Shown: positions 1 to 62,362 of the stretch, in pieces | Layout: every line of letters begins with the position of its first letter | Position numbering within the stretch: the first letter of the stretch is position 1 | Virus record (IMG/VR): IMGVR_UViG_3300009146_000015 | Span: 1-62,362 of that record | Strand: one strand, 5' to 3' | Source of the DNA: a virus | Taxonomy: Duplodnaviria; Caudoviricetes | DNA length: 62,362 bases | The notes under the pieces: model-generated | Seen by the model: only the letters and a program-made list of their open reading frames with translations | Database searches by the model: none | What the model was told of the DNA's origin: nothing | Position numbers and translations under genes: made by a program

Positions 1-172
1 TACCTACGAATTCGTACTCCAGCGCACCGGTTGCGAGTGCCTGGTCGAGTGGACCGTCCCCATCGGCGTAACCGTGCAGGACGGACAGGTACGGTCTGCG
101 ATCAACCTTCAGACGGGCGCGGCAGTGGACACTCGCGCCCAGCAGGTGATGAGCGTCGATGAGCTTTTCGAT

Positions 173-196
173 CTCGTGGAGGATGCTCTCGGTGAC
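173..196 (+). repeat. 24-bp direct repeat CTCGTGGAGGATGCTCTCGGTGAC, left copy (circular junction)
   Basis: Identical to 62282-62305. Confidence 0.95.
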
Positions 197-3100
197 GCGC
201 TGGCTGTCATGGTTGAACAGGCGATCGTTGAGGACGACATAGCCCTCGCCCGGCGTGCTCTCGTCCCGCATGTGGACATAGATGCCGTCGTACATCTCGC
301 CGGGCGCGACGCTGTACTGGCCACCGAGAAAGTTACGCAGGTCGGCGTCGCTGACGACGTAGACCTTCATGTCGCCGATCGCAGACGTCAGCCGGTTCTT
401 GAGGAAGGTCAGCGCGCTCTTGCGACCTTTGACCCCGCGCGCGGCGTCGCCAAGCTTGAGCTCGGCCAGCATGTCGCGGACGTTACTGTCCTGAAGTATG
501 CGCGAGAAAGTGCGACCACCGGGAATGTAGGGGCTCGCCAGCCAGCCGCCTTCCGGTCCCGCCTCGCGCCGCTCCCTGGCTTCCTCGGCACCGACCGTCC
601 CCTTTTTGGCGGCAGGCGGCTCGAAATCCGGCAGCGGCTCGTTGAGCTCGGCTTCAGTTTCGGTCTCTCCCTCGGTTTCGGTCTCCTCGTCGGGTTCGAT
701 CTCCAGCAGCTCGTCGACATCGATATTGACTTCGTTCTCGTCGCTGACCGTATGCAGCGGGATCTTCTCGATCTCCTTGACGATTGCGGCGTCAGCTTTG
801 GTGTCGACCACACCGATGTCGCGGTTCGGCTGGCGCGGTGCCTGCGCCTTGCCCTTGCGGGCGATCTCCCAAAGGTCGTTCAGCTGCCGTGATGCCGACT
901 GCTCCACCGCCTTCTGGCTGTTGTTTACAAAGGTGTTAGCGGTGCCAGTAGATTTATCCGATATGGCCTTCGCCATCTTCATCAGGCCGCGACCGCCACG
1001 CCGCGATGTGACCCCGGCAAAGCGCTTCTGCTGCTGCTCGGCAAACGCTTTGGCAGCGGCTTCCGGGCTGGCGTCCTCCTCTTCCTTCCGTAGCCGCTCC
1101 TTCTCCGCCAGTGCAGCCAGTTTAGCAGTAGTCTTCTCCTTGGCGCGCGCCGTCGCCTTCTCCATCGAGACACGGCGCTGTGCTGCCGCCTTGCGCTCGG
1201 CGTCGGTCTGCGGCCGCACCTCCTTCGGGTTCTCGCGGTAGTACTTGTCCTCCGCCATACGGGCTTCGCGTGCCGCCAGAGCAGTGACGAAACGCTCGTG
1301 CTCCTGACGAGCGCGGGTCGCCCGCAGTTTTACTTGCCGGGGGGTCAGCTCGGTATCCGACTTGACCTTCAGCCACGGCGGCACCGCCTTGCCGAGCCGG
1401 GCGAACTTGCTCCGCAGGCGCTTAAGCGCGGCCTGCATGTCGTTGTGCGCCACCAGTCCGGTGACGTTGCGACCCTCGTCCTTCCGCTCCTGCGCCCGCA
1501 TGCTGTCGTCGCGCGGCTTGGGAGGGGGCTCCGCACGGTGGGCGCGGCGTTCAGCCTCAAAGTCGGCGTTATACGGTATCGGCTCGCCAGTCGCTTCCGA
1601 GTACTCGACGTCTTCCGCGATCTCGACGTCGGTCATCTCCGGTGACGCCTGATCAGCGGCAGCCGGTTTTTCCTTCGTCCTTTGCCGGCTCTTGCCCTGC
1701 TCCTGCGCCCGCTCGCGCGACGGATCGACGTCCGTCCTGCCCGCCGCCCGCGCATCACGCAGCTCGCTCTCAGCCGCCAGCCACTCCTCCAGCATCTTCG
1801 GCGGGAACGGCCGGCTGTTCTTGTTGACAATGCGGTCGAGCTTGATCGCGTCCACCAGCCAGCTGTGCGTGCCCTTCAGTCCCTTGGTGCGGTACTTCTT
1901 GGGGAACTGGAATTTTGGGCCGAATTCCTTCTTACCGGCAGCCCGCACCCGGTCGACGTCAGCGGCGATGGCAGCGATACGGCGTTTCTGTCCGTCGATG
2001 TCCTTCGGGTCCTGGGCCTTCTTGGCGTGCCGATCGAACACCTCGTCAGCCCGCTCGACGACCGCGGCGTTGCGCGCCGTCTCGCCCGTGTTGGTGTCGA
2101 CCGGCGGCGGCAGGTTCTTGAGCTCGGCCGTGGCTTCGGCAGCAGCTTCCGGTTCACCGATCCGCTCTAGGAGCTCGAGTTCCTTGCGGCGCCGGACGAC
2201 CTCCGTGGTCCGCAGGCCGCGCACGCTCGTACCGATTTTCTTCTCCATCGCCCGCGACGTTGCGCGCCGCTCGGCGATATCCTCCTCGTCCTTGCTCTCC
2301 AAAATCCGGTGGAACTTGCCGTCGATGACGAAGCCGTCATAGTAGGTGGCGCTCTGCACCATATCCTTGTCTTTGAGCTTGTTCTCATCGACCACCCGCG
2401 CCCGCGCCTGATTGTGGCTGCCACCCTCGTAAATCCCCCGCGCCTCCTTGATCGGTCCGATATACGCCACGGCCGGGATGCGTTTCGGCGCTTTTGGTTT
2501 GGCTTCCGGCGCCTTTGGACGTGCAATCGGCAGCTTGCTGGTATCGATCGGCGGCAGCTTGCCAGGCACCGGTCCGGTGCGGCGGCGCTTGATCTTCTCG
2601 ACGACGGTGCCGGTCGCCGTAGTCAGCGGCTTTTTGGCCTTGCCCTTTGGCTTCTTGCCCTTGCGCTTGGGGATGCTCAGGATCTCGCGCGCCCGCGGCG
2701 TCTGCTTGTCGGGTACCGGCTCGGGTTCGGCAGCAAGATTGGCTTCGGCTTCGGCAATAGCTGCCTGCCGTTCGTCATTGGACATCCACGGCTCAGCCGC
2801 CAGTTCGGCAGTTGCTGCAGGCGGCGGCGCTGCTTTCTTCCCGCGCTTCCCCTTGGCCGGGGGCGCAGGAGCTTCGGCCAGCTCGGGGCCAGCCGTCGGC
2901 GCAGTATCCGGCACTGCGATTGGCGGCGGTGCTTCGACCCCGAAACGCTCCCGCATCTTGGTCAGCCGGTCGCGGATTAGCGCTTCGATCTCGGGTGTGA
3001 TCGGACCCGACGGCAGGCCCTCGGTGACGAAGTCCTCCATCGCCGCCCGGACTTCGGGGATTTCGGCGGCGAAAGTTAAATCCAGGGGTTGGTTACTTTC

Positions 3101-4666
3101 AGAAGTAACCTCTGGCGTTGTAGCGGGCGCAGGCGCAGCGGCGGGCGCGGCAGCTTCCGGCTCGGTCAGCAGCTCGACGTTCGACGTGGTGTCCGCAACC
3201 GGGGTCGAAGTCGACGGCTTGCGCTTCGGCGTCTCGATGATTTCAGTGGCGCTCGGCGCTCCGGGTACCGGCTTGATCGGCGGCGGTGGCGCAGTGCCGC
3301 TTGCCGGAACGCCGGGCGCGGCAGCATTGTCGGAAGGTTCAGGCGGTAGCGGCGGAGCGGGGCGCGCGCCCTCGGTACCGATTGGCGTCGGTGCCGGCGG
3401 ACCGCTGCTCTCACCAGTCAGCGCCGCCACCAGCGCCGGATCGACGCCGGGGGGCAGGCGATTGGCGGGGGGTTCTGGCGGCAGTGGTGGCGCAGCACCA
3501 GCTTTTGGCGGTGTCGCCGCTCGCTTCTTTGGCGGGGGCGCAGCCTGGCGCGAGGTCGTAGCGCCACCGGGCGACGATGGCGCTTCATAAGGCGACCACG
3601 GTGCACGTTCGACGGTCTGGTCGGGGACGGTGATACTCGGACCGGGCGGTGAGATCGGCGGGCCGACTTCCACGTCCTCCGGGATTTCCGGAAAACTGAA
3701 CGGCCCGTATTTCTCACGGGGAGAGCGAACGTCCTCGGTCTCCTCGATATCGACCGCACCCGGACGACCTTCGGGGAAGACGCCAGCACCAGCGCCAAGC
3801 ACGCTGCCGATCACGCCACCGGCCAGCGCCGCCTCGACCAGACGCTGGTCGTCGTACTCTTCCTGCAGCCCGGTCTCGACGCGGGTTGCCTGCATCGCCA
3901 GTTCTTCAGCGGTGTTCTGGATCGCCTCCTCGCCGCCCGACTGTCCCATTGCCGAGCCGACGCGGCGGATCAGTCCCTTGCGCGCCTCGCCAGTTACCGC
4001 ACCGGCAGTCCCGCGCTGGCCGATCTTGGAGACGATCTGACCGCCAGCGCTGAACCTCGCCAGCGCCGCGGTGACTACGGCAAGAGCGATGGGCTTGGCT
4101 CCGACCGCCAGCCGCTTGAACTCGCGCCGCGCCTCCTGCGGTGACAGGCCCCCGGCGATCAGCGACTGGTAGAGCTTGTTGCCGTCAAGGTTCTGGTTGT
4201 CCAGATCCTTGACCATGTCGTTGTAGGTGATGCCGGCACTGTGCACTCCGGCCAGGCCGGAGTTGAGTGCCAGCGCTACCGTAGGTCCCGAGACGATCGC
4301 GGCGGCGACACCGGCAGCGATCGGTGCGGCGGTGTTGGCGGTGTTGAGCAGCAGGTAGTCGAACTTGTGGTTCCAGAACGTCTCATCGCCGACCCTGGCC
4401 GACATGATCCGCTGCGCTGCCGGAGTGTTGGCGCCGCGGATGTCTTCACCCAGCTCGAACAGACTGTCAGCCAGTCCCTGCGATATATACTCGAGATCGC
4501 GCGCCATCGGGCTGTCGCCCTGGCTGGCGCCGTAAGCCACCATTGAAGGGACTGACCCGGCAAGGTCGGTGACGCTAGCAACGGCAGTGCGGCCGACGTC
4601 GCCCCAGGTCGCCCCCTGAGCTGCCTCCCGTCGTTGCGCTAGGCGTTCCTGTAATGCACTGGCCAT
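173..4666 (-). CDS. N-terminal ~1,498 aa of a giant virion/ejection (polyvalent-type) protein; absent from the ORF track because the frame runs off the window edge
   Basis: ATG at 4666 (MASALQERLAQRREAAQG...), 2 nt after the upstream stop; reads through to ...RVTESILHE at the junction repeat, in frame with 58685-62305. Confidence 0.8.
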
Positions 4667-4668
4667 CG

Positions 4669-7600
4669 TCAGTTACCGGTTGGTGGCGCGATCGGATGCA
4701 GGCGCTTGTACTCCTCGGGGGTGGTGTACCTGTCTTCCATCTGCTTCTTCCACACACTTGGCGGGGGTGGTAGCGCCAGCGCGTCGCCAACCGCCCCGCC
4801 AATATCGACTGCGACCTCGCCGACATTAGCCATTGCTGCAGCCAGCCAGTCGTCAAGGTTGAGCTCACCCGGCTGCGGCTGCCTGACGATCTTCTTGACC
4901 AGCGGGTCGAGCATCTTCTCGACGAACCCGGGCTGCGCGGCTTCGGCTTCCGGGGTGACCGGACTGGTCGGCAGGGCGCCAGTCGTCACCTTGGTGGCGT
5001 AGCTGGCAGCGCCCATATCGATGTAGCGGTCGGCGTCTTCCCGCCACGCCTGTGCCAACGGATCGAACATCGAATTGGGGATGTGACGGATCGCGCCATC
5101 CGGCCGACCCTGTCCGTTCAGCGGCTGCACCAGCATGACCCCGGGGTTGTTGGGGTGCGGCCACGCCCGCCAGTCCGGCACGGAAGGATTGGCCGGATTG
5201 GCGAGGACCATCTCCGACGCCAGCTTGATCGCCGACGGCATGGACGAGCCGTTGGTCTTGGCGATTAGCTGTGCAGCATCGCCGATCAGCGTCTGCTGGT
5301 TTCGCAGCTGCTTCGCCTCTCCCTTGGTCAGCGGGGCTTCCTCGTCCGTCTCCAGATCGCTGATATACTTGTCGACATCATCGGTAATGCCGACAACCTC
5401 CTCCTTGTAGAGATCGCGCGGTACCGGCTCGATCGCCGCGAGCTGACGGTCGAACTCGGTCGACCGCTTCGTCCGCAGTTCCTTCCACGCCTCCTCGGCC
5501 CGTTCCGCCTTGTAAAGCAGGTTCTTCTGATACTCCTCGGGTAGGCCAAGCAGGCTGTCAGGGTTGAAGCTCGGCTTCGGCGGCATGTTGAAGCCGTCCG
5601 GACCATCGCTCGGACCGGGCGGCAGGACCGGCTGCAGGGCCGGCGCCAGCCATGGACGCTCCTGCTGCGCCCGCACGACCGGGCCCTCGTCGCCCAGCCA
5701 GCCACCCTGAAGCCCGGTCGGCGCGCCAGAGCCTGCCGGCTTCTCTTCTGGCTTGGCACCCGCCTGCCGAACCAGCCAGTCGTAGTACGCCGTCTGGTGC
5801 TGTGCCAATTCGCGATTGTAGGCGGCAACGTCCTGCTTGTTCTTTGCCTCCGACAGGTCGAGGCCGAACGACGGATCCCGCGCACTGGTTGCCTTGTACA
5901 GATCGATGTCGGGCGGTGGGCCAAGCCCGAACGTCTTATCCTTGCCGGGCGCGCGGACACCGGGTGCAACTTCCAGAGGCTTACTTTCAGAAGTAACCAA
6001 CTTGTCGCTGCCGATCAGCGTATCGTCGCTTACGTCACTATCGACGTCGAGCGCACTGGTCGGCTTGGGTGCTGCTGGCGTAGCTGCCGGCGTGGCAGGC
6101 GTGGCCGCTGGCGTGGCTGCCGGAGCTTCGGCGGGTCCAAGTATCTGCTCGACGGTTTCGCGCTGTGCAGCCGCCGCAGAGCCGCCTGTGGTATCGGTCC
6201 AGATACGGACGCTCTCGTTGAACGCCGTATTGTAGATCTGCTGCTCGTCACCGTCGAGCTCTGCCGTCGCCAGCGCGTTGTAAGCTGGGCGCTGGTCGGG
6301 CGGCACGGCGTCGAGGTCGGCCAGCAGCTTGGTCAGCTGCGGCGACGCCTCGGGCAACTCATCCTCGCCTGCCGCCTTGACGAGGAACTTGTCCACGTCG
6401 CCGGGCGACATGTTGAGGATCATGCCGGTCATCTCTTGCGGCGTCAGCACCTTCTCGGTGATGACCTTGCCGGTTTCCTCGTCAGTGTAGCGCACCGTGT
6501 AGCCGGTGGTGGCGTCACCCTGCACGTCGAAGTCCCGACCGTCGGGGATCTGGGCGTAAGCTTTGACCGCCGCCTCGACTGCCTTCTCAGTGTCGCCTTC
6601 GCCAAGCGCCGCCTTGGCAATCGCCGAGTACTGGTTGTAGCGGACCTGATTGTACTGAATGTATGACGCAGCGATTGCCGCGGCCTTCTCGGGGTCGCGC
6701 AGCACCCAGTATCCGTACAAAAGGCCAAGGGTCCGCTGGTTGAGCTCACTCTCGGTCAGCTCGACGTCGTTCTGCTCCGCCCACGCCCTGACGACGTTCT
6801 GTGCCTGGGCGACCTGCGACTGACCCATGGCGTACTTGCCAGTCAGCTTGGCAGTGGCGGCGTCGGGCATGTCGTCGTCCGGCGCGGCATCTTCCGCCAG
6901 ATCGGTATCGTCGACGCCCTCGCCGAACAGGACGTTCGACAGCCAGTTGCTGCCGGCCAGCGCGCCGCGCTTGCCGTCGGTAAAGGTGTCGTTGGCAGCC
7001 TCGCGCCCGTCCGGACGCCTGACATGCCCGGTCGGTCCGATGTCCCACGCGTCAGTGACCTCGCGTATCGAGGTCTGGGCCGGACCCAGTTCGTTGTCGC
7101 CAGCCGACTGACCGACAAGAGCGTCAGTAGCCGCTGCGCCCTGCAGTGAAACACCTTCCTCGCTATCGCCGGGATTGAGGACGCTATCCTCGACCGCCCG
7201 CGCTCGACCAACACCTTCCTGCAGAGTACGTTCGAAAGCTCTGGTTGCTACATCCGGATCAGTAGCCGTGCCGAGAATGCTCGAACGGTAATCCGACGTC
7301 CGCTTGCCGATCTCAGCCGGCCCCATCACGTCGTCGACCGCACCGGTCGGACGCGCTTCGACCGGGCGAACGGTCTCGGTCGGCGTGTAGCTACCGGTGC
7401 CGCCAGTGGCGTGCGACAGCTGCTGGATCTTGACGTCGAGCGCCTGCATCATGGCGTCGCGGGTTGCCGGCGGCATGGTCAGATCGGCTTCGACCTCACG
7501 GCGGCGATTGAGCGCCCGCTGCAGTTCGGCTTCCGGCTCGTCTGAAGTCGGCGTGTAGCTGTCGGGCGGCAGCGCGCCGGGTCCGCCAGCTGGACGCACC

Positions 7601-9441
7601 TCACCGGGAGGATTGTCATACGGGGTATAGCCCTCAACCGGACGCGGCGGCGGGTTGGGCACCGCCATGGTGTTGGCCGTCGACGACGTCATCGGGTTGG
7701 CTTCGGCAGGCGGCTCCTCGTCAACCGCCACCGCGCCGTCACCGCGCATTCGAGGGGTCGGTATGTCGGCTTCCTGCAGACCCTCCGGGATGACCAGCTT
7801 CTGCTCGGGATAGATCAGGTCGGGGTTAACGATCTGCGGGTTGGCGGCTACAATCTTGAGGTAACTTTCGAGATTGTAGCGGTTGGCCAGGTCCCACAGG
7901 GTGTCGCCCTGCTCGACCTCGTGCACGGTGTCGCGCTTCGGGGCGATCGGCACGCCGGCACCACCAGCTGCGATATCGACCGGCGACGCCGCAACCGGCT
8001 CAGGCTCGGGAGCAGCCAGCTCGTCATCCTTGGTCCGCGCTTCCGGGTATGACGGCGCCATCTCGTCGTCGAGCACGCCACCCCGCAAATTGTCGCCGCC
8101 TACCCGGCCGGCTACTCCGCCACCACCCTCGCCAAGCGGCGCGGAAACGCCCAGAGCGCGCGCACCGTCGAGTCCGGTACGATTTCCCACCCCGACCTTG
8201 GCCGCGCCGTACCACGCCCCCCAGCCATTCTCGGCAGCCTTGTCGAGCGCAAAGTCGATCTGGCGATAGACGGTGCGCGGGTCGCGCGGGTCGCCGTAGC
8301 CCTTGGCGATAAACTCGTCGCCCAGCCCGCCACCGACCAGCAGTTGGAACGGGCCGTAGGATGTCTCGCGCTTGCCGTCCTTGACGTAGTTCGACTGCCA
8401 GACGCCGGGAGCCAGACCCTCCGACCGCGCCACCCTGACCGCAACTTCGGGATCGATGCCACGGGCGCGCGCCGCCCGTCGAATGTAGACCTCCGGATCA
8501 ATCTGTCCGTCGCCACCCGCGGGAAAGCCGTCACTCCCAGCGCTGCCAACCAGAAAGTCGTCAGAGCTCGATCCGTACAGCTTGCCCGACTGGAACGCAG
8601 TGAGGAATTCCCTGTCGGCCGGATTTCTGAAATTGCGAGCGCTCGGCCCCTTGAGGACACCACCGGCTCCCCACACCGCCGACGGACGACCACCGCCGCC
8701 ATAGCCGATGTGCAGCGAACCGCCGGGGTAAAGACCGAAGCGGTTGGCTCCGACCCGTCCGCCGGCCATGGCGATGATGGCGCGTTCTCGCGGGTTCCAC
8801 TTGCTACCGTCCTGGTGGTAGCCGACCAGATCGACTTCAGTACCTGCAGCGTGGCTACGATGGCCGCCACCCTTGCCTGCGGTAACCACCAGCCGGATAC
8901 CCATCTGCTGGGCCTGCATACTGACCGCATCCATGATCTTGAGGGCGCGCGGCTGCATGCCCCGCCACGAGGTCCGGTCCTTGATGGCAACGTCGTAGGG
9001 AGTGTACGACCTCCGCCCACCGCCCAATTTGTCGCGGCTCGTGCCACCGGCCAGGGTGTCAGCGCCAGTGCCACTAAGGTCGCTGTCGTCAAGCGCCGCC
9101 GTCTTGGCCGATACCGACTTCACCTTCGGCCCTGAAGCGAGATCGACGGCGCCGGCACCTGCACCAGTCACCACCGTCGCTCGGGCGGCGTCACTGGGCC
9201 CGGACGTGGTGCCGGGTGTCTTGTCGAGCGGCTCCCATCCCTCTGTCGCAGTTGTGAGCCAGTCACCGAACTCGATCTGCGGTCCCATGATTTCGGCAGT
9301 GCGGGCGCGGGTCCACTCAATGGTGGCGCGGCGGTGCTCGTTATCGAGCCGGGCAGCCTCCCGCGACGAGCGTGTCCCCAGTACGTTGGACATAGCGCTG
9401 AAGGCGCTCGTGAAGTCTTTCATTTCCTGAGCGAAACTCAT
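4669..9441 (-). CDS. Internal virion/ejection protein with cell-wall domains (peptidase M15-like, lysozyme/SLT-like, LysM)
   Basis: HRSHAAGTEVD...LHIG; RAARARGIDPEVAVRVARSEG...SYGPFQL; HEVEQGDTLWDLANRY...NPQIVNPDLIYPEQKLVIP. Confidence 0.75.
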   Translation of the reverse strand: MSFAQEMKDFTSAFSAMSNVLGTRSSREAARLDNEHRRATIEWTRARTAEIMGPQIEFGDWLTTATEGWEPLDKTPGTTSGPSDAARATVVTGAGAGAVDLASGPKVKSVSAKTAALDDSDLSGTGADTLAGGTSRDKLGGGRRSYTPYDVAIKDRTSWRGMQPRALKIMDAVSMQAQQMGIRLVVTAGKGGGHRSHAAGTEVDLVGYHQDGSKWNPRERAIIAMAGGRVGANRFGLYPGGSLHIGYGGGGRPSAVWGAGGVLKGPSARNFRNPADREFLTAFQSGKLYGSSSDDFLVGSAGSDGFPAGGDGQIDPEVYIRRAARARGIDPEVAVRVARSEGLAPGVWQSNYVKDGKRETSYGPFQLLVGGGLGDEFIAKGYGDPRDPRTVYRQIDFALDKAAENGWGAWYGAAKVGVGNRTGLDGARALGVSAPLGEGGGGVAGRVGGDNLRGGVLDDEMAPSYPEARTKDDELAAPEPEPVAASPVDIAAGGAGVPIAPKRDTVHEVEQGDTLWDLANRYNLESYLKIVAANPQIVNPDLIYPEQKLVIPEGLQEADIPTPRMRGDGAVAVDEEPPAEANPMTSSTANTMAVPNPPPRPVEGYTPYDNPPGEVRPAGGPGALPPDSYTPTSDEPEAELQRALNRRREVEADLTMPPATRDAMMQALDVKIQQLSHATGGTGSYTPTETVRPVEARPTGAVDDVMGPAEIGKRTSDYRSSILGTATDPDVATRAFERTLQEGVGRARAVEDSVLNPGDSEEGVSLQGAAATDALVGQSAGDNELGPAQTSIREVTDAWDIGPTGHVRRPDGREAANDTFTDGKRGALAGSNWLSNVLFGEGVDDTDLAEDAAPDDDMPDAATAKLTGKYAMGQSQVAQAQNVVRAWAEQNDVELTESELNQRTLGLLYGYWVLRDPEKAAAIAASYIQYNQVRYNQYSAIAKAALGEGDTEKAVEAAVKAYAQIPDGRDFDVQGDATTGYTVRYTDEETGKVITEKVLTPQEMTGMILNMSPGDVDKFLVKAAGEDELPEASPQLTKLLADLDAVPPDQRPAYNALATAELDGDEQQIYNTAFNESVRIWTDTTGGSAAAAQRETVEQILGPAEAPAATPAATPATPAATPAAPKPTSALDVDSDVSDDTLIGSDKLVTSESKPLEVAPGVRAPGKDKTFGLGPPPDIDLYKATSARDPSFGLDLSEAKNKQDVAAYNRELAQHQTAYYDWLVRQAGAKPEEKPAGSGAPTGLQGGWLGDEGPVVRAQQERPWLAPALQPVLPPGPSDGPDGFNMPPKPSFNPDSLLGLPEEYQKNLLYKAERAEEAWKELRTKRSTEFDRQLAAIEPVPRDLYKEEVVGITDDVDKYISDLETDEEAPLTKGEAKQLRNQQTLIGDAAQLIAKTNGSSMPSAIKLASEMVLANPANPSVPDWRAWPHPNNPGVMLVQPLNGQGRPDGAIRHIPNSMFDPLAQAWREDADRYIDMGAASYATKVTTGALPTSPVTPEAEAAQPGFVEKMLDPLVKKIVRQPQPGELNLDDWLAAAMANVGEVAVDIGGAVGDALALPPPPSVWKKQMEDRYTTPEEYKRLHPIAPPTGN

Positions 9442-9465
9442 CGACGGTTACTTTCAAAAGTAAGA

Positions 9466-10758
9466 TTAGATTGCGACTGCCCCGACCGGGACCGGCCTTG
9501 CTTCTGCGCCTGTACTTGCGATTAAACTTTGCTTTGCTTCAGGCGCCGACTTGATCAACTTCTGAAAATACTCTTGCCCCTTCCACTCTACTACATGCTT
9601 CGGCACGACAAACTCACCTTCGGTCAGCCGCGCCGGTATCTTGTCAGGCCCGCTGGTCGCCGCGGCGTTGGGTCCGGTTGGCGTATGGCTGCCAGTTGCA
9701 CCGCCGGTCCCCGACACATTCGGATCGCCCACTCCGCCACCGACGTCACCACCATATTTGAACCCGGGAACGTGCTCGGCTTCAACCGCACCGCCACCCT
9801 TGAACCCGGGCAGGAAACTCCTAAGCACCGCAGCGCCGGTACCGACCAGGCTGCCAATGCCGGAGCTCTCATCGGCCTCTGCCTTCTCTGCCTCTATCTG
9901 GGCCTGATACAGCCCGAGCTTGTTCTGGAACTTGTTGGTGACCGTGTCGCTCCACGTCGCCAGATGATTGGCGTTGAGCCGGCGATACTCCACGGCAAGC
10001 GCCCGCGCCCGGGTCGCCGCGTCGGCGATGCCGATCGTGCTGTCAATCGCCTGCGCCCCGGCTTCTCCAACCTGACCGGCTTCGACCGCAACCTGACCGG
10101 GGTAGGTCTGGCCGACCTTGACCATTTCGCCCTGCATGCCCAGTCCGGCTTCCGCCAGCGCCCCGGCCTGGATCTGACGATCGAGCGCCGCCTGATACTT
10201 GACGTCGCCCTCGACCCGCGCCGCGTCGGCAGCAGTCGTGCCGGCCGCAGCCATCGCGCCGCCTTCAGCCAGATTGAGACCGGCAGTCAGCGCCCGCGAT
10301 GCGCCAGCGTTGGGGTTGACACCCATGTCAAGGAGCGCACGCTCGGTCTCGGCTTTCTTCGCCGCGAAGCCTTGCGCCACCCCGGCCTGCGCCTTGCCGG
10401 CCATGTATTTCTGATTGGCTTCGGACTTGAAGGCGAGCGCCTCCGCTTTGAGCATTTTGACTTCTTCGTCGAAGTCGGCAGCCCGCTGCTGGAACGCGTC
10501 AATCTCCGCCATCTGCTCGTCTTCGAGTGGCTGGAACACCTCCTCGTAGCGAGCGCGGTCCTCTTTCATGTTGTCGAGCTGGAACTCCATGACCTCGCGC
10601 AGGTCAGCAACCACGTCCTTGTTAAGGTCCTTGGCCTGCCGATAGAAGCGCTGCGCCCACTTCATCTGCTTGTGGGCAAGCTTCTTGTCTTTCTTCGCCG
10701 ACTTCTTGATCGCCTTGATGACGCCCTTGTAGTCGGGGGCCTTGGGAGCTTTAGGCAT
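9466..10758 (-). CDS. Putative DNA-ejection/internal virion protein
   Basis: Ala/Gln-rich coiled coil; C-terminal DKIPARLTEGEFVVP motif; lies between the nozzle and the large ejection proteins. Confidence 0.6.
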   Translation of the reverse strand: MPKAPKAPDYKGVIKAIKKSAKKDKKLAHKQMKWAQRFYRQAKDLNKDVVADLREVMEFQLDNMKEDRARYEEVFQPLEDEQMAEIDAFQQRAADFDEEVKMLKAEALAFKSEANQKYMAGKAQAGVAQGFAAKKAETERALLDMGVNPNAGASRALTAGLNLAEGGAMAAAGTTAADAARVEGDVKYQAALDRQIQAGALAEAGLGMQGEMVKVGQTYPGQVAVEAGQVGEAGAQAIDSTIGIADAATRARALAVEYRRLNANHLATWSDTVTNKFQNKLGLYQAQIEAEKAEADESSGIGSLVGTGAAVLRSFLPGFKGGGAVEAEHVPGFKYGGDVGGGVGDPNVSGTGGATGSHTPTGPNAAATSGPDKIPARLTEGEFVVPKHVVEWKGQEYFQKLIKSAPEAKQSLIASTGAEARPVPVGAVAI

Positions 10759-10990
10759 CGAGCACCTTCCCGCTCGGCGCTTCGCCGAATTTCTCCGGGA
10801 TCTGATCCATGGTGATCAGCCCCATATTGACCAGATCGACGAACGTAACCGCCCGCTGCTCCTTCGGTCCGACCGCACCGCTTATCACATCGACTGCCGA
10901 CTTGAGCGCCAGCGCCGTCGTATGCAACGACGGAATGGTCGTGTTGGGCTCCGGGATCTGCGGGAGACGAAGGGCTTTCTGGGTTGCCAT
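10751..10990 (-). CDS. Small hypothetical virion protein
   Basis: Fills the gap, tightly coupled to both neighbours. Confidence 0.6.
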   Translation of the reverse strand: MATQKALRLPQIPEPNTTIPSLHTTALALKSAVDVISGAVGPKEQRAVTFVDLVNMGLITMDQIPEKFGEAPSGKVLDA

Positions 10991-10991
10991 C

Positions 10992-12743
10992 CTACACCGC
11001 GTTGAGCTCTTTGACGCTGTTGGCCATCTGCACCGACTTCAGCTTGACCTGGGCGGTGAGCTGCAGCTGCCAGAAGTCGGCCTTGAAGCCCGACGCCGGC
11101 CGCATCAGCTGGCCCGACTTGACGATCGGCCGGTCCATCGCCACCACGCCGTTATCGGCAATGACCTTGACCCGCCCCAGTGCTCCCGGCGTCGAGCCGG
11201 GCAGCACATCGAAATACAGGCGCAGCGCCCCGAAATTGCGCACCTGATTGGTCTGAAAGATCTTCGAGTTCCACAGGCTGGTCTCGAGTGAGGTCTCCAG
11301 ATCGACCATGTCGAGCCAGTAGACCTTTTCGTCCTTGATGATGAAGATCTCGCCCGACCACGGGTCGGTCTGGACGTTGATGATCGGCGTCTCGCTCTTG
11401 AGCTGGACGAGGCCGACATTCGGCGCGGCCGGGTCGATCAGGATGCCGATGTAGGACCCGGTCTCGTCGACGGTCTCGAACACCGACGGCTCGAAAGCGC
11501 TCTCGTCGAACACTCCGGTTCGGGCTGAGCCCCAAGCATAGTAAGCGGTACCGAGGCGCGCGGCGCGCAGCGCCGTCAGGTAGGTCAGCTTCTGCCACTT
11601 GTCCTTGGTCGCGGCCTCGCGAGTGATGTTCTGAATGTTGCCCGGGCCGACCAGTTGCAGCCCTGACGGTGAGGCGTAGTACACCCCCTCCGGCGCCGAC
11701 AGGATCGAACCGCGGCTGAGACAGGGCTCGAAGATGGTCAGCTGCGCCATCGAGATGAAGGCGGGGTTGGGCCCGGTCAGCACCGATGGATAGCCGGCAG
11801 TGCAGGCGACCAGCGACTGGCCGACCACCCCCAATCCGACGATCGGATACTCGACGGTCTGACCATATTTCGCCGGCCAGGCGTGCATGCGATAGGGCTC
11901 GCAGAACCAGATGTCGTTCTGCGTCCACCCCGCCACCATGCCATTGGGCATGGTCACCGCACCGACCAGATCGGTGGGCGGCGGCGTATAGAAGGTGCTC
12001 TCGATCTCACCGTTGAACGAGATGGCAGCGTCGTCTGCCGTGTCGACGTAGGTGAGCGAGCCGACCGGCGTGTAGGGCTGCTCGGTGACGAAGAAGAACG
12101 TCGCGACGCCAGCGTCCGAGGTCACCGTGCGGTAGAGCCGGTACTTGGTCAGGTTGCGATCGACGCCCTGATCGGACAGCGGCGGCGCCGTCACCGTGAC
12201 AGTGTAGGTGCCGTCGACCTTGTAGGTGACGACGGTCGGCGGCGACGGCGCGCTCTCCTCGCCATAAGCGCTGACCCAGGTGTAGACGTAGGCGCGGGTC
12301 GGGACGATAGTCGACGCGCCACCGCTCGGCACGACATTCGGCGGCACCGTCGGCGTGTTAATACCGAGCGCGAACGACGGCTGCCCGGCGAGAATGCGCG
12401 CCTTGGTGTTGTAGCGCGGTGATCCGGCGTCCGAGAAAAAGTAGTACCGATCGTGGATGTCGTTGAAAACCTGGCTGCGGATGACATTGGTGTTCGGGCT
12501 CGGCAGCTCGATCCAATGACTCTCGTAAAGATAATCCGCGTTGGCGTAGTCCTTCGGGATGCGATAGACGAAGGCACTACCAGTATTAACTAGCTCATGC
12601 AGGACTTTAGGCTTAGGCAGTGGCCGTAAAGCGCCAGAATAGAGGAAACTATTCTCGGCATATGCCGCAGCAGTTTCCGGCAACAGATTGTCATCTATTG
12701 CCGGAAGCATCCCCCCAAACATGCCGATCTTGATTGTGGCCAC
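10992..12743 (-). CDS. Tail nozzle/tubular protein B-like (beta-rich) protein
   Basis: 583 aa; N-terminal FGGMLPAIDDNLLP; RAYVYTWVSAYGEESAPS; FCEPYRMHAWP; position in a podovirus tail module. Confidence 0.65.
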   Translation of the reverse strand: MATIKIGMFGGMLPAIDDNLLPETAAAYAENSFLYSGALRPLPKPKVLHELVNTGSAFVYRIPKDYANADYLYESHWIELPSPNTNVIRSQVFNDIHDRYYFFSDAGSPRYNTKARILAGQPSFALGINTPTVPPNVVPSGGASTIVPTRAYVYTWVSAYGEESAPSPPTVVTYKVDGTYTVTVTAPPLSDQGVDRNLTKYRLYRTVTSDAGVATFFFVTEQPYTPVGSLTYVDTADDAAISFNGEIESTFYTPPPTDLVGAVTMPNGMVAGWTQNDIWFCEPYRMHAWPAKYGQTVEYPIVGLGVVGQSLVACTAGYPSVLTGPNPAFISMAQLTIFEPCLSRGSILSAPEGVYYASPSGLQLVGPGNIQNITREAATKDKWQKLTYLTALRAARLGTAYYAWGSARTGVFDESAFEPSVFETVDETGSYIGILIDPAAPNVGLVQLKSETPIINVQTDPWSGEIFIIKDEKVYWLDMVDLETSLETSLWNSKIFQTNQVRNFGALRLYFDVLPGSTPGALGRVKVIADNGVVAMDRPIVKSGQLMRPASGFKADFWQLQLTAQVKLKSVQMANSVKELNAV

Positions 12744-12745
12744 TG

Positions 12746-12763
12746 GTTACTTTCGAAAGTAAC
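12746..12763. promoter_or_regulatory. Perfect palindrome GTTACTTTCGAAAGTAAC (archetype of the motif family)
   Basis: Occupies almost the whole gap between two structural genes. Confidence 0.8.
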
Positions 12764-13038
12764 TATTCCTTGGACTGGTTCTCGGCGCGGAGCTTTGCCT
12801 TCTCCTCAACCGCCTGCTTGCCAGCTTCCAGCTCGGCTTTGGTTGACGCCGACAGCTCGGGCTCAGCCGACGGCGCCTGCTCCTTGAGATTGACCCGCGG
12901 ATTGTCGGCGCTCAGCATCGGCTCGACAGTTACCGGCTGCCCCTCATCGGCTTCGCGCTGAAGCTCTTCGAGCTGGGCATCGATATTGGCTTCGTCCTGC
13001 GGTTCCTCGAAATCAGAACTTCCCTTTTTTCTCGCCAT
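12763..13038 (-). CDS. Hypothetical acidic protein (likely start MARKKG)
   Basis: ORF track 12763..13080; AGGAG-like sequence precedes the ATG at 13038. Confidence 0.55.
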   Translation of the reverse strand: MARKKGSSDFEEPQDEANIDAQLEELQREADEGQPVTVEPMLSADNPRVNLKEQAPSAEPELSASTKAELEAGKQAVEEKAKLRAENQSKE

Positions 13039-13161
13039 CTCTTGCTGCCGGTTTGGCTCCCTTGTTGTTGCTGGATCCACCCTGGGTCCAGCCAGTAGGC
13101 TGCTTGCGACGCAAAACCGTCTTGATGCCGGGCAGTTTTCTGGGACGATCGGACTTGATCA

Positions 13162-14010
13162 TCATACACCGGCAAAAATGATCTTCCGCAGGAATTCCGT
13201 GGGCTGCATGTTGGCGTGACCGACACCGTCACCCTTCAATCCGGTATTGCCAGCAGTGTTATAGGCGACGGTTCGCACCGTCGAACCCAGCGGCTGGTTA
13301 TCGCTGCGCGACACCGCCGTCACCGGGATCGAATGGTCGTGCGGCGGCAGTTCTGGGACGGTCAGCACGACTTTCTCCGTGCCGACATCCGATCCCATAC
13401 TGTAACCAGACGCCATCAGCGAGCTCTGGCTGCCGCCCATGTTGGTGATACCGGCGAGCACCCGCGCGCGATAGTCCGGCACGGCAAACTGGGAAAGCCC
13501 AGTCGAGACGCCGAACGGTGCGTGAATGCCGGTAATCGTACCGCTGCCGGCTGCCGTGGTGATGATCGGCGCCCCCTCCCACGTCAGCGAGAAACGGAAC
13601 GCATTGGCGGAGTAACCAGCTGAAATCACGCGGTACTTCTGAATGTCAGCGCTGAGGATGCCGGTCGGCAAGGTACCGCTTGAGATGAAACCGACGTCGT
13701 CGCCGACCTTGAGCCCGTGCCCCGACCATGAGACGACGGCCGGGTTAGCGATGGTAATCGTCACCGTCGCCGACTTGACCAGCGCCGCGAACAGCTCCAG
13801 GTATGCGGCAGCGTTCAATACCTGACCGTAACACTCGAGATAGCCAGCAGGGACGGTGATCCCGCAGAAATCGAGCACGGTGCCAACCGGCAGCAGCCCG
13901 GTGATGCCGGTGATCTGGTGATCGGCGTTCCAGTCCACCGCCTGGATATGGTCGGGGTTTGGACCGGGTGGCTTGGTCGATACACGGGCATGCTTGATTG
14001 TGAGGGCCAT
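13162..14010 (-). CDS. Tail fibre with phage tail-collar domain
   Basis: LPVGTVLDFCG..VPAGYLECYGQ..YLELFAAL..FAVPDYRARVLAG..HANMQPT collar signature. Confidence 0.8.
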   Translation of the reverse strand: MALTIKHARVSTKPPGPNPDHIQAVDWNADHQITGITGLLPVGTVLDFCGITVPAGYLECYGQVLNAAAYLELFAALVKSATVTITIANPAVVSWSGHGLKVGDDVGFISSGTLPTGILSADIQKYRVISAGYSANAFRFSLTWEGAPIITTAAGSGTITGIHAPFGVSTGLSQFAVPDYRARVLAGITNMGGSQSSLMASGYSMGSDVGTEKVVLTVPELPPHDHSIPVTAVSRSDNQPLGSTVRTVAYNTAGNTGLKGDGVGHANMQPTEFLRKIIFAGV

Positions 14011-14012
14011 GG

Positions 14013-14279
14013 CTAACTCTCAGGAGTTGGCGGATCGGGCGGCGGTGGCGGTGGCTCTTTGGGTAACGAATGCCTGCTTTCGTACTTCATTCCCATGTAC
14101 GTAGCGACCGACCCGACCAGTGCGCCGCCGAGCGCGATCAAGACCTCTCCGCCAATCTCTCCGAGCCGCATGCCAAGAATGGCCAGCCCGATTGGAGTGA
14201 TGACGAAAATGCCGAACGCAGCGCAGACCGCGATAACCAGCGCTGACAGCCCTCGATAATCGGGTTCCCACCGGCTCAC
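14013..14279 (-). CDS. Two-TM membrane protein, holin candidate
   Basis: Two hydrophobic segments and a Pro-rich C-tail. Confidence 0.45.
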   Translation of the reverse strand: MSRWEPDYRGLSALVIAVCAAFGIFVITPIGLAILGMRLGEIGGEVLIALGGALVGSVATYMGMKYESRHSLPKEPPPPPPDPPTPES

Positions 14280-14479
14280 GATCCCTCTTTCAATTCCGGG
14301 CCGTTATATGGCTCAACTTGCCCACCGTTGGCCAGGTACTGTGTCCAGTCCCCAACATCGCAATCCATGCCGGGAACAATCCACACCAACCCGTTGATAT
14401 CAATGGCTTCGATCCGCGTGTCGCCACGCTCGGTGTCGTAGTCCCACACAAACTTCGCCGAGACGTATGTCGACATCAC
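14276..14479 (-). CDS. Putative tail-fibre assembly/chaperone protein
   Basis: Directly follows the fibre; DWTQYLANGGQVEPY-type ending. Confidence 0.5.
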   Translation of the reverse strand: MMSTYVSAKFVWDYDTERGDTRIEAIDINGLVWIVPGMDCDVGDWTQYLANGGQVEPYNGPELKEGS

Positions 14480-16773
14480 AACATCCTCGCGTTTGCCGCG
14501 TAATTACCGCCGTAAGCACGATACTGACCCGTTGCCGTAATACTCACCCGCAAATATGCACCCTGCGGACCACTTATTCCTATAAACGGCGCACTGCAAT
14601 TTTCCAGAATTTCCGCAACTATTGTTGCTAAAGTCGGTGTTGTTCGCAAGAGAACACCATAATCTTTCCCTCCCGCGTCTGCGATTGTATTACCAGCAGC
14701 ACCGTAGCGTCTACTAACTGCACTATTAAAAACAAAATTCTGCCAGTAACGCTGGCAGGCGCGCAGCTCTTCCGCCGGGTCCGGGTCTTCCCACGGCGGC
14801 GCAACGCCGCTGCCGTCGTCGAGGTAAAGCCCGACGCGGGAGATACCCAATTGGTTGTTAACCGCTGCCATTCCGTTGGTGATGCCTACCGGCGCTATAA
14901 AGCTACCCGCCGTCCAGGCATTGATCGTTGCCGTCTGATGGGTCGAACCAGCAGCCAGAACAAACGAAATACCAAGAGCAGCCGTTTCATCCGTGAGGAA
15001 CGTGCCGCTGGTCGGCCCCGGTATTAAGACAGTCTTCTCGACATGCAAGCCGACTTCGCCAGCCGAAATCGTGAACGGGGCAACAAAGCTCAGGGTCGCG
15101 CTAGTTCCCCCCTTATCACGCAAGGCCACGGCGAAAGTTCCGGCCTGTGGGGCATGGACGGTGAAGCGCAACACCGCCGGTTTTGCTGACGCCAATCCCC
15201 AATCCCAATCGGCAATCCGGCTGCCCTCGATCTGGGTCTGGATCATGGCATAATTGCCGGCACCCATCGACGCTTGCGCGGTCGTAACCATCTGCCGGAC
15301 GCGGAAACGCGGGAAATTCGCTGCCAGAGAATTGACCTGGTTGCCTGTAACCACGCCGCCAGTAAGATTGAACATCGATAACCACTGGTCGGCCATGTAG
15401 TAGAGATGGGTAGTTCCACTTAAACCGCCGTTTTCCTGACTGATCTGCATCGCCCCATTGATGACACGATTGCGGTAGCGGAGATTTTCCGAGATCGGTG
15501 TTACATTGTACCGCGTATAGGCAACGACCCGCGAAGTGGTGGGGGACTGCGCCACCACCAGAAAATGATCGCCCTGCTCGCAGTTGATCGTCACCGCGCC
15601 GGGGAGAAGAAAGTTCGCTCCGGGGACCAGCGACATGCCGGCAACGTTGACCGTGATCCACGCCGCGCGCCCGCCTTTTGGCGTCGCAAACAGGATGTTT
15701 GTGACCGCCCCCGGAGCACCGGCCTGTATAAAGAAATAGCCGCCCTCGCCCAGCGTGAGCACGCCCGCTGCCGCGACAATATCGGTACCCCGCTCCCACA
15801 GCGCCGCCAGCGCGTCCGGCGTCACTATTGTCTTTGTCTCGACCCCGGCCCAAACCTCGCTGGTTGAAGACCGACCCACGGCTGGCGTACCGTCAAGTCT
15901 GGTAATGCCGATCACGCGGCGGTCATTAAGCCGTTGATAAATCTCAATCGTGTCGCCAGCAGCAATGACGTAATTGGTCGCGCCGGGGACATAAAGCGTC
16001 GCGCTATGGACCAGCGTATTGCCCGTGACTGAGAAGTAGATCAGTGCTCGCCTGCCGTCTTTAGGCGTAGCAAACTGGATATCGTTGATGTTGCCAATTG
16101 CAGTGTTGACGAAAAAGACACCGCCATCACCAAGGATCAGCGGATCGGCCGCCGCCTGATTGCCAACCCGCTCCCACAAGGCCGCCAGTGCATCCGGCGT
16201 CACCGTCTTGTTGGCGTCGGTGCCGGTTAAAACGTCGGTGGTCGAAGCCTTGTCGAAAACGCCCTGCCCGTTCGCCCGGAGGTAATTGACAACGACGACC
16301 ACGTCGCCCGAATGCTGAATGATCTGGAAGAAATCACCCGCGTTGACCGCAATATTTGTCGAAAGCGGGCAAACAAGGTTTGCGCTGTGAACTAACGTCG
16401 CGGTAACGCCGGAATAAATCCAAGCGGCCCGACCGTCCTTCGGAACGGCGAAATCAATGTCGGTGATCGACACGCCCGAACTACCGGTGAGGTAGAAGTA
16501 GCTGCCTTCACCGAGAATGGTGTTGGCCGCCGGGGCGACGTTGACGCCGCGTTCCCACAGCGCCGCAATTGCGTCCGGGGTCGCAAATTGCGTTGTTCCA
16601 GTACCGGTCAAAACCTCAGTGGTGGTCGCTGCAACCGGACGCCCGGCAATCTCCGCCCAGTTGATCGTGCCGGTGATCGCATGGTCGGCGTTCCAGTCGG
16701 ACGGCTGCACCTGGTTGGTGTCGCCACCGTCAGGAACGCCAGAGGTTTTGGCATGCTTGATTGTCTGGGCCAT
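14476..16773 (-). CDS. Long tail fibre with three internal repeats
   Basis: TPDA(I/L)AALWER occurs three times; NRVINGAMQISQ..ADQW..ELRACQRYWQ fibre signature. Confidence 0.8.
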   Translation of the reverse strand: MAQTIKHAKTSGVPDGGDTNQVQPSDWNADHAITGTINWAEIAGRPVAATTTEVLTGTGTTQFATPDAIAALWERGVNVAPAANTILGEGSYFYLTGSSGVSITDIDFAVPKDGRAAWIYSGVTATLVHSANLVCPLSTNIAVNAGDFFQIIQHSGDVVVVVNYLRANGQGVFDKASTTDVLTGTDANKTVTPDALAALWERVGNQAAADPLILGDGGVFFVNTAIGNINDIQFATPKDGRRALIYFSVTGNTLVHSATLYVPGATNYVIAAGDTIEIYQRLNDRRVIGITRLDGTPAVGRSSTSEVWAGVETKTIVTPDALAALWERGTDIVAAAGVLTLGEGGYFFIQAGAPGAVTNILFATPKGGRAAWITVNVAGMSLVPGANFLLPGAVTINCEQGDHFLVVAQSPTTSRVVAYTRYNVTPISENLRYRNRVINGAMQISQENGGLSGTTHLYYMADQWLSMFNLTGGVVTGNQVNSLAANFPRFRVRQMVTTAQASMGAGNYAMIQTQIEGSRIADWDWGLASAKPAVLRFTVHAPQAGTFAVALRDKGGTSATLSFVAPFTISAGEVGLHVEKTVLIPGPTSGTFLTDETAALGISFVLAAGSTHQTATINAWTAGSFIAPVGITNGMAAVNNQLGISRVGLYLDDGSGVAPPWEDPDPAEELRACQRYWQNFVFNSAVSRRYGAAGNTIADAGGKDYGVLLRTTPTLATIVAEILENCSAPFIGISGPQGAYLRVSITATGQYRAYGGNYAANARML

Positions 16774-17085
16774 CTAGCAGTTCCTGACCGACATGAGGAC
16801 GCAGTCTTCCTTGATTTGCCCGCCGTTGGTGTGGACCCTGAGCGTGATCTTATACACCACCCCGGCAGCGCCACCGCTGACGAAGAACACCACCGCCAGC
16901 AGGTCGGTACTCAGTGAATAGCTTTCGACCACCGGCAGCGTCGCATCGTCAACGCCGATATCAACTCCGACCTCGAACACCACGCTTTCCAGCAGCTCAT
17001 TGGTGTCGAGCCAGTCGACATAGCTGATGACGTAGCGCTTGGTCTCGTCGGGATCCTTCACGAATTTAGCTAAAGCGCTCATCAA
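16774..17085 (-). CDS. Small virion adaptor-like protein
   Basis: FVKDPDE..YV.SYVDWL motif common in phage tail modules. Confidence 0.55.
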   Translation of the reverse strand: MMSALAKFVKDPDETKRYVISYVDWLDTNELLESVVFEVGVDIGVDDATLPVVESYSLSTDLLAVVFFVSGGAAGVVYKITLRVHTNGGQIKEDCVLMSVRNC

Positions 17086-18109
17086 TCCTTACCTGCGAAC
17101 TGACCTTATCCGTGAAGAAGGTGTCTGCTTCGTACACTTCCTGCTCGAACGTTCCCTGTATCGTCGGGGTCGACGGCGGCAAGGCAGGGCGCTGACTGGC
17201 TTTGATCGGGAAGCGCTGCCGCGGCCGGGCGTAGGACTGGCGGACCTCGCGCAACCGCTCGGTGACAGCCGGCGCCGGCACCCTGATCGCCTCGTCGTCG
17301 CTATAGTGGAATGCGCCCGAACCGGTGAAGAAGGCGTTGTTGTAGAACGCCTGCTCGTTGAAGGCGGTGATGAACGGATGGAAGGTTATCTCGCCACCGC
17401 GCGGACGCCCGGGCACCACCACCTTCTGCTCCTCCCAGGCGACGAAGATCATCTCGCTGTCGGCGTACCAGAACTCCCAGCGCCCCGCCGTAGCAGTGAG
17501 CACGTCGATATCCTCGACCAGCTCCATCGAGGCTTCAGTGTACGCGAACAAATCGACGCTGAGCTGATCCGGCGCTTCGGTCACCTCCATGTCGACATTG
17601 GCCGTGGTGGCGAGCTCCATGTCGAAGGCGTCAGCCGTCTCGACCAGGTCGAAGCTCGGCAGGTGGGCGACCAGCGCGTCGCCCGTCGCCGTGTCGACGA
17701 AGTCCTCGGTGACCGCCAGCGCCGCATGAGTGATCGAGCTGACGTCGACCACCACTACATCCGGCTGCTCGGAAATCGCAAAATCTGCGAAAGCAACGAT
17801 CTCGAGTGTAGTCGCGAGGATATCCTTGGCTTCGACCGCCGCCAGATAGCTCTCGGTCGCTGCAGCCAGCGCCGCTGCCAGCGTGTCAGTGTCCTCCACC
17901 GACACTAAGGCCAACATGTGCGCGACAAGTGCGCTGCCGGCCAGCGTATCGACCGGCTCGGTCACTGCGAAGCTGGCAGTGGCGATGATGCCAGCGCTGG
18001 CCGCAAACACATCCGCCGTCTCGACAGCAGCCAGCGCGGCGTCGAACGGCAGGTGTTCGAACGCGACGCCATAGAAGCCGGCGGGGTTGAAGGCGTTGGT
18101 GTCGGCCAT
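17066..18109 (-). CDS. Acidic repetitive tail-associated protein
   Basis: Periodic (V/T)E..D..A repeats; tail context. Confidence 0.55.
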   Translation of the reverse strand: MADTNAFNPAGFYGVAFEHLPFDAALAAVETADVFAASAGIIATASFAVTEPVDTLAGSALVAHMLALVSVEDTDTLAAALAAATESYLAAVEAKDILATTLEIVAFADFAISEQPDVVVVDVSSITHAALAVTEDFVDTATGDALVAHLPSFDLVETADAFDMELATTANVDMEVTEAPDQLSVDLFAYTEASMELVEDIDVLTATAGRWEFWYADSEMIFVAWEEQKVVVPGRPRGGEITFHPFITAFNEQAFYNNAFFTGSGAFHYSDDEAIRVPAPAVTERLREVRQSYARPRQRFPIKASQRPALPPSTPTIQGTFEQEVYEADTFFTDKVSSQVRIDERFS

Positions 18110-18127
18110 GTTACTTCTAAAAGTAAC

Positions 18128-18649
18128 CTACTTGTGTTTCTTGCTACTCTTACGTTTGATCGGATCGCCCTTCCGGTACGCTTTGACCGCGCCGCCCTTG
18201 TTGTAACCGGGCGCCTGCTGGGGAGGCGCTGGCGCCATAGGAACCGGCGCCGGACCTTTCGTCCTGCCGGTCGGAGCAGCTGATGCCATTCTCGGCTGTG
18301 TGGGTGGCGGCGCAGGCCCCTTCGTCCTGCCGGTCGGTGACGTCGCTCGCACCGCAGTCGCAGTACGGGTTGGCGGCGCAGGTGATTTGGGCCCGCGCGG
18401 TGTTACCGGGTGAGCAGTAGCCTGCGCCATGCCTGGCCGCGTAGGCGGCGCGGCAGCGGTGCGGGTGGGTGCAGGCTTGGGTCCGCGCGGTGTTACCGGG
18501 TGAGCAGTAGCCTGCGCCATGCCTGGCCGCGTAGGCGGCGCGGCAGCGGTGCGGGTGGGCGCTGGCTTGGGTCCACGCGGTATTGCCGGGCGAGCAGTAG
18601 CCTGCGCCATGCCGGGAGTCTGCGGGGGTGGACGTGGGGGTAGGGCCAT
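18128..18649 (-). CDS. Pro/Ala/Thr-rich basic repeat protein
   Basis: AGGAG RBS; 30-aa repeats; Lys-rich C-terminus. Confidence 0.6.
   Translation of the reverse strand: MALPPRPPPQTPGMAQATARPAIPRGPKPAPTRTAAAPPTRPGMAQATAHPVTPRGPKPAPTRTAAAPPTRPGMAQATAHPVTPRGPKSPAPPTRTATAVRATSPTGRTKGPAPPPTQPRMASAAPTGRTKGPAPVPMAPAPPQQAPGYNKGGAVKAYRKGDPIKRKSSKKHK
18387..18613. repeat. 90-bp tandem repeat, about 2.5 copies
   Basis: GAGCAGTAGCCTGCGCCATGCC recurs at a 90-nt period. Confidence 0.9.
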
Positions 18650-18657
18650 AGTTCCTC

Positions 18658-19041
18658 CTATCCGTGGGTGATTGTCCCACTGTTGATCTGCACGGTCTGA
18701 CCGGACGAGATCGCGACCGAATTGATGATGATATCGCTGGCGGAGACGCCAACAGTCAGGCCGGACACCACCACCGCCCCGGTGCTGTCACGCAGCTCCG
18801 CCTTGGCCGCGGTGCCGGTAGCCGACGCGATCGCCGACTTTGGCATTCCGGCGAGGGTCAGCACCGCGCCGGAAACCGTCCCGGCCGGATCGGCCAGCGT
18901 GATGGTGCAAAGCACGCCGGTTGCCCCGGACAGCGCCGAGGTGCCGATAACCAGTGTCGCAGCGGCAGGGCCAGCATCGAGCGCGGCTTCGACTGCGTTC
19001 ATCCGCGTGGTCTTCAGCGCGGCAGCATAAACAACGGCCAT
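18658..19041 (-). CDS. Structural (tail/decoration) protein
   Basis: Small beta-rich Ala/Thr/Gly protein (ATGTAAKAELRDSTG) in the virion module. Confidence 0.6.
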   Translation of the reverse strand: MAVVYAAALKTTRMNAVEAALDAGPAAATLVIGTSALSGATGVLCTITLADPAGTVSGAVLTLAGMPKSAIASATGTAAKAELRDSTGAVVVSGLTVGVSASDIIINSVAISSGQTVQINSGTITHG

Positions 19042-19043
19042 GG

Positions 19044-19664
19044 CTATCTCCTAAGCATGGGCATGAACTGCTGGGGGAAGCGCCAGCGCTGCGCCCCGCG
19101 CGTATGGGCGTGCAGGTAATCGACCTTGGCCTGCCCGATCGAGTTGCGGAATTTCTGCCCGTAGAGCACGCCGATCTCACCGTTCGACCACGGTTTGTTC
19201 GGCATCAGGGCCATCTTGTAGACCAGCCCACTGGTGATTGTCTGGTGGTAGCGCTCGAGGATCCAGGTCGGGCACTGCGGGAAGCCGGCGCGGGTCACCG
19301 GGTCGAGCACGGTCAGCGACACCCGGACTTGCGCCGGTTGGATTTCCGACGGCGCCCGGTACAGCTGCAGCCAGCCAGGCTGCGGCATCACCGCCGGAAT
19401 TTCATGGACGCGGTAGTCGCTGTCCGCCGGCCAGCAATAGATCAGGTGGACGATCCGCCCGGTTATCGGCACCACGTCGTAGTCGACGACGTCAGGCTGG
19501 GCCTCGAACGGAATGTCCTCGTACCAGATGTCGGTCTCGCTGAGCAGCTCGTCGAGGACGTTGTAGAGTTCGTACTGGATACCGTCTTCGATCGACCCGG
19601 GCAGGTGGATTTTGGCATTGTTGACGATGCGGGTGAGGATGGCCTTGGGGGTGCTCTCGACCAT
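19044..19664 (-). CDS. Head-tail adaptor/tail tubular protein A-like
   Basis: 206 aa; MALMPNKPWSN motif; position after the capsid gene. Confidence 0.55.
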   Translation of the reverse strand: MVESTPKAILTRIVNNAKIHLPGSIEDGIQYELYNVLDELLSETDIWYEDIPFEAQPDVVDYDVVPITGRIVHLIYCWPADSDYRVHEIPAVMPQPGWLQLYRAPSEIQPAQVRVSLTVLDPVTRAGFPQCPTWILERYHQTITSGLVYKMALMPNKPWSNGEIGVLYGQKFRNSIGQAKVDYLHAHTRGAQRWRFPQQFMPMLRR

Positions 19665-19665
19665 T

Positions 19666-20007
19666 CTACACCGCCGTTGTCATCTGCGCGGCGAAGGATG
19701 TGAGGAAGGCGCTGGCGCGAGCATCAGTCGTCTCCTCCTCGTCCCGCAACTGGGCATGACCTACCATGAAAAACAGCACAGCGCGACGGTAGCCCGGGTC
19801 AATGTCGACCTCGGTGGCAGCCAGCACCGGATATTCCGGGGTAGTAGCGTACTTGAGGAACAGGTCGCGGCGCAGCTTGTGCGCCTGCTCCAGTCCCATG
19901 TTGAGGCCGGAGATCAGCTCCGTGTCGGCGTAACGGTACGGAACCAGTAGATCCTGCAGGAGGATCCTTGCCTCACGGACATAGTCCTCGACGGTGACCA
20001 GCGCCAC
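19666..20007 (-). CDS. Head-tail connector-like protein
   Basis: VREARILLQD...RYADTELISGLN motif; GGAGG RBS. Confidence 0.55.
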   Translation of the reverse strand: MALVTVEDYVREARILLQDLLVPYRYADTELISGLNMGLEQAHKLRRDLFLKYATTPEYPVLAATEVDIDPGYRRAVLFFMVGHAQLRDEEETTDARASAFLTSFAAQMTTAV

Positions 20008-20036
20008 GACGCACCTCCCTTACTTTCACAAGTAAC

Positions 20037-20068
20037 GGCGTCCCTGCGACCAGCTCACAGGGACGCCT
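20037..20068 (-). terminator. Hairpin after the capsid gene (terminator/attenuator candidate)
   Basis: GGCGTCCCTG...CAGGGACGCC inverted repeat, followed on the minus strand by a palindrome site. Confidence 0.5.
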
Positions 20069-20111
20069 ACTCGACAGCAATCAAAACGCTATAGGCAGGG
20101 AGTAGGGCCTA

Positions 20112-21107
20112 CTACACCTTGATGACAATCGCTTCCGCGATCGCGATGCTGTCGAGAACCTTCCAGCCGTAGATCTGCAAGCCACGAAGCAGGGTCGAGA
20201 AGCTGAGCTCGGAGCGCATCGTCTCGACGTTGGTGAACTGCGACGCGAAGGTCAGACCGTGCGAGGTACCGGCATAGAACGGCTGCTCGCCAGCGGCGAG
20301 CGCGGGCGGGCCGGTCACCGGACCACGGGGCAGGAGGTTGGAGACGTAGATGGTGGCGCGGTCGATCTGCCCGATGCGGCCGTTGCGGAGCGGCGACACG
20401 CTGTCACCGGTCAGGTAAGCCTGACGGAGCTCGGACTGCTTGAGCATCATCGCGGCCCAGGCCGGGATAACCACCCAGCGCCCACTCTCCGGGATGTTCT
20501 GCTCGTCGAGGATCTGCATCAGCCGCAGGATGACGTCGAGGATCTCGACCTGGCCGGTGGTCGGCGACCGGGCGACGACGGCAAGCGGCGTGCCGGTGAC
20601 ACCAAGGTTGACGTCGCCGGAGATCATGCCGGCGGCAATGCCGCGGTTCTTGGCGTGGGCTTTTCCGAGCAGGTCGAGGAGGACCGCGCGGTCGACCACG
20701 ATCTTCATCTGCTCGCCAGCGTCGTCAGACCAGATGTCGAGCAGGTTGATGTCGGACTGGATCCGCATCACGTCGTCGAGGGCGAGGTTGAAGTAGTCGC
20801 CCTTGTCGATCAGCAGCTCGACATTGCCACCTTCCGGACGGTCGATGGTGAGCAGGCCGTCAGCCCGGTACGGCCGAATGGTGATGGTCGGCTTGGTGCG
20901 GATGATAACCTTGTCGCCCTGCGACTTGATCTCGCCCTCGTAGTCGGTGTTCGAGATCGCCGCGAGCACGGTGCTCGCATAGAACTTCTCGATCAGCTTG
21001 CCCGACCAGATTTCCGGGATGAACTTGTTGGCAGAAAGCGCGTTGGCAGTCGAACCGACCGGCCAAAGCGGAGGTGTGGTACCAGCACCTGCTACTGGGA
21101 ATGCCAT
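20112..21107 (-). CDS. Major capsid protein (HK97 fold)
   Basis: FIPEIWSGKL..TDYEGEIKSQGDKVII..RGLQIYGWKVL; follows the scaffold gene. Confidence 0.88.
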   Translation of the reverse strand: MAFPVAGAGTTPPLWPVGSTANALSANKFIPEIWSGKLIEKFYASTVLAAISNTDYEGEIKSQGDKVIIRTKPTITIRPYRADGLLTIDRPEGGNVELLIDKGDYFNLALDDVMRIQSDINLLDIWSDDAGEQMKIVVDRAVLLDLLGKAHAKNRGIAAGMISGDVNLGVTGTPLAVVARSPTTGQVEILDVILRLMQILDEQNIPESGRWVVIPAWAAMMLKQSELRQAYLTGDSVSPLRNGRIGQIDRATIYVSNLLPRGPVTGPPALAAGEQPFYAGTSHGLTFASQFTNVETMRSELSFSTLLRGLQIYGWKVLDSIAIAEAIVIKV

Positions 21108-21153
21108 TTCCTTGGCTCCGGGTTAGCCCCTCGCGGGACGACCCGGAGGAGCG

Positions 21154-22149
21154 CTAAACGATACGACCCTCGTTTGCAGCGAGGATGATTTCGGCGTCGT
21201 TCTCCAGCTTCTCCGCTTCCCGGCCGCGGTATTTGCCTGCGGCCACGTCGGCATAGAACTGGGTAATCTGCTGTCGGGTGATGACTGGCTTGTCAGCGGG
21301 CGTTGGACCCGGTGCCGCTGGGCTGGCTCTGCCTGGTGCCGCGAGACTTTCGAGCGGGATCTTGGCAGGCTGCGGCGTGGCCGACCCATTGGTCGGTGCT
21401 GGCGGCGTACCGTTTCCCGGCGAAGGCGGAGACCCTGCAGCCTCTTCAGCCACAAAAGCCTTGAAGAAGTTCAGCACGCGAGCGGTCTGATTGCTCGTGT
21501 AGGCTGACTTCAACAACTCATGCCGTATAACACCGGAAAAAGCGTCAGGCAACGCCAACCACGACAGAAACTTGTCGTCGTAGTTGATCGTCCGCCACTC
21601 GGGCATCGCCTCGTCAAGCTGCGATTTCATCTTCTCCCGCGCATCGGTAACCACCGCGGTCTGCACCGTGCCGACGCCAGCGCTCAACTCGTTGAGCTGA
21701 CGCTGGATCTTGAACATCTCGGAGGCTAGTTCCTCGCGGGCTTTCTTGCCGACGACGCTCAGGAACTCCGACCCGTACTCCTCTTCTTCCTCTGGGGTCA
21801 CCAGCTTGGCCGGCGGCGCCGGTTGCGGCTGCGGCTGGGGGCGCTGGGGCTGCGGCTGCGCCGGACGCTGCGCCTCAAGTGCCGCCAGCCGGGCTGCGAG
21901 AGTTTTCCGTTCACTCTCGGCTTTGGCGAGCCGACCCTCGGTCGACCTCAGCTTGTGCTCCATATCCGTTTCTGGTGTCGGGGCAGGAGCAGGAGGCGTT
22001 GGCGGGGTTTCGGCTGGCGGCGCTTCAGGCGCCTCGCCGGCTGCTTCCTTCCGCATCGCCTCCTGCAGCGCCAGGGCGCGCTGGGTGGCGGCGACGACGG
22101 CAGCGGGCAGGCGGACGTTGGTATCGACGGGGGCTATCTGGACGGCCAT
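21154..22149 (-). CDS. Capsid scaffolding protein
   Basis: Coiled coil, Pro-rich linkers, C-terminal EIILAANEGRIV; directly upstream of the capsid gene. Confidence 0.75.
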   Translation of the reverse strand: MAVQIAPVDTNVRLPAAVVAATQRALALQEAMRKEAAGEAPEAPPAETPPTPPAPAPTPETDMEHKLRSTEGRLAKAESERKTLAARLAALEAQRPAQPQPQRPQPQPQPAPPAKLVTPEEEEEYGSEFLSVVGKKAREELASEMFKIQRQLNELSAGVGTVQTAVVTDAREKMKSQLDEAMPEWRTINYDDKFLSWLALPDAFSGVIRHELLKSAYTSNQTARVLNFFKAFVAEEAAGSPPSPGNGTPPAPTNGSATPQPAKIPLESLAAPGRASPAAPGPTPADKPVITRQQITQFYADVAAGKYRGREAEKLENDAEIILAANEGRIV

Positions 22150-22418
22150 GGGGTTTTCTCGATTGCTGGTTTGGCTTTACGCAAACGCTCGACGTTCTCG
22201 ACGGTCCTGCGGGCGTCGGCCAGCAGGTTGAAAATGTACTGCGCCTGCACGGCTTGACCCTGGAAATTGGACAGGGTGGCTGGCTCCGATGCAACCAGCT
22301 TCTTCACCGCCTCGGCGACGTAGGCGTCGAACGCCTTGATGAACTCCTCCCACTCACGCGGCGCGGCAGAAGAGAGCTGGAAGGCGGTAACCACCAGCCC
22401 TTCTGTAACCGACGCCAT
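22134..22418 (-). CDS. Small head-assembly-region protein
   Basis: Helical 94-aa protein (FQGQAV) between portal and scaffold. Confidence 0.6.
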   Translation of the reverse strand: MASVTEGLVVTAFQLSSAAPREWEEFIKAFDAYVAEAVKKLVASEPATLSNFQGQAVQAQYIFNLLADARRTVENVERLRKAKPAIEKTPWPSR

Positions 22419-22658
22419 CTAGGCCGGCGTCTGGTTCTTGGCGGTGTTCTTGCCGCTCATCTTGCCAGAGCCGCCACCGCTGGCGAACCTGCCGCCGCCG
22501 CGACCCATCTGTGCCGACTGGCCGGGGGTCTGAGGTCCCGCCGAGTTCTTGCCCGACATCTTGTGTCCGCCCGCATCGACGAACTTCGGTGAGCTCTTCT
22601 TGGTGGTTTTTCCCTTGGTCGCCGGAGGGGACTTCCCCTTCGCAGGATACTCAGCCAT
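22419..22658 (-). CDS. Small Lys/Gly-rich basic protein
   Basis: AAGGAG RBS; KMSGKN occurs twice. Confidence 0.6.
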   Translation of the reverse strand: MAEYPAKGKSPPATKGKTTKKSSPKFVDAGGHKMSGKNSAGPQTPGQSAQMGRGGGRFASGGGSGKMSGKNTAKNQTPA

Positions 22659-22715
22659 GGATGCGCTCCTTTATCGGGTTGGTTGGTGGTTGATTACGGT
22701 TACTTTACAAAGTAA

Positions 22716-22931
22716 CTAGGGTACCGCGATCAGCGCTGCACGCACCATGGTGCTGAGATCGCCATCGTTGATGTTACGCTGGGTCGGCGAGAATGTCGCC
22801 CCGATGACGAAGCCCATGTCGTGGCGGTTGACCTTGACCATATCGACGGCAGCATGGTTGGCCCGTGCCAGCTTGATGTACTTCTCAAGATCACCATCGT
22901 CGATCTTGTAGGGGATATCGGTGAGCGGCAT
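22716..22931 (-). CDS. Hypothetical protein
   Basis: GGAGG RBS; its N-terminus resembles that of the upstream gene (D(I)..IDDGD(L/Y).K.IK). Confidence 0.6.
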   Translation of the reverse strand: MPLTDIPYKIDDGDLEKYIKLARANHAAVDMVKVNRHDMGFVIGATFSPTQRNINDGDLSTMVRAALIAVP

Positions 22932-22940
22932 GTCTGCCTC

Positions 22941-23510
22941 CTAAGCGGTGGTGAACGACCACGCCGTGGTCGAAGCCTGTGCGGCGACATTGTTGCCAGC
23001 AATGTCGCGCACCACGCCAGCGGTCCAGGTGATGTAATACTCAACCCCCGGTGTCAGCGCCACCGGAGGCCACAGCGAAACCTTGTCGCCGCCGACCAGC
23101 GACGCCTGCCCGATCCCCGGTCCGACATTGGTCGGGATCACCCAGGCAGCCACTGCCGTGCCACCGATCGTCGTCCGCAGTGAAAACTGCCCGACGCCAA
23201 ACACCACCGGCTCGTCGAACGTCACTGCCGGCTTGACGCCGACCGCGACCCCGGTCGCATTGTCGAACGGGTTGAGCACGCTGACCGCCGGCGGCGTGGT
23301 GTCGGTAGCGGCTTCGACCTGAGCGTTGATGATGATCTCGGAAATGTCGTGATCGTCGCAGTTGAGATGAGCCGGCGTAATCGCCAGTACCGTCTCCATC
23401 TGTTTGATCACCTTGGCGTAATCGCCGGTATCGATCGACGTACGCCCCGACCCAGCGACCCTGAGCACCTTCGGGATGTCGTGAAAGTCGATGTCGCGAT
23501 AGATCGGCAT
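22941..23510 (-). CDS. Virion protein with a bacterial Ig-like (SbsA/Big_5-type) domain
   Basis: DTTPPAV..NPFDNATGVAV...VTFDEPV...VRDIAGN...WSFTT. Confidence 0.75.
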   Translation of the reverse strand: MPIYRDIDFHDIPKVLRVAGSGRTSIDTGDYAKVIKQMETVLAITPAHLNCDDHDISEIIINAQVEAATDTTPPAVSVLNPFDNATGVAVGVKPAVTFDEPVVFGVGQFSLRTTIGGTAVAAWVIPTNVGPGIGQASLVGGDKVSLWPPVALTPGVEYYITWTAGVVRDIAGNNVAAQASTTAWSFTTA

Positions 23511-25654
23511 CAGCCTACCCCTCCCGCTACCGTCGGACTGACCCGCGGCCCCATGTCCTCAGTCGCCACCGGGCCCTGCTGCGCGCCCTGCGCCTCCGCC
23601 CCCGCCTGTTCGGGGGAAACCGGACTCGGCACCACACCGCGCGCCATCGCCGCCTCAAGCTGGGCCTGAGCTTCCGCCTCGGCTTCCTGCTGCGCGATCT
23701 CTTCTTCCGAAGGTACAATATTATCGCCATCCATACCAATGGTGTCGGCAACCGAGCGCAGGATGTTGGCACGACCCTTGGTGCCAAGGATCGGCGCGTC
23801 GATCGGGTTGGCAGTGATCTGCAGGAACTCGAGCTGGCGGGAACGCTGGGTCTCGCGCTGCACCGCGACGTTCACCCCCTTGACCTGGATTTTCTCGTTG
23901 CCGTTGAACACCCCGGTGGTGTCGGTCAGCATCAAGAGATCATAGAGGTAGCTGAGCATCTGCTCCATGATATCGCCGTCGATATTAGCGGCAACCGTCT
24001 GCAGGATCTTCGACGCGTTGCCCATCAGCATGGCCAGCCCGGCGGCAGTGCGCCCGGCGCCGGCCCCGGCTCCCTGCCCGCTCAGGTACTTCGGGATGGC
24101 GCTCAGATCGTCGGCAATGGCATTGAAGCGTTCGTAGATCGCCAGCAGGTCCTGAGCATTACTGTTGGGCTGAAAGAACGAGATGGGGGCTTGCGTGTTG
24201 TTGCCCATCGGGTCGGAATTGACGTGCCAGCGCTTCCACGGATAAAGGTCCTCGCCGTCCTCGCCCGGTGACAATCGATCGTCGGTGACCACCACCTGCG
24301 GGCCTGAAGCAATACTGAGGTTGTTAACCAGCGCCCGAAGCGTTGCTGCCGCCACGTCCTCGATATCGGCCAGGATATCAGGCAACCCGTTGCCTACCGG
24401 CGTTCCGGGCACCTTCTCGAAGCTGGTGACGAAGTAGTTGTGACGCTGGCGCGGGCTCGGGTTCATCGTGCATTTGATGACGTGCGTCCCGATCAGGTAG
24501 AGCTCGACCTTGTAGTCGCGCATCGGGTCGCTGACCCCCTGCATGCCCCAGTCGATCAGCATCCTGCCCTGAATGTTACCGTTGAAAGTAAGGTAATTGA
24601 GCATCCCCGAGCGGTTATACCTCGGGTTCTCCCGGTTCTCCTGGATCGCCCGCTCGGCGTCGTAGCTGTCCCAGTCGTCGGCAATGCCGCCGCGCCCGTA
24701 CTCGTCGAGCACCGCTTGCACTTCGTCGTGCATGTACCCCGGCAGGTCGAGGCAGTCGTTGAGCTCGGCGCGGGTGATCCGCCCGCGTTCGATGACGTCG
24801 GCATGCTCGACGGTGCGCGCGCCCGGCGTCCAGTAGACGTCGAAGGGCGACAGGCGCTCCCACTGCATCTTGGGAACCTGCTTGGTCGCCGAGACGCCAT
24901 CAGTGCCCCACACCACCTGCGGCATGATCCGCACCACCGGCCCCTTGAGCACGCAGTAAGGAAACAATGGGATGTCGACCACCAGCTCGGCCAGAGCGTG
25001 GTAGAACCCGCCCTCCTGCAGCAGCTCCTCGATCCGCTTCTCGGCAGCTGTCGCCCGCTTCTGCGCCTTCTTGGTTTCAGCTTTCTTCGCCTCCGCCATC
25101 AGCCCTTCGACGCGGGTCTTGATCTGCAGCGGCTCGACCGACTGACCGGCAGCCGCCACCGTGTCGAGCTCGACCTCGACCAGCCGTTTGATGTGCTCGA
25201 TCATATCCTGCGGGATATCCGGATCGGCCGGCGGCGCCAGCCCCCACGGCTTATCCGGCGACAGGTACACGTCGCGGAGCAGCGAACTGGCGCCGCGGCA
25301 TTTCATTGCGATGATGCGGGGATACACCTCGCTGCCACCGAACTGCCTGATCTGCTGCAGCTTGCTGGGGTGGTACTCACCGTTGAAAGTGCGGAGCGCG
25401 CTGATCAGCCGCGCCGACCAGCCGCCACTGACCATGTCGCGATGGGTGCGGAACATGTCGTAGAGCCCGCGGACGTAACCCGCCAGGCTGGTCATGGTCT
25501 GAACGTTCTTGCCGGCCTTGGCGTAGCTCTCAGCCTTGAGCTTGTCCTGCGCCTGCAGCTGCTGCTCGTACTGACCCGGGGGGACGACCCGGACTGCACC
25601 GCGACTGGGATGTGAGTAGGCTGGTGCTAATGGGATCGGCAGCGCCGCGGCCAT
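23510..25654 (-). CDS. Portal protein (P22/T7-like)
   Basis: 714 aa; KGPVVR, FEKVPGTPVGNGLPD, RTAAGLAMLMGNASK; first gene of the head operon. Confidence 0.85.
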   Translation of the reverse strand: MAAALPIPLAPAYSHPSRGAVRVVPPGQYEQQLQAQDKLKAESYAKAGKNVQTMTSLAGYVRGLYDMFRTHRDMVSGGWSARLISALRTFNGEYHPSKLQQIRQFGGSEVYPRIIAMKCRGASSLLRDVYLSPDKPWGLAPPADPDIPQDMIEHIKRLVEVELDTVAAAGQSVEPLQIKTRVEGLMAEAKKAETKKAQKRATAAEKRIEELLQEGGFYHALAELVVDIPLFPYCVLKGPVVRIMPQVVWGTDGVSATKQVPKMQWERLSPFDVYWTPGARTVEHADVIERGRITRAELNDCLDLPGYMHDEVQAVLDEYGRGGIADDWDSYDAERAIQENRENPRYNRSGMLNYLTFNGNIQGRMLIDWGMQGVSDPMRDYKVELYLIGTHVIKCTMNPSPRQRHNYFVTSFEKVPGTPVGNGLPDILADIEDVAAATLRALVNNLSIASGPQVVVTDDRLSPGEDGEDLYPWKRWHVNSDPMGNNTQAPISFFQPNSNAQDLLAIYERFNAIADDLSAIPKYLSGQGAGAGAGRTAAGLAMLMGNASKILQTVAANIDGDIMEQMLSYLYDLLMLTDTTGVFNGNEKIQVKGVNVAVQRETQRSRQLEFLQITANPIDAPILGTKGRANILRSVADTIGMDGDNIVPSEEEIAQQEAEAEAQAQLEAAMARGVVPSPVSPEQAGAEAQGAQQGPVATEDMGPRVSPTVAGGVG

Positions 25655-25681
25655 GGCGTCTCGCTTCTCGCTGTTTGCCGA

Positions 25682-25710
25682 GCTATACTAGCTTTACCCA
25701 ACCCGTCAAG
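25682..25710 (-). promoter_or_regulatory. Putative sigma70-type promoter of the structural operon
   Basis: Minus strand reads CTTGACG-N16-TATAGC, about 27 nt before the portal ATG. Confidence 0.5.
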
Positions 25711-25725
25711 CAGCGGACTCACGCA

Positions 25726-26328
25726 ATGTTGCCGATTTTACAACGGGATACCGACCTAATCAGGTTGGCACGCGAAATTGCCATCGACCACTACGATATC
25801 GAAGATGTACTCGATCGGTATCAGTTGAGTTATGACGCGTGGGGATGGTTGTGCGTGTACCCACGGTTTGCTACATTACTTGCGAACGAAGAGGAAGCGT
25901 GGAAATCGGCGAAAAATACTAAGGAAAGGGTACGGCTCAAGTCGGCGGCAGTGATCGAAGCGTACCTGGAGAGCGCCGCCACGTCGCTGCTCGACAGCAA
26001 GGAAACGCTGGTAGCGAAAACCGGGCTGGCCAAGCTGGTAGCGTCGTTCGCCGGGATCGGCACCGAGGCCGACCACAAGCATGCTGCCGGTGGCAGCGGC
26101 TTCTCGATCACCATCAACCTCGGCGACCGCACCGTGCAGGTCGGCACGGGCAGGGGGTTGCGGTTAGGTGAGGACGAGGACGACGAGGATGAGATGCCGG
26201 ATGGGGAGGATTTGGTGGAGGGAGCGCTCGAAATCGAGGAGTTTGGGGCGATTTCACCGGTTTTTGAGCTCGAAAACCTGCCCGATGTGAACGAAACCGC
26301 GACCGATCTGGCGTCTGATTTGAGCTAA
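25726..26328 (+). CDS. Putative terminase small subunit
   Basis: Upstream of TerL; GSGFSITINLG motif and acidic tail. Confidence 0.6.
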   Translation: MLPILQRDTDLIRLAREIAIDHYDIEDVLDRYQLSYDAWGWLCVYPRFATLLANEEEAWKSAKNTKERVRLKSAAVIEAYLESAATSLLDSKETLVAKTGLAKLVASFAGIGTEADHKHAAGGSGFSITINLGDRTVQVGTGRGLRLGEDEDDEDEMPDGEDLVEGALEIEEFGAISPVFELENLPDVNETATDLASDLS

Positions 26329-26382
26329 AAATGGGGGTTTTGGAAGGTTTTTGGGGATGTTTTTGGGGGTTTCAGGGGGGTT

Positions 26383-27048
26383 TTGGTGACCCGGGACGAG
26401 TATTTCGACCAGCTTGAACTGCCTTTGGCGGTTAGAAATGAGCAAATTGCCTGGGAACGACGTCATACCCTCTTAAGATTGTGGCGGATCAAGGGAATAG
26501 GGTTCAAGGATCTCCTGCCCGTCATGGCGAAACTGGGCAGTAGCGCCAAAACCGTCGAACGGATCCGTAATCTGTGCCGCCGCGCGATCCGCGACGAGAA
26601 CCATCCCGGCTGGAAGCACGGCAGTCCGATCGAGCGCTGGCTCAAACAGCAGACAACACCAAGGGCACTGTATAACGAGCTGCAGGAGGTGCTTAACCCG
26701 AAACCGGTTAAGAAAGTGCGGAAGCGCCCGCCCGGCCCGCGCCCCCCGCGCCGCCTGCCTTACTCGTGGCAGCTGACCTGGCTCAGGCTGCCCAAGTTCG
26801 TCGACATTCCGCTCGATGTGCGACTGCCGGAGGGGTGGGAAGGGCAGGGGCAGGTCATCTACGTACCGCAAGCCGGCACGACGGTGTTCCGGCTGCTATG
26901 CACGACGCCACGCGGCGAGTACTACTGCGATCTCGGCATCGATGACGGCTGGAACGGCTACGCCCATCCACTGTTCGTGAAGGCGCTCGACAAGATCTTC
27001 GAACTGCATTTTGAAGCGTTCATGAAAGACAACGATGCCCGACATTGA
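26383..27048 (+). CDS. Hypothetical protein
   Basis: 221-aa ORF between the terminase subunits, overlapping the TerL start. Confidence 0.55.
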   Translation: MVTRDEYFDQLELPLAVRNEQIAWERRHTLLRLWRIKGIGFKDLLPVMAKLGSSAKTVERIRNLCRRAIRDENHPGWKHGSPIERWLKQQTTPRALYNELQEVLNPKPVKKVRKRPPGPRPPRRLPYSWQLTWLRLPKFVDIPLDVRLPEGWEGQGQVIYVPQAGTTVFRLLCTTPRGEYYCDLGIDDGWNGYAHPLFVKALDKIFELHFEAFMKDNDARH

Positions 27049-28483
27049 TTTCGTACCGCCCCCCACCGTCCGCGATTTCATGCTCAGCGAGGCGTTCTTC
27101 CGGATCATCGCCGGACCGGTCGGCAGCGGGAAAACCACCGGAGTGATGATGGAGCTGCTGCGGCGCTCATGTGAGCAGGCGCCGGCACCGGATGGATTGC
27201 GGTATACACGATGGGCGATCGTGCGAACTACATTAAAACAACTACGTGATACTGTGCTGAAGGATATTACACAGTGGCTGGAACCAATCGTTACTTTCAA
27301 GGTAACCGACAACACGGTTTACATCAGCGCCGGGGATGTACGGTCGGAGTGGCTGCTGATCCCGCTCGAGAACCAGGAGGATCAGAAGCGCCTGCTGTCG
27401 ATGCAGCTGACGGGAGCGTGGTTGAGTGAAGCGATCGAGATCCCGCTGTCGCTGACCGAACCGCTGGCTGGCAGATGCGGGCGGTACCCAGGCGCCAGCA
27501 TGGGCGGCGCGACATGGTTCGGCATGGTGGCGGACACCAATCTGCCGACACTGGGGAGCGACTGGGCGGAGTACATGCTCGACCCCCCGCCCGGCACCGA
27601 CGTTTACGTGCAGCCGTCGGGGTTGAGCGAGGAAGCGGAGAACCTGCCGTGGCTGATGCAAACCCCGGAAACGCTGAAACTGCCAGTCGATGATGAGCGG
27701 CGGATTGCACAGGGGAGAACTTACTACGAACGGCTGGCCCAGTCGCCACTGGGGGATGCGTGGATCGCGCGGTATGTGCGGGCGGAATACGGTGAGGACC
27801 CCAGTGGACTGGCGGTGCACCGCGAAACGTTTCAACTTAATTTCCACGTTTTGGAGAGTGTGGACCCGGTGCAGCAGCAGATGCTGATCATCGGCCAGGA
27901 TTTCGGCCGCAACCCGTGCAGTGTGGTGCTGCAGGTGGACGCGAGGGGGAAGGTGCGGGTGCTGGGGGAGTGCATCGCGGAGGATATTTCGCTGGAATTG
28001 CATATTCAGAAATCGCTTCGACCGATGCTGGCAACAAGGCGGTACGCCGGCCTGCCGGCAGTGGTGGTCGGCGACCCCAGCGGGGCGGCAAAGGATAGCC
28101 TGTACGAGGAAACTTCGTTCGATATGCTGAAGCGGCTCGGGTTCATCGCTTATCCGGCACCGACGAATGATATTGATGCGCGGTTGCGGGCAGTGGATGC
28201 GTTGCTGCTGCAGCAAAGGGAAGGCGGGCCGGCGATCGTGTTCAGCTACGAGCATTGCCCGGTGCTGGTGCGAGCGATGATGGGGGGCTACCGCTACGCC
28301 AAGACCCGGCAGGGGGATACCAAGCCGCTACCCGACAAGAGCGGACCCTACTCCCATCCAGCCGATGCGCTGCAATACGCATGTCTGGCGGTGCACGGAG
28401 GGCTAATGACCCGGATCATAGCGCAGATGGCTCGGGGTCCTCGTCAGAAACGGCCGACGATCCCCGCGGGGGCGTGGACTTAG
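27035..28483 (+). CDS. terL: Terminase large subunit
   Basis: Walker A GPVGSGKT; AWLSE (Walker B-like); nuclease GQDFG...DPSG...SHPADALQY. Confidence 0.92.
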   Translation: MPDIDFVPPPTVRDFMLSEAFFRIIAGPVGSGKTTGVMMELLRRSCEQAPAPDGLRYTRWAIVRTTLKQLRDTVLKDITQWLEPIVTFKVTDNTVYISAGDVRSEWLLIPLENQEDQKRLLSMQLTGAWLSEAIEIPLSLTEPLAGRCGRYPGASMGGATWFGMVADTNLPTLGSDWAEYMLDPPPGTDVYVQPSGLSEEAENLPWLMQTPETLKLPVDDERRIAQGRTYYERLAQSPLGDAWIARYVRAEYGEDPSGLAVHRETFQLNFHVLESVDPVQQQMLIIGQDFGRNPCSVVLQVDARGKVRVLGECIAEDISLELHIQKSLRPMLATRRYAGLPAVVVGDPSGAAKDSLYEETSFDMLKRLGFIAYPAPTNDIDARLRAVDALLLQQREGGPAIVFSYEHCPVLVRAMMGGYRYAKTRQGDTKPLPDKSGPYSHPADALQYACLAVHGGLMTRIIAQMARGPRQKRPTIPAGAWT

Positions 28484-28985
28484 GAGGGGCTGCTGTCAGC
28501 TCCTCGATGTCGACGATACCAAGCTCCGGAGGGGGAGTTTGAGTGGTGGCGGAAACTGAGGGAGCGCGGGTGCCGTCGGGGCGGAGTTCGCCAGAGTTGA
28601 GTTCGGGAACGGGATAGAATGAAGCGAGCGTAGGTTTGCGCTTGCGCGAACGCTTGGGGCGGGTGACGGCAGGGATGAGCACGGACTTGCCCGTGGTGGC
28701 ATCCCAACCCATGGTTGGAGCCGGGCGCGGCACCAGGAATTCGCCAGAGCGCGCGTCGCGCGTGTTCTCGATCACCCACTGCACGATGTCGGCAGTGCGA
28801 TAAAAGATATTTCGCTTGAACTGAAAGTACGGGGGGCCTTCGCCGTTGTTGCGCCAGAGCGCGATGGTCGGGCCGACGACGCCAACCGCACGGCCAAATT
28901 CATCCTCGGTGACGATCCCCAGCAGCGTCCGCACATCGTTGGTTGACATGGGAGCCGGGGGCTTGGGAGCTTTGGGAGTTTTCAT
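28416..28985 (-). CDS. HTH DNA-binding protein (AlpA/excisionase-like N-terminal domain)
   Basis: EFGRAVGV..TIALWRNNGEGPPYF...IFYRTADIVQW. Confidence 0.65.
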   Translation of the reverse strand: MKTPKAPKPPAPMSTNDVRTLLGIVTEDEFGRAVGVVGPTIALWRNNGEGPPYFQFKRNIFYRTADIVQWVIENTRDARSGEFLVPRPAPTMGWDATTGKSVLIPAVTRPKRSRKRKPTLASFYPVPELNSGELRPDGTRAPSVSATTQTPPPELGIVDIEELTAAPPKSTPPRGSSAVSDEDPEPSAL

Positions 28986-29322
28986 GTCCGATCCGTAGCG
29001 GAGGTCATATCTGATTTAGGATAGGTACCGAGTTAATGGGGAGGTGGTCAAGAGGTGAAATGGTGTAGAGACCTACAAGGCTTATGTAATGTATTTGTAA
29101 TTTTGATTTTTGGGGTTTTGTGTTTGCGACTCACCTAAAAGAGGGGGGCGGGGGTGGGTGGGTCTGTCCAAATGGGGGGGGCGGGTCGGCCATTGTTACA
29201 TGTAAAAGTAACATTCTCCCAGATTTGATGGTTACTTTTAGTTGTAACCACGCCAAAAGCCCGATTAAAATTCTGGTATGTAGAGACCGCATTGTGTGGC
29301 TCACAAACGGAGAATGAAAACT

Positions 29323-30192
29323 ATGTCTACCAAATCGTCAAAGAAGCTTGCGAATACGAATGCCTTCAATCCGGAGGTTTCCGCGTTCATCGCGTCGCAG
29401 GCTACCGCCATTGTGAAGAGCGAAGATATCTGGCCGGCCGCGTTCATTCAATGCGTAAAATGGGCAACACCGAACGGCGACGTGCCGCCTGTAATGACGC
29501 TGACGAACAAGGCCCCGAAGCCTGCGGCCGGAACCAAGGTTTCGGGCAAAGCAACGAAGGTCGGTAAGGCGGCGATTGTCGACGATGTAAGTCTTTTCGT
29601 CGACGCGCTCCGCGATCAAGTCAACGAGGAAGGCAAGGCGAAAGACGTCAGCATGACCGACAAAACCGCCAAGTCGCGCAAGTCGCTCTTGCGGTCGGCC
29701 GTCGGACTTGGCGCTCTGGAAAATATCAACGGTATCGACTTGCTCGCCGATGCACGTCTTGAGCGCAACGCATTGGCCGACGACGACAAGAAAAACTTGA
29801 TCGATTGCTACTATTCGATCGCCGTCGAGCAAATCAAGTCGCCTGAAAAGGCGCTCGACAAGACTAAGATCAAGTCGCTTGTCGAGAAAAAGAAGGCGGC
29901 AGAAAAGTCGCTCGGGCAGGTCTGGACAGATATGGCAAAGAAGCTTGTCGAATTGTCGAAAAACGACACGCTGCCCGGCCACCAGACACGCGGCAAGCTT
30001 GCCTTGCTTTTTCAGTCGGAAGCTAAGAAGCTTGTCAGCGCGGAAGAAGCAAAGCACAAGATGGACGAAGCCGAGACGGCAAAGGAAACTTACGCGGCGC
30101 TCACCGACGACGATAGCGGCGCGGCCGTTCTCGCAACGCTGGTCGGCCGTCCGAAGCGTACCGCGAAGGCGACCAACGGCAAGACGGCCTAG
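29323..30192 (+). CDS. Lys/Ala-rich early protein of unknown function
   Basis: Long ORF (GGAG upstream; start at 29314 or 29323), followed by a strong terminator. Confidence 0.7.
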   Translation: MSTKSSKKLANTNAFNPEVSAFIASQATAIVKSEDIWPAAFIQCVKWATPNGDVPPVMTLTNKAPKPAAGTKVSGKATKVGKAAIVDDVSLFVDALRDQVNEEGKAKDVSMTDKTAKSRKSLLRSAVGLGALENINGIDLLADARLERNALADDDKKNLIDCYYSIAVEQIKSPEKALDKTKIKSLVEKKKAAEKSLGQVWTDMAKKLVELSKNDTLPGHQTRGKLALLFQSEAKKLVSAEEAKHKMDEAETAKETYAALTDDDSGAAVLATLVGRPKRTAKATNGKTA

Positions 30193-30211
30193 TTACTTCG
30201 AAGGTAACGAG

Positions 30212-30246
30212 GGGAGAGGCGAAAGCCTCTCCCTTCTTATTTTTTG
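30212..30246 (+). terminator. Rho-independent terminator
   Basis: GGGAGAGGC-GAAA-GCCTCTCCC followed by a T-rich tail. Confidence 0.85.
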
Positions 30247-30337
30247 TTTCGCGCATTCCCCAACGAACCCGGGCGCGCGCGTGAAATGTAACGGTAATGA
30301 TTACCGTTACATTACAAAGTAACATAGGAGAAATGTG

Positions 30338-30746
30338 ATGATCCTCAACTATGTAATCCACAATCCCAACAATCCCAGCGAAGGCATGGGCATACAGGGA
30401 CGGACGCGAAGCGAGCAAGCCAACATCGAAGCAATCCTCGACATGCTCGGAGCCTGCTATACGGTCGAGATCGACGATCGCTGGCAGGCGAAATATGTGG
30501 CGCGTTACGGCCGCCGGCAGGTCCGCCATGACCAGACATGAGCTCGCCCTGATAATCATCCGGCAATATGGCGGTAAGGTATGGCACGAAGGGCCGTACT
30601 GGAACTGGTGCAAGTTCGGTAATCATGCCAGCGCCAGTAATGCTATGGAAATGTTACAGGAACGTTTCCGCTTCGTGATCGACATCGGTACATGGTGTCC
30701 GACCGTACCATTGATCGGGTTCCGTTACAGAATCGTTACGATGTAA
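30338..30746 (+). CDS. Two small overlapping early genes (30338-30541 and 30528-30746)
   Basis: AGGAG RBS; bounded by two terminators. Confidence 0.55.
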
Positions 30747-30759
30747 GTGAAATGTGATG

Positions 30760-30800
30760 GGCGGCCCCTCGGGGCCGCCTTTCATTTGTCATTTTTTTGT
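30760..30800 (+). terminator. Rho-independent terminator
   Basis: GGCGGCCCC-TC-GGGGCCGCC followed by TTTCATTTG..TTTTTTT. Confidence 0.8.
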
Positions 30801-31139
30801 AACGCGCATTCCCCACGAGCCCGAAAAGCGGTGAATTATGGAACATTATTACAGTTACATTACAATGTAATCTTATTGTAATCTAATTAATCGTAGCTCA
30901 ACCGGGGCGCGCACCATACGGCAGTGAGGGAGAAAGGCCAAGCCCTAAGCCAAGATTACTGGACCTTGAGTTGTATTTGATTACATCTCCTTATTATTAT
31001 TGTTAATGTTAAATAATTTATAAAACCACGGACACGAAAGAATACCAGAAGTTGTACATAGGCGTAAAGCTCTACAACTTATACGTCCTGACTTGTCTCT
31101 ATTGTCGGCGGGTTTGGTTAAACTATTAACACCAATGGC

Positions 31140-31170
31140 CTTGACACCCCGGCAATTAATAACGTGTAAT
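31140..31170 (+). promoter_or_regulatory. Putative sigma70 promoter
   Basis: TTGACA-N18-TGTAAT in an AT-rich region, upstream of the gene at 31204. Confidence 0.45.
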
Positions 31171-31203
31171 CCAGCCCCAAAACGTCGATTAACAAGAGGA
31201 GTA

Positions 31204-31731
31204 ATGAAAATGCGTCATCCAACACGCGTGGTCGACCCTGACGGGATTGCGTTCTCTTACAAGGATGTTTCCCAGATATACAATATCCCGATTGGCAGCA
31301 TTCGTGTGCGGGCCAGTCTGTGGCGACGCGAGCACGGTGATGCCGACGTGCCGCTTGCGGCCGTCCTGCGCCAGTCGAAGGACCTGATCACGATCAAGGT
31401 TCATAGCGACAAGCATACTCCTAAAACCTGGGACATGACCATCCCCGAGCTGGTCGAACATGTGGGTAAGCCACGGACCACTGTGATGCGGGCTCTCGAC
31501 CAATGGCGTGCGCTCTATTCCGAGGGGCCGGTCAATCTCCCCGGCTTCCGTCAGTTTGCCGTCCAATCGAAGCGTGTCCGCGACGCACAGCTACGCAGGC
31601 TCGACGCGGCGCGTCGTCGCGTCCTTCGTGAGGTTCGCGGCCTTGAGGTTGCGCATTCGGAGCGCCTGCTTGGCGACCCCTTAGAACCGACCCCAGACAC
31701 TAACAACGAGGGAGGGAACAATCCAGAGTAG
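31204..31731 (+). CDS. Arg-rich protein with two possible HTH segments
   Basis: SYKDVSQIYNIPIGSIRVR and MTIPELVEHVGKPRTTVMR; GAGGAG RBS. Confidence 0.55.
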   Translation: MKMRHPTRVVDPDGIAFSYKDVSQIYNIPIGSIRVRASLWRREHGDADVPLAAVLRQSKDLITIKVHSDKHTPKTWDMTIPELVEHVGKPRTTVMRALDQWRALYSEGPVNLPGFRQFAVQSKRVRDAQLRRLDAARRRVLREVRGLEVAHSERLLGDPLEPTPDTNNEGGNNPE

Positions 31732-31780
31732 CAACCCTAGCGTGTAACTTTCCACAATGTTACTTTGAAAGGTAACCACA

Positions 31781-34668
31781 ATGGCCGAGGACTACGAAAA
31801 GCTCGCCCGCGCTGCCGGCTGGCATGGCCCTGACGCCCAAGGCTGGTGGTATCGCAGGTACAAACGCGGGGACAGTGCGGCCCTGCGTTCATTACACAAA
31901 CATGCGCCAGAGCAGAGGCGAAACTACCTGCAAACGCACGGATACCAGAGACTGCATGCGTTGACTGCACTGCACGCGGTGACGTTCGACCTGCGTAAGG
32001 ACGTCCTGAGTGATGAACTGAACCCACCCAAAGGAGACCAAAATGACTAACCCTGATCTGTACGCCATCGTCACCCTGATCTCGGGTCGACGCTATTACT
32101 GGAAGCGCGCCCGCAAGGGCGCAAAGAACACATCTGGCTCATGGGGATACTTCCTCGATGCCAGCGTGTTCACTGCCGACGAGCGCAAGCAAACCACCCT
32201 GCCGCCTAATGGCGCATGGGTAAGCGTGCTGCATGGCATGGGCAAGAACCACTACTATCCTGCCGACAGCGTGCTGCACTACCCTACTCAGCACGCTGCC
32301 GAGTAACACACCCACCCCTTACCGCAACGTTACTTTGAAAGGTAACCGTAATGATAGAAGTACTCGGAATGATCTGGGCGATCGGCGTGCCGATCTACTG
32401 GATCCACGCCATTAACGAAGCTCACGCCGTACGTCAGCCCCTCGTGCCAGCCATGTTCGAGTGTGCACCGCTGGCGCTGATCTGGCCGCTGATGCTCACC
32501 GACAGAAACCCACGGAGGTGGTGATGGAAATCAAGGAAATGCATCACACCATGCAGAAGCTGCACGAGCTGGTCGAGGAGATGGCCGGTGAGCGTTGCGA
32601 GGATTACGACCCGGGCTGTGCCACCTGTCAGATGTGGGCCAAGCACGATATCCTCACCAACGCGCTGGATGACGTGATCAACTTCACATACCCGCAATCA
32701 GTGGTGCGGGGCTGAACTCCAACAAAAATATCACCTCAACGTTACAACGTCTCGGTGATCAACATTACTTTGGAAGGTAACCAAAATGTTGAATGATATC
32801 GAACGTGCAGCCCGTCTTGTGGAACTGCAGGTACTGCTGTCTTGTTACGGGCAGGGCGACGACAGCAAGAAGCGCAAGCTTGCCATCGAGCTGCTGGTCG
32901 GTAAGCCCGACGGCGATCAGACCGATCGGCTGGCGCAGCTTGCCATCATGATCGCCACGGGTGGCGTTGGAGTGGCGCCATGACGCTCCCCGTTAAGCCC
33001 CACCCCTCGCTGACTTTCGAGCGCGTGCTCGAAGCAGCGCTCCGCCAGCAGAACACACTGGATAACCCAGGCTTCTGTATCGCATGCGGCCGCGAGCAGG
33101 ACGGCTGCGAGCCGGATGCCCGCAACATCAGGTGCGAGATCTGCTTCGAACGCCAGGTGTTCGGTGCCGCCGAGCTGATGGTCATGCTCGGATGGTGAGC
33201 CAGATCGTGTTCGGAGCGCTGGTGCCCGATCGCCTCGACAACGCCGCCAGTTCAAGCGCCACCGTCGGCACCGAAGATGGTGGTCAGGCGGTGGTCATCA
33301 CCATCAGCAGCGACCCGGCAGCCGGCAACCTGCCGGAAGCCGACCGCCTGTTCCTGCGCATCCAGTCGTGGGACGAAACCAAGGAGCACACTGCCATCAA
33401 ACACCTGCTTGGCAAGCAGCTGACTGTTACTATCGATGTAACCGAGCCCACCCAAACCTAACCCACCCGCACAGGACGCTACGCATCCTGTGCTAAAGCA
33501 AAGGAGAACCCCGATGGGCATTGACATCTATTTGAAATGGAAGGGTATGACTGCTGCAGACCAGCAGGCGCAATACACCGGCTTCAGCACTGTTGCCGGC
33601 GACATCGGCTACTTGCGTGAGGCGTACCATGGTGCGCCCTATGCCACCCGCTACTTCGTCAGCGAGGCGTTCGAGTACGAGTACGACGCCGACCCCAACC
33701 TCGAAAGCGAGGACGTCGGCTATGTGCCGATCCCCGCTGCCACCTTGCGCGAGCGCCTGCCCTATGCCGTGATCCTCACCATTGCCCGCGACATGATCGT
33801 CTACGGCAACGACGAGGACGTTGGCGTGTTCGAGCTTCCGCCCAACACGTCCGACCCTGTTCCCGGCGAACTACCGCCTGAGATCATGCCCGCGCTTGCC
33901 AAAGTGTTCGGCGGCATCACCACCATGCGTGGCGGCTCCATCGAAAACTACATGGTCGAGCGTACTCCGCCCGAGCTGCTCAAGATGGTTGACGCGCGCA
34001 TTCGGGCGCGCTCATTGCCGGACTACGCATTGAGCTACGTCGACTTCTGCCGCCTGGCGGAGCTCAAGGAGCAGGAGACTGGCGAGCCGGTGCGGATCCT
34101 CGCCTCATACTAGCACACCACCGCACGACCCGAGGGGGGCGGCAAACCCCCCTCGGTGTACCTTAACCACAGGTTACTTTCTGAAGTAACCCACAACCAA
34201 AGGAGACCCACAATGACCAACATCAATCGTCGCTTTTTCGGTGAACTGGCGGACTGCCTGCGTGCCGGCGAAGCCAGTCAGCCGCTCATCTTCCAGATCG
34301 CTGACGTCCTCAACCGCAACTGCTCGCACTTTAAGCGCGACTGGTTCCTCGCTGAAGCGGGGTACCAGCCCGAGCACCTGAGCTTGCGTGTGCTCAAGCT
34401 CGGCAACAAGATGAAGATCGTGCCGTTGCATCCCTCGCCTGAGAGCATAACCGCCGACGATGAGCAATCGACCACCACCGTGGAAGAGAAGCAGGCGGTA
34501 GCTGACTTCCTGACCAACGCCCCGCGTCGCGGCTGGCTGTTCGACGAGAACGGCAAGGAGCGGGAGATGACGCCAGAGGAAGTCGCGCGATCGTACCCGG
34601 CGCCAAAAGGGTGGGATCAGATCGAACCCGGACCGGAGCAGAGTTTTGCTCCAAACAAGGAGAAGTAA
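31781..34668 (+). CDS. Cluster of small early hypothetical genes (31781-32050, 32043-32306, 32351-32524, 32524-32715, 32786-32983, 32980-33198 Zn-finger, 33192-33461, 33514-34113, 34213-34668)
   Basis: Co-oriented with coupled start/stop codons and RBSs; 32980 ORF has CxxC...CxxC; 32351 is a 57-aa hydrophobic ORF below the track cutoff. Confidence 0.6.
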
Positions 34669-34716
34669 CCGCGCATCAACCAACCCATCACTTACCACCC
34701 ACCCACAGGAGACCTG

Positions 34717-34938
34717 ATGAGTACCAGATACGAATTAGACCCCACCCTTGCCGATGTCCTCAACCGGATTAGCGACCTGACCCCGCGTCAGATCGAGATC
34801 CGGTCTGGCGTCAGCACCCAGACCATCCGCAACTGGCGGAACGGTAGGACCCGGCGCCCCCAGAACATCACGCTGGAGTTCGCGTTGCGAGCTGCCGGCT
34901 ACAAGCGGGTGATCGTCAAGGACAACAGCAGAAGGTAA
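34717..34938 (+). CDS. XRE/Cro-family HTH regulator
   Basis: RQIEIRSGVSTQTIRNWRNGRTRRPQ..TLE; AGGAG RBS. Confidence 0.8.
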   Translation: MSTRYELDPTLADVLNRISDLTPRQIEIRSGVSTQTIRNWRNGRTRRPQNITLEFALRAAGYKRVIVKDNSRR

Positions 34939-34954
34939 CCCACAGGAGACTACG

Positions 34955-36407
34955 ATGAGTGACAGTAACGAGGAAGATCGCACTAATTTCCCCCCCACTA
35001 ACCGCCCACCGCCGCCCGAGAACATCCCGCCTGACAAGAAAGCAGTGTGGGTGGTAGCCCACGCATCATCGAAGGGCAAACACATCCCCGGCAAGTGGCG
35101 GGTGATCAACCGGCGCGTCAAACCCAACGCGAAGAAGCGGGGACCGAAGCTGGGCCAGCCGAGGATGACCAACGTCGCGCACGCCAGCTACGTGCTGGAG
35201 CGGCTTGATCCGGTGGTGGCATTCATTCAGGGCATCGCCCTGCATAACCGGCACCCTTACGACGACGACCTTGCCGACATCCTGCGCATCTGCCGGCACG
35301 CCCTCTACGATGCGCGCTCGTTCATCAACCGCTTCACGACCAGCCCACCGCTGCCCGACGAGGCGGAGGATGAGTAGGTACATCGTCGTCGTCAACGGCA
35401 AGCTGTACCTCGTCGCAAAACGTCTGCCGGGGACACCCCCGGTGTATCACACTATCGCAATTACCAGACATCTATCCACAGCCAATGATATAGTGGATAG
35501 GTTAAACCAGAGTAAGGAGCCGACACATCTCGCATAATGCTCGATGTGCCTCCTCCATAGGAGTAAGCAAATGAACATTGCTACAATGGTCGGCACCCCG
35601 CGCAAGCGGGCTGACGACGGCTTCGCCTTCTGCCCGGACAATGGTCCGTCCCGGCTGATCCGCTATGATCTGCCGTGGTCGGATTTTGGGCTGGTGGCGG
35701 CGCTCGACTTCGACCAGAACCTGTTGCGTGTCTGCCGTGAGCTCTACGACGAGCTTAGCGAGATGCAACAGCACATCGTGCTGAAGACCCGTGATGAGTT
35801 CACCTACCTCAAGGATCTGCAGCAGTACTAACCAATTGCTGGCCGTAGTACCTGCCCCCCAGCAGTGGCCAGGGAGGGTGGACGTTTAGCCAAGGCGTCG
35901 CGACCCTCACCTTACTTCCAAAGTAACCCACCCAAAGGACACTTCGTGTCCTGTGCTAAAGCAAAGGAGAAACACCATGAAACTTCTTACACCGACGTTC
36001 ATCGAGGACATTCTCGAACGGGCAGCGCAGATCGAGAAGATCTACGATGCCCTCACCCCCGAGCAGAAAGCGGAGGTCGATGCCTATAACCAGCGCCTCA
36101 TCGCCGCGGCGGAGAGTGGTGATCCCAAGCAGGTTGCTGCCCTGCCAGTCAACCCGATGCTGGCATACATCGACGCTGCCGAGGATACCGCCATGCATCT
36201 CGGACAAAAGCTATGAGCGTGTTCTGGTTCGCCAAAGGCGGTAGCAAGGCTGGGATCTACTCCATCGGCCTTGGCAATATCGAGGTCGCAGTGATCACTG
36301 CTGGCACCGATGAGCAGGCAGCGCAGTGGGCGCAGGTCTGCACCCGGGCGCTGAACGAGCACGAGCGCAAGCTGCGCCGGCTGGCGGAAGAGCTGGACCC
36401 CGAGTGA
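34955..36407 (+). CDS. Small early hypothetical genes (34955-35377, 35370-35537, 35571-35831, 35977-36216, 36213-36407)
   Basis: Co-oriented with RBSs and coupled junctions. Confidence 0.55.
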
Positions 36408-36429
36408 CGCGCGCATTCGGAGTTCCGTG

Positions 36430-37207
36430 ATGGGCTGGGAAATCAACCATCTCCCTGCCGGCTGGCGCCGCCCGCCGCTGCTTGAGAAGTGGTTCGGGGA
36501 GAAATTCCCGAACATGGAGTTCGTCGTCCGGCGGTTCAAAAGTCACCGCGACGGGCAGAGCTATGTCAGCGTCAAAGCGGTGGTCAGGGGCAAGCCCAGT
36601 CACTTGCTCCTCCATCGCCACATCCCGCTAACCGAGCTGGCGTCGGTCGACGGCCAGCACCTGATCGTGAGCCAGCTATGGCTAGTGCAACCGACCCCAT
36701 AGGGCTGCATCACTACAATCGTTGGCGCGTTGCCGATCAACTGGAGGAGAAGCTCCGTCCCATGTTCCCGACCTTGTACTGCAACGTGCAACCGGCGCCA
36801 GAGATCGGGTTCGTGGTTGTCAAAGTTTCCCAACGCGATCCGGTTTATGGCGTTGGTGCCAACTACGTGTTCGAGAATACCGAGAGTGTGTACGGGTTCC
36901 CGAATGAATTACTGGTGGCACGGCTATGGCTAGTACAACCAAATTCATGAAGGGCGCAAAGCCCGGCTGGGGTGTCGCCCAGCAACTCGCCAGCCGGCTC
37001 AACAAGGAGTGCATGGGTCGACTGTGGATCAGTGTGTATAGCGAGTACAGCCCCGATACCAACGTCGAAGCCTACCACATCATCGCCAAGCATCCGACGA
37101 CCGGTGAGCCCCGGTTCCGGCGCCTGGTCACCACCAACGAGCTCTTATCAGAGGAGGGCGTCGAGCTGCTGATGACGCAGCTATACTTAGTTGAACCACC
37201 CACATAG
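36430..37207 (+). CDS. Three tandem paralogous ~90-aa genes (36430-36702, 36678-36950, 36926-37207)
   Basis: Shared C-terminus L(I/L)(V/M).(Q/R)L(W/Y)LV(Q/E)P. Confidence 0.7.
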
Positions 37208-37239
37208 TTACTACCAAAAGTAACCAATAGGAGACCGAT

Positions 37240-38382
37240 ATGAGACTGTCAGACCTACGGGACGTCCTCGTGGCGTTCATCGATGCGGGCATCGCCGTGG
37301 TGGTCGAGAGCCCACCCGGCCGCGGCAAGTCGACCTTCATGGAAGACCTGATCCAGTACTTCACCCATCGCGACGGCTACACGTGGGGCTATCAGGCCAT
37401 GTTCATGGCCACCCAGACGCCGACCGAGATGCAGGGCTACCAGTTCAAGGGTGAGCGCTGGTGGGACGACAACGGCAAGCTCGTCAAGCCCGGTACAAAG
37501 GGCGTGGAAGCGACGGCGGTGACCGAGCCGTCTCTCCCGCCGTGGATGCTGTCGAATGAAGGCAAGCCGATCTGGGCCTATCGCAGGGGCATCCTGGCGC
37601 TGGAGGAGTACGGGCAGGGCGAGGCCGACGTCAAGCGGGCGACGGCACAGCTCCTGCTCAAGGGCGAGCTTGGGCCGTTCCGCATCCCCGGCTTCCAGAC
37701 TGGCGACGGCTGGGGCATCGTCGCCCTGACCAACGGATCCGGTGACCGCTCCGGCGTGACGAAGAACTTCGACTTCGTCATCAACCGGGTGGCGTGGATC
37801 AGGCTGACCGACGACATCGTCGGCACCGAGACGGCGCTGATCAAGCGTAACGTTTTGCCGGCACTGGTGGCGTTCGCCCACCAGCATCCCGAGGTGGTGC
37901 TCAGCCCCGGCGTCCCCGAGAAGCAGGGACCGTGGATGACGCCGCGGACGCTCGAGATGACGTCGAAATTCCTCACTCAGTGGCGGAAGGTCAACGGTGA
38001 GGACAAGGTGCCGACCACGGGCGTCACCATGGAGGCGATGGCGGCAATGATCGGGCACGAGGCTGCGATGAGCGTCCTCAACTTCATCCGCCTCGATCAG
38101 GAGATGCCGACCATCGAGCAGATTGTCGCGGCGCCGGACACTTGTGCCATCCCGGACAGCCTCGATGCCCGCTACCTGATCTGCTACTCGCTGGCGCATC
38201 GCGTCACCGAGAAGAATGCCGAGAAGGTGCTGATCTATGTCGATCGGCTCGGCAAGGAATTCAGCGTCACCTTCGCCAAGGCGGCATGCGGTCGCCTGCC
38301 GATGCTGGCGCTGACCCCCTCGTTCACCACCTGGGCGAAGGGCAACTCCAGCCTGATGGCGCTGATGCAGCAGTTCAAGTGA
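37240..38382 (+). CDS. MoxR/dynein-related AAA+ ATPase
   Basis: SPPGRGKS Walker A; LALEE Walker B; TPRT sensor motif. Confidence 0.8.
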   Translation: MRLSDLRDVLVAFIDAGIAVVVESPPGRGKSTFMEDLIQYFTHRDGYTWGYQAMFMATQTPTEMQGYQFKGERWWDDNGKLVKPGTKGVEATAVTEPSLPPWMLSNEGKPIWAYRRGILALEEYGQGEADVKRATAQLLLKGELGPFRIPGFQTGDGWGIVALTNGSGDRSGVTKNFDFVINRVAWIRLTDDIVGTETALIKRNVLPALVAFAHQHPEVVLSPGVPEKQGPWMTPRTLEMTSKFLTQWRKVNGEDKVPTTGVTMEAMAAMIGHEAAMSVLNFIRLDQEMPTIEQIVAAPDTCAIPDSLDARYLICYSLAHRVTEKNAEKVLIYVDRLGKEFSVTFAKAACGRLPMLALTPSFTTWAKGNSSLMALMQQFK

Positions 38383-38465
38383 GCGCTGACACGAGCCAGG
38401 CTCGTGCAATGCAGTGGGTTTAGGCCCACTGCAATCTCACCCACATTACTTTCGGAGGTAACCAC

Positions 38466-39340
38466 TTGATGTACGACGATAAATTCAGCGAGAAGCGTTA
38501 CGAGATCCAGCGAGCTCGTGACCGCGATCTGGAGCGCATCGACGAGGACCACGAGATGTTCAACCGCTACCTCGACGCGTTCAACACCTACCCGATCGTG
38601 CTCTATGACCTGACTGACCAGAACCTGCTTTGGAGCAAGTACCAGATCAACCTGTCCAAGATTTTAGCGGACCGTTGCAAGGCGAAGGGTTGGCTGTTCG
38701 TCGACGCGTACCGGTATGGCAGCTTCCAGAATTCGATCCGGATGGTCGTGCCGCGCAACAGAAAGACGCCGAAGCTGGTGTCCAATCTGATGCTGCTCAA
38801 CGACGGCACCAATGCCCACGTTGGCATCTACACCAAGTCACGGTCGTGGCAATTCGATTTTGCCGGTGCAGACGGGCAGAAATTGTACGACGCCTGGATC
38901 GAAAACTGCAAACAGGATGTGGTGTCGCAGATGGTCCTCGGCTTTGGCCCGGGGGAGAATGGTGAATACAACTACGACATGGGAGAAGACCAACTACTAT
39001 GATCACGATCAATATCGAACTCAGAACCATGTTCAGCATGGCGGAGAAGGATGCGGTGATGCTCAAGCTCACGCGCATTCTATGCAAGCAATTGCTGGCT
39101 CAGGCAGCTTTGATGCAGGAGAGGTTCCCCTGCAAGCTGAAGATAACCTGCGGCGAGTTCAACGAAGCCGAAGAGGAGGTGCTGCTGTTCGACGAGGACG
39201 GCAACGAGTTCGACACCGAGGTCATCGAGGCGATCGAGCGTTTCGACATCATGAACAAGGGCAAGCTCGCCCGTGTCGTCGTTAACGCGCCGAAGCGCCC
39301 CGACGTGATGGAGGATAGCGACGAGGAGGAAGCTCGATGA
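38466..39340 (+). CDS. Two hypothetical proteins (38466-39002 and 38999-39340)
   Basis: Coupled ORFs within the operon. Confidence 0.6.
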
Positions 39341-39555
39341 GAACTCTGCGCGTCAGGCAGGTTGCAACAAAGCTTGGTGTCAGCGTCCAAACTATCTGGC
39401 GCTGGCGCCACACCAACCCTGGTTTCCCGCAATCCTTCAAGCTGACGCCGGGCACCACCGTGTGGTCGGAGCAGGAGATCGACGACTGGCTGAACAATCT
39501 CACGCGGCGCGAAGCAACGCGGATGAAGCTGCCAGAGGAGGAACTCGATAACTGA
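39337..39555 (+). CDS. AlpA-family transcriptional regulator
   Basis: LRVRQVATKLGVSVQTIWRW....FPQSFKL....VWSEQEIDDWL. Confidence 0.85.
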   Translation: MRTLRVRQVATKLGVSVQTIWRWRHTNPGFPQSFKLTPGTTVWSEQEIDDWLNNLTRREATRMKLPEEELDN

Positions 39556-39594
39556 TTACTTCGGAAGTAACCACCCATCAACAGGAGATCTAAC

Positions 39595-40923
39595 ATGATT
39601 AAGCTATCACGCGTAAGAGCGACGCCGCAGCAGCTCAAGGACTGGGACGACACCCGCGCCGTGCTGATGTGGTACGCCCCGGCGTTCACCCACCTGTTCT
39701 ACACCCTGATGAACAAGGACGATAAATACGTCGCCGTGTTCACCACCAGCAAGCTCGTGCCGACGGCTGCCACCGATGGCACCAGCGTCATCATCAACGT
39801 CGACACCTTCTTCAAGCATCCGTTGATGGAGCGGCTGTTCATCGTCGGCCATGAGATCCTGCACAACATCCTCAACCACATTCCGCTGCTCGCCCACTGC
39901 CGGCGCACCGGGCGGGTGGTATTGGCCGACGGCAGGTCGCTGCCGTATGTCGATCTGGCGATGCAGGTGGCGCTCGATTATGTGGTCAACGCCATTCTGG
40001 TCGACGCCAAGCTCGGCACGAAGCCGGATAACGCACTGTGGGACATCAAGATCGCGACGCATCTGGAGAGCGTGCTCGACGTCTATGCCAAGCTCGTGCG
40101 GGTGGTTGGTGGCGGTGGCGGTGGCGGCGATGAGGACGACGATGGTGGTAGCGGCGGTAAGGGAGACGACGACGGCGGCGGCGGTGACCAGCCCGGTCGT
40201 GCGCCCGGCGGCTTCGATAGTCACCTTGACCCCGGCACCGTTGATGGCAAGGACCCGGTGCAGGCCGAAGCCGAGCGTAACCAAGCTGAATGGGACGTGG
40301 CGATCAAGGCGGCGATGGAGCTCGCCCAGAGCCAGGGCAAGCTGCCGGCCGGCATCAAGCGTCTGTTTGAGGAGGTGATCGAGGACAAGGTCGACTGGTC
40401 GGATATCGCCCAGTCATGGTTCGCCCGCAAGGTCGGTTCGGGTTCGTCCGACTGGCGTCACCCCGATCGCAAGCTGATCGTCCGCGACATCTGGGCTCCG
40501 GGCCGTACCGGTCACGGCGCTGAGCTGGTGGTCATCGCCTGCGACACGTCAAGCTCTATCACGCCGCGGATCCTCGATCGGTGGTTCAGTGTGCTCGGCT
40601 CGATCCTTGAGCAGGTCCGGCCGCGGCGGATCATCGTCATCTGGTGCGACGCCGAGGTCGGCAGGGTCGATGAGGTTGAGGAAGCCAGCGATCTGGAAAG
40701 CATCCGCAGAGCGGGCGCTCCCGGCGGTGGCGGCACCGACTTCCGGCCGGTGTTCAAGTACGTCTACGACCAGCGGCTGGAGCCCGACGCGCTGGTCTTC
40801 CTGACCGATGGCTACGGATATTTCCCTGAGCACGCGCCGAACTACCCGCTGTTCTGGGGGTCGATCGGGCGGGCGCCGGAGGAGTACCCGTTCGGGGAAG
40901 TGGTTGTTATCCCGGAGGACTAG
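39595..40923 (+). CDS. Metallopeptidase-VWA protein (DUF2201-type)
   Basis: TAATDG; HEILH zincin motif; Gly/Asp linker; DTSSS MIDAS; GGGGTDFRPVF; LTDGYG. Confidence 0.85.
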   Translation: MIKLSRVRATPQQLKDWDDTRAVLMWYAPAFTHLFYTLMNKDDKYVAVFTTSKLVPTAATDGTSVIINVDTFFKHPLMERLFIVGHEILHNILNHIPLLAHCRRTGRVVLADGRSLPYVDLAMQVALDYVVNAILVDAKLGTKPDNALWDIKIATHLESVLDVYAKLVRVVGGGGGGGDEDDDGGSGGKGDDDGGGGDQPGRAPGGFDSHLDPGTVDGKDPVQAEAERNQAEWDVAIKAAMELAQSQGKLPAGIKRLFEEVIEDKVDWSDIAQSWFARKVGSGSSDWRHPDRKLIVRDIWAPGRTGHGAELVVIACDTSSSITPRILDRWFSVLGSILEQVRPRRIIVIWCDAEVGRVDEVEEASDLESIRRAGAPGGGGTDFRPVFKYVYDQRLEPDALVFLTDGYGYFPEHAPNYPLFWGSIGRAPEEYPFGEVVVIPED

Positions 40924-41072
40924 TTACTTCCGGAAGTAAGGAGGGGCCGGCGGAGGGCCGACCCCTCTTAGTATCTCCCACCCACAGGAGACCGGGCAAA
41001 ACTCCGGTGACCTGTACCTAATACCGTAATGTTACATTGTCAAGCGCCCCCTTCACCCAAGGAGAAATCCCC

Positions 41073-42941
41073 ATGGAACTCGTGTTCATGGACTTCGAGA
41101 CGTTCTACGACAAGGAGTATTCCCTACGAAAAATGACGCCGATCGAGTATATCCTCGACCAGCGGTTCGAAGCTCTTGGCGTTGCGGTAAAGTATGGCCT
41201 AGCCGGCAAATCGAAATGGGTTGGCTGGCAGGATATACCAAAACTTATCGCCGAGTTGCGTGATCGCAACGAGCGTAATCAGATCGCTATCGTCAGTCAC
41301 AATTCCCTGTTCGATGCTGCCATTTTGGCGTGGCGGTACGGCTTTGTCCCGACCAGGCTGATCGACACCCTCGGCATGGCGCGGGCGATGGTCGGCTACC
41401 GGCTCAAATCGCTGGCACTCGACAGCGTTAGCCAGCATCTCGGCTTCGGTGCCAAGTGGGGGACGCTGCAGAAGATGGTCGGCGTCGGTCGGCGGCAGCT
41501 GGCATTGAATGGAGCGCTGGCAACCGAGCTGGGCCAGTACGGCTGCGACGACAACGACAAGTGCGCCAGCATTTTCAAGACGCTGATCGTCGACTTTCCG
41601 CTCGACGAGCTGGAGGTCATGGACCTCGTCATCAAGGCGACCGTCTTGCCGCAGTTCAAGCTCGACCGGCAGGTGCTTGCCGATCATCTGGCTAAGGTCC
41701 AGCAGCAGAAGCGGGACATGCTGTCCCGCGCCGACGTCATCGATGCCGGCGCGCTGCGTTCGAACGAGAAGTTCGCGGAGTTGCTACGCCAGCTCGGTGT
41801 CGATCCGCCGATGAAAACCTCGATCACCAACCCGGAACTCAAAATTTACGCGTTTGCCAAGACCGACAGTGCGTTCATCGATCTGGCGGAGCACGACGAT
41901 CCCGCCGTGCAGGCGCTGGTCGCGGCCCGGCTCGGGCACCGCTCGACGCTCGAGGAGACCCGCAGCCAGCGGCTGATATCGATCGGCAACCTGACATGGC
42001 CGGTCGGCGATCGCTGGATGCCGGTGCCGCTCAGGTTCAGCGGAGCGCACACTCATCGTTTGTCCGGCGACATGAAGCTCAACATGCAGAACCTGCCACG
42101 CAAGGGCGGGCTGCGTGACGCGCTGGTGGCACCGGCCGGGTTCCAGGTGGTGTCGATCGACATGAGCCAGATCGAGGCTCGTATCGTGGCGTGGATCTGC
42201 GAGCAGCTTGATTTGCTGGAAGCGTTCGCTCTCGGCATTGATGTCTATTCCGAATTCGGCACCGAAGTGTTCGGCATGGAGGTCAGTAAGACCATCAATC
42301 CGAACCTCCGGTTCCTCAGCAAGACGGCGATCCTCGGGCTCGGCTACGGCATGTCGGCGCCGCGCTACGTCATCAGCGTCAAGTCGGGGTCGAAGAACCA
42401 GCTCGGCTACGTCATCGAGATCACCCTCGATACCGGCATCAAGGTGGTCGACGGCTACCGCGGCAAGTACAGGCGCATCCCGGCGACGTGGCGGACGCTG
42501 GACGGTACCGGCATTCCGACGCTGGCGCGCGGCGGCACTTACGTCGTCGGCGCGTGCGTCTTCACCAAGGGCGAGATCCGCCTGCCGAACGGGCTCAAGC
42601 TGTTCTACGACGACCTTGAAATGACCAGCGACGGTTGGCGGTTCCGCTACGGTGGCCGCTACAAGTTCGCCTACGGCGCCAAGGTGCTGGAGAACATGAC
42701 CCAGGCGCTGGCCCAGATTATCATCAAGGACTTGGCGCGGCGCGCGCATTCGAACGGCTTGCGATTTGCCCATCAGGTCCACGACGAGCTGATCTTCGTG
42801 GTCAAGAACAAACTCGTCGGCAAGACCTGCGAGCGCCTGTTGGAGCTCGCCGCCATTCGCCCCGACTGGGCTCCGGAGCTGCCGCTGGCGTCCGAGGTCA
42901 AGGCCGGAAAAAGCTATGGCGAAATGAAGCCATTACTTTGA
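41073..42941 (+). CDS. Family A DNA polymerase with a 3'-5' exonuclease domain
   Basis: DFET (ExoI); DMSQIEAR (motif A); KTAILGLGYG (motif B); VHDE (motif C). Confidence 0.92.
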   Translation: MELVFMDFETFYDKEYSLRKMTPIEYILDQRFEALGVAVKYGLAGKSKWVGWQDIPKLIAELRDRNERNQIAIVSHNSLFDAAILAWRYGFVPTRLIDTLGMARAMVGYRLKSLALDSVSQHLGFGAKWGTLQKMVGVGRRQLALNGALATELGQYGCDDNDKCASIFKTLIVDFPLDELEVMDLVIKATVLPQFKLDRQVLADHLAKVQQQKRDMLSRADVIDAGALRSNEKFAELLRQLGVDPPMKTSITNPELKIYAFAKTDSAFIDLAEHDDPAVQALVAARLGHRSTLEETRSQRLISIGNLTWPVGDRWMPVPLRFSGAHTHRLSGDMKLNMQNLPRKGGLRDALVAPAGFQVVSIDMSQIEARIVAWICEQLDLLEAFALGIDVYSEFGTEVFGMEVSKTINPNLRFLSKTAILGLGYGMSAPRYVISVKSGSKNQLGYVIEITLDTGIKVVDGYRGKYRRIPATWRTLDGTGIPTLARGGTYVVGACVFTKGEIRLPNGLKLFYDDLEMTSDGWRFRYGGRYKFAYGAKVLENMTQALAQIIIKDLARRAHSNGLRFAHQVHDELIFVVKNKLVGKTCERLLELAAIRPDWAPELPLASEVKAGKSYGEMKPLL

Positions 42942-42960
42942 AAAGTAACATGAAATAGGA

Positions 42961-42990
42961 CTTGACACATTCTAAATGTTATGGTAAGGT
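42961..42990 (+). promoter_or_regulatory. Sigma70 promoter, probably giving a leaderless mRNA
   Basis: TTGACA-N17-TAAGGT with an extended TG; ATG 6 nt downstream and no SD. Confidence 0.65.
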
Positions 42991-42996
42991 AGCACC

Positions 42997-43875
42997 ATGA
43001 GCCAGCACAACCTTGAACGTGAGAACCTGATCCTTCGCGCTCGCATCACGCAGCTCGAAGCCGCGCTGCATCAGAACGAGCGGTCGATCGAGTACCTGTT
43101 CAATTTGCCGCCGACACTGGCCAACCTGTTTGGCCTGCTGCTGGCGAAAGAGTTTGTGTCAAAACAACTTGCGAAGGATATGATGAACCTCGTCGCCGAC
43201 GCGAACGTCGCGATCTGGCGTCTGCGTGAGCGTCTCCTCCCGATGGGTATAACCGTCAACACCAGACGGGGCGTCGGCTGGTACCTCGATGATGAAACCA
43301 AGCAACGCGTTCGTACTCTGATGGAGACGCACCAACCCATAGGAGCATCCCATGGCCAGGAAGAAGGACGACAAGCCGAAGAACAAAGCCTCCCCGCCCA
43401 AGAAGGTGGCGAAGAAGACGGCGAAGAAGACGAGAAGGTCAGTTACATCCACGACGACATCGACGCCGAAGGCTACAACATCACCGCCGCGGTCCCAGCC
43501 GACGGTGACCAAGCCGACGGTTGGATCGGTGACCGCCAAGGACAAGGACAAGCTCAACGGCAAGAAGGCCAAGACGAGCAACACCGTCAAGGAGATGGCC
43601 AAGAACCAGGATCGCAACAAGAACAAGAACAAGTACACCACCCGGTACGGCACGCCGAAGGGGGTGGGCGACAAGAAAATGAAGGATCTGAAGCGGAAGG
43701 CGGCGCTAGCAACGACGCAGCCGAGCTCGGGGATGGCGCCATCGCGCGCCAACCAGAACGCCGTTCTCGATCTGCAAAAGGCGCGGCAGAGAAACCGCAT
43801 CGCCAACGTCGACAAAAAGAACCGGAGGACGGCAAGCTCGGTGGTCAAGTCGACGATGTCACCGGAGGAGCTTAA
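42997..43875 (+). CDS. OmpR/PhoB-type winged-helix DNA-binding protein with an acidic read-through tail
   Basis: NVAIWRLRERLLPMGITVNTRRGVGWYL. Confidence 0.65.
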   Translation: MSQHNLERENLILRARITQLEAALHQNERSIEYLFNLPPTLANLFGLLLAKEFVSKQLAKDMMNLVADANVAIWRLRERLLPMGITVNTRRGVGWYLDDETKQRVRTLMETHQPIGASHGQEEGRQAEEQSLPAQEGGEEDGEEDEKVSYIHDDIDAEGYNITAAVPADGDQADGWIGDRQGQGQAQRQEGQDEQHRQGDGQEPGSQQEQEQVHHPVRHAEGGGRQENEGSEAEGGASNDAAELGDGAIARQPERRSRSAKGAAEKPHRQRRQKEPEDGKLGGQVDDVTGGA

Positions 43876-44260
43876 GGAGTACCGGCAGACATTGCGCGGT
43901 GTCGGCGGTAACAGCCTGAAGGAAACCAACAAAGCTCGGATACTGGCCGGCAAGGACAAGCTCGACCGCGACAAGTATACCGACCGGCAGGTGGAGCGCG
44001 GGCTGCGCGATCCGAAAACCGGCAAGCTCACTGATAAGGGCAAGGTAAAAGCGGGCAAGGATCCAGTGAAGCCGACGGAGCCAGTGAAGCCGACGGAGCC
44101 AGTGAAGCCGACGGAGCCAGTGAAGCCGACGACGCCAACGCCGCCGCCTCCGCCGCCGAAGACACCGACACCGACGCCGCCGCCAAAGCCACCGACGCCG
44201 CCGCCCACCGACAAGACGCCAAAGACTGATAACTGGGTGGATGCGACCGGTCGTTCGTAG
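43352..44260 (+). CDS. Highly basic Lys/Thr/Pro-rich protein (histone-H1-like composition)
   Basis: AGGAG RBS; KKVAKKTAKK; PVKPTE repeats. Confidence 0.7.
   Translation: MARKKDDKPKNKASPPKKVAKKTAKKTRRSVTSTTTSTPKATTSPPRSQPTVTKPTVGSVTAKDKDKLNGKKAKTSNTVKEMAKNQDRNKNKNKYTTRYGTPKGVGDKKMKDLKRKAALATTQPSSGMAPSRANQNAVLDLQKARQRNRIANVDKKNRRTASSVVKSTMSPEELKEYRQTLRGVGGNSLKETNKARILAGKDKLDRDKYTDRQVERGLRDPKTGKLTDKGKVKAGKDPVKPTEPVKPTEPVKPTEPVKPTTPTPPPPPPKTPTPTPPPKPPTPPPTDKTPKTDNWVDATGRS
44063..44131 (+). repeat. 18-bp tandem repeat CCAGTGAAGCCGACGGAG, about 3.8 copies
   Basis: Read directly from the sequence. Confidence 0.95.
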
Positions 44261-44343
44261 CGTAGCGTCGCGAGTAAACGTGGGGGGTGCAGCAATGCAC
44301 CCTCCATTGCCGTGTTTTAACCAGCTTACTTTTGGGAGTAACC

Positions 44344-45042
44344 ATGGTTGCGGTCACCACACGTCACAGCGACAAGCCGTTCGCCTGGAGTTATAGCCGG
44401 CTGAAGAACTTCGAGACTTGCCCGAAGCGCCACCAGCAGATCGATATCCTCAAGCGCTTCAAGGACGAGAGCGAGCAGTTGAAGTACGGCGACATGGTCC
44501 ACAAGGCGGCAGCTGCGCGGCTCGGCCATGGTCGCACTCCGCTGCCGAAGGAGATCGAACCGATCCTCGAGCCGTGGTGCCAGAAGATCGAGAAGCACGG
44601 CGGCAGGATCTACGTCGAGCAGAAGCTCGCCATCAAGAAGGACTTCAGCCCGTGCGGCTACTTCGACCGCGGCGTCTGGTTCCGCACCGTCGGCGACGTC
44701 GTTCAGATCCGTGACAACGTGGCGCTCGGCGTCGACTGGAAGACCGGCAACATCATCGAGGACAGCGTGCAGCTCGCGCTGCTCGCCCAATGTGTGTTCT
44801 CGCATCACCCTGGCGTCAGGGCGGTGCGGACCGATTTCATCTGGCTGAAGGAGGACGCAAGCACCACCGAAACATTCCGGCTACGCGACATGCCCCAGCT
44901 CTGGATCGAGCTCGCCCCGCGCATCAAGGCTCTGGAGGAAGCCTACAATACCGAAGTCTTTCCACCCATCCACAACAAGCTGTGTCGCAAATGGTGCCCG
45001 GTCTGCACCTGCGAGTTTCACGGCGTCAGCACATGGGACTGA
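44344..45042 (+). CDS. PD-(D/E)XK Cas4/RecB-like exonuclease
   Basis: WSYSRLKNFETCP; D...DWKTG; C-terminal CxxCPxxxC. Confidence 0.85.
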   Translation: MVAVTTRHSDKPFAWSYSRLKNFETCPKRHQQIDILKRFKDESEQLKYGDMVHKAAAARLGHGRTPLPKEIEPILEPWCQKIEKHGGRIYVEQKLAIKKDFSPCGYFDRGVWFRTVGDVVQIRDNVALGVDWKTGNIIEDSVQLALLAQCVFSHHPGVRAVRTDFIWLKEDASTTETFRLRDMPQLWIELAPRIKALEEAYNTEVFPPIHNKLCRKWCPVCTCEFHGVSTWD

Positions 45043-45043
45043 G

Positions 45044-45406
45044 ATGATACCGAAACCCACCCAACGGGAACGTTTGAGCCCATCGGTCAGGCCGATGGTT
45101 AGCCGGCTACTCCGGTTCACTCCGAACTGCGACTACGCCGAGGTGCAGGTCATCCACCACCCCGGCAGTCACCACCAGACTGGCGACGTTATCCTGATGT
45201 CGCGTGATGAATTCGAGCGCGGACGCTACATCACCACGCCCGACCCGTTCCTCGCCAACGTACCCGACGCGCCGATCGTGCGGCCATATGAGAGTGCCGA
45301 GAAATTTCTCAACAACTTGCCGCATAAACCCACACGGAGCAAGAAACCCAATGCAAGCCACCCCAGAGGGAAAAGTAAAGCAAAAAGTAAAGTCACTACT
45401 CGCTAA
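45044..45406 (+). CDS. Hypothetical protein
   Basis: Fills the gap between the two nuclease genes. Confidence 0.5.
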   Translation: MIPKPTQRERLSPSVRPMVSRLLRFTPNCDYAEVQVIHHPGSHHQTGDVILMSRDEFERGRYITTPDPFLANVPDAPIVRPYESAEKFLNNLPHKPTRSKKPNASHPRGKSKAKSKVTTR

Positions 45407-45647
45407 CTACGAGAACCTGTATCACTTCATGCCGGTGCCGGTGGCGTATCAAGCCAGTTCGCTTGACTTCTTTGTGTGTTACTTTGGTCGGTTCATCGCC
45501 ATCGAAACCAAACGCGAGGGCGAGGATCTGACCAAGATGCAGGACCTGATCCGGCGTCGCATCGAGGCAGCAGGCGGCAGCGTGTTCCGTGTCAGCAATG
45601 ACGAGGAGCTGTTCGCGCTTAAAACGTTTCTCGACCATCTGCACTGA
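45351..45647 (+). CDS. VRR-NUC nuclease
   Basis: TPEGKVK...DF..C..GRFIAIETK....T..Q....I..AGG. Confidence 0.85.
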   Translation: MQATPEGKVKQKVKSLLANYENLYHFMPVPVAYQASSLDFFVCYFGRFIAIETKREGEDLTKMQDLIRRRIEAAGGSVFRVSNDEELFALKTFLDHLH

Positions 45648-45755
45648 GCTTTGCCGGGGGGACTAGGTCTCCCCTCCGGTGAGAGCCCCCTCCATCATCT
45701 GCCGCATCTTTGGTGGAGGGGGTATTACTTTCGCAAGTAACCATGGGAGAAACCT

Positions 45756-46166
45756 ATGACAAGCAAGCCAATCTTATGTCTGGATTTTGACGGCGTCTGT
45801 CATTCCTACACGTCAGGATGGATCAATGCATGGACTATACCTGACCCGCCTGTGCCGGGACTGTTCGAGTTCCTTGAGCAGGTTCTGCCGCACTTCCGCG
45901 TGGCTATCTATTCCAGCCGTAGCGAGTTCGAGCGTGGGCGACATGCGATGAAGGTGTGGTTCTTCGACCAAGCGGATAAGCACTACCAGAACGACAACGT
46001 CGTCGAGCAGCTGGTGCCCCGGCTCGAGTTTCCCGCCAGCAAGCCGTCAGCCTTCGTCACTCTCGACGACCGGGCGCTGACGTTTCAGGGGATCTGGCCA
46101 GAGATCCCCACCCTGCGTGACTTCATCCCGTGGAACCAGCACCTCAAGGTGAAGTCGAATGGATGA
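45756..46166 (+). CDS. HAD-superfamily phosphatase
   Basis: LCLDFDGV; SSR; KP...LDDRA. Confidence 0.8.
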   Translation: MTSKPILCLDFDGVCHSYTSGWINAWTIPDPPVPGLFEFLEQVLPHFRVAIYSSRSEFERGRHAMKVWFFDQADKHYQNDNVVEQLVPRLEFPASKPSAFVTLDDRALTFQGIWPEIPTLRDFIPWNQHLKVKSNG

Positions 46167-46338
46167 GGATGGCTTCGTTCGGACAACAGAACTGCGCTTC
46201 GTCAAGCGCACGGTCAACTTCCGCGAATGGCGGATCCTGCAGCAATTGTGGGTGCTCACTTACGACGACACCGAGGTCAGTCGGGAGTGGCGTGACGTAC
46301 CAGTGGAGGAAGAGGATGTACGCTCGGATCAATCATGA
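46159..46338 (+). CDS. 59-aa hypothetical phage protein (not in the ORF track)
   Basis: MDEDGFVRTTELRF..ILQQLW..EWRDVP; overlaps both neighbours. Confidence 0.6.
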   Translation: MDEDGFVRTTELRFVKRTVNFREWRILQQLWVLTYDDTEVSREWRDVPVEEEDVRSDQS

Positions 46339-47863
46339 GCGCCGGCTGGTAGGAGCGCCGCGCCAGTACATGGGGTATTGGCAGGACGGCATGGAGATGG
46401 AGGTCAACGGCAAGCCGTTCACCGTCATCCCGCACGACCTGACCAACACCTTCCTGATGCGCAAGCTCGGCTTCGACGTGCCGTCGCCGATCCTCACCCA
46501 ATACGCCTGGCCGGGCGTGCTCCAGCCGTTCGACGTGCAGAAGAAGACCGCGGCGCACCTGACGCTCAACCCGCGGGCATATGTCCTCAACGAGCTGGGG
46601 ACGGGCAAGACACGCGCCGTGTTGTGGGGGTGGGATTACCTGCGGAGCATCAACGCGTGCGGCAAGGTGCTCGTCGTAGCCCCGCTGAGCACGCTTAATT
46701 TCGTCTGGGCCCGGGAGGTGCTGTCGACCCTGCCGCATCGTCGCTACGCGGTGCTGCACGGCACCCGCGCCCGCCGGCTCGAGCTTTTGGACAAGAAGGA
46801 CGTCGAGATCTTCATCATCAATCACGACGGTTTCCGCACCATCTACGACGAGCTCCAGCGGCGCCGGGACATCGACGTCCTGATCCTCGACGAGCTTGCC
46901 GTCTATCGCAACGGTCAGGCGTCGCGGACCAAGCTGATGAAGGTCTACGCCCAAAGCCGCAAGATCGTCTGGGGTATGACCGGCAGCCCGATCCCGCACA
47001 GTCCGACCGATGCCTGGGCGCAGGCGACGATCGTCACCCCGAACCGGGTGCCGAAGTATTTCGGACGGTTTCGCGACGACCTGATGTTCAAGGTCAGCCA
47101 GTTCAAATGGGTCGAGAAACCGGACGCCATCGCCAAGGCATTCGACGCGCTACAGCCTGCCGTCAGGTACACGCTCGACGATGTTGTCGAGCTGCCAGAG
47201 GTTGTCAGCCGGTTCGTCGACGTGGCGCAAGGACCCATTCAGGTGCGGGTCTACAAGGCCATGCTCGACCATTGTTACGCAATGGTGCAGTCGCAGGAGA
47301 TCACCGCCGCCAATGCCGGTGCGGCGATGATGAAGCTCTTACAAGTCTCCTGTGGATGGGTGTACGATCGCCAACGCGGTGTGGTCACGCTCGACAACGA
47401 GCTCCGGATCGAGGCGATGATGGACGAGATCAACGCCAGCGCTCGCAAGGTGCTGGTGTTTGTCCCGTTCAAGCATGCTCTTGCCGGCATCTCGAAGGCG
47501 TTGGCCGAGGAGAAGATCGACCACGCCACCATGTCGGGGAGTACGCCTGCTGGCGAGCGGGCGAAAACGTTCAATATATTTCAGAATACCAGCAAGTATC
47601 GTGTGCTGGCAGCGCATCCGCAATGTCTAGCCCACGGGGTTACGTTGACTACTGCAAGTACAATCATCTGGTTTTCTCCGACCATGTCGCTTGAAATCTA
47701 CGAGCAAGCTAATGCTCGTATTCGTCGTGTTGGACAAAAGAGCAAGCAGCTGATTTTGCACTTGCAGGCAACTCCGGTGGAGCGCAAGATGTACGCTCTC
47801 CTCCAGCGTAAACAGAACGTTCAGAACCAGCTTATGGAGATGTTCGAACTCGGCACTTCATAA
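46316..47863 (+). CDS. SNF2-like SF2 helicase
   Basis: ELGTGKT; ILDELA; MTGSP; HGVTLT; EQANARIRRVGQ. Confidence 0.88.
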   Translation: MYARINHERRLVGAPRQYMGYWQDGMEMEVNGKPFTVIPHDLTNTFLMRKLGFDVPSPILTQYAWPGVLQPFDVQKKTAAHLTLNPRAYVLNELGTGKTRAVLWGWDYLRSINACGKVLVVAPLSTLNFVWAREVLSTLPHRRYAVLHGTRARRLELLDKKDVEIFIINHDGFRTIYDELQRRRDIDVLILDELAVYRNGQASRTKLMKVYAQSRKIVWGMTGSPIPHSPTDAWAQATIVTPNRVPKYFGRFRDDLMFKVSQFKWVEKPDAIAKAFDALQPAVRYTLDDVVELPEVVSRFVDVAQGPIQVRVYKAMLDHCYAMVQSQEITAANAGAAMMKLLQVSCGWVYDRQRGVVTLDNELRIEAMMDEINASARKVLVFVPFKHALAGISKALAEEKIDHATMSGSTPAGERAKTFNIFQNTSKYRVLAAHPQCLAHGVTLTTASTIIWFSPTMSLEIYEQANARIRRVGQKSKQLILHLQATPVERKMYALLQRKQNVQNQLMEMFELGTS

Positions 47864-47878
47864 AGGGAGACCACCCAC

Positions 47879-48693
47879 ATGGCCTACGCTAAACGCACAG
47901 AGGTGCCGGTCGGCCAGACCCGCACCGAGATTGATACGATGCTGCAAAAACACGGGGCAAAGAGCGTCGCCTTCATGTTCAGCGCCACCCGTGCCATCGT
48001 CGTGTTCGAACTTCGAGACCGGCGGATCAAGTTCGATCTGCCGCTGCCGTCGGCCGACGAGAAGGGCTATGAGCAGCGGACCCGCAGCCGGTGGCGGGCG
48101 CTGCTCCTCTGCATCAAGGCCAAGCTGGAAAGCGCCGAGAGCAACATCGAGACGTTCGATGAAGCGTTCCTCGCCCAGACCGTGATGCCCGATGGCCAGA
48201 CCGTCTATGAGCATACCCTGCCGACGATCAAGCAGGTCTATGCCGACGGTCAGATGAAGCCGTTGTTGCCGCCACCGGGAGCACGGCCATGAAGAATGTC
48301 ACCGACCTGCCCGCTGCCGCGGTCAAGACCGAGATCCTGATCGCGTGGCTGCAAGAAGCCGCTGATGGTGGCGTCAACCATACTGCAATGCGGCGCCTGT
48401 GCTGGCTCGCAGCGGAGAAGCTGAAGCTGATGCTGGAGCTCGCCGACCACGTCGACAAGCTCAGCGATCTGGCGGCGAGAGAGATCGAGCGTGCCAACGA
48501 GGCGATCGAGAAACTGGCGAACATCGAGAAGGGGTCGGGCGCAGGCTCGGCATCTAACGAGGAAAAACCCGTCACGGACGTTCTGGGGGGAGCCGGCTTA
48601 AGCGGTCCCCAGACTGATGGTCCCGTGATCCCGACCCCGACTGCCTGCCCGCATTGCGGTCATCGGCACCCGCCCGACGGCGTGTGCGTCTAA
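47879..48693 (+). CDS. Two hypothetical proteins (47879-48292 and 48289-48693)
   Basis: RBS and ATGA coupling; the first has a WRALLLCIKAKLE motif common in phages. Confidence 0.65.
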
Positions 48694-48757
48694 CGAAAGG
48701 AGGTTAAACGCAGACAGGTTACTTCTGAAAGTAACAACCTAAAAGGGAACCACCCAC

Positions 48758-49147
48758 ATGGCTAAGCCTGATTTTGAAATGCGAGTGTCGCAGTACGTCC
48801 AGCTGCGAGCACTGATCAAAGCTGAGGACGATGCCCACAAGGAGCGAATGAAGGAGAAACGCGACACGCTGGATGTACTCAACAACGTGCTGCTCAAGCA
48901 CTTGGAAGATATCAAAGCGGACAATGTCCGTACCAAGGCCGGGACGGTCTACCGCACCGTCAAGCGGTCCGCCAGCACGGCGGACTTCAAGGCGTTCTGG
49001 GACTTCGTCACCACCCACGAACTGTGGGACCTGGTCGACCGCAAACCGAACGTCACGGCGGTTTCCGAATACCTCGAGGAGAACAAGGCACTGCCCCCCG
49101 GGGTCAACCTCAACTCGACCTACGTGGTCGGCGTCCGCAAATCATAG
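48758..49147 (+). CDS. Replication-module protein of unknown function
   Basis: Coiled coil plus VRTKAGTVY...PPGVN; precedes the SSB-like gene. Confidence 0.6.
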   Translation: MAKPDFEMRVSQYVQLRALIKAEDDAHKERMKEKRDTLDVLNNVLLKHLEDIKADNVRTKAGTVYRTVKRSASTADFKAFWDFVTTHELWDLVDRKPNVTAVSEYLEENKALPPGVNLNSTYVVGVRKS

Positions 49148-49156
49148 GAGTGAAAC

Positions 49157-50221
49157 ATGGCCGCAAGTGAGATGATTTCGAAGGAGTTCTTCAAGCACAA
49201 AGCCGCCGCGGTGTTTGCCGACATCCCGGTGGAGAACGACCTCTCTGCCGGCATAACCGGTGGCTTTCCGGTGGTCGGCTACAAGGGCAAGACGTGGAGC
49301 ATCCGCAAGCGTGGCGAGGAAGAACTGCTGATGCGTCCCGATGGCGACGGGCCGCGTGGCAGCATTGACGTGGTGATCCTGTCGAGCGCCAAGGTGCTGA
49401 GCAAGACCTGGTACGAGAGTGGCTACGTCGAGGGCAACTCCGCCCCGCCCGACTGCTGGTCCGGCAACGGCCAGGTGCCGAGCCCGCAGTCACCGAAGAT
49501 CCAGTCGGCGACCTGCGGTACCTGCCCCCGCAACATCTGGGGCGGCAGGATCACCGAGAACGGCAAGCGGGCGAAGGAGTGTGCCGACGCCAAGCGCATG
49601 GCGGTGGTGTTCTACGACGAGATCGGCGAGGAGGGGCTTGAGCCGGCCCTGCTCCGGGTGCCGGCGGCGTCGCTGGCCGACCTGATGAGCTACGGCAACG
49701 AGGTGGCCAAGCTCGGCCACCATTACTTCTCGGTGGTGACCAAGATCAGCTTCGACCCCGAGGAGGCGTATCCCAAGTTCAAGTTCATGGCGACACGCCC
49801 GCTCAACGACGCTGAAGGTGCGGCCATTCTCGAAGTGCGTAAGGATGACAGCTCGGTCGAGCGCATTCTCGACGAGACCGGCGACACGGTGATCGACGCC
49901 GACGGCAACGTCCGTCCGGCCCAGCTGCCAAGGCCGGCGCCGACCGCGGCGATTGCCAAGCCTGCCGTCAAGACGATCAACGCTGCGCCGGCTACCAAGC
50001 CCGCTGGCAAGGTGGTTACTCCGAAAAGTAAGGTGACGCCGCGCAAGGCGGCTGTCGCCCGTGCCGAGGAGACGATCGAGGATGCGACGGTTGTGGAGGA
50101 GGAGGCTGCTGCTAACGGCGGCGAGACGGCTGCGGAAGAGGAGGTTGAGGCGGCAGAAGACGACGATGAAGCCTTCGACGCCGCCCTCGAAGCCAAGCTG
50201 AACGCGTTCCTCAAGTCCTAG
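49157..50221 (+). CDS. Putative ssDNA-binding/annealing protein with a Cys cluster and acidic tail
   Basis: PDCWS..G..P....CGTCPRN..G....KEC; LRVPAASL; acidic C-terminus. Confidence 0.6.
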   Translation: MAASEMISKEFFKHKAAAVFADIPVENDLSAGITGGFPVVGYKGKTWSIRKRGEEELLMRPDGDGPRGSIDVVILSSAKVLSKTWYESGYVEGNSAPPDCWSGNGQVPSPQSPKIQSATCGTCPRNIWGGRITENGKRAKECADAKRMAVVFYDEIGEEGLEPALLRVPAASLADLMSYGNEVAKLGHHYFSVVTKISFDPEEAYPKFKFMATRPLNDAEGAAILEVRKDDSSVERILDETGDTVIDADGNVRPAQLPRPAPTAAIAKPAVKTINAAPATKPAGKVVTPKSKVTPRKAAVARAEETIEDATVVEEEAAANGGETAAEEEVEAAEDDDEAFDAALEAKLNAFLKS

Positions 50222-50231
50222 TCAGCGTGAG

Positions 50232-50259
50232 TGGCAGGGGGGCGGTAACCCCCCTGCCA
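50232..50259 (+). terminator. Stem-loop after the SSB-like gene
   Basis: TGGCAGGGGGG...CCCCCCTGCCA; no clear U-tail. Confidence 0.45.
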
Positions 50260-50290
50260 TCCTGCAGCCTCTCACCCACGAGCATGGCCG

Positions 50291-53257
50291 ATGACCCGTT
50301 TGACGAAAGACTACAGCGCTGCCCGGCAGTACCTCGCCAAGGTGCTGCCCTGGCCGCAAGCTGACGACGAACCTGCGTGGATCGGCGTCACGTACAAAAG
50401 CAAAGGAGAAGGCAAGAAATGGTTCTGGAGCACGCGCGGGGCCAAGTCCGTCGCTGAGGCGGTTGGTCTGATCGACTGGGCGCTGGCGCGCCCGAGCATC
50501 CACGACATCTACGTCTGCATGGGGTCGCTGCGTACTGCGGAAGTGGTCACCTCCAAGCGTGGCTTCAAGTACACCAAGGCCGAGCGCTCGCAAGAGCAGG
50601 TCGTCGGCCTCAAATCCCTCTACATCGACCTAGACGCCAAGGGGGGATCCGATAGCTACGCCACGATCGATGACGCGATTGTGGCGCTTTTCAACTTTCT
50701 CAAGGCGACGCGGTTCCCGCTTCCGTCGTGCATGGTCAGGACGGGCGGCGGGGTTCACGTCTACTGGACGCTCGACCGGCTGCTTGAGCCGGCAGAGTGG
50801 TTGCCACTGGCGCAGGCGCTGGTTAACGCGGCAACGAAGCACGGCCTCAAGTTCGATACCGGCTGCACGATCGATTACGCCCGTATCCTCCGCGTCCCGC
50901 AGACACTGAACCACAAGTTCGATCCGGCGAAGGAAGTCGAGCTGGTTGACGTCTCGGATTTCGACTATTCGGTGGCCAAGATTGAACATGTGTTAGCTCC
51001 GTACAAGGACGCTACTAGACCTGTAGTAAGCCAGTATATAGAAAACCCCGACTTGTTCAAGCCGGGGCCTGCGTTGGGCAGTAGCGATCTCGCGGCTGGC
51101 ATCGAGGCGATCCAGTTGCCCAAGCCAACACTCGGTCAGTTGGCTAAAGCTTGCCCATTTGTCAAGGAAGCGTGCCGGGAGGAAGGGGCGAATTACCCCG
51201 AGCCGCTCTGGTACGAGACGGTCCAGCTGGCGATGTGGACCGTCGAAGGCGAGCGGGCGGCGCATGTGATGAGCATGAAGCACCCGAACTACAGTCACAC
51301 TGAAACCGAAGAGAAATACGACGCGGCGGTCGAGGCCCAGGCAACGAAGAAGCTCGGCTGGCCGCAGTGCCGAACGATCAGCAATGCCGGCAGCAAGCCA
51401 TGCAAGTCTTGTCCAAATCTGAACTCGAGCAAGTCACCTTTGAACTTCGTTACTTTGCAAAGTAATCCGGCGGCAATCAATGGGATCCAGTTCAAGACCA
51501 CCTTCGCCGGGATGAATACCATCCTGCAGGGCGATATCGACCTGCCGGATGGCTACAAGCGCGCTGCCGACGGGATCATCAGCAAGGCGCTGGTCGACGA
51601 GGCGGGTGCTACCTTCTACGTGCCGGTGTCGAGCTACCCGATGATCAACCCGTTCATCAACACCGACGCCGAAGGCCAGCACACGCTCAATTTCACCACC
51701 TCGGTACAGGTCGGGGTGCCCAAGGTGATCCGGGCCAAAACCGCGGTGATCCAGAACCTCAACATGCGGGGCGCGCTGCAGGGCGTCGGCCTGATGATGA
51801 GCGAGACTGAAGTCAAACCAATGGGAGAATTCCTCGTGGCATGGGTGAAGAAATTGCAACAGCTCAAGGACGCGATGATCAGCACCGAGCCGTTTGGCTG
51901 GTCGGCAGAAGGCTTCGCTTACGGTGGCGTCTTGTACACGCCGAACGGCAACCGCAGCGCTCCCGGCGCTGAGCACGCGCTGGCGGCGCACTACGCGCCG
52001 ATCGGCGATCTGGCGGTGTGGTTCGCCGCCGCCAAGATGCTCACCGATCAGCACCGACCGGCGCTCGACGCCATTCTTGCTTCGGCGTTCGCCGCACCGC
52101 TGGTGCGCTCGACCGGCCAGCCTGGCCTGTTGATGAGCATCTACTCGATCAAGAGCGGCGTCGGCAAGACTACGGCGATGAAGGTGGCACAGGCGGTTTG
52201 GGGCGATCCGTCGCGCGCCATGCAGGGGCTCAACGACACCCAGAACTCGGTGCTGAACAAGCTCGGCAAGCTGCGCTCGCTGCCGATGTTCTGGGACGAG
52301 CTCAAGACCGAGGAGGATACCAAGAAGATGATCGTCATCTGGTTCGCCGTGACCGGAGGACGGGAGAAGCACCGGCTGCAGCAGAACATCGAGCAGCGCG
52401 AGGTCGGCTCATGGGAGACGCTGCTGATGTCGGCGTCGAACGAGAGCATGCTCGACCATATCGTCCGCCAGACCAAGGCGACGACGGCAGGGCTGCACCG
52501 GATGTTCGAGTTCACCATCGAGGCCGGGACGCAGGCACGGATCCCGATCTCGGAAGCCGCTCGTATGACCGCGGCGCTCAACACCAACTTCGGCGGCGCC
52601 GGGCAAGCCTACGCCCAGTTCCTCGGCACCCAGTACCCGCGCGTCGATCAGGAAGTCGCCGACAAGATGATCGAGATCGGCGATCTGGTCAGCGTTGAGC
52701 CTGACGAGCGGTTTTGGGCGGCGCTGGTTGCCGTCATCGTCATGGGCGCGACCTACGCCAATGAGCTCGGACTGACCAGCATCGACCTGCCGCGCCTGCA
52801 GGAGTTCATGGTCGCCCAGTTCCACGGCATGCGGCAGCTGCGCGACAGCCAGTCAGTCGACATGGAGAAGACCATCAACGTCGCCGATCTGCTGGTCCAG
52901 TTCCTGCGCGACATGCGGCCGAAGAACACGCTGGTCACCGACGTCATGTGGCGCGGGCGGGGCAAGCCGCCCAAGGGTGCCGTCAAGACCGTAGAAGGGC
53001 CCAAGGAAGCGTTGCTGTGCCATGTGGCGGTCACTGACCACTGGCTGCGGATAAGCCAGTCTGGCCTATTCGACTGGCTAGAGAAACGGCAAGCGCCGCG
53101 GCACCTGTTCCTCGAACAGCTCAAGGCGCTGTTCGGTGCCACCCGGGTCAACGCCACCCTCGGCGCCGGCACCATCCATCCGAGCGGCAGCGGCTTCTGC
53201 GTCGACATCGACCTGACCCACGCCGCCTCGAAGCTGTATCTGGCGGACATCGCCTGA
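50291..53257 (+). CDS. DNA primase-helicase (AEP/RepB-like N-terminal domain plus DUF927-type P-loop helicase)
   Basis: YIDLD; TGGGVHVYW; RILRVPQTLNHK; SGVGKTT; WDE. Confidence 0.85.
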   Translation: MTRLTKDYSAARQYLAKVLPWPQADDEPAWIGVTYKSKGEGKKWFWSTRGAKSVAEAVGLIDWALARPSIHDIYVCMGSLRTAEVVTSKRGFKYTKAERSQEQVVGLKSLYIDLDAKGGSDSYATIDDAIVALFNFLKATRFPLPSCMVRTGGGVHVYWTLDRLLEPAEWLPLAQALVNAATKHGLKFDTGCTIDYARILRVPQTLNHKFDPAKEVELVDVSDFDYSVAKIEHVLAPYKDATRPVVSQYIENPDLFKPGPALGSSDLAAGIEAIQLPKPTLGQLAKACPFVKEACREEGANYPEPLWYETVQLAMWTVEGERAAHVMSMKHPNYSHTETEEKYDAAVEAQATKKLGWPQCRTISNAGSKPCKSCPNLNSSKSPLNFVTLQSNPAAINGIQFKTTFAGMNTILQGDIDLPDGYKRAADGIISKALVDEAGATFYVPVSSYPMINPFINTDAEGQHTLNFTTSVQVGVPKVIRAKTAVIQNLNMRGALQGVGLMMSETEVKPMGEFLVAWVKKLQQLKDAMISTEPFGWSAEGFAYGGVLYTPNGNRSAPGAEHALAAHYAPIGDLAVWFAAAKMLTDQHRPALDAILASAFAAPLVRSTGQPGLLMSIYSIKSGVGKTTAMKVAQAVWGDPSRAMQGLNDTQNSVLNKLGKLRSLPMFWDELKTEEDTKKMIVIWFAVTGGREKHRLQQNIEQREVGSWETLLMSASNESMLDHIVRQTKATTAGLHRMFEFTIEAGTQARIPISEAARMTAALNTNFGGAGQAYAQFLGTQYPRVDQEVADKMIEIGDLVSVEPDERFWAALVAVIVMGATYANELGLTSIDLPRLQEFMVAQFHGMRQLRDSQSVDMEKTINVADLLVQFLRDMRPKNTLVTDVMWRGRGKPPKGAVKTVEGPKEALLCHVAVTDHWLRISQSGLFDWLEKRQAPRHLFLEQLKALFGATRVNATLGAGTIHPSGSGFCVDIDLTHAASKLYLADIA

Positions 53258-54021
53258 TGCAGTGGTTCTGGACGGCTTACGGGGCGTCGATTGCCGGTTT
53301 GTTATTGTGCTGGAACGGCGTCCCCGTGGTCCTCAGTCGCACGCGCTACCAGAGCCTGCTTCGTGCGGCGGGGGAGCGGCAGCAGGAGCGCGGCTACAGT
53401 CCAAACAAGCAGGATCTAACCGACACCGGGATGCTGTTCCGCAAGCTGTGGCGGCACCCGCCACAATACACGCTGCTGCCGTTCGAGTACCTCGAAGCGA
53501 TCGCGACCGAAGACAAGATGATCGTGTTCCTCGTCCACAACGGCCAGCCGGCGATGTTCGAGGACGACCTGCACCTGTTCCCCAGCGACAAGCTGATCAA
53601 CGCTTTGAGGTTACTCCTATGACAGCGCGAGGATACGAGGAAAAAACCAAGCTGACGCCGGATGAGAAGCTGCGGGTTGCCTTTGGCTACCTGTGCCTTG
53701 GCATGAGCCAGCACCAGCTTGTCGCCTTGTTCAACGTCAATCCAGGGCGGATCAACGACGCCATATCCGACGTGCGTGAGGTTCTGGACTGGCCTAAGCC
53801 TGAAAAGGACGAGAACAATGACTGAATTATGGATCCACACGCGACACTGCCCGAACTGCGACGACGTCGAACTGGCAACCAACGTCGTCGATAAGGATGG
53901 ACGGGTCCACACCTGGTGCAATTATTGCGGCCGGACGCTTAGGAAGTACGATGAGAACGGTGAACTGGAATGGGAGGATACAGAGTGGGCTGCCAACGAA
54001 AGACCAGACGTTACTTCCTAA
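53257..54021 (+). CDS. Three small genes: 53257-53622, 53619-53825 (HTH-like) and 53818-54021 (Zn-ribbon)
   Basis: Coupled starts; MSQHQLVALFNVNPGRINDAI; CPNC...CNYC. Confidence 0.6.
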
Positions 54022-54046
54022 AGTAATCTACCCACAGGAGATGATC

Positions 54047-54589
54047 ATGGATGACCAAGCAGAGCGCAAGGAAACTGTATGGGTGGTTAGTGTTCTTGTT
54101 GTGTTACTTGTTGTGTTACTGGTGGTTATTCTGACGTGGAGCAGTAAGGCGCAAGCGGAGAAGTTCTCCGAGATCAGCGCGGTCAACGCCAGCTACTGCG
54201 CCCTTTACGCGCGGCAGATGGTGTTCATCGACGCCATGCACGGAGACGGCAAGCTGACGGCGGACAGCGACGTCATCAAGAACGCTGCGCTCGCCCATTA
54301 CGTCGACTGTATCTCGATCCTGCCGACGCTCCTGCCGCTGCCGTCCGACCTTGGCGGCTATGACCGTTGGGTCGTCGATATCCGCGACCTGGTGTTCCTG
54401 CGCGCCAAGGAGAAAGTCGTCACCATCGGCACGGTGCCGGCAACTGCGAAGCCTACCGACGAGGAATGGCGCCGGCAGTGCCGGGCCGAATATGCCAGCT
54501 GGAACGAGGAGGATGGAACCGTGATCCGCCGCGGTAACCCAACTCCGGTGCGATGCCCGTGCATGGCGGAAGTGCAATGTGTCTACTAA
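54047..54589 (+). CDS. Membrane-anchored/secreted protein with a C-terminal BA14K-like motif
   Basis: N-terminal TM segment; WRRQCRAEYASWNEEDGT....PVRC. Confidence 0.6.
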   Translation: MDDQAERKETVWVVSVLVVLLVVLLVVILTWSSKAQAEKFSEISAVNASYCALYARQMVFIDAMHGDGKLTADSDVIKNAALAHYVDCISILPTLLPLPSDLGGYDRWVVDIRDLVFLRAKEKVVTIGTVPATAKPTDEEWRRQCRAEYASWNEEDGTVIRRGNPTPVRCPCMAEVQCVY

Positions 54590-54605
54590 CCCACAGGAGA
54601 GTGAA

Positions 54606-55455
54606 ATGACCAACGATACGATCCCTACCCAGATGAACGTGCAGCTGCTCGGCAACGGCACCGTGATCCTGATGTCGGTTCACGTCAGCAGCGAGATGAA
54701 CACCAACTTCGTCATCGGTGCCGACAAGCTGGTGGTCATGCTCGAGGAGCTGATCAAGAAGGCGTCGGACTATCCAGACTCGCCGCTGTCGCGGATCACC
54801 GTCCGCCCGCTTGAGACGCTGGTCTATGGAGGCGACAAATACCACGGGGGCGAAACACCGTGAATTGGATCGACCGCGCCTTGAATGCCGAAGCTCAGCT
54901 TGCCACTGCGATGGAGGAGCGAGATCTCGCACAAGCCCATTACGCCGGGCTGCAACGGGACCTAGCTGAAGCCAATGATGTGATCGGCTGCCTCACAGCC
55001 CTTGCCTCCCAGCTTGCCCCCTATGAAGCCCGCACCAAGAAGCTCGAAGCAGTGCTGCGGCCGTTTACATTCCCGGACCATCCCGAGAAGTTCACCAGCG
55101 CGGAAGGTGGTTGCACGGAAGTTATTATTGCGGACGAGCAGGTGCAAATCGCCCGCGCCACCCTTGGAGAGAAGCCATGACTGGCGAAGGCGAGTGGATG
55201 CGCCGGGCGGAAGAGGCCGAAGAACTGTCTCGTCGCTACGGGCTTGAAGCCGAAAAGTACGAGGCGGCGCTGCAGCGGATAGTCCAGTGGGCGGACGCCT
55301 ACCCACTGGACGTTTTCCCCGAACCGGACTTCGCCAAGGCGCACGAACTGCTCAAGGCAGGTGGGATGACGCTGGACGCAATCAGCGCCAGCAACATGCG
55401 ACACGTTATCGAGGGCGTCGGCAAGATCGCGCGCGACGCCCTCGCTCCCGACTAG
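54606..55455 (+). CDS. Three small hypothetical proteins (54606-54863, 54860-55180, 55177-55455)
   Basis: RBS and GTGA/ATGA coupling. Confidence 0.55.
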
Positions 55456-56174
55456 AAGTCGAAGTCGCCAGCGTCGAGCGATCCGATCTTCCGGCGACCG
55501 CACAGAATGCTGTCTCCACCGCCAAGGTCGATCAGTATGTTGTTTCCGACCTGCGTCATGTCGAGGTCGCCGAAGCTGGTGACATCCGTTCCCGACAGAT
55601 CGAGCTTGTCCCGCTTGGTGAGCCGGATCACGTCGTTGCCGTCGCCAGTGGCAAAGACGTAGAGGTCGGCTTGCCTGCCGCCTGCGAGGGTGTCGTCACC
55701 GAGCCCACCGATTACGGTATCCCTGCCTCTGCCGCCGAAGATGTAGTCGTCACCGCCAAGGCCGAACAGCGTGTCATTGCCGCCGCGACCGCTGATGATG
55801 TCGTTCAGTTCGGTGACCGGGTTCCAGTAATCGGCGTCGATCAGATTGGCCTTGCGCGTGCCGATGATGAAATTGCCAACGGTGTCGTTGGCGTTGGTTC
55901 CCGGAGTACCAGCAGGGCCAGCAGGGCCAGCAGGACCAGTAGGCCCAGCAGGGCCAGCAGGTCCAGGTTCTCCATCCTTACCCGGTGGACCGGCGGGACC
56001 AGGCTCCCCATCTTCGCCCGGCGGGCCGGGCGGGCCGGGCGGCCCTGCGGGTCCGGGGTCCCCATCTTCACCGTCCTTTCCGGGTGGTCCAGCAACACAT
56101 TCCTCGTCCTTGGTGTGGTCCTTGGTGCAACCGTCCTCGTGGTCCCAGTCCCAGTCCCATTGGAAATAAGTCAT
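55452..56174 (-). CDS. Collagen-like (Gly-X-Y) plus RTX Ca-binding repeat protein
   Basis: About 21 Gly-X-Y triplets, then [46 protein letters not shown]. Confidence 0.85.
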
Positions 56175-56212
56175 CGCTTAACTCCCTATCGCGATATTGA
56201 CGCCTGACGCTA

Positions 56213-56485
56213 CTACTTGTCGCCGCCGTTACGCCAGCCACGGTTCTTGCTCTTGTGCAGGGGCTTGAGGTTGGACCGGACGGTCTTTCCCCCTGCGCGG
56301 TGCCCCTTGATGTGAGCGGCATCGCGTGGGTCGCCCTTTTTCAGGCCCAGCATCTTGCGGGCCTTGTTGTCCTCATCGCGGATCTTGATCCGCTCCGGGC
56401 GAGCGTCGTAGCCCCGGTTCATGCGCTTGATCTGCCCGGGCGTACGATGGCTCGACGGGTCGCGTGTCTCCCCCTTCTCCGCCAC
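56213..56485 (-). CDS. Small HNH-like endonuclease
   Basis: DAAHIK...GGKTVRSNL.....KNRG. Confidence 0.6.
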   Translation of the reverse strand: MAEKGETRDPSSHRTPGQIKRMNRGYDARPERIKIRDEDNKARKMLGLKKGDPRDAAHIKGHRAGGKTVRSNLKPLHKSKNRGWRNGGDK

Positions 56486-56831
56486 CTACATCTTCCTCTT
56501 GCTGTAGTCCTTCGACGGCGCCCGGCCAGCTGGTGTCAGCTTCTTAGCGCTCGGCGTGCTGCCGATATCCTTGCCAGGACCGACGATCCCGATCGTGCCG
56601 CCAAAACGATGGGCAGGCTTCGCCTTCTTCGCTTTCTTCTTATTCGCCATAGTTACCTCCAAAGTAATCAATCTATTTTTCGCTCTTTTTGCCTTTGGGG
56701 GTCAGCTTTTGCGTCCCCTTCTTAAGCTCCCCCGACTTCTGCAGCGTCGACGTCGCGATCGCATACGCTTCCTCCCGGCTATGACCCTTGGCCCTCAGCT
56801 GCTGCACCAGTCGCTCGAGGATCTTCGGCAT
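56486..56831 (-). CDS. Two small basic proteins (56486-56650 and 56673-56831)
   Basis: GGAGG RBSs; Lys-rich. Confidence 0.55.
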
Positions 56832-56844
56832 CAGAAGCTTCCTC

Positions 56845-57048
56845 CTACGGCAGCGCCACGCCAAGCCCCGGCAGGATCGCCCGCAGTATCCAGAGTATTG
56901 CTAAGAGCGCAAAGACCACCCAGATCGCTTGCACCACCTTGGCCGGTATCTGCCAGCCGATGACCGTGGCAAACACATAAAGCACCAGCCAGACGACAAT
57001 GGCTGCGACGACAATGTAGATCAACGCAATGAGAACAGCCTCGATCAT
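56845..57048 (-). CDS. Two-TM membrane protein, holin candidate
   Basis: 67 aa, almost entirely hydrophobic, near the endolysin. Confidence 0.55.
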   Translation of the reverse strand: MIEAVLIALIYIVVAAIVVWLVLYVFATVIGWQIPAKVVQAIWVVFALLAILWILRAILPGLGVALP

Positions 57049-57148
57049 CGTTCCCTCCTGTAAAAAGCGAGGCGGTTCCGGTCACGGGTGACAGCGCTTC
57101 CCCCGAGGGTATGAGACTTCAGGGGGATTTGGACGCGCCTTTCCCGCC

Positions 57149-57511
57149 TCAGTTCTGTGGCGTCACCTTCGGCGCCGCATTGACGATTTCCCAGTCGACC
57201 GCCAGCAAGTCGGTCTGTGAGCACAGCCACGGCACCACCGAACCGTCTGCCGTCTGCATGTCGACGTGAGGCTGGTAGTTGATCTGGGTTCCTACCTCGT
57301 AGTGGGCAGCCATCGGCCGGCCCTCGCTGACGGCAAAAGTCGATCCCGGCACCAGGAACAGGAACATCCCCCTGCCGTTCCAGCCGCGCCGAGCAACGGT
57401 GGCACCGGCCAGCAGCTGTTTCACCGCCCAACCGATGCCACCGCGCTCCGCGGGGGCCTCGGCCGCGGCACGGAATTTGCGCTGGTCTTCCTCGAAGTGC
57501 TCCCTCGTCAT
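57149..57511 (-). CDS. DUF2829/Tad2-like protein (putative immune-signal sponge)
   Basis: VARRGWNGRGMFL...YQPHVDMQTADG.VVPWLCSQTDLLA.DW. Confidence 0.8.
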   Translation of the reverse strand: MTREHFEEDQRKFRAAAEAPAERGGIGWAVKQLLAGATVARRGWNGRGMFLFLVPGSTFAVSEGRPMAAHYEVGTQINYQPHVDMQTADGSVVPWLCSQTDLLAVDWEIVNAAPKVTPQN

Positions 57512-57522
57512 TGTTCTCTCCC

Positions 57523-58206
57523 TCACATGAAGCTCTGAACGTGCCGGCGAAACTCGTCGCAGACCTCGGTCTTGCTCAGCCCCGACGACCACGGCAGCTT
57601 GGTGATGTCCCATTTGCCGTTCTGCGGCACGCCCTGGTTCGACTGCCACTCGCCGTGCTGCATGATCTTGTAGCGGTCGTTGGGGATCTTGTAGCGGATC
57701 GCGAGCTCGGCAGCGCACTTGGCCAGCGTCATCCACTGCAGCTCGGTCAGCGGGTATTTGCCGGCGTTGAATGGGCTCTCAACCGCACCTGCCATGCATG
57801 CTGCAGCAAGGCCAATATTCTTGGTGTTGGCTTGGTTGGTGTGGGCGGCATAACCGTCGGCATCGCTGGTACTGACGTTGGCCTTGATCGAGTAATCGCC
57901 TCGCACCAGTCGACCGCCTCCATCGACGATGATGTGGTAGTGCTCCTTGTCGGCGCTTGAAACCTCATAGGCACCCGCGCTCCAATGGGTGGTGATGTAG
58001 ATCATGGTGCATTCGGGCATCCACTCGATCGGAATGATCTGTCCTTCGGGCGGCGGTGGCGGCTCCTTGTCGAGGTCCATGCCGGTGTTAAACCAGCCCT
58101 TGGTCGCACCCTCGGTTGACGGTCCCCACAGCCCGTCGGCGCCGTAAGCGCCACAGGAAAATCCGTGGGCAATTAATTTCTCCTGAAAGGCTTTGGGCGT
58201 AAGCAT
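57523..58206 (-). CDS. Endolysin: peptidoglycan-binding domain plus N-acetylmuramoyl-L-alanine amidase
   Basis: FQEKL...GADGLWGPST; HWSAG, YHIIV, AAHT..ANTKNIG, QHGE. Confidence 0.85.
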   Translation of the reverse strand: MLTPKAFQEKLIAHGFSCGAYGADGLWGPSTEGATKGWFNTGMDLDKEPPPPPEGQIIPIEWMPECTMIYITTHWSAGAYEVSSADKEHYHIIVDGGGRLVRGDYSIKANVSTSDADGYAAHTNQANTKNIGLAAACMAGAVESPFNAGKYPLTELQWMTLAKCAAELAIRYKIPNDRYKIMQHGEWQSNQGVPQNGKWDITKLPWSSGLSKTEVCDEFRRHVQSFM

Positions 58207-58272
58207 TTGACCCCCTTGTTACTTTTAGAAGTAACGGGCCGGAGAGGTCGGTGGTCTCCGGCCCGCACCCTG

Positions 58273-58647
58273 TTACCGCTTGCCGCGCCCTTCGACGTTG
58301 GGGTCATACTCGGGCTCGGGCGGTACAAGTGCTTCTGCTTCCTCACCAAGCGCTGCCGCTGCGGCATCGCGGGTCTCCTTGGCCTTGGCTTCTGCCGCGT
58401 CGGCGTTGGCGTCACTCGCCTGGTTCTCCGGCCAGCTCCGCTCCGCGGTGGCGGCGTCCTGCCGCAGCTTGTCGCGGGTCGACTGCTCGGCGTAGAGGCC
58501 GATATGGGCGTTGGCTTCGTTGGCGTCGTGCGCCGCCTTGGCGGTGTTCTTCGCCTCGCGCTCTGCCGCCTCGGCATCGCGTAATGCCTTGGCCTTCTCC
58601 TGAGCTTCGCTCTTGGGTTCAGCCTGGGCCGGTCCGATATCGCTCAT
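58273..58647 (-). CDS. Ala/Glu-rich hypothetical protein
   Basis: GGAGG RBS before MSDIGPA. Confidence 0.6.
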   Translation of the reverse strand: MSDIGPAQAEPKSEAQEKAKALRDAEAAEREAKNTAKAAHDANEANAHIGLYAEQSTRDKLRQDAATAERSWPENQASDANADAAEAKAKETRDAAAAALGEEAEALVPPEPEYDPNVEGRGKR

Positions 58648-58684
58648 CGCTTTCCTCCATGTTAAACACCAGTTGTCCACTTAC

Positions 58685-61600
58685 TCACCGGGCGTTGTAG
58701 ACGCCTTGAGCCCTCTCTAGCACATAACGGTTGGCCCGGGTCGGCCGAACACCGCTTTCCATCTCCTCAATTTCCGACGACCGCCGGCTGGTGTAGGCCC
58801 TCAACGCAGCATTAGTCAGCTGTGCATCCTTCGGCTTACCGCGATTGAAGCGCTCGATCCGGCCTCGCATGCGGACACGCTCTCTGGATGAAGCGTCAGC
58901 CCATGCCCGCTGCAGCTCTCCCCGCTCCTTGTTGATGGCAGTCTGGCTGGCGTAGAACTGCGCCTTGAGATCCTGATCCTCGGCCTCGCGTTCCGGTGTG
59001 GCACCGAGCACCCGGATGAACATCTCCGAGAACGAATAGGGATCCATCGACGGGCGACCGGTGCGGGTCTCCTTGCCGAACGCACCAACGTCAACGGCTT
59101 TAATCAGATCCTTCAGCGCCTTGACCGGCGCCAGTTTCGGCAGCGCTGCCGAATAGTCACCGTCGATCAGCTCCCGTGCCCCTTGCCCGTAGTCGTAAAG
59201 CATCATCCCGGGCGCGCCGATCAGCATGTCCTGCAGCCAATTCTTGACGTCCTCGGGATCGCCGGAAGTCGGCTCGCGGGCAAGGAACATGTCGGCCATG
59301 CCGACGCGCTGCGACATGTCGAACGCCAGCCCGAACGGCAGGGCGCGGGTGATGCCACGGGTGACGACTTCACCCAGGTCGGGCCCTAGCAGGTCCGCTG
59401 CCAGTTCACGTTCGGCATTCTCGAAGTCCTGCCAGCTGAACGGCACGCCCAGCATCTGCAGTCCGAGGACCATCGCCTTGATCGGCTCTGTCGGCAGCCC
59501 GAGCGTGCCGGCCATCAGAGTGTGAGTGGCGGCGATATAGGCCAGCGACTTCAGCGCCTCGGCGCGATCGCCGGGGCTCTCGTTGCGCCACGCCCGGCCA
59601 ATCTGTTGACCGAGCAGCTGGTACATGGCGTGACCGAAGCGCTTGAACTGGAACGTCACCTTGAGCAGCGGGTGATTGAACAGTCGGGGTGCGTTAACCT
59701 CCGAATAATTGAAGTTGGTCATGTTGTTGGTGTCGTCGGCGTACTGCAGCGCGGCTTCGTGGTTGCCGCCATTGGCCGCGTACTCGAGCCGATATGCGGC
59801 GAGCAGGACGGCAGCGCGGTTGATCGCCTCGGCCGACGACGGCATCTGCCGGGTGATCTGCTCCAGCCAGTTGAGCGCGGTATCGGTTGCTTCCAGCGAT
59901 TTCGCAGCGACGCCACCCTGCGGCCGGCGCAGCCGCTGCCGTTTGGAAATCTCCAGTCCGCCGCGGAAGTCGAGGAACTGGAAGACCTCAGCCTCGCGTT
60001 CGAGTATACCCGCGCGACTGGTTAGGTCCTCGATGAAGGTGGCGCTTTCGGCATCCGGATTTTTCGCCTTCTTCCACGTCTCAACGGCCCCACGCTTGGC
60101 CATGTCGAGCGCGCCAATATCCTTGTAAGCCTTGCCAAACGCCCGCACCGTCGGCGCTACCTTGTGGCGAGCAGCAACCACCGGCATCGACACCATGCTG
60201 ACCTGCATCAGGTTCATGATGGTGTACATCGGCGAGCCGAGCCGAGCGACGAACGAAGCGGTAAGGATGCGGGATACGAATGGCGAGTACCACTGGCTGT
60301 CGTGGACAAAGCCGTTGCCCTTGTCGACGCGCTTGACGACTTCGTTCCAGATCGCCCGCCGCCCGAGCGCCCCGGCACGATGACCAGCGTCGATCGACTG
60401 CTGGCCGTCACGCATGACCTGGTTGAGCTCCTGCGCGTGCTCCAGACGGGCGAGGTAGCTGGCCGTACTGTCAGCGTAGTCGATCATCGCCCGGGTGATA
60501 TCCAGCGACGCGCCGCTGACGCTGCGGCGTGCGATCCGGCGCTTGTGGACGCGGGTCGAGCTCATCATCTGCAGCCCGAACTCCTGCGCCGCCAGACGGA
60601 GCTGGTTCTGCATCTCCTTGGGCATATCCTTGTAGCCCTGCCGCTTCTCCAGCGACTTGATCATCAGGCTGACGTCGGCAGACGAGATGTCGATGCCGCG
60701 GTCGCCGGGCGACCACTGGCGCTCCTGCACACCCTCGACGCTCTCAACGTCGGGGTCACTCTCCAGCTCATGGGCTTCCCGGAGCGCCGTCGCCTTGTCA
60801 TCGAAGAACTCGACGTGGTCCTCCTGCACCTCGGTGCGGAACACCCGGACAGCGCCGGGGTCCTTCATCGTGATCTTGACGCGGCTGCCCGGTGCCTCGC
60901 TGTCGTCAGGCAGAATGTCCCAGCTCTCGCCGGTTTTCTCGTCGACGGTGGTGCCGCTGACCCAGGCTTTTTCCTTGGTCGCAGCGGCGTATTCCATCGC
61001 CCGCTCGCGGGCGTCCTTGCCGCGGAACTCGTAGACGTTGGTGGTACCCTCCTTGAGCGTCCCCTTGAGCCGGGCAGCGGGCGCGGCAACCTTGAGCTTG
61101 GCCCGCACCACCCACTTGCCGCGCCGCATCAGCGGGAAGTACGGCCCGAGCATATGGTAGAGCTCCTTGGCCCGGACGATCCGGGTCAAAAGCTCGGGGT
61201 TGCCCTTGAACAGCGCCTTGTCGGCGTCGGTCATCTCCTTGCCGAGGATGCGATCGACCAGCCCCTCGTCGATATCCTTAGCGTCGATCTCGCCGCGGAA
61301 GCCCTCGACCAGCATGTTGTGCACCAGAAGGTGCGACATCAGGAACTGGCGCTCGCGCATGAAGTCATGCAGGTCGTGGCGGAGCTCGTCGAGATACGGC
61401 GCTGCGTCGATAATCTCGGCATACTCGCGCGACAGCTCGGCATACTTGGCCCGCGCCTGCACCCCCTTCAGCGTCGGATTGCCAACCGGGTCCTTGCCAA
61501 GATGCGTCTGGGCGGCAAGCGGCTGGTCGACGAAGACGTTGGCGTTGGTCTCATCGTTGATCAGCTGGGCGAACCGCGACCACATCTCACGCCCGGCCCG

Positions 61601-62305
61601 CTTCTCGGCATGCACCATGCGGTCGATCAGCGCCTCGGCCATCTTCTGATTACGATTGGTCTGCCGGATGATGTTGGTCAGGATCCGGTAAACCCGCCGC
61701 ACCGGGTTGTCCTTGCTTCTCCAGTAGCGGTCGGCAGTGCGGGCGAGCTGATCGAGCCCCGCCAGCATCAGCGCCTTGGGCACCCGCATCTGCTCCTGCC
61801 GGCCCTCGCCCGTGTAGCTCTCGTAGATATCGCGAGTGACGCGCCTCGCGGTCTCACGTGGTGAAATCTTAGCGTGGACAGTGACCTCGCTGTCCCGCGC
61901 TGCCGCTGCCGCCGTCTCCGCTTTGGCGGTCAGGCGTTCGGTGGCATGCATCACCGCGTCGAGCACCGACAGATCGTTGCCAAGCTTGCCGATGGTCTTA
62001 CTTACGAAAGTAACAAATGCCTGCCACGCGTCCGCCAGCGTGCCGCGCTTGATCCCCAGCTGCCGTGCCATCCGCTTCGACAGCGGGGTGCCGGCAAGCA
62101 GCTCCTGGAATGCCGGGTTGCTCATCGCTTCGGCGACGAACTCGAACACGTCGTTGAAGCCGTAGTGCTTGGACGGATCGACGATGCCGTGGTGGCGGAT
62201 AACGTCGCCCATCAGGGTCTCAAGATAGGCCCGCAGGCGCGGATCGCGCTTGATCCCGGCGATTGTCGCTCCGTGCACGAACTCGTGGAGGATGCTCTCG
62301 GTGAC
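58685..62305 (-). CDS. C-terminal ~1,200 aa of the same giant protein; zincin HExxH motif and a helical C-terminal region resembling LPD-type domains
   Basis: ILHEFVHGAT followed by EFVAEAMSNPAFQ, typical of the MPTase zincin domain in phage polyvalent proteins. Confidence 0.75.
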   Translation of the reverse strand, partial: VTESILHEFVHGATIAGIKRDPRLRAYLETLMGDVIRHHGIVDPSKHYGFNDVFEFVAEAMSNPAFQELLAGTPLSKRMARQLGIKRGTLADAWQAFVTFVSKTIGKLGNDLSVLDAVMHATERLTAKAETAAAAARDSEVTVHAKISPRETARRVTRDIYESYTGEGRQEQMRVPKALMLAGLDQLARTADRYWRSKDNPVRRVYRILTNIIRQTNRNQKMAEALIDRMVHAEKRAGREMWSRFAQLINDETNANVFVDQPLAAQTHLGKDPVGNPTLKGVQARAKYAELSREYAEIIDAAPYLDELRHDLHDFMRERQFLMSHLLVHNMLVEGFRGEIDAKDIDEGLVDRILGKEMTDADKALFKGNPELLTRIVRAKELYHMLGPYFPLMRRGKWVVRAKLKVAAPAARLKGTLKEGTTNVYEFRGKDARERAMEYAAATKEKAWVSGTTVDEKTGESWDILPDDSEAPGSRVKITMKDPGAVRVFRTEVQEDHVEFFDDKATALREAHELESDPDVESVEGVQERQWSPGDRGIDISSADVSLMIKSLEKRQGYKDMPKEMQNQLRLAAQEFGLQMMSSTRVHKRRIARRSVSGASLDITRAMIDYADSTASYLARLEHAQELNQVMRDGQQSIDAGHRAGALGRRAIWNEVVKRVDKGNGFVHDSQWYSPFVSRILTASFVARLGSPMYTIMNLMQVSMVSMPVVAARHKVAPTVRAFGKAYKDIGALDMAKRGAVETWKKAKNPDAESATFIEDLTSRAGILEREAEVFQFLDFRGGLEISKRQRLRRPQGGVAAKSLEATDTALNWLEQITRQMPSSAEAINRAAVLLAAYRLEYAANGGNHEAALQYADDTNNMTNFNYSEVNAPRLFNHPLLKVTFQFKRFGHAMYQLLGQQIGRAWRNESPGDRAEALKSLAYIAATHTLMAGTLGLPTEPIKAMVLGLQMLGVPFSWQDFENAERELAADLLGPDLGEVVTRGITRALPFGLAFDMSQRVGMADMFLAREPTSGDPEDVKNWLQDMLIGAPGMMLYDYGQGARELIDGDYSAALPKLAPVKALKDLIKAVDVGAFGKETRTGRPSMDPYSFSEMFIRVLGATPEREAEDQDLKAQFYASQTAINKERGELQRAWADASSRERVRMRGRIERFNRGKPKDAQLTNAALRAYTSRRSSEIEEMESGVRPTRANRYVLERAQGVYNAR
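62282..62305 (+). repeat. 24-bp direct repeat, right copy (circular junction)
   Basis: Identical to 173-196; followed by a low-complexity A/C-rich tail. Confidence 0.95.
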
Positions 62306-62362
62306 CGCCTCGACATCCACAAAAAACAAAAGACAGAGCAGCAACAACAAAAACACACCAGA

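Follow-up and report, generated by a model that had tools for sequence, protein, structure and literature searches.

GTTAC palindromes maintained between and within the genes of one phage clade are candidate sites for a symmetric phage protein

This complete 62-kb phage record (the window) raises the question of what is served by a short inverted repeat, GTTAC-N8-GTAAC, that recurs along its length. Exact copies numbered 13, against 0.02 expected (100 shuffles; shuffle maximum 1), and the version with a 7-nt spacer occurred three times (0.01 expected from shuffles), while exact searches of the window at spacers of 4–6 and 9–12 returned no match. Allowing at most one mismatch across the ten outer bases gave 35 matches (28 N8 and 7 N7). 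The N7 match at 54103 (GTTAC..GTTAC) was doubtful and was set aside, leaving 34 credible sites and reproducing exactly the 28 N8 and 6 N7 copies counted in an earlier sequence-only reading. Summed across seven genomes, inverted pairs numbered 34 at N7 and 82 at N8, and all other spacers (0 to 40) gave fewer than six each; no everted arrangement reached six, and N7 and N8 were found together in every one of the seven genomes. The palindrome family is thus a real, confirmed feature of the window. Its sites are listed below, with the half-site arrays and one gene discussed later.

3092..3109, N8 exact: inside giant virion-protein gene, frame 0
5980..5997, N8, one mismatch: inside 1590-aa gene (4669-9441), frame 0
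9447..9464, N8, one mismatch: fills gap from stop 9466 to ATG 9441 (minus strand)
12746..12763, N8 exact: overlaps stop at 12763; GTG at 12743 is 2 nt on
18110..18127, N8 exact: exact fill of gap between stop 18128 and ATG 18109
20019..20036, N8, one mismatch: after hairpin behind capsid gene; start at 20007 is 11 nt on
22699..22716, N8 exact: overlaps stop at 22716
24575..24592, N8, one mismatch: inside portal gene, frame 0
27290..27306, N7 exact: inside large terminase gene, frame 0
29195..29212 and 29231..29248, two exact N8: non-coding switch region; centres 36 bp apart
29323..30192, plus strand: first early protein (FEP), 289 aa, candidate binder
30192..30208, N7 exact: overlaps FEP stop codon; followed by terminator-like hairpin 30209-30236
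30269..30390, densest half-site array: 7 RTTAC/GTAAY per 120 bp; contains exact N8 30306-30323, 11 nt upstream of start at 30335
30797..30917, second half-site array: 6 per 120 bp; contains N8 30854-30871 (one mismatch); adjoins 17% G+C stretch at about 30966
31759..31776, N8 exact: 4 nt upstream of ATG 31781; right arm AAGG, possible ribosome-binding site
32329..32346, N8 exact: intergenic
32764..32781, N8, one mismatch: 4 nt upstream of ATG 32786
33426..33442, N7 exact: intergenic
34173..34190, N8 exact: 22 nt upstream of ATG 34213 (start chosen by us)
35911..35927, N7, one mismatch: 25 nt upstream of start 35953
37207..37224, N8 exact: overlaps stop 37207; ATPase gene 15 nt on
38445..38462, N8, one mismatch: 3 nt upstream of start 38466; right arm GGAGG
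39555..39571, N7, one mismatch: overlaps stop 39555; start 39595 is 23 nt on
40923..40940, N8, one mismatch: overlaps stop 40923; then hairpin
42932..42949, N8, one mismatch: overlaps final 10 nt of DNA polymerase gene
44325..44342, N8, one mismatch: 1 nt upstream of ATG 44344 (start chosen by us)
45724..45741, N8, one mismatch: 14 nt upstream of start 45756
48718..48735, N8 exact: 22 nt upstream of start 48758
50015..50032, N8, one mismatch: inside 354-aa core gene, frame 0; stretch gapped in 3/6 orthologues
51449..51466, N8, one mismatch: inside primase-helicase gene, frame 0; stretch gapped in 5/6 orthologues
54010..54027, N8, one mismatch: about 19 nt upstream of an ATG
56652..56668, N7, one mismatch: between stop 56673 and ATG 56650 (start chosen by us)
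58218..58235, N8 exact: after hairpin; endolysin start 58206 is 11 nt on
61997..62014, N8, one mismatch: inside giant gene, frame 0; stretch gapped in 5/6 orthologues

Gene boundaries hold 27 of the 34 credible sites, and 18 of these 27 end no more than 25 nt from a start codon, seven of them within 5 nt. The earlier proposal that 18110-18127 occupies the entire gap between its neighbouring stop and start codons was borne out on the coordinates. The right arm often reads AAGG, GGAGG or GAGG, with the complementary CCTC as left arm in genomes of the type of Rhizobium phage RHph_TM29 (TM29). Both this Shine-Dalgarno-like character and the proximity to start codons would suit an mRNA hairpin that couples translation by masking the ribosome-binding site, or acts as a processing or stability signal for a sequence-specific RNA-binding protein, and N7 and N8 would follow from 7-bp stems closed by a loop of 3 or 4 nt. 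However, the arms showed no compensatory covariation: Watson-Crick pairs between them numbered 231 at position 6 against 225.6 from shuffled arms (P=0.17), 171 against 175.1 at position 7 (P=0.77) and 75 against 88.6 at position 8. Boundary and in-gene sites gave the same result, whether or not G-U pairs were counted, and on the sense strand A-C combinations outnumbered G-U (158 vs 117). The sole orientation effects were a C following GTAAC in the window, plus coding constraints. Moreover, just five base pairs would be reliably paired, three of them A-T, two sites lie in what is probably untranscribed spacer (29195-29248), the hairpin leaves the in-gene copies and their gap-filling unexplained, and an Rfam search gave no match to the element. 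Independent arms, no G-U bias and the strict spacer, together with the codon-shuffle excess and insertion preference described next, make an RNA hairpin quite unlikely. The lack of covariation and of G-U bias, the strict N7/N8 geometry and the motif-poor host-like genomes (see below) favour instead a symmetric DNA-binding protein, in agreement with the sequence-only reading.

The in-gene copies at 3092, 5980, 24575 (portal), 27290 (TerL), 50015, 51449 (primase) and 61997 were located as that reading had claimed. Its caveat that such copies might be no commoner than in shuffled sequence did not apply, as coding sequences of the window held nine copies against a mean of 1.36 (maximum 5) over 200 synonymous-codon shuffles. 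Corresponding counts and shuffle means were 33 and 6.4 in TM29, 45 and 8.4 in G001, 30 and 5.4 in G003, 25 and 4.1 in G004, and 31 and 9.2 in G005, so that the excess was 3- to 7-fold in six genomes including the window. In-gene sites of 19 core genes numbered 104, and for each we asked whether the surrounding stretch was absent from at least three of six orthologues. This held for 40 sites (38%) and, among 3990 positions drawn at random, for 402 (odds ratio 5.6, P=6e-14), revealing a preference for lineage-specific insertions; a 4-codon insertion in the G004 polymerase, for example, carries a site. Many other in-gene sites arise via codon choice with no indel. Their positions are mostly not conserved between orthologues, and some stay at one column in distant members of the family (primase column 845; SNF2 columns 91, 170 and 274). 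The in-gene copies are under selection at the DNA level.

Sites carried on insertions at mostly non-conserved positions could also be the trace of selfish or recombinogenic mini-elements with no phage function, spread by insertion in the manner of Rickettsia palindromic elements and REPs, or left at the junctions of shuffled modules. Recombination between repeats is reported for Cluster O phages (PMC4351075), which would be in keeping with this origin. Nevertheless, the repeat is only 17–18 bp long and its flanks are not conserved, the proteins scanned included no transposase, and neither the many sites made by codon choice without an indel nor those held at one column in distant members are expected of such elements. 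As the gap-filling seen in the window and G001 also argues for selected placement, we consider this explanation very unlikely.

That gap-filling emerged from the distribution of sites along the genome. The widest gap in the window is 5364 (12746 to 18110) and the second 3779 (58218 to 61997), bearing out the earlier claim of a single long interruption. Spacing was more even than chance (CV 0.67 vs 0.96, P=0.008), and gaps were filled by in-gene sites (P<0.0005). Even spacing was also detected in G001 and marginally in TM29, and gap-filling in G001, but even spacing was not found in G002-G005. Regular spacing is therefore not a family-wide property, and the "lattice" described from the window stands for two to three of the seven genomes only.

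The motif is carried by the window, TM29, five IMG/VR genomes and prophages in bacterial assemblies, with 28-85 sites in each of the seven full genomes, this phage family having genomes of about 60 kb. Loci whose capsid protein is at least 62% identical all carried 0.14-0.46 sites per kb (9/9), whereas 34 of 36 loci at or below 59% identity had no more than 0.10 per kb. The motif thus marks one phage clade and is absent from more distant relatives. Sister lineages carry other iterated motifs, such as TTGCTC-N4-GAGCAA in a relative with a 59% identical capsid protein, as expected if binder and sites evolve together. Four alphaproteobacterial genomes held one exact site each (per 4-5.5 Mb), the same site that had retrieved that genome, against 0-8 for reversed-pattern controls, and in five further genomes one-mismatch sites were rarer than the reversed control. 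These results support the earlier view of a phage-specific element rather than a simple operator set.

They also bear on a host regulator box exploited by the phage. The CtrA box, TTAA-N7-TTAA, shares an 11-bp register with TTAC-N7-GTAA, a CtrA-like factor being one example. CtrA sites in alphaproteobacterial phages are reported (PMC9437464). However, the motif was not enriched in the four alphaproteobacterial genomes or in the five further genomes, and sister phages with similar hosts carry different motifs. No known host regulator box corresponding to the motif was found, and we regard this origin as extremely improbable.

Among the six binders proposed from the sequence alone, only the gene at 29323, encoding FEP, is conserved family-wide, and homologues across the family are lacking for those at 31204, 34717, 39337 and 42997. 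The sixth, 28416, encodes an excisionase-like HTH protein common to two of six relatives. FEP forms its own unit of promoter-like match, gene, site and terminator, and is present in 12/12 motif-bearing genomes (the initial seven, and 5/5 further genomes by profile) and in 0/5 motif-less relatives, an association in which shared descent is a confounder, as all motif-bearing genomes belong to a single clade. A Pfam search of FEP returned no DNA-binding domain and a Foldseek search matched no known fold (best E-value 4.2); the sole hint of a ParB relationship is a structural likeness of the FEP model to ParB HTH domains in the Atlas (TM 0.30-0.41), under the tool's bar. Upstream of its gene, the site at 29231-29248 shares bases with the -35 hexamer in a sigma-70-like match (29242-29271), from a promoter scan that overall performed at chance level (5 found vs 4.6 expected); the same overlap was sought in TM29 and G001 and found in neither. 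A promoter-like region with two sites, followed by a later site and a terminator, suggests autoregulation. On these grounds FEP is the best candidate, and would most likely be the binder of the palindromes.

We therefore favour, tentatively and at somewhat less than even probability, the reading that the palindromes are double-stranded DNA sites for a symmetric phage protein, likely FEP, with stoperator-like occupancy of the genome. The analysis establishes the sites, their geometry, the selection on them and their confinement to the clade, whereas binding by a protein, the identity of that protein and the effect of binding are inferred. Such a protein, dimeric or arranged head-to-head, would read each half-site singly, as GTTAC extended inwards by one or two bases that depend on the lineage, with the halves 7 or 8 bp apart. 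Selection maintains many copies across the genome, mostly in tiny intergenic gaps, where the right arm may often double as ribosome-binding site, and in long genes either in codons (GTT-ACN..GGT/AGT-AAC) or on short stretches inserted where protein loops vary. Occupancy of these sites would most likely mark phage DNA and damp or block transcription over gene junctions, as Cluster A stoperators do. Two features count against parts of this proposal: the ±1 bp spacer tolerance is unusual and speaks against a rigid dimer, and a roadblock role would require neither placement within 25 nt of start codons nor even spacing.

Cluster A stoperators (L5 gp71) are dozens of repressor sites spread genome-wide, mostly in short intergenic gaps, with operator(s) at the early promoter; they are asymmetric, oriented with transcription and bound by an HTH repressor of temperate phages with lineage-varying specificity. 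The window resembles them in its many dispersed sites, largely at gene junctions, in the sites at its putative early promoter and in a specificity that varies with lineage, but differs in that the sites are palindromic and integrase is lacking. No immunity repressor was recognised. KorB-OB, ParB-parS, Noc-NBS, SlmA-SBS and MatP-matS are scattered short palindromes, in and between genes, that are read by dimers and mark or organise DNA. Sites per kb are far higher here (on RK2, a 60-kb plasmid, there are 12 for KorB), and no Pfam match to ParB, Noc, SlmA or MatP domains was found among the 33 different window proteins scanned, which took in some but not all of the small ORFs.

The closest published analogue is a 17-bp dyad repeat, TGTTCGG-N3-CCGAACA, which Cluster O mycobacteriophages carry in more than 30 dispersed copies per genome, within genes, close to where genes start and in the short spaces between them (PMC4351075). 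It lies mostly away from promoters and is not in the host genome, its function is left unexplained, and a dimeric DNA-binding protein is proposed (PMC4351075). Here, too, more than 30 copies of one dyad repeat are intergenic and intragenic and scarce in host-like genomes. However, there is no relation in sequence, host phylum or virion type, and since the repeat sequences are unrelated we take the two as analogues and not as the same element. The Cluster O arms are 7 bp long and their spacer is always 3 bp, in contrast with the 5-bp invariant arms, two spacers and up to 85 copies here, and the measured codon-level excess and the copies on protein insertions are further differences.

The clade also encodes a 988-aa primase-helicase, conserved in 7/7 genomes, an SF3 helicase akin to Rep, the origin-binding protein of staphylococcal pathogenicity islands (SaPI). 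Its matches include helicase chains of SaPI Rep (8tch, E=3.4e-5; 5dgk, E=0.0016) and DUF927. At SF3-helicase origins (SaPI Rep iterons, SV40, papillomavirus), inverted half-sites of five or six nucleotides adjoin an AT-rich region and are confined to the one origin, SV40 T antigen and papillomavirus E1 reading them as inverted pentanucleotide pairs. The palindromes might be where the SF3 primase-helicase loads or recognises the DNA, an AT-adjacent cluster serving as origin and dispersed copies as points of reloading or priming on either strand. Half-site arrays do adjoin stretches of 17% (window) and 12% (G003) G+C, and the site spacing of 0.7-2.3 kb is about that of Okazaki fragments. However, this architecture was not found in TM29, G001, G002, G004 or G005 (2/7 genomes have it), and homologues of the primase-helicase (32-35% identity) persist in 2/5 motif-less relatives. 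An SF3-initiator origin would confine sites to the origin, whereas here they cover the whole genome and mostly hug start codons, and we know of no initiator that needs dozens of sites. A role in replication initiation consequently seems unlikely.

The bipartite layout also recalls Type I/IIB recognition sequences, which are bipartite half-sites, and the sites could be targets of a phage modifying, nicking or packaging enzyme (methyltransferase-like, a small HNH protein or small terminase). All seven genomes conserve a TerS-like protein, and also one of 90 aa in which an HNH-like motif was read by eye, and TM29 is annotated with a methyltransferase. Such enzymes, however, have one fixed spacer each, which N7 and N8 in one genome misfit; the scanned proteins of the window included no methyltransferase, packaging requires one site and not dozens, and nick sites of known phages are asymmetric. 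We accordingly give an enzyme target very little probability.

A bolder version of the favoured protein-binding reading, rather unlikely in our estimation, is a "chromatin code" private to the clade. The evenly placed palindromes would be nucleation points for an early protein with a new fold, which would coat, bridge or compartmentalise the phage genome. If so, the code would label the genome as the phage's own, so that it is protected, replicated or packaged, the pressure would suffice to insert codons into essential proteins, and sister lineages would have switched codes, for instance to TTGCTC-N4-GAGCAA. In any case, a role restricted to prophage silencing does not fit, since TM29 and G001 are richest in sites and yet have no integrase, and the window has none either (PF00589 was sought in the window and G001). 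The clade does have temperate members: an integrase was found in G004, prophages lie in G015 and G016, and the contigs that carry integrated prophages are 239 and 465 kb long.

Exact copies of GTTAC-N8-GTAAC were found 13 times in the window against 0.02 expected, and exact copies of the N7 version 3 times against 0.01, with no exact site at spacers of 4–6 or 9–12. When one mismatch was allowed in the ten outer bases, 35 matches were obtained (28 N8 and 7 N7), of which the one at 54103 is doubtful, as it reads GTTAC..GTTAC. The coordinates, counts and gap sizes given for these palindromes in an earlier, sequence-only reading were all correct on recount. The record (62,362 bp, about 61.5% G+C) is rated 100% complete and corresponds to a podovirus-like phage according to PHROG and Pfam scans, with structural and lysis genes on the minus strand (1-25654 and 55452-62362) and the terminase, early and replication genes on the plus strand.

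Genes of the window assigned by PHROG and Pfam scans
20112-21107, minus: capsid protein
23510-25654, minus: portal or head-tail adaptor
27035-28483, plus: large terminase
Other structure and lysis genes: internal virion protein, tail fibre, endolysin
Replication genes, plus: family A DNA polymerase, exonuclease, SNF2 helicase, 988-aa primase-helicase
Both record ends, minus: giant protein with a DarB-like C-terminus

With a few start codons curated by hand, 8 of the 35 matches are intragenic and 27 are located at gene boundaries. Among the latter, the distance to the following start codon is at most 25 nt for 18 sites, and 9 abut or run into the stop codon before them.

Megablast of 12 kb of the window against the phage collection gave no match, and a search of IMG/VR for related loci with the window primase returned a single distant locus. 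The closest named relatives are the Rhizobium phages RHph_TM29 (TM29), TM3_14A, TM27A and TM27B, with a primase 42% identical and the same gene order. TM29 carries 58 sites of the same motif class at up to one mismatch, with inner arms CCT..AGG where the window has TTT..AAA. Motif-rich IMG/VR contigs were picked with two 14-base versions of the motif, followed by site counts in the returned loci; five whole genomes (G001-G005) hold 85, 28, 45, 43 and 46 sites at the same threshold and belong to the window's family, with capsid proteins 63–68% identical. Nineteen genes are common to all seven genomes. Position 6 of the inner arm is T in the window and G004 and C in the others.

The sequence-only reading had set against its own proposal the case in which the motif is the box of a known host regulator, occupied only at promoters. 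This is not what was seen in alphaproteobacteria: four such genomes contain one exact site each, namely the hit that retrieved each of them, and scanning bacterial genomes for the pattern yielded nothing beyond single hits attributable to chance. Moreover, five genomes housing motif-less relatives have fewer one-mismatch sites than a reversed-pattern control. Among capsid-homologue loci in bacterial assemblies, all nine with at least 62% identity bear the motif (0.14–0.46 sites/kb), whereas 34 of the 36 with at most 59% identity have no more than 0.10 sites/kb. As host-like genomes are not enriched and the boundary follows capsid identity, the motif belongs to a phage clade and not to a host regulon.

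Inside genes, frame 1 is barred to N8 sites and frame 2 to N7 sites, since TAA would there be read as a stop; frame 0 (GTT-ACN ... GGT/AGT-AAC) predominates among the permitted frames. As a null model, and as the earlier reading had proposed for in-gene copies, synonymous codons were shuffled within each gene 200 times. The numbers of sites in coding sequences, against the shuffle means, were 9 vs 1.4 in the window, 33 vs 6.4 in TM29, 45 vs 8.4 in G001, 7 vs 2.0 in G002, 30 vs 5.4 in G003, 25 vs 4.1 in G004 and 31 vs 9.2 in G005. The observed count exceeded every shuffle in six genomes, and in G002 it only tied the largest. When the 19 core proteins were aligned, the stretch containing the site was lacking in three or more of six orthologues for 40 of 104 in-gene sites, compared with 402 of 3990 random positions (odds ratio 5.6, P=6e-14). 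In the polymerase, for example, the motif is encoded by a four-codon insertion in G004 and by a loop of 7–8 residues in TM29 and G001, while in G003 and G005 it is built on a conserved LTW. As to the conservation of in-gene copies in relatives, a check proposed in the sequence-only reading, most positions differ between genomes, but a few columns recur in distant members. The motif is real, strongly selected and family-wide.

An RNA-level signal was the alternative to which that reading had preferred a DNA-binding protein, and the geometry and the arms of the sites bear out its preference. Summed over the seven genomes, the inverted arrangement gives 34 sites at N7 and 82 at N8; no other spacer between 0 and 40 is represented by as many as 6 sites, nor is any spacer in the everted arrangement. 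Independence of the arms was tested by comparing Watson-Crick pairs with those obtained when right arms were shuffled among the sites of each genome, which gave 231 observed vs 225.6 at position 6, 171 vs 175.1 at position 7 and 75 vs 88.6 at position 8. No excess of pairing at these inner positions appeared for boundary sites alone or with G-U pairs counted. At position 7 of G003 the combinations were C-A 13, T-G 13, T-A 9 and C-G 8, and a wobble signature was lacking, sense-strand A-C mismatches (158) outnumbering G-U (117). As a hairpin, the element would pair reliably over only five bp, three of them A-T, and Rfam has no family for it. The spacer that precedes the first early gene contains two exact sites. 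The simplest reading is that duplex DNA is recognised through two half-sites, each by its sequence, with a set distance between them, and recognition at the DNA level is probable.

The usual place of intergenic copies is immediately 5' of a start codon, where the right arm shifts from the window's AAAGTAAC towards AAGG, GGAGG or GGGAG and so doubles as a ribosome-binding site; this looks like two signals placed in scarce shared space. At the capsid gene boundary both the motif and a terminator-like hairpin are kept, in opposite order in the window and TM29, which speaks against a promoter, and promoter scans of the window, TM29 and G001 were not above chance. The densest half-site arrays of the window adjoin a 17% G+C stretch in its early non-coding region; G003 has a similar array and the other five genomes have none. 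Two paralogous non-coding units are also present in the window (30243-30330 and 30793-30880), each after a terminator-like hairpin; in both, a shared CGCGCATTCCCCA..CGA..CCCG stretch leads into a half-site array. In four genomes, the first palindrome of the switch region is closely preceded by G runs and C runs, among them a shared 'cccctgtcca'-like stretch (window 29120-29194; locus L006 17630-17674; G001 25145-25166; G003 56975-57055).

The genome-wide lattice proposed in the sequence-only reading was assessed from the gaps between sites. The window (CV 0.67, P=0.008) and G001 (0.66, P<0.0002) space their sites more evenly than expected by chance, and TM29 does so marginally (0.80, P=0.05). 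Evenness is absent in G005 and G004, and in G003 and G002 the sites are clustered instead. When in-gene sites were re-placed at random coding positions, gap-filling was significant in the window and G001 (P<0.0005) and not in the other five genomes. 'Lattice' therefore describes the window but not the whole clade.

Since GTTAC is invariant, its binder would be expected throughout the clade. This does not hold for the small HTH proteins at 31204, 34717 and 39337, which had been put forward as binders: they have no homologue in the six relatives and were discarded. Gene 28416 is excisionase-like and has HTH_17 homologues in G003 and G004. The first early protein (FEP, 29323-30192, plus), encoded by the first gene of the early arm, has an aligning positional homologue in all six relatives, which in TM29 is EVB31_028. 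Five of five additional genomes with the motif match its profile (in the bacterial assembly G015, both prophage copies do), but none of five motif-less relatives does, in contrast to the primase-helicase, which is present in two of those five relatives. In the window the FEP unit consists of two sites at a promoter-like match, the gene, a site over its stop codon and a terminator. An AlphaFold2 model shows an all-helical core (mean pLDDT 67.3). Foldseek found nothing in the PDB at E<=0.001, the profile reached E=0.013 at best against PDB sequences, and a Pfam scan gave nothing meaningful. The only hints, from a separate structural comparison, are sub-threshold likenesses to ParB HTH domains. 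Co-occurrence of FEP and motif is a correlation within one clade and not proof, and FEP is put forward as the binder tentatively, the odds leaning against it.

Neither the window nor G001 has a tyrosine integrase. In G004 (L255 4037-5410) an integrase lies beside an HTH_17 protein, of which window gene 28416-28985 is a homologue. Clade members also occur as prophages within two bacterial contigs (G015:C4 and G016:C32; sizes 239 and 465 kb), with an integrase 2–3 kb past the primase gene; in one of the contigs, two prophages stand in tandem, offset by 61,893 bp. At least part of the clade is therefore temperate, and a role like that of stoperators becomes plausible, although the site-richest genomes, G001 and TM29, lack an integrase, so that the role cannot be confined to lysogeny. 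Such a role is the leading proposal, at less than even odds.

Two motif-less relatives have repeats of their own. In G010:C12:20000-80000 (L437-L439), with a capsid 59% identical, the GTTAC motif is absent and another palindrome, TTGCTC-N4-GAGCAA, recurs at intervals of 1–7 kb over about 40 kb; 10 of its copies are exact, and the count rises to 11 when one arm base is left free. G013:C1 (59 kb, L434-L436) has 12 copies of a 9-base core, ACTACCGTC(G), which is not palindromic, on both strands and 1–9 kb apart. Such turnover of site sequences between lineages fits a binder and sites that co-evolve. A further repeat of the G010:C12 relative, CATTCAACC, is present in 13 oriented copies; several are just after start codons, where they would encode A-I-Q-P. 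The first 50 kb of Pseudomonas phage Rollin (L008) contain no TTAC-N7/8-GTAA and four copies of AAAGGTAG-N7-CTACCTTT.

No description of the GTTAC motif was found in the literature searched, including the RHph phage paper without its supplements (PMC8245606); PMC13611946 deals with an unrelated phage. The nearest published case is that of Cluster O mycobacteriophages, in which, according to the report on them (PMC4351075), a 17-bp dyad repeat without known function occurs in 34 copies, intergenic and intragenic, is absent from the host and was deemed unlikely by its authors to have a transcriptional role. Stoperators, scattered palindromes of the KorB/ParB type and SF3-initiator origins each match the motif in part and fail in part. 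The palindromes are best read as DNA binding sites for a clade-specific protein. The whole explanation, FEP as binder with genome-wide silencing or marking, is much less secure and falls somewhat short of an even chance; the separate odds for FEP and for a stoperator-like role multiply to less than this. Dispersed phage dyad repeats have been reported before without a known purpose, and the GTTAC clade offers a strong and tractable case, with up to 85 sites in 59 kb, measurable selection on codons and protein loops, a clean boundary between motif-bearing and motif-less genomes, one co-occurring candidate binder and culturable members (Rhizobium phages RHph_TM29, which grows on Rhizobium phaseoli, TM27A/B and TM3_14A). 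The binder and its role, if found, would tell what a phage gains by marking the whole genome and would guide the interpretation of comparable repeats, so far unexplained, in metagenomic phages.

Several further features of the window were recorded. The giant gene (2-4666 and 58685-62362, minus; 1555 and 1225 aa) exits both record ends, and simple joining of these ends would leave its two parts out of frame by one base; the record was therefore probably cut or permuted within it. A tRNA-Leu called inside it by ARAGORN (3980-4069, minus) is probably a false positive. Residues 769-875 of the primase-helicase (50291-53257) show a weak DnaE intein likeness (E=0.034-0.039), which may reflect a Hint-like insert or chance. 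A 354-aa core protein (49157-50221) without a match in Pfam or PDB sequences combines clustered cysteines with a C-terminal tail that is acidic; we read it as a putative single-strand DNA-binding protein. CCACCCA occurs 24 times against 8.1 expected, with 15 copies on the plus strand at 32024-49017, several of the copies lying in 5' leaders directly after a palindrome or directly before a start codon. Finally, all seven genomes share a 90-aa protein (56213-56485, minus in the window) that has no more than a weak hit in PHROG; in our reading, its sequence resembles a small HNH nuclease motif, and in several orthologues a palindrome lies over the G-x-T-x-x-G-N stretch.
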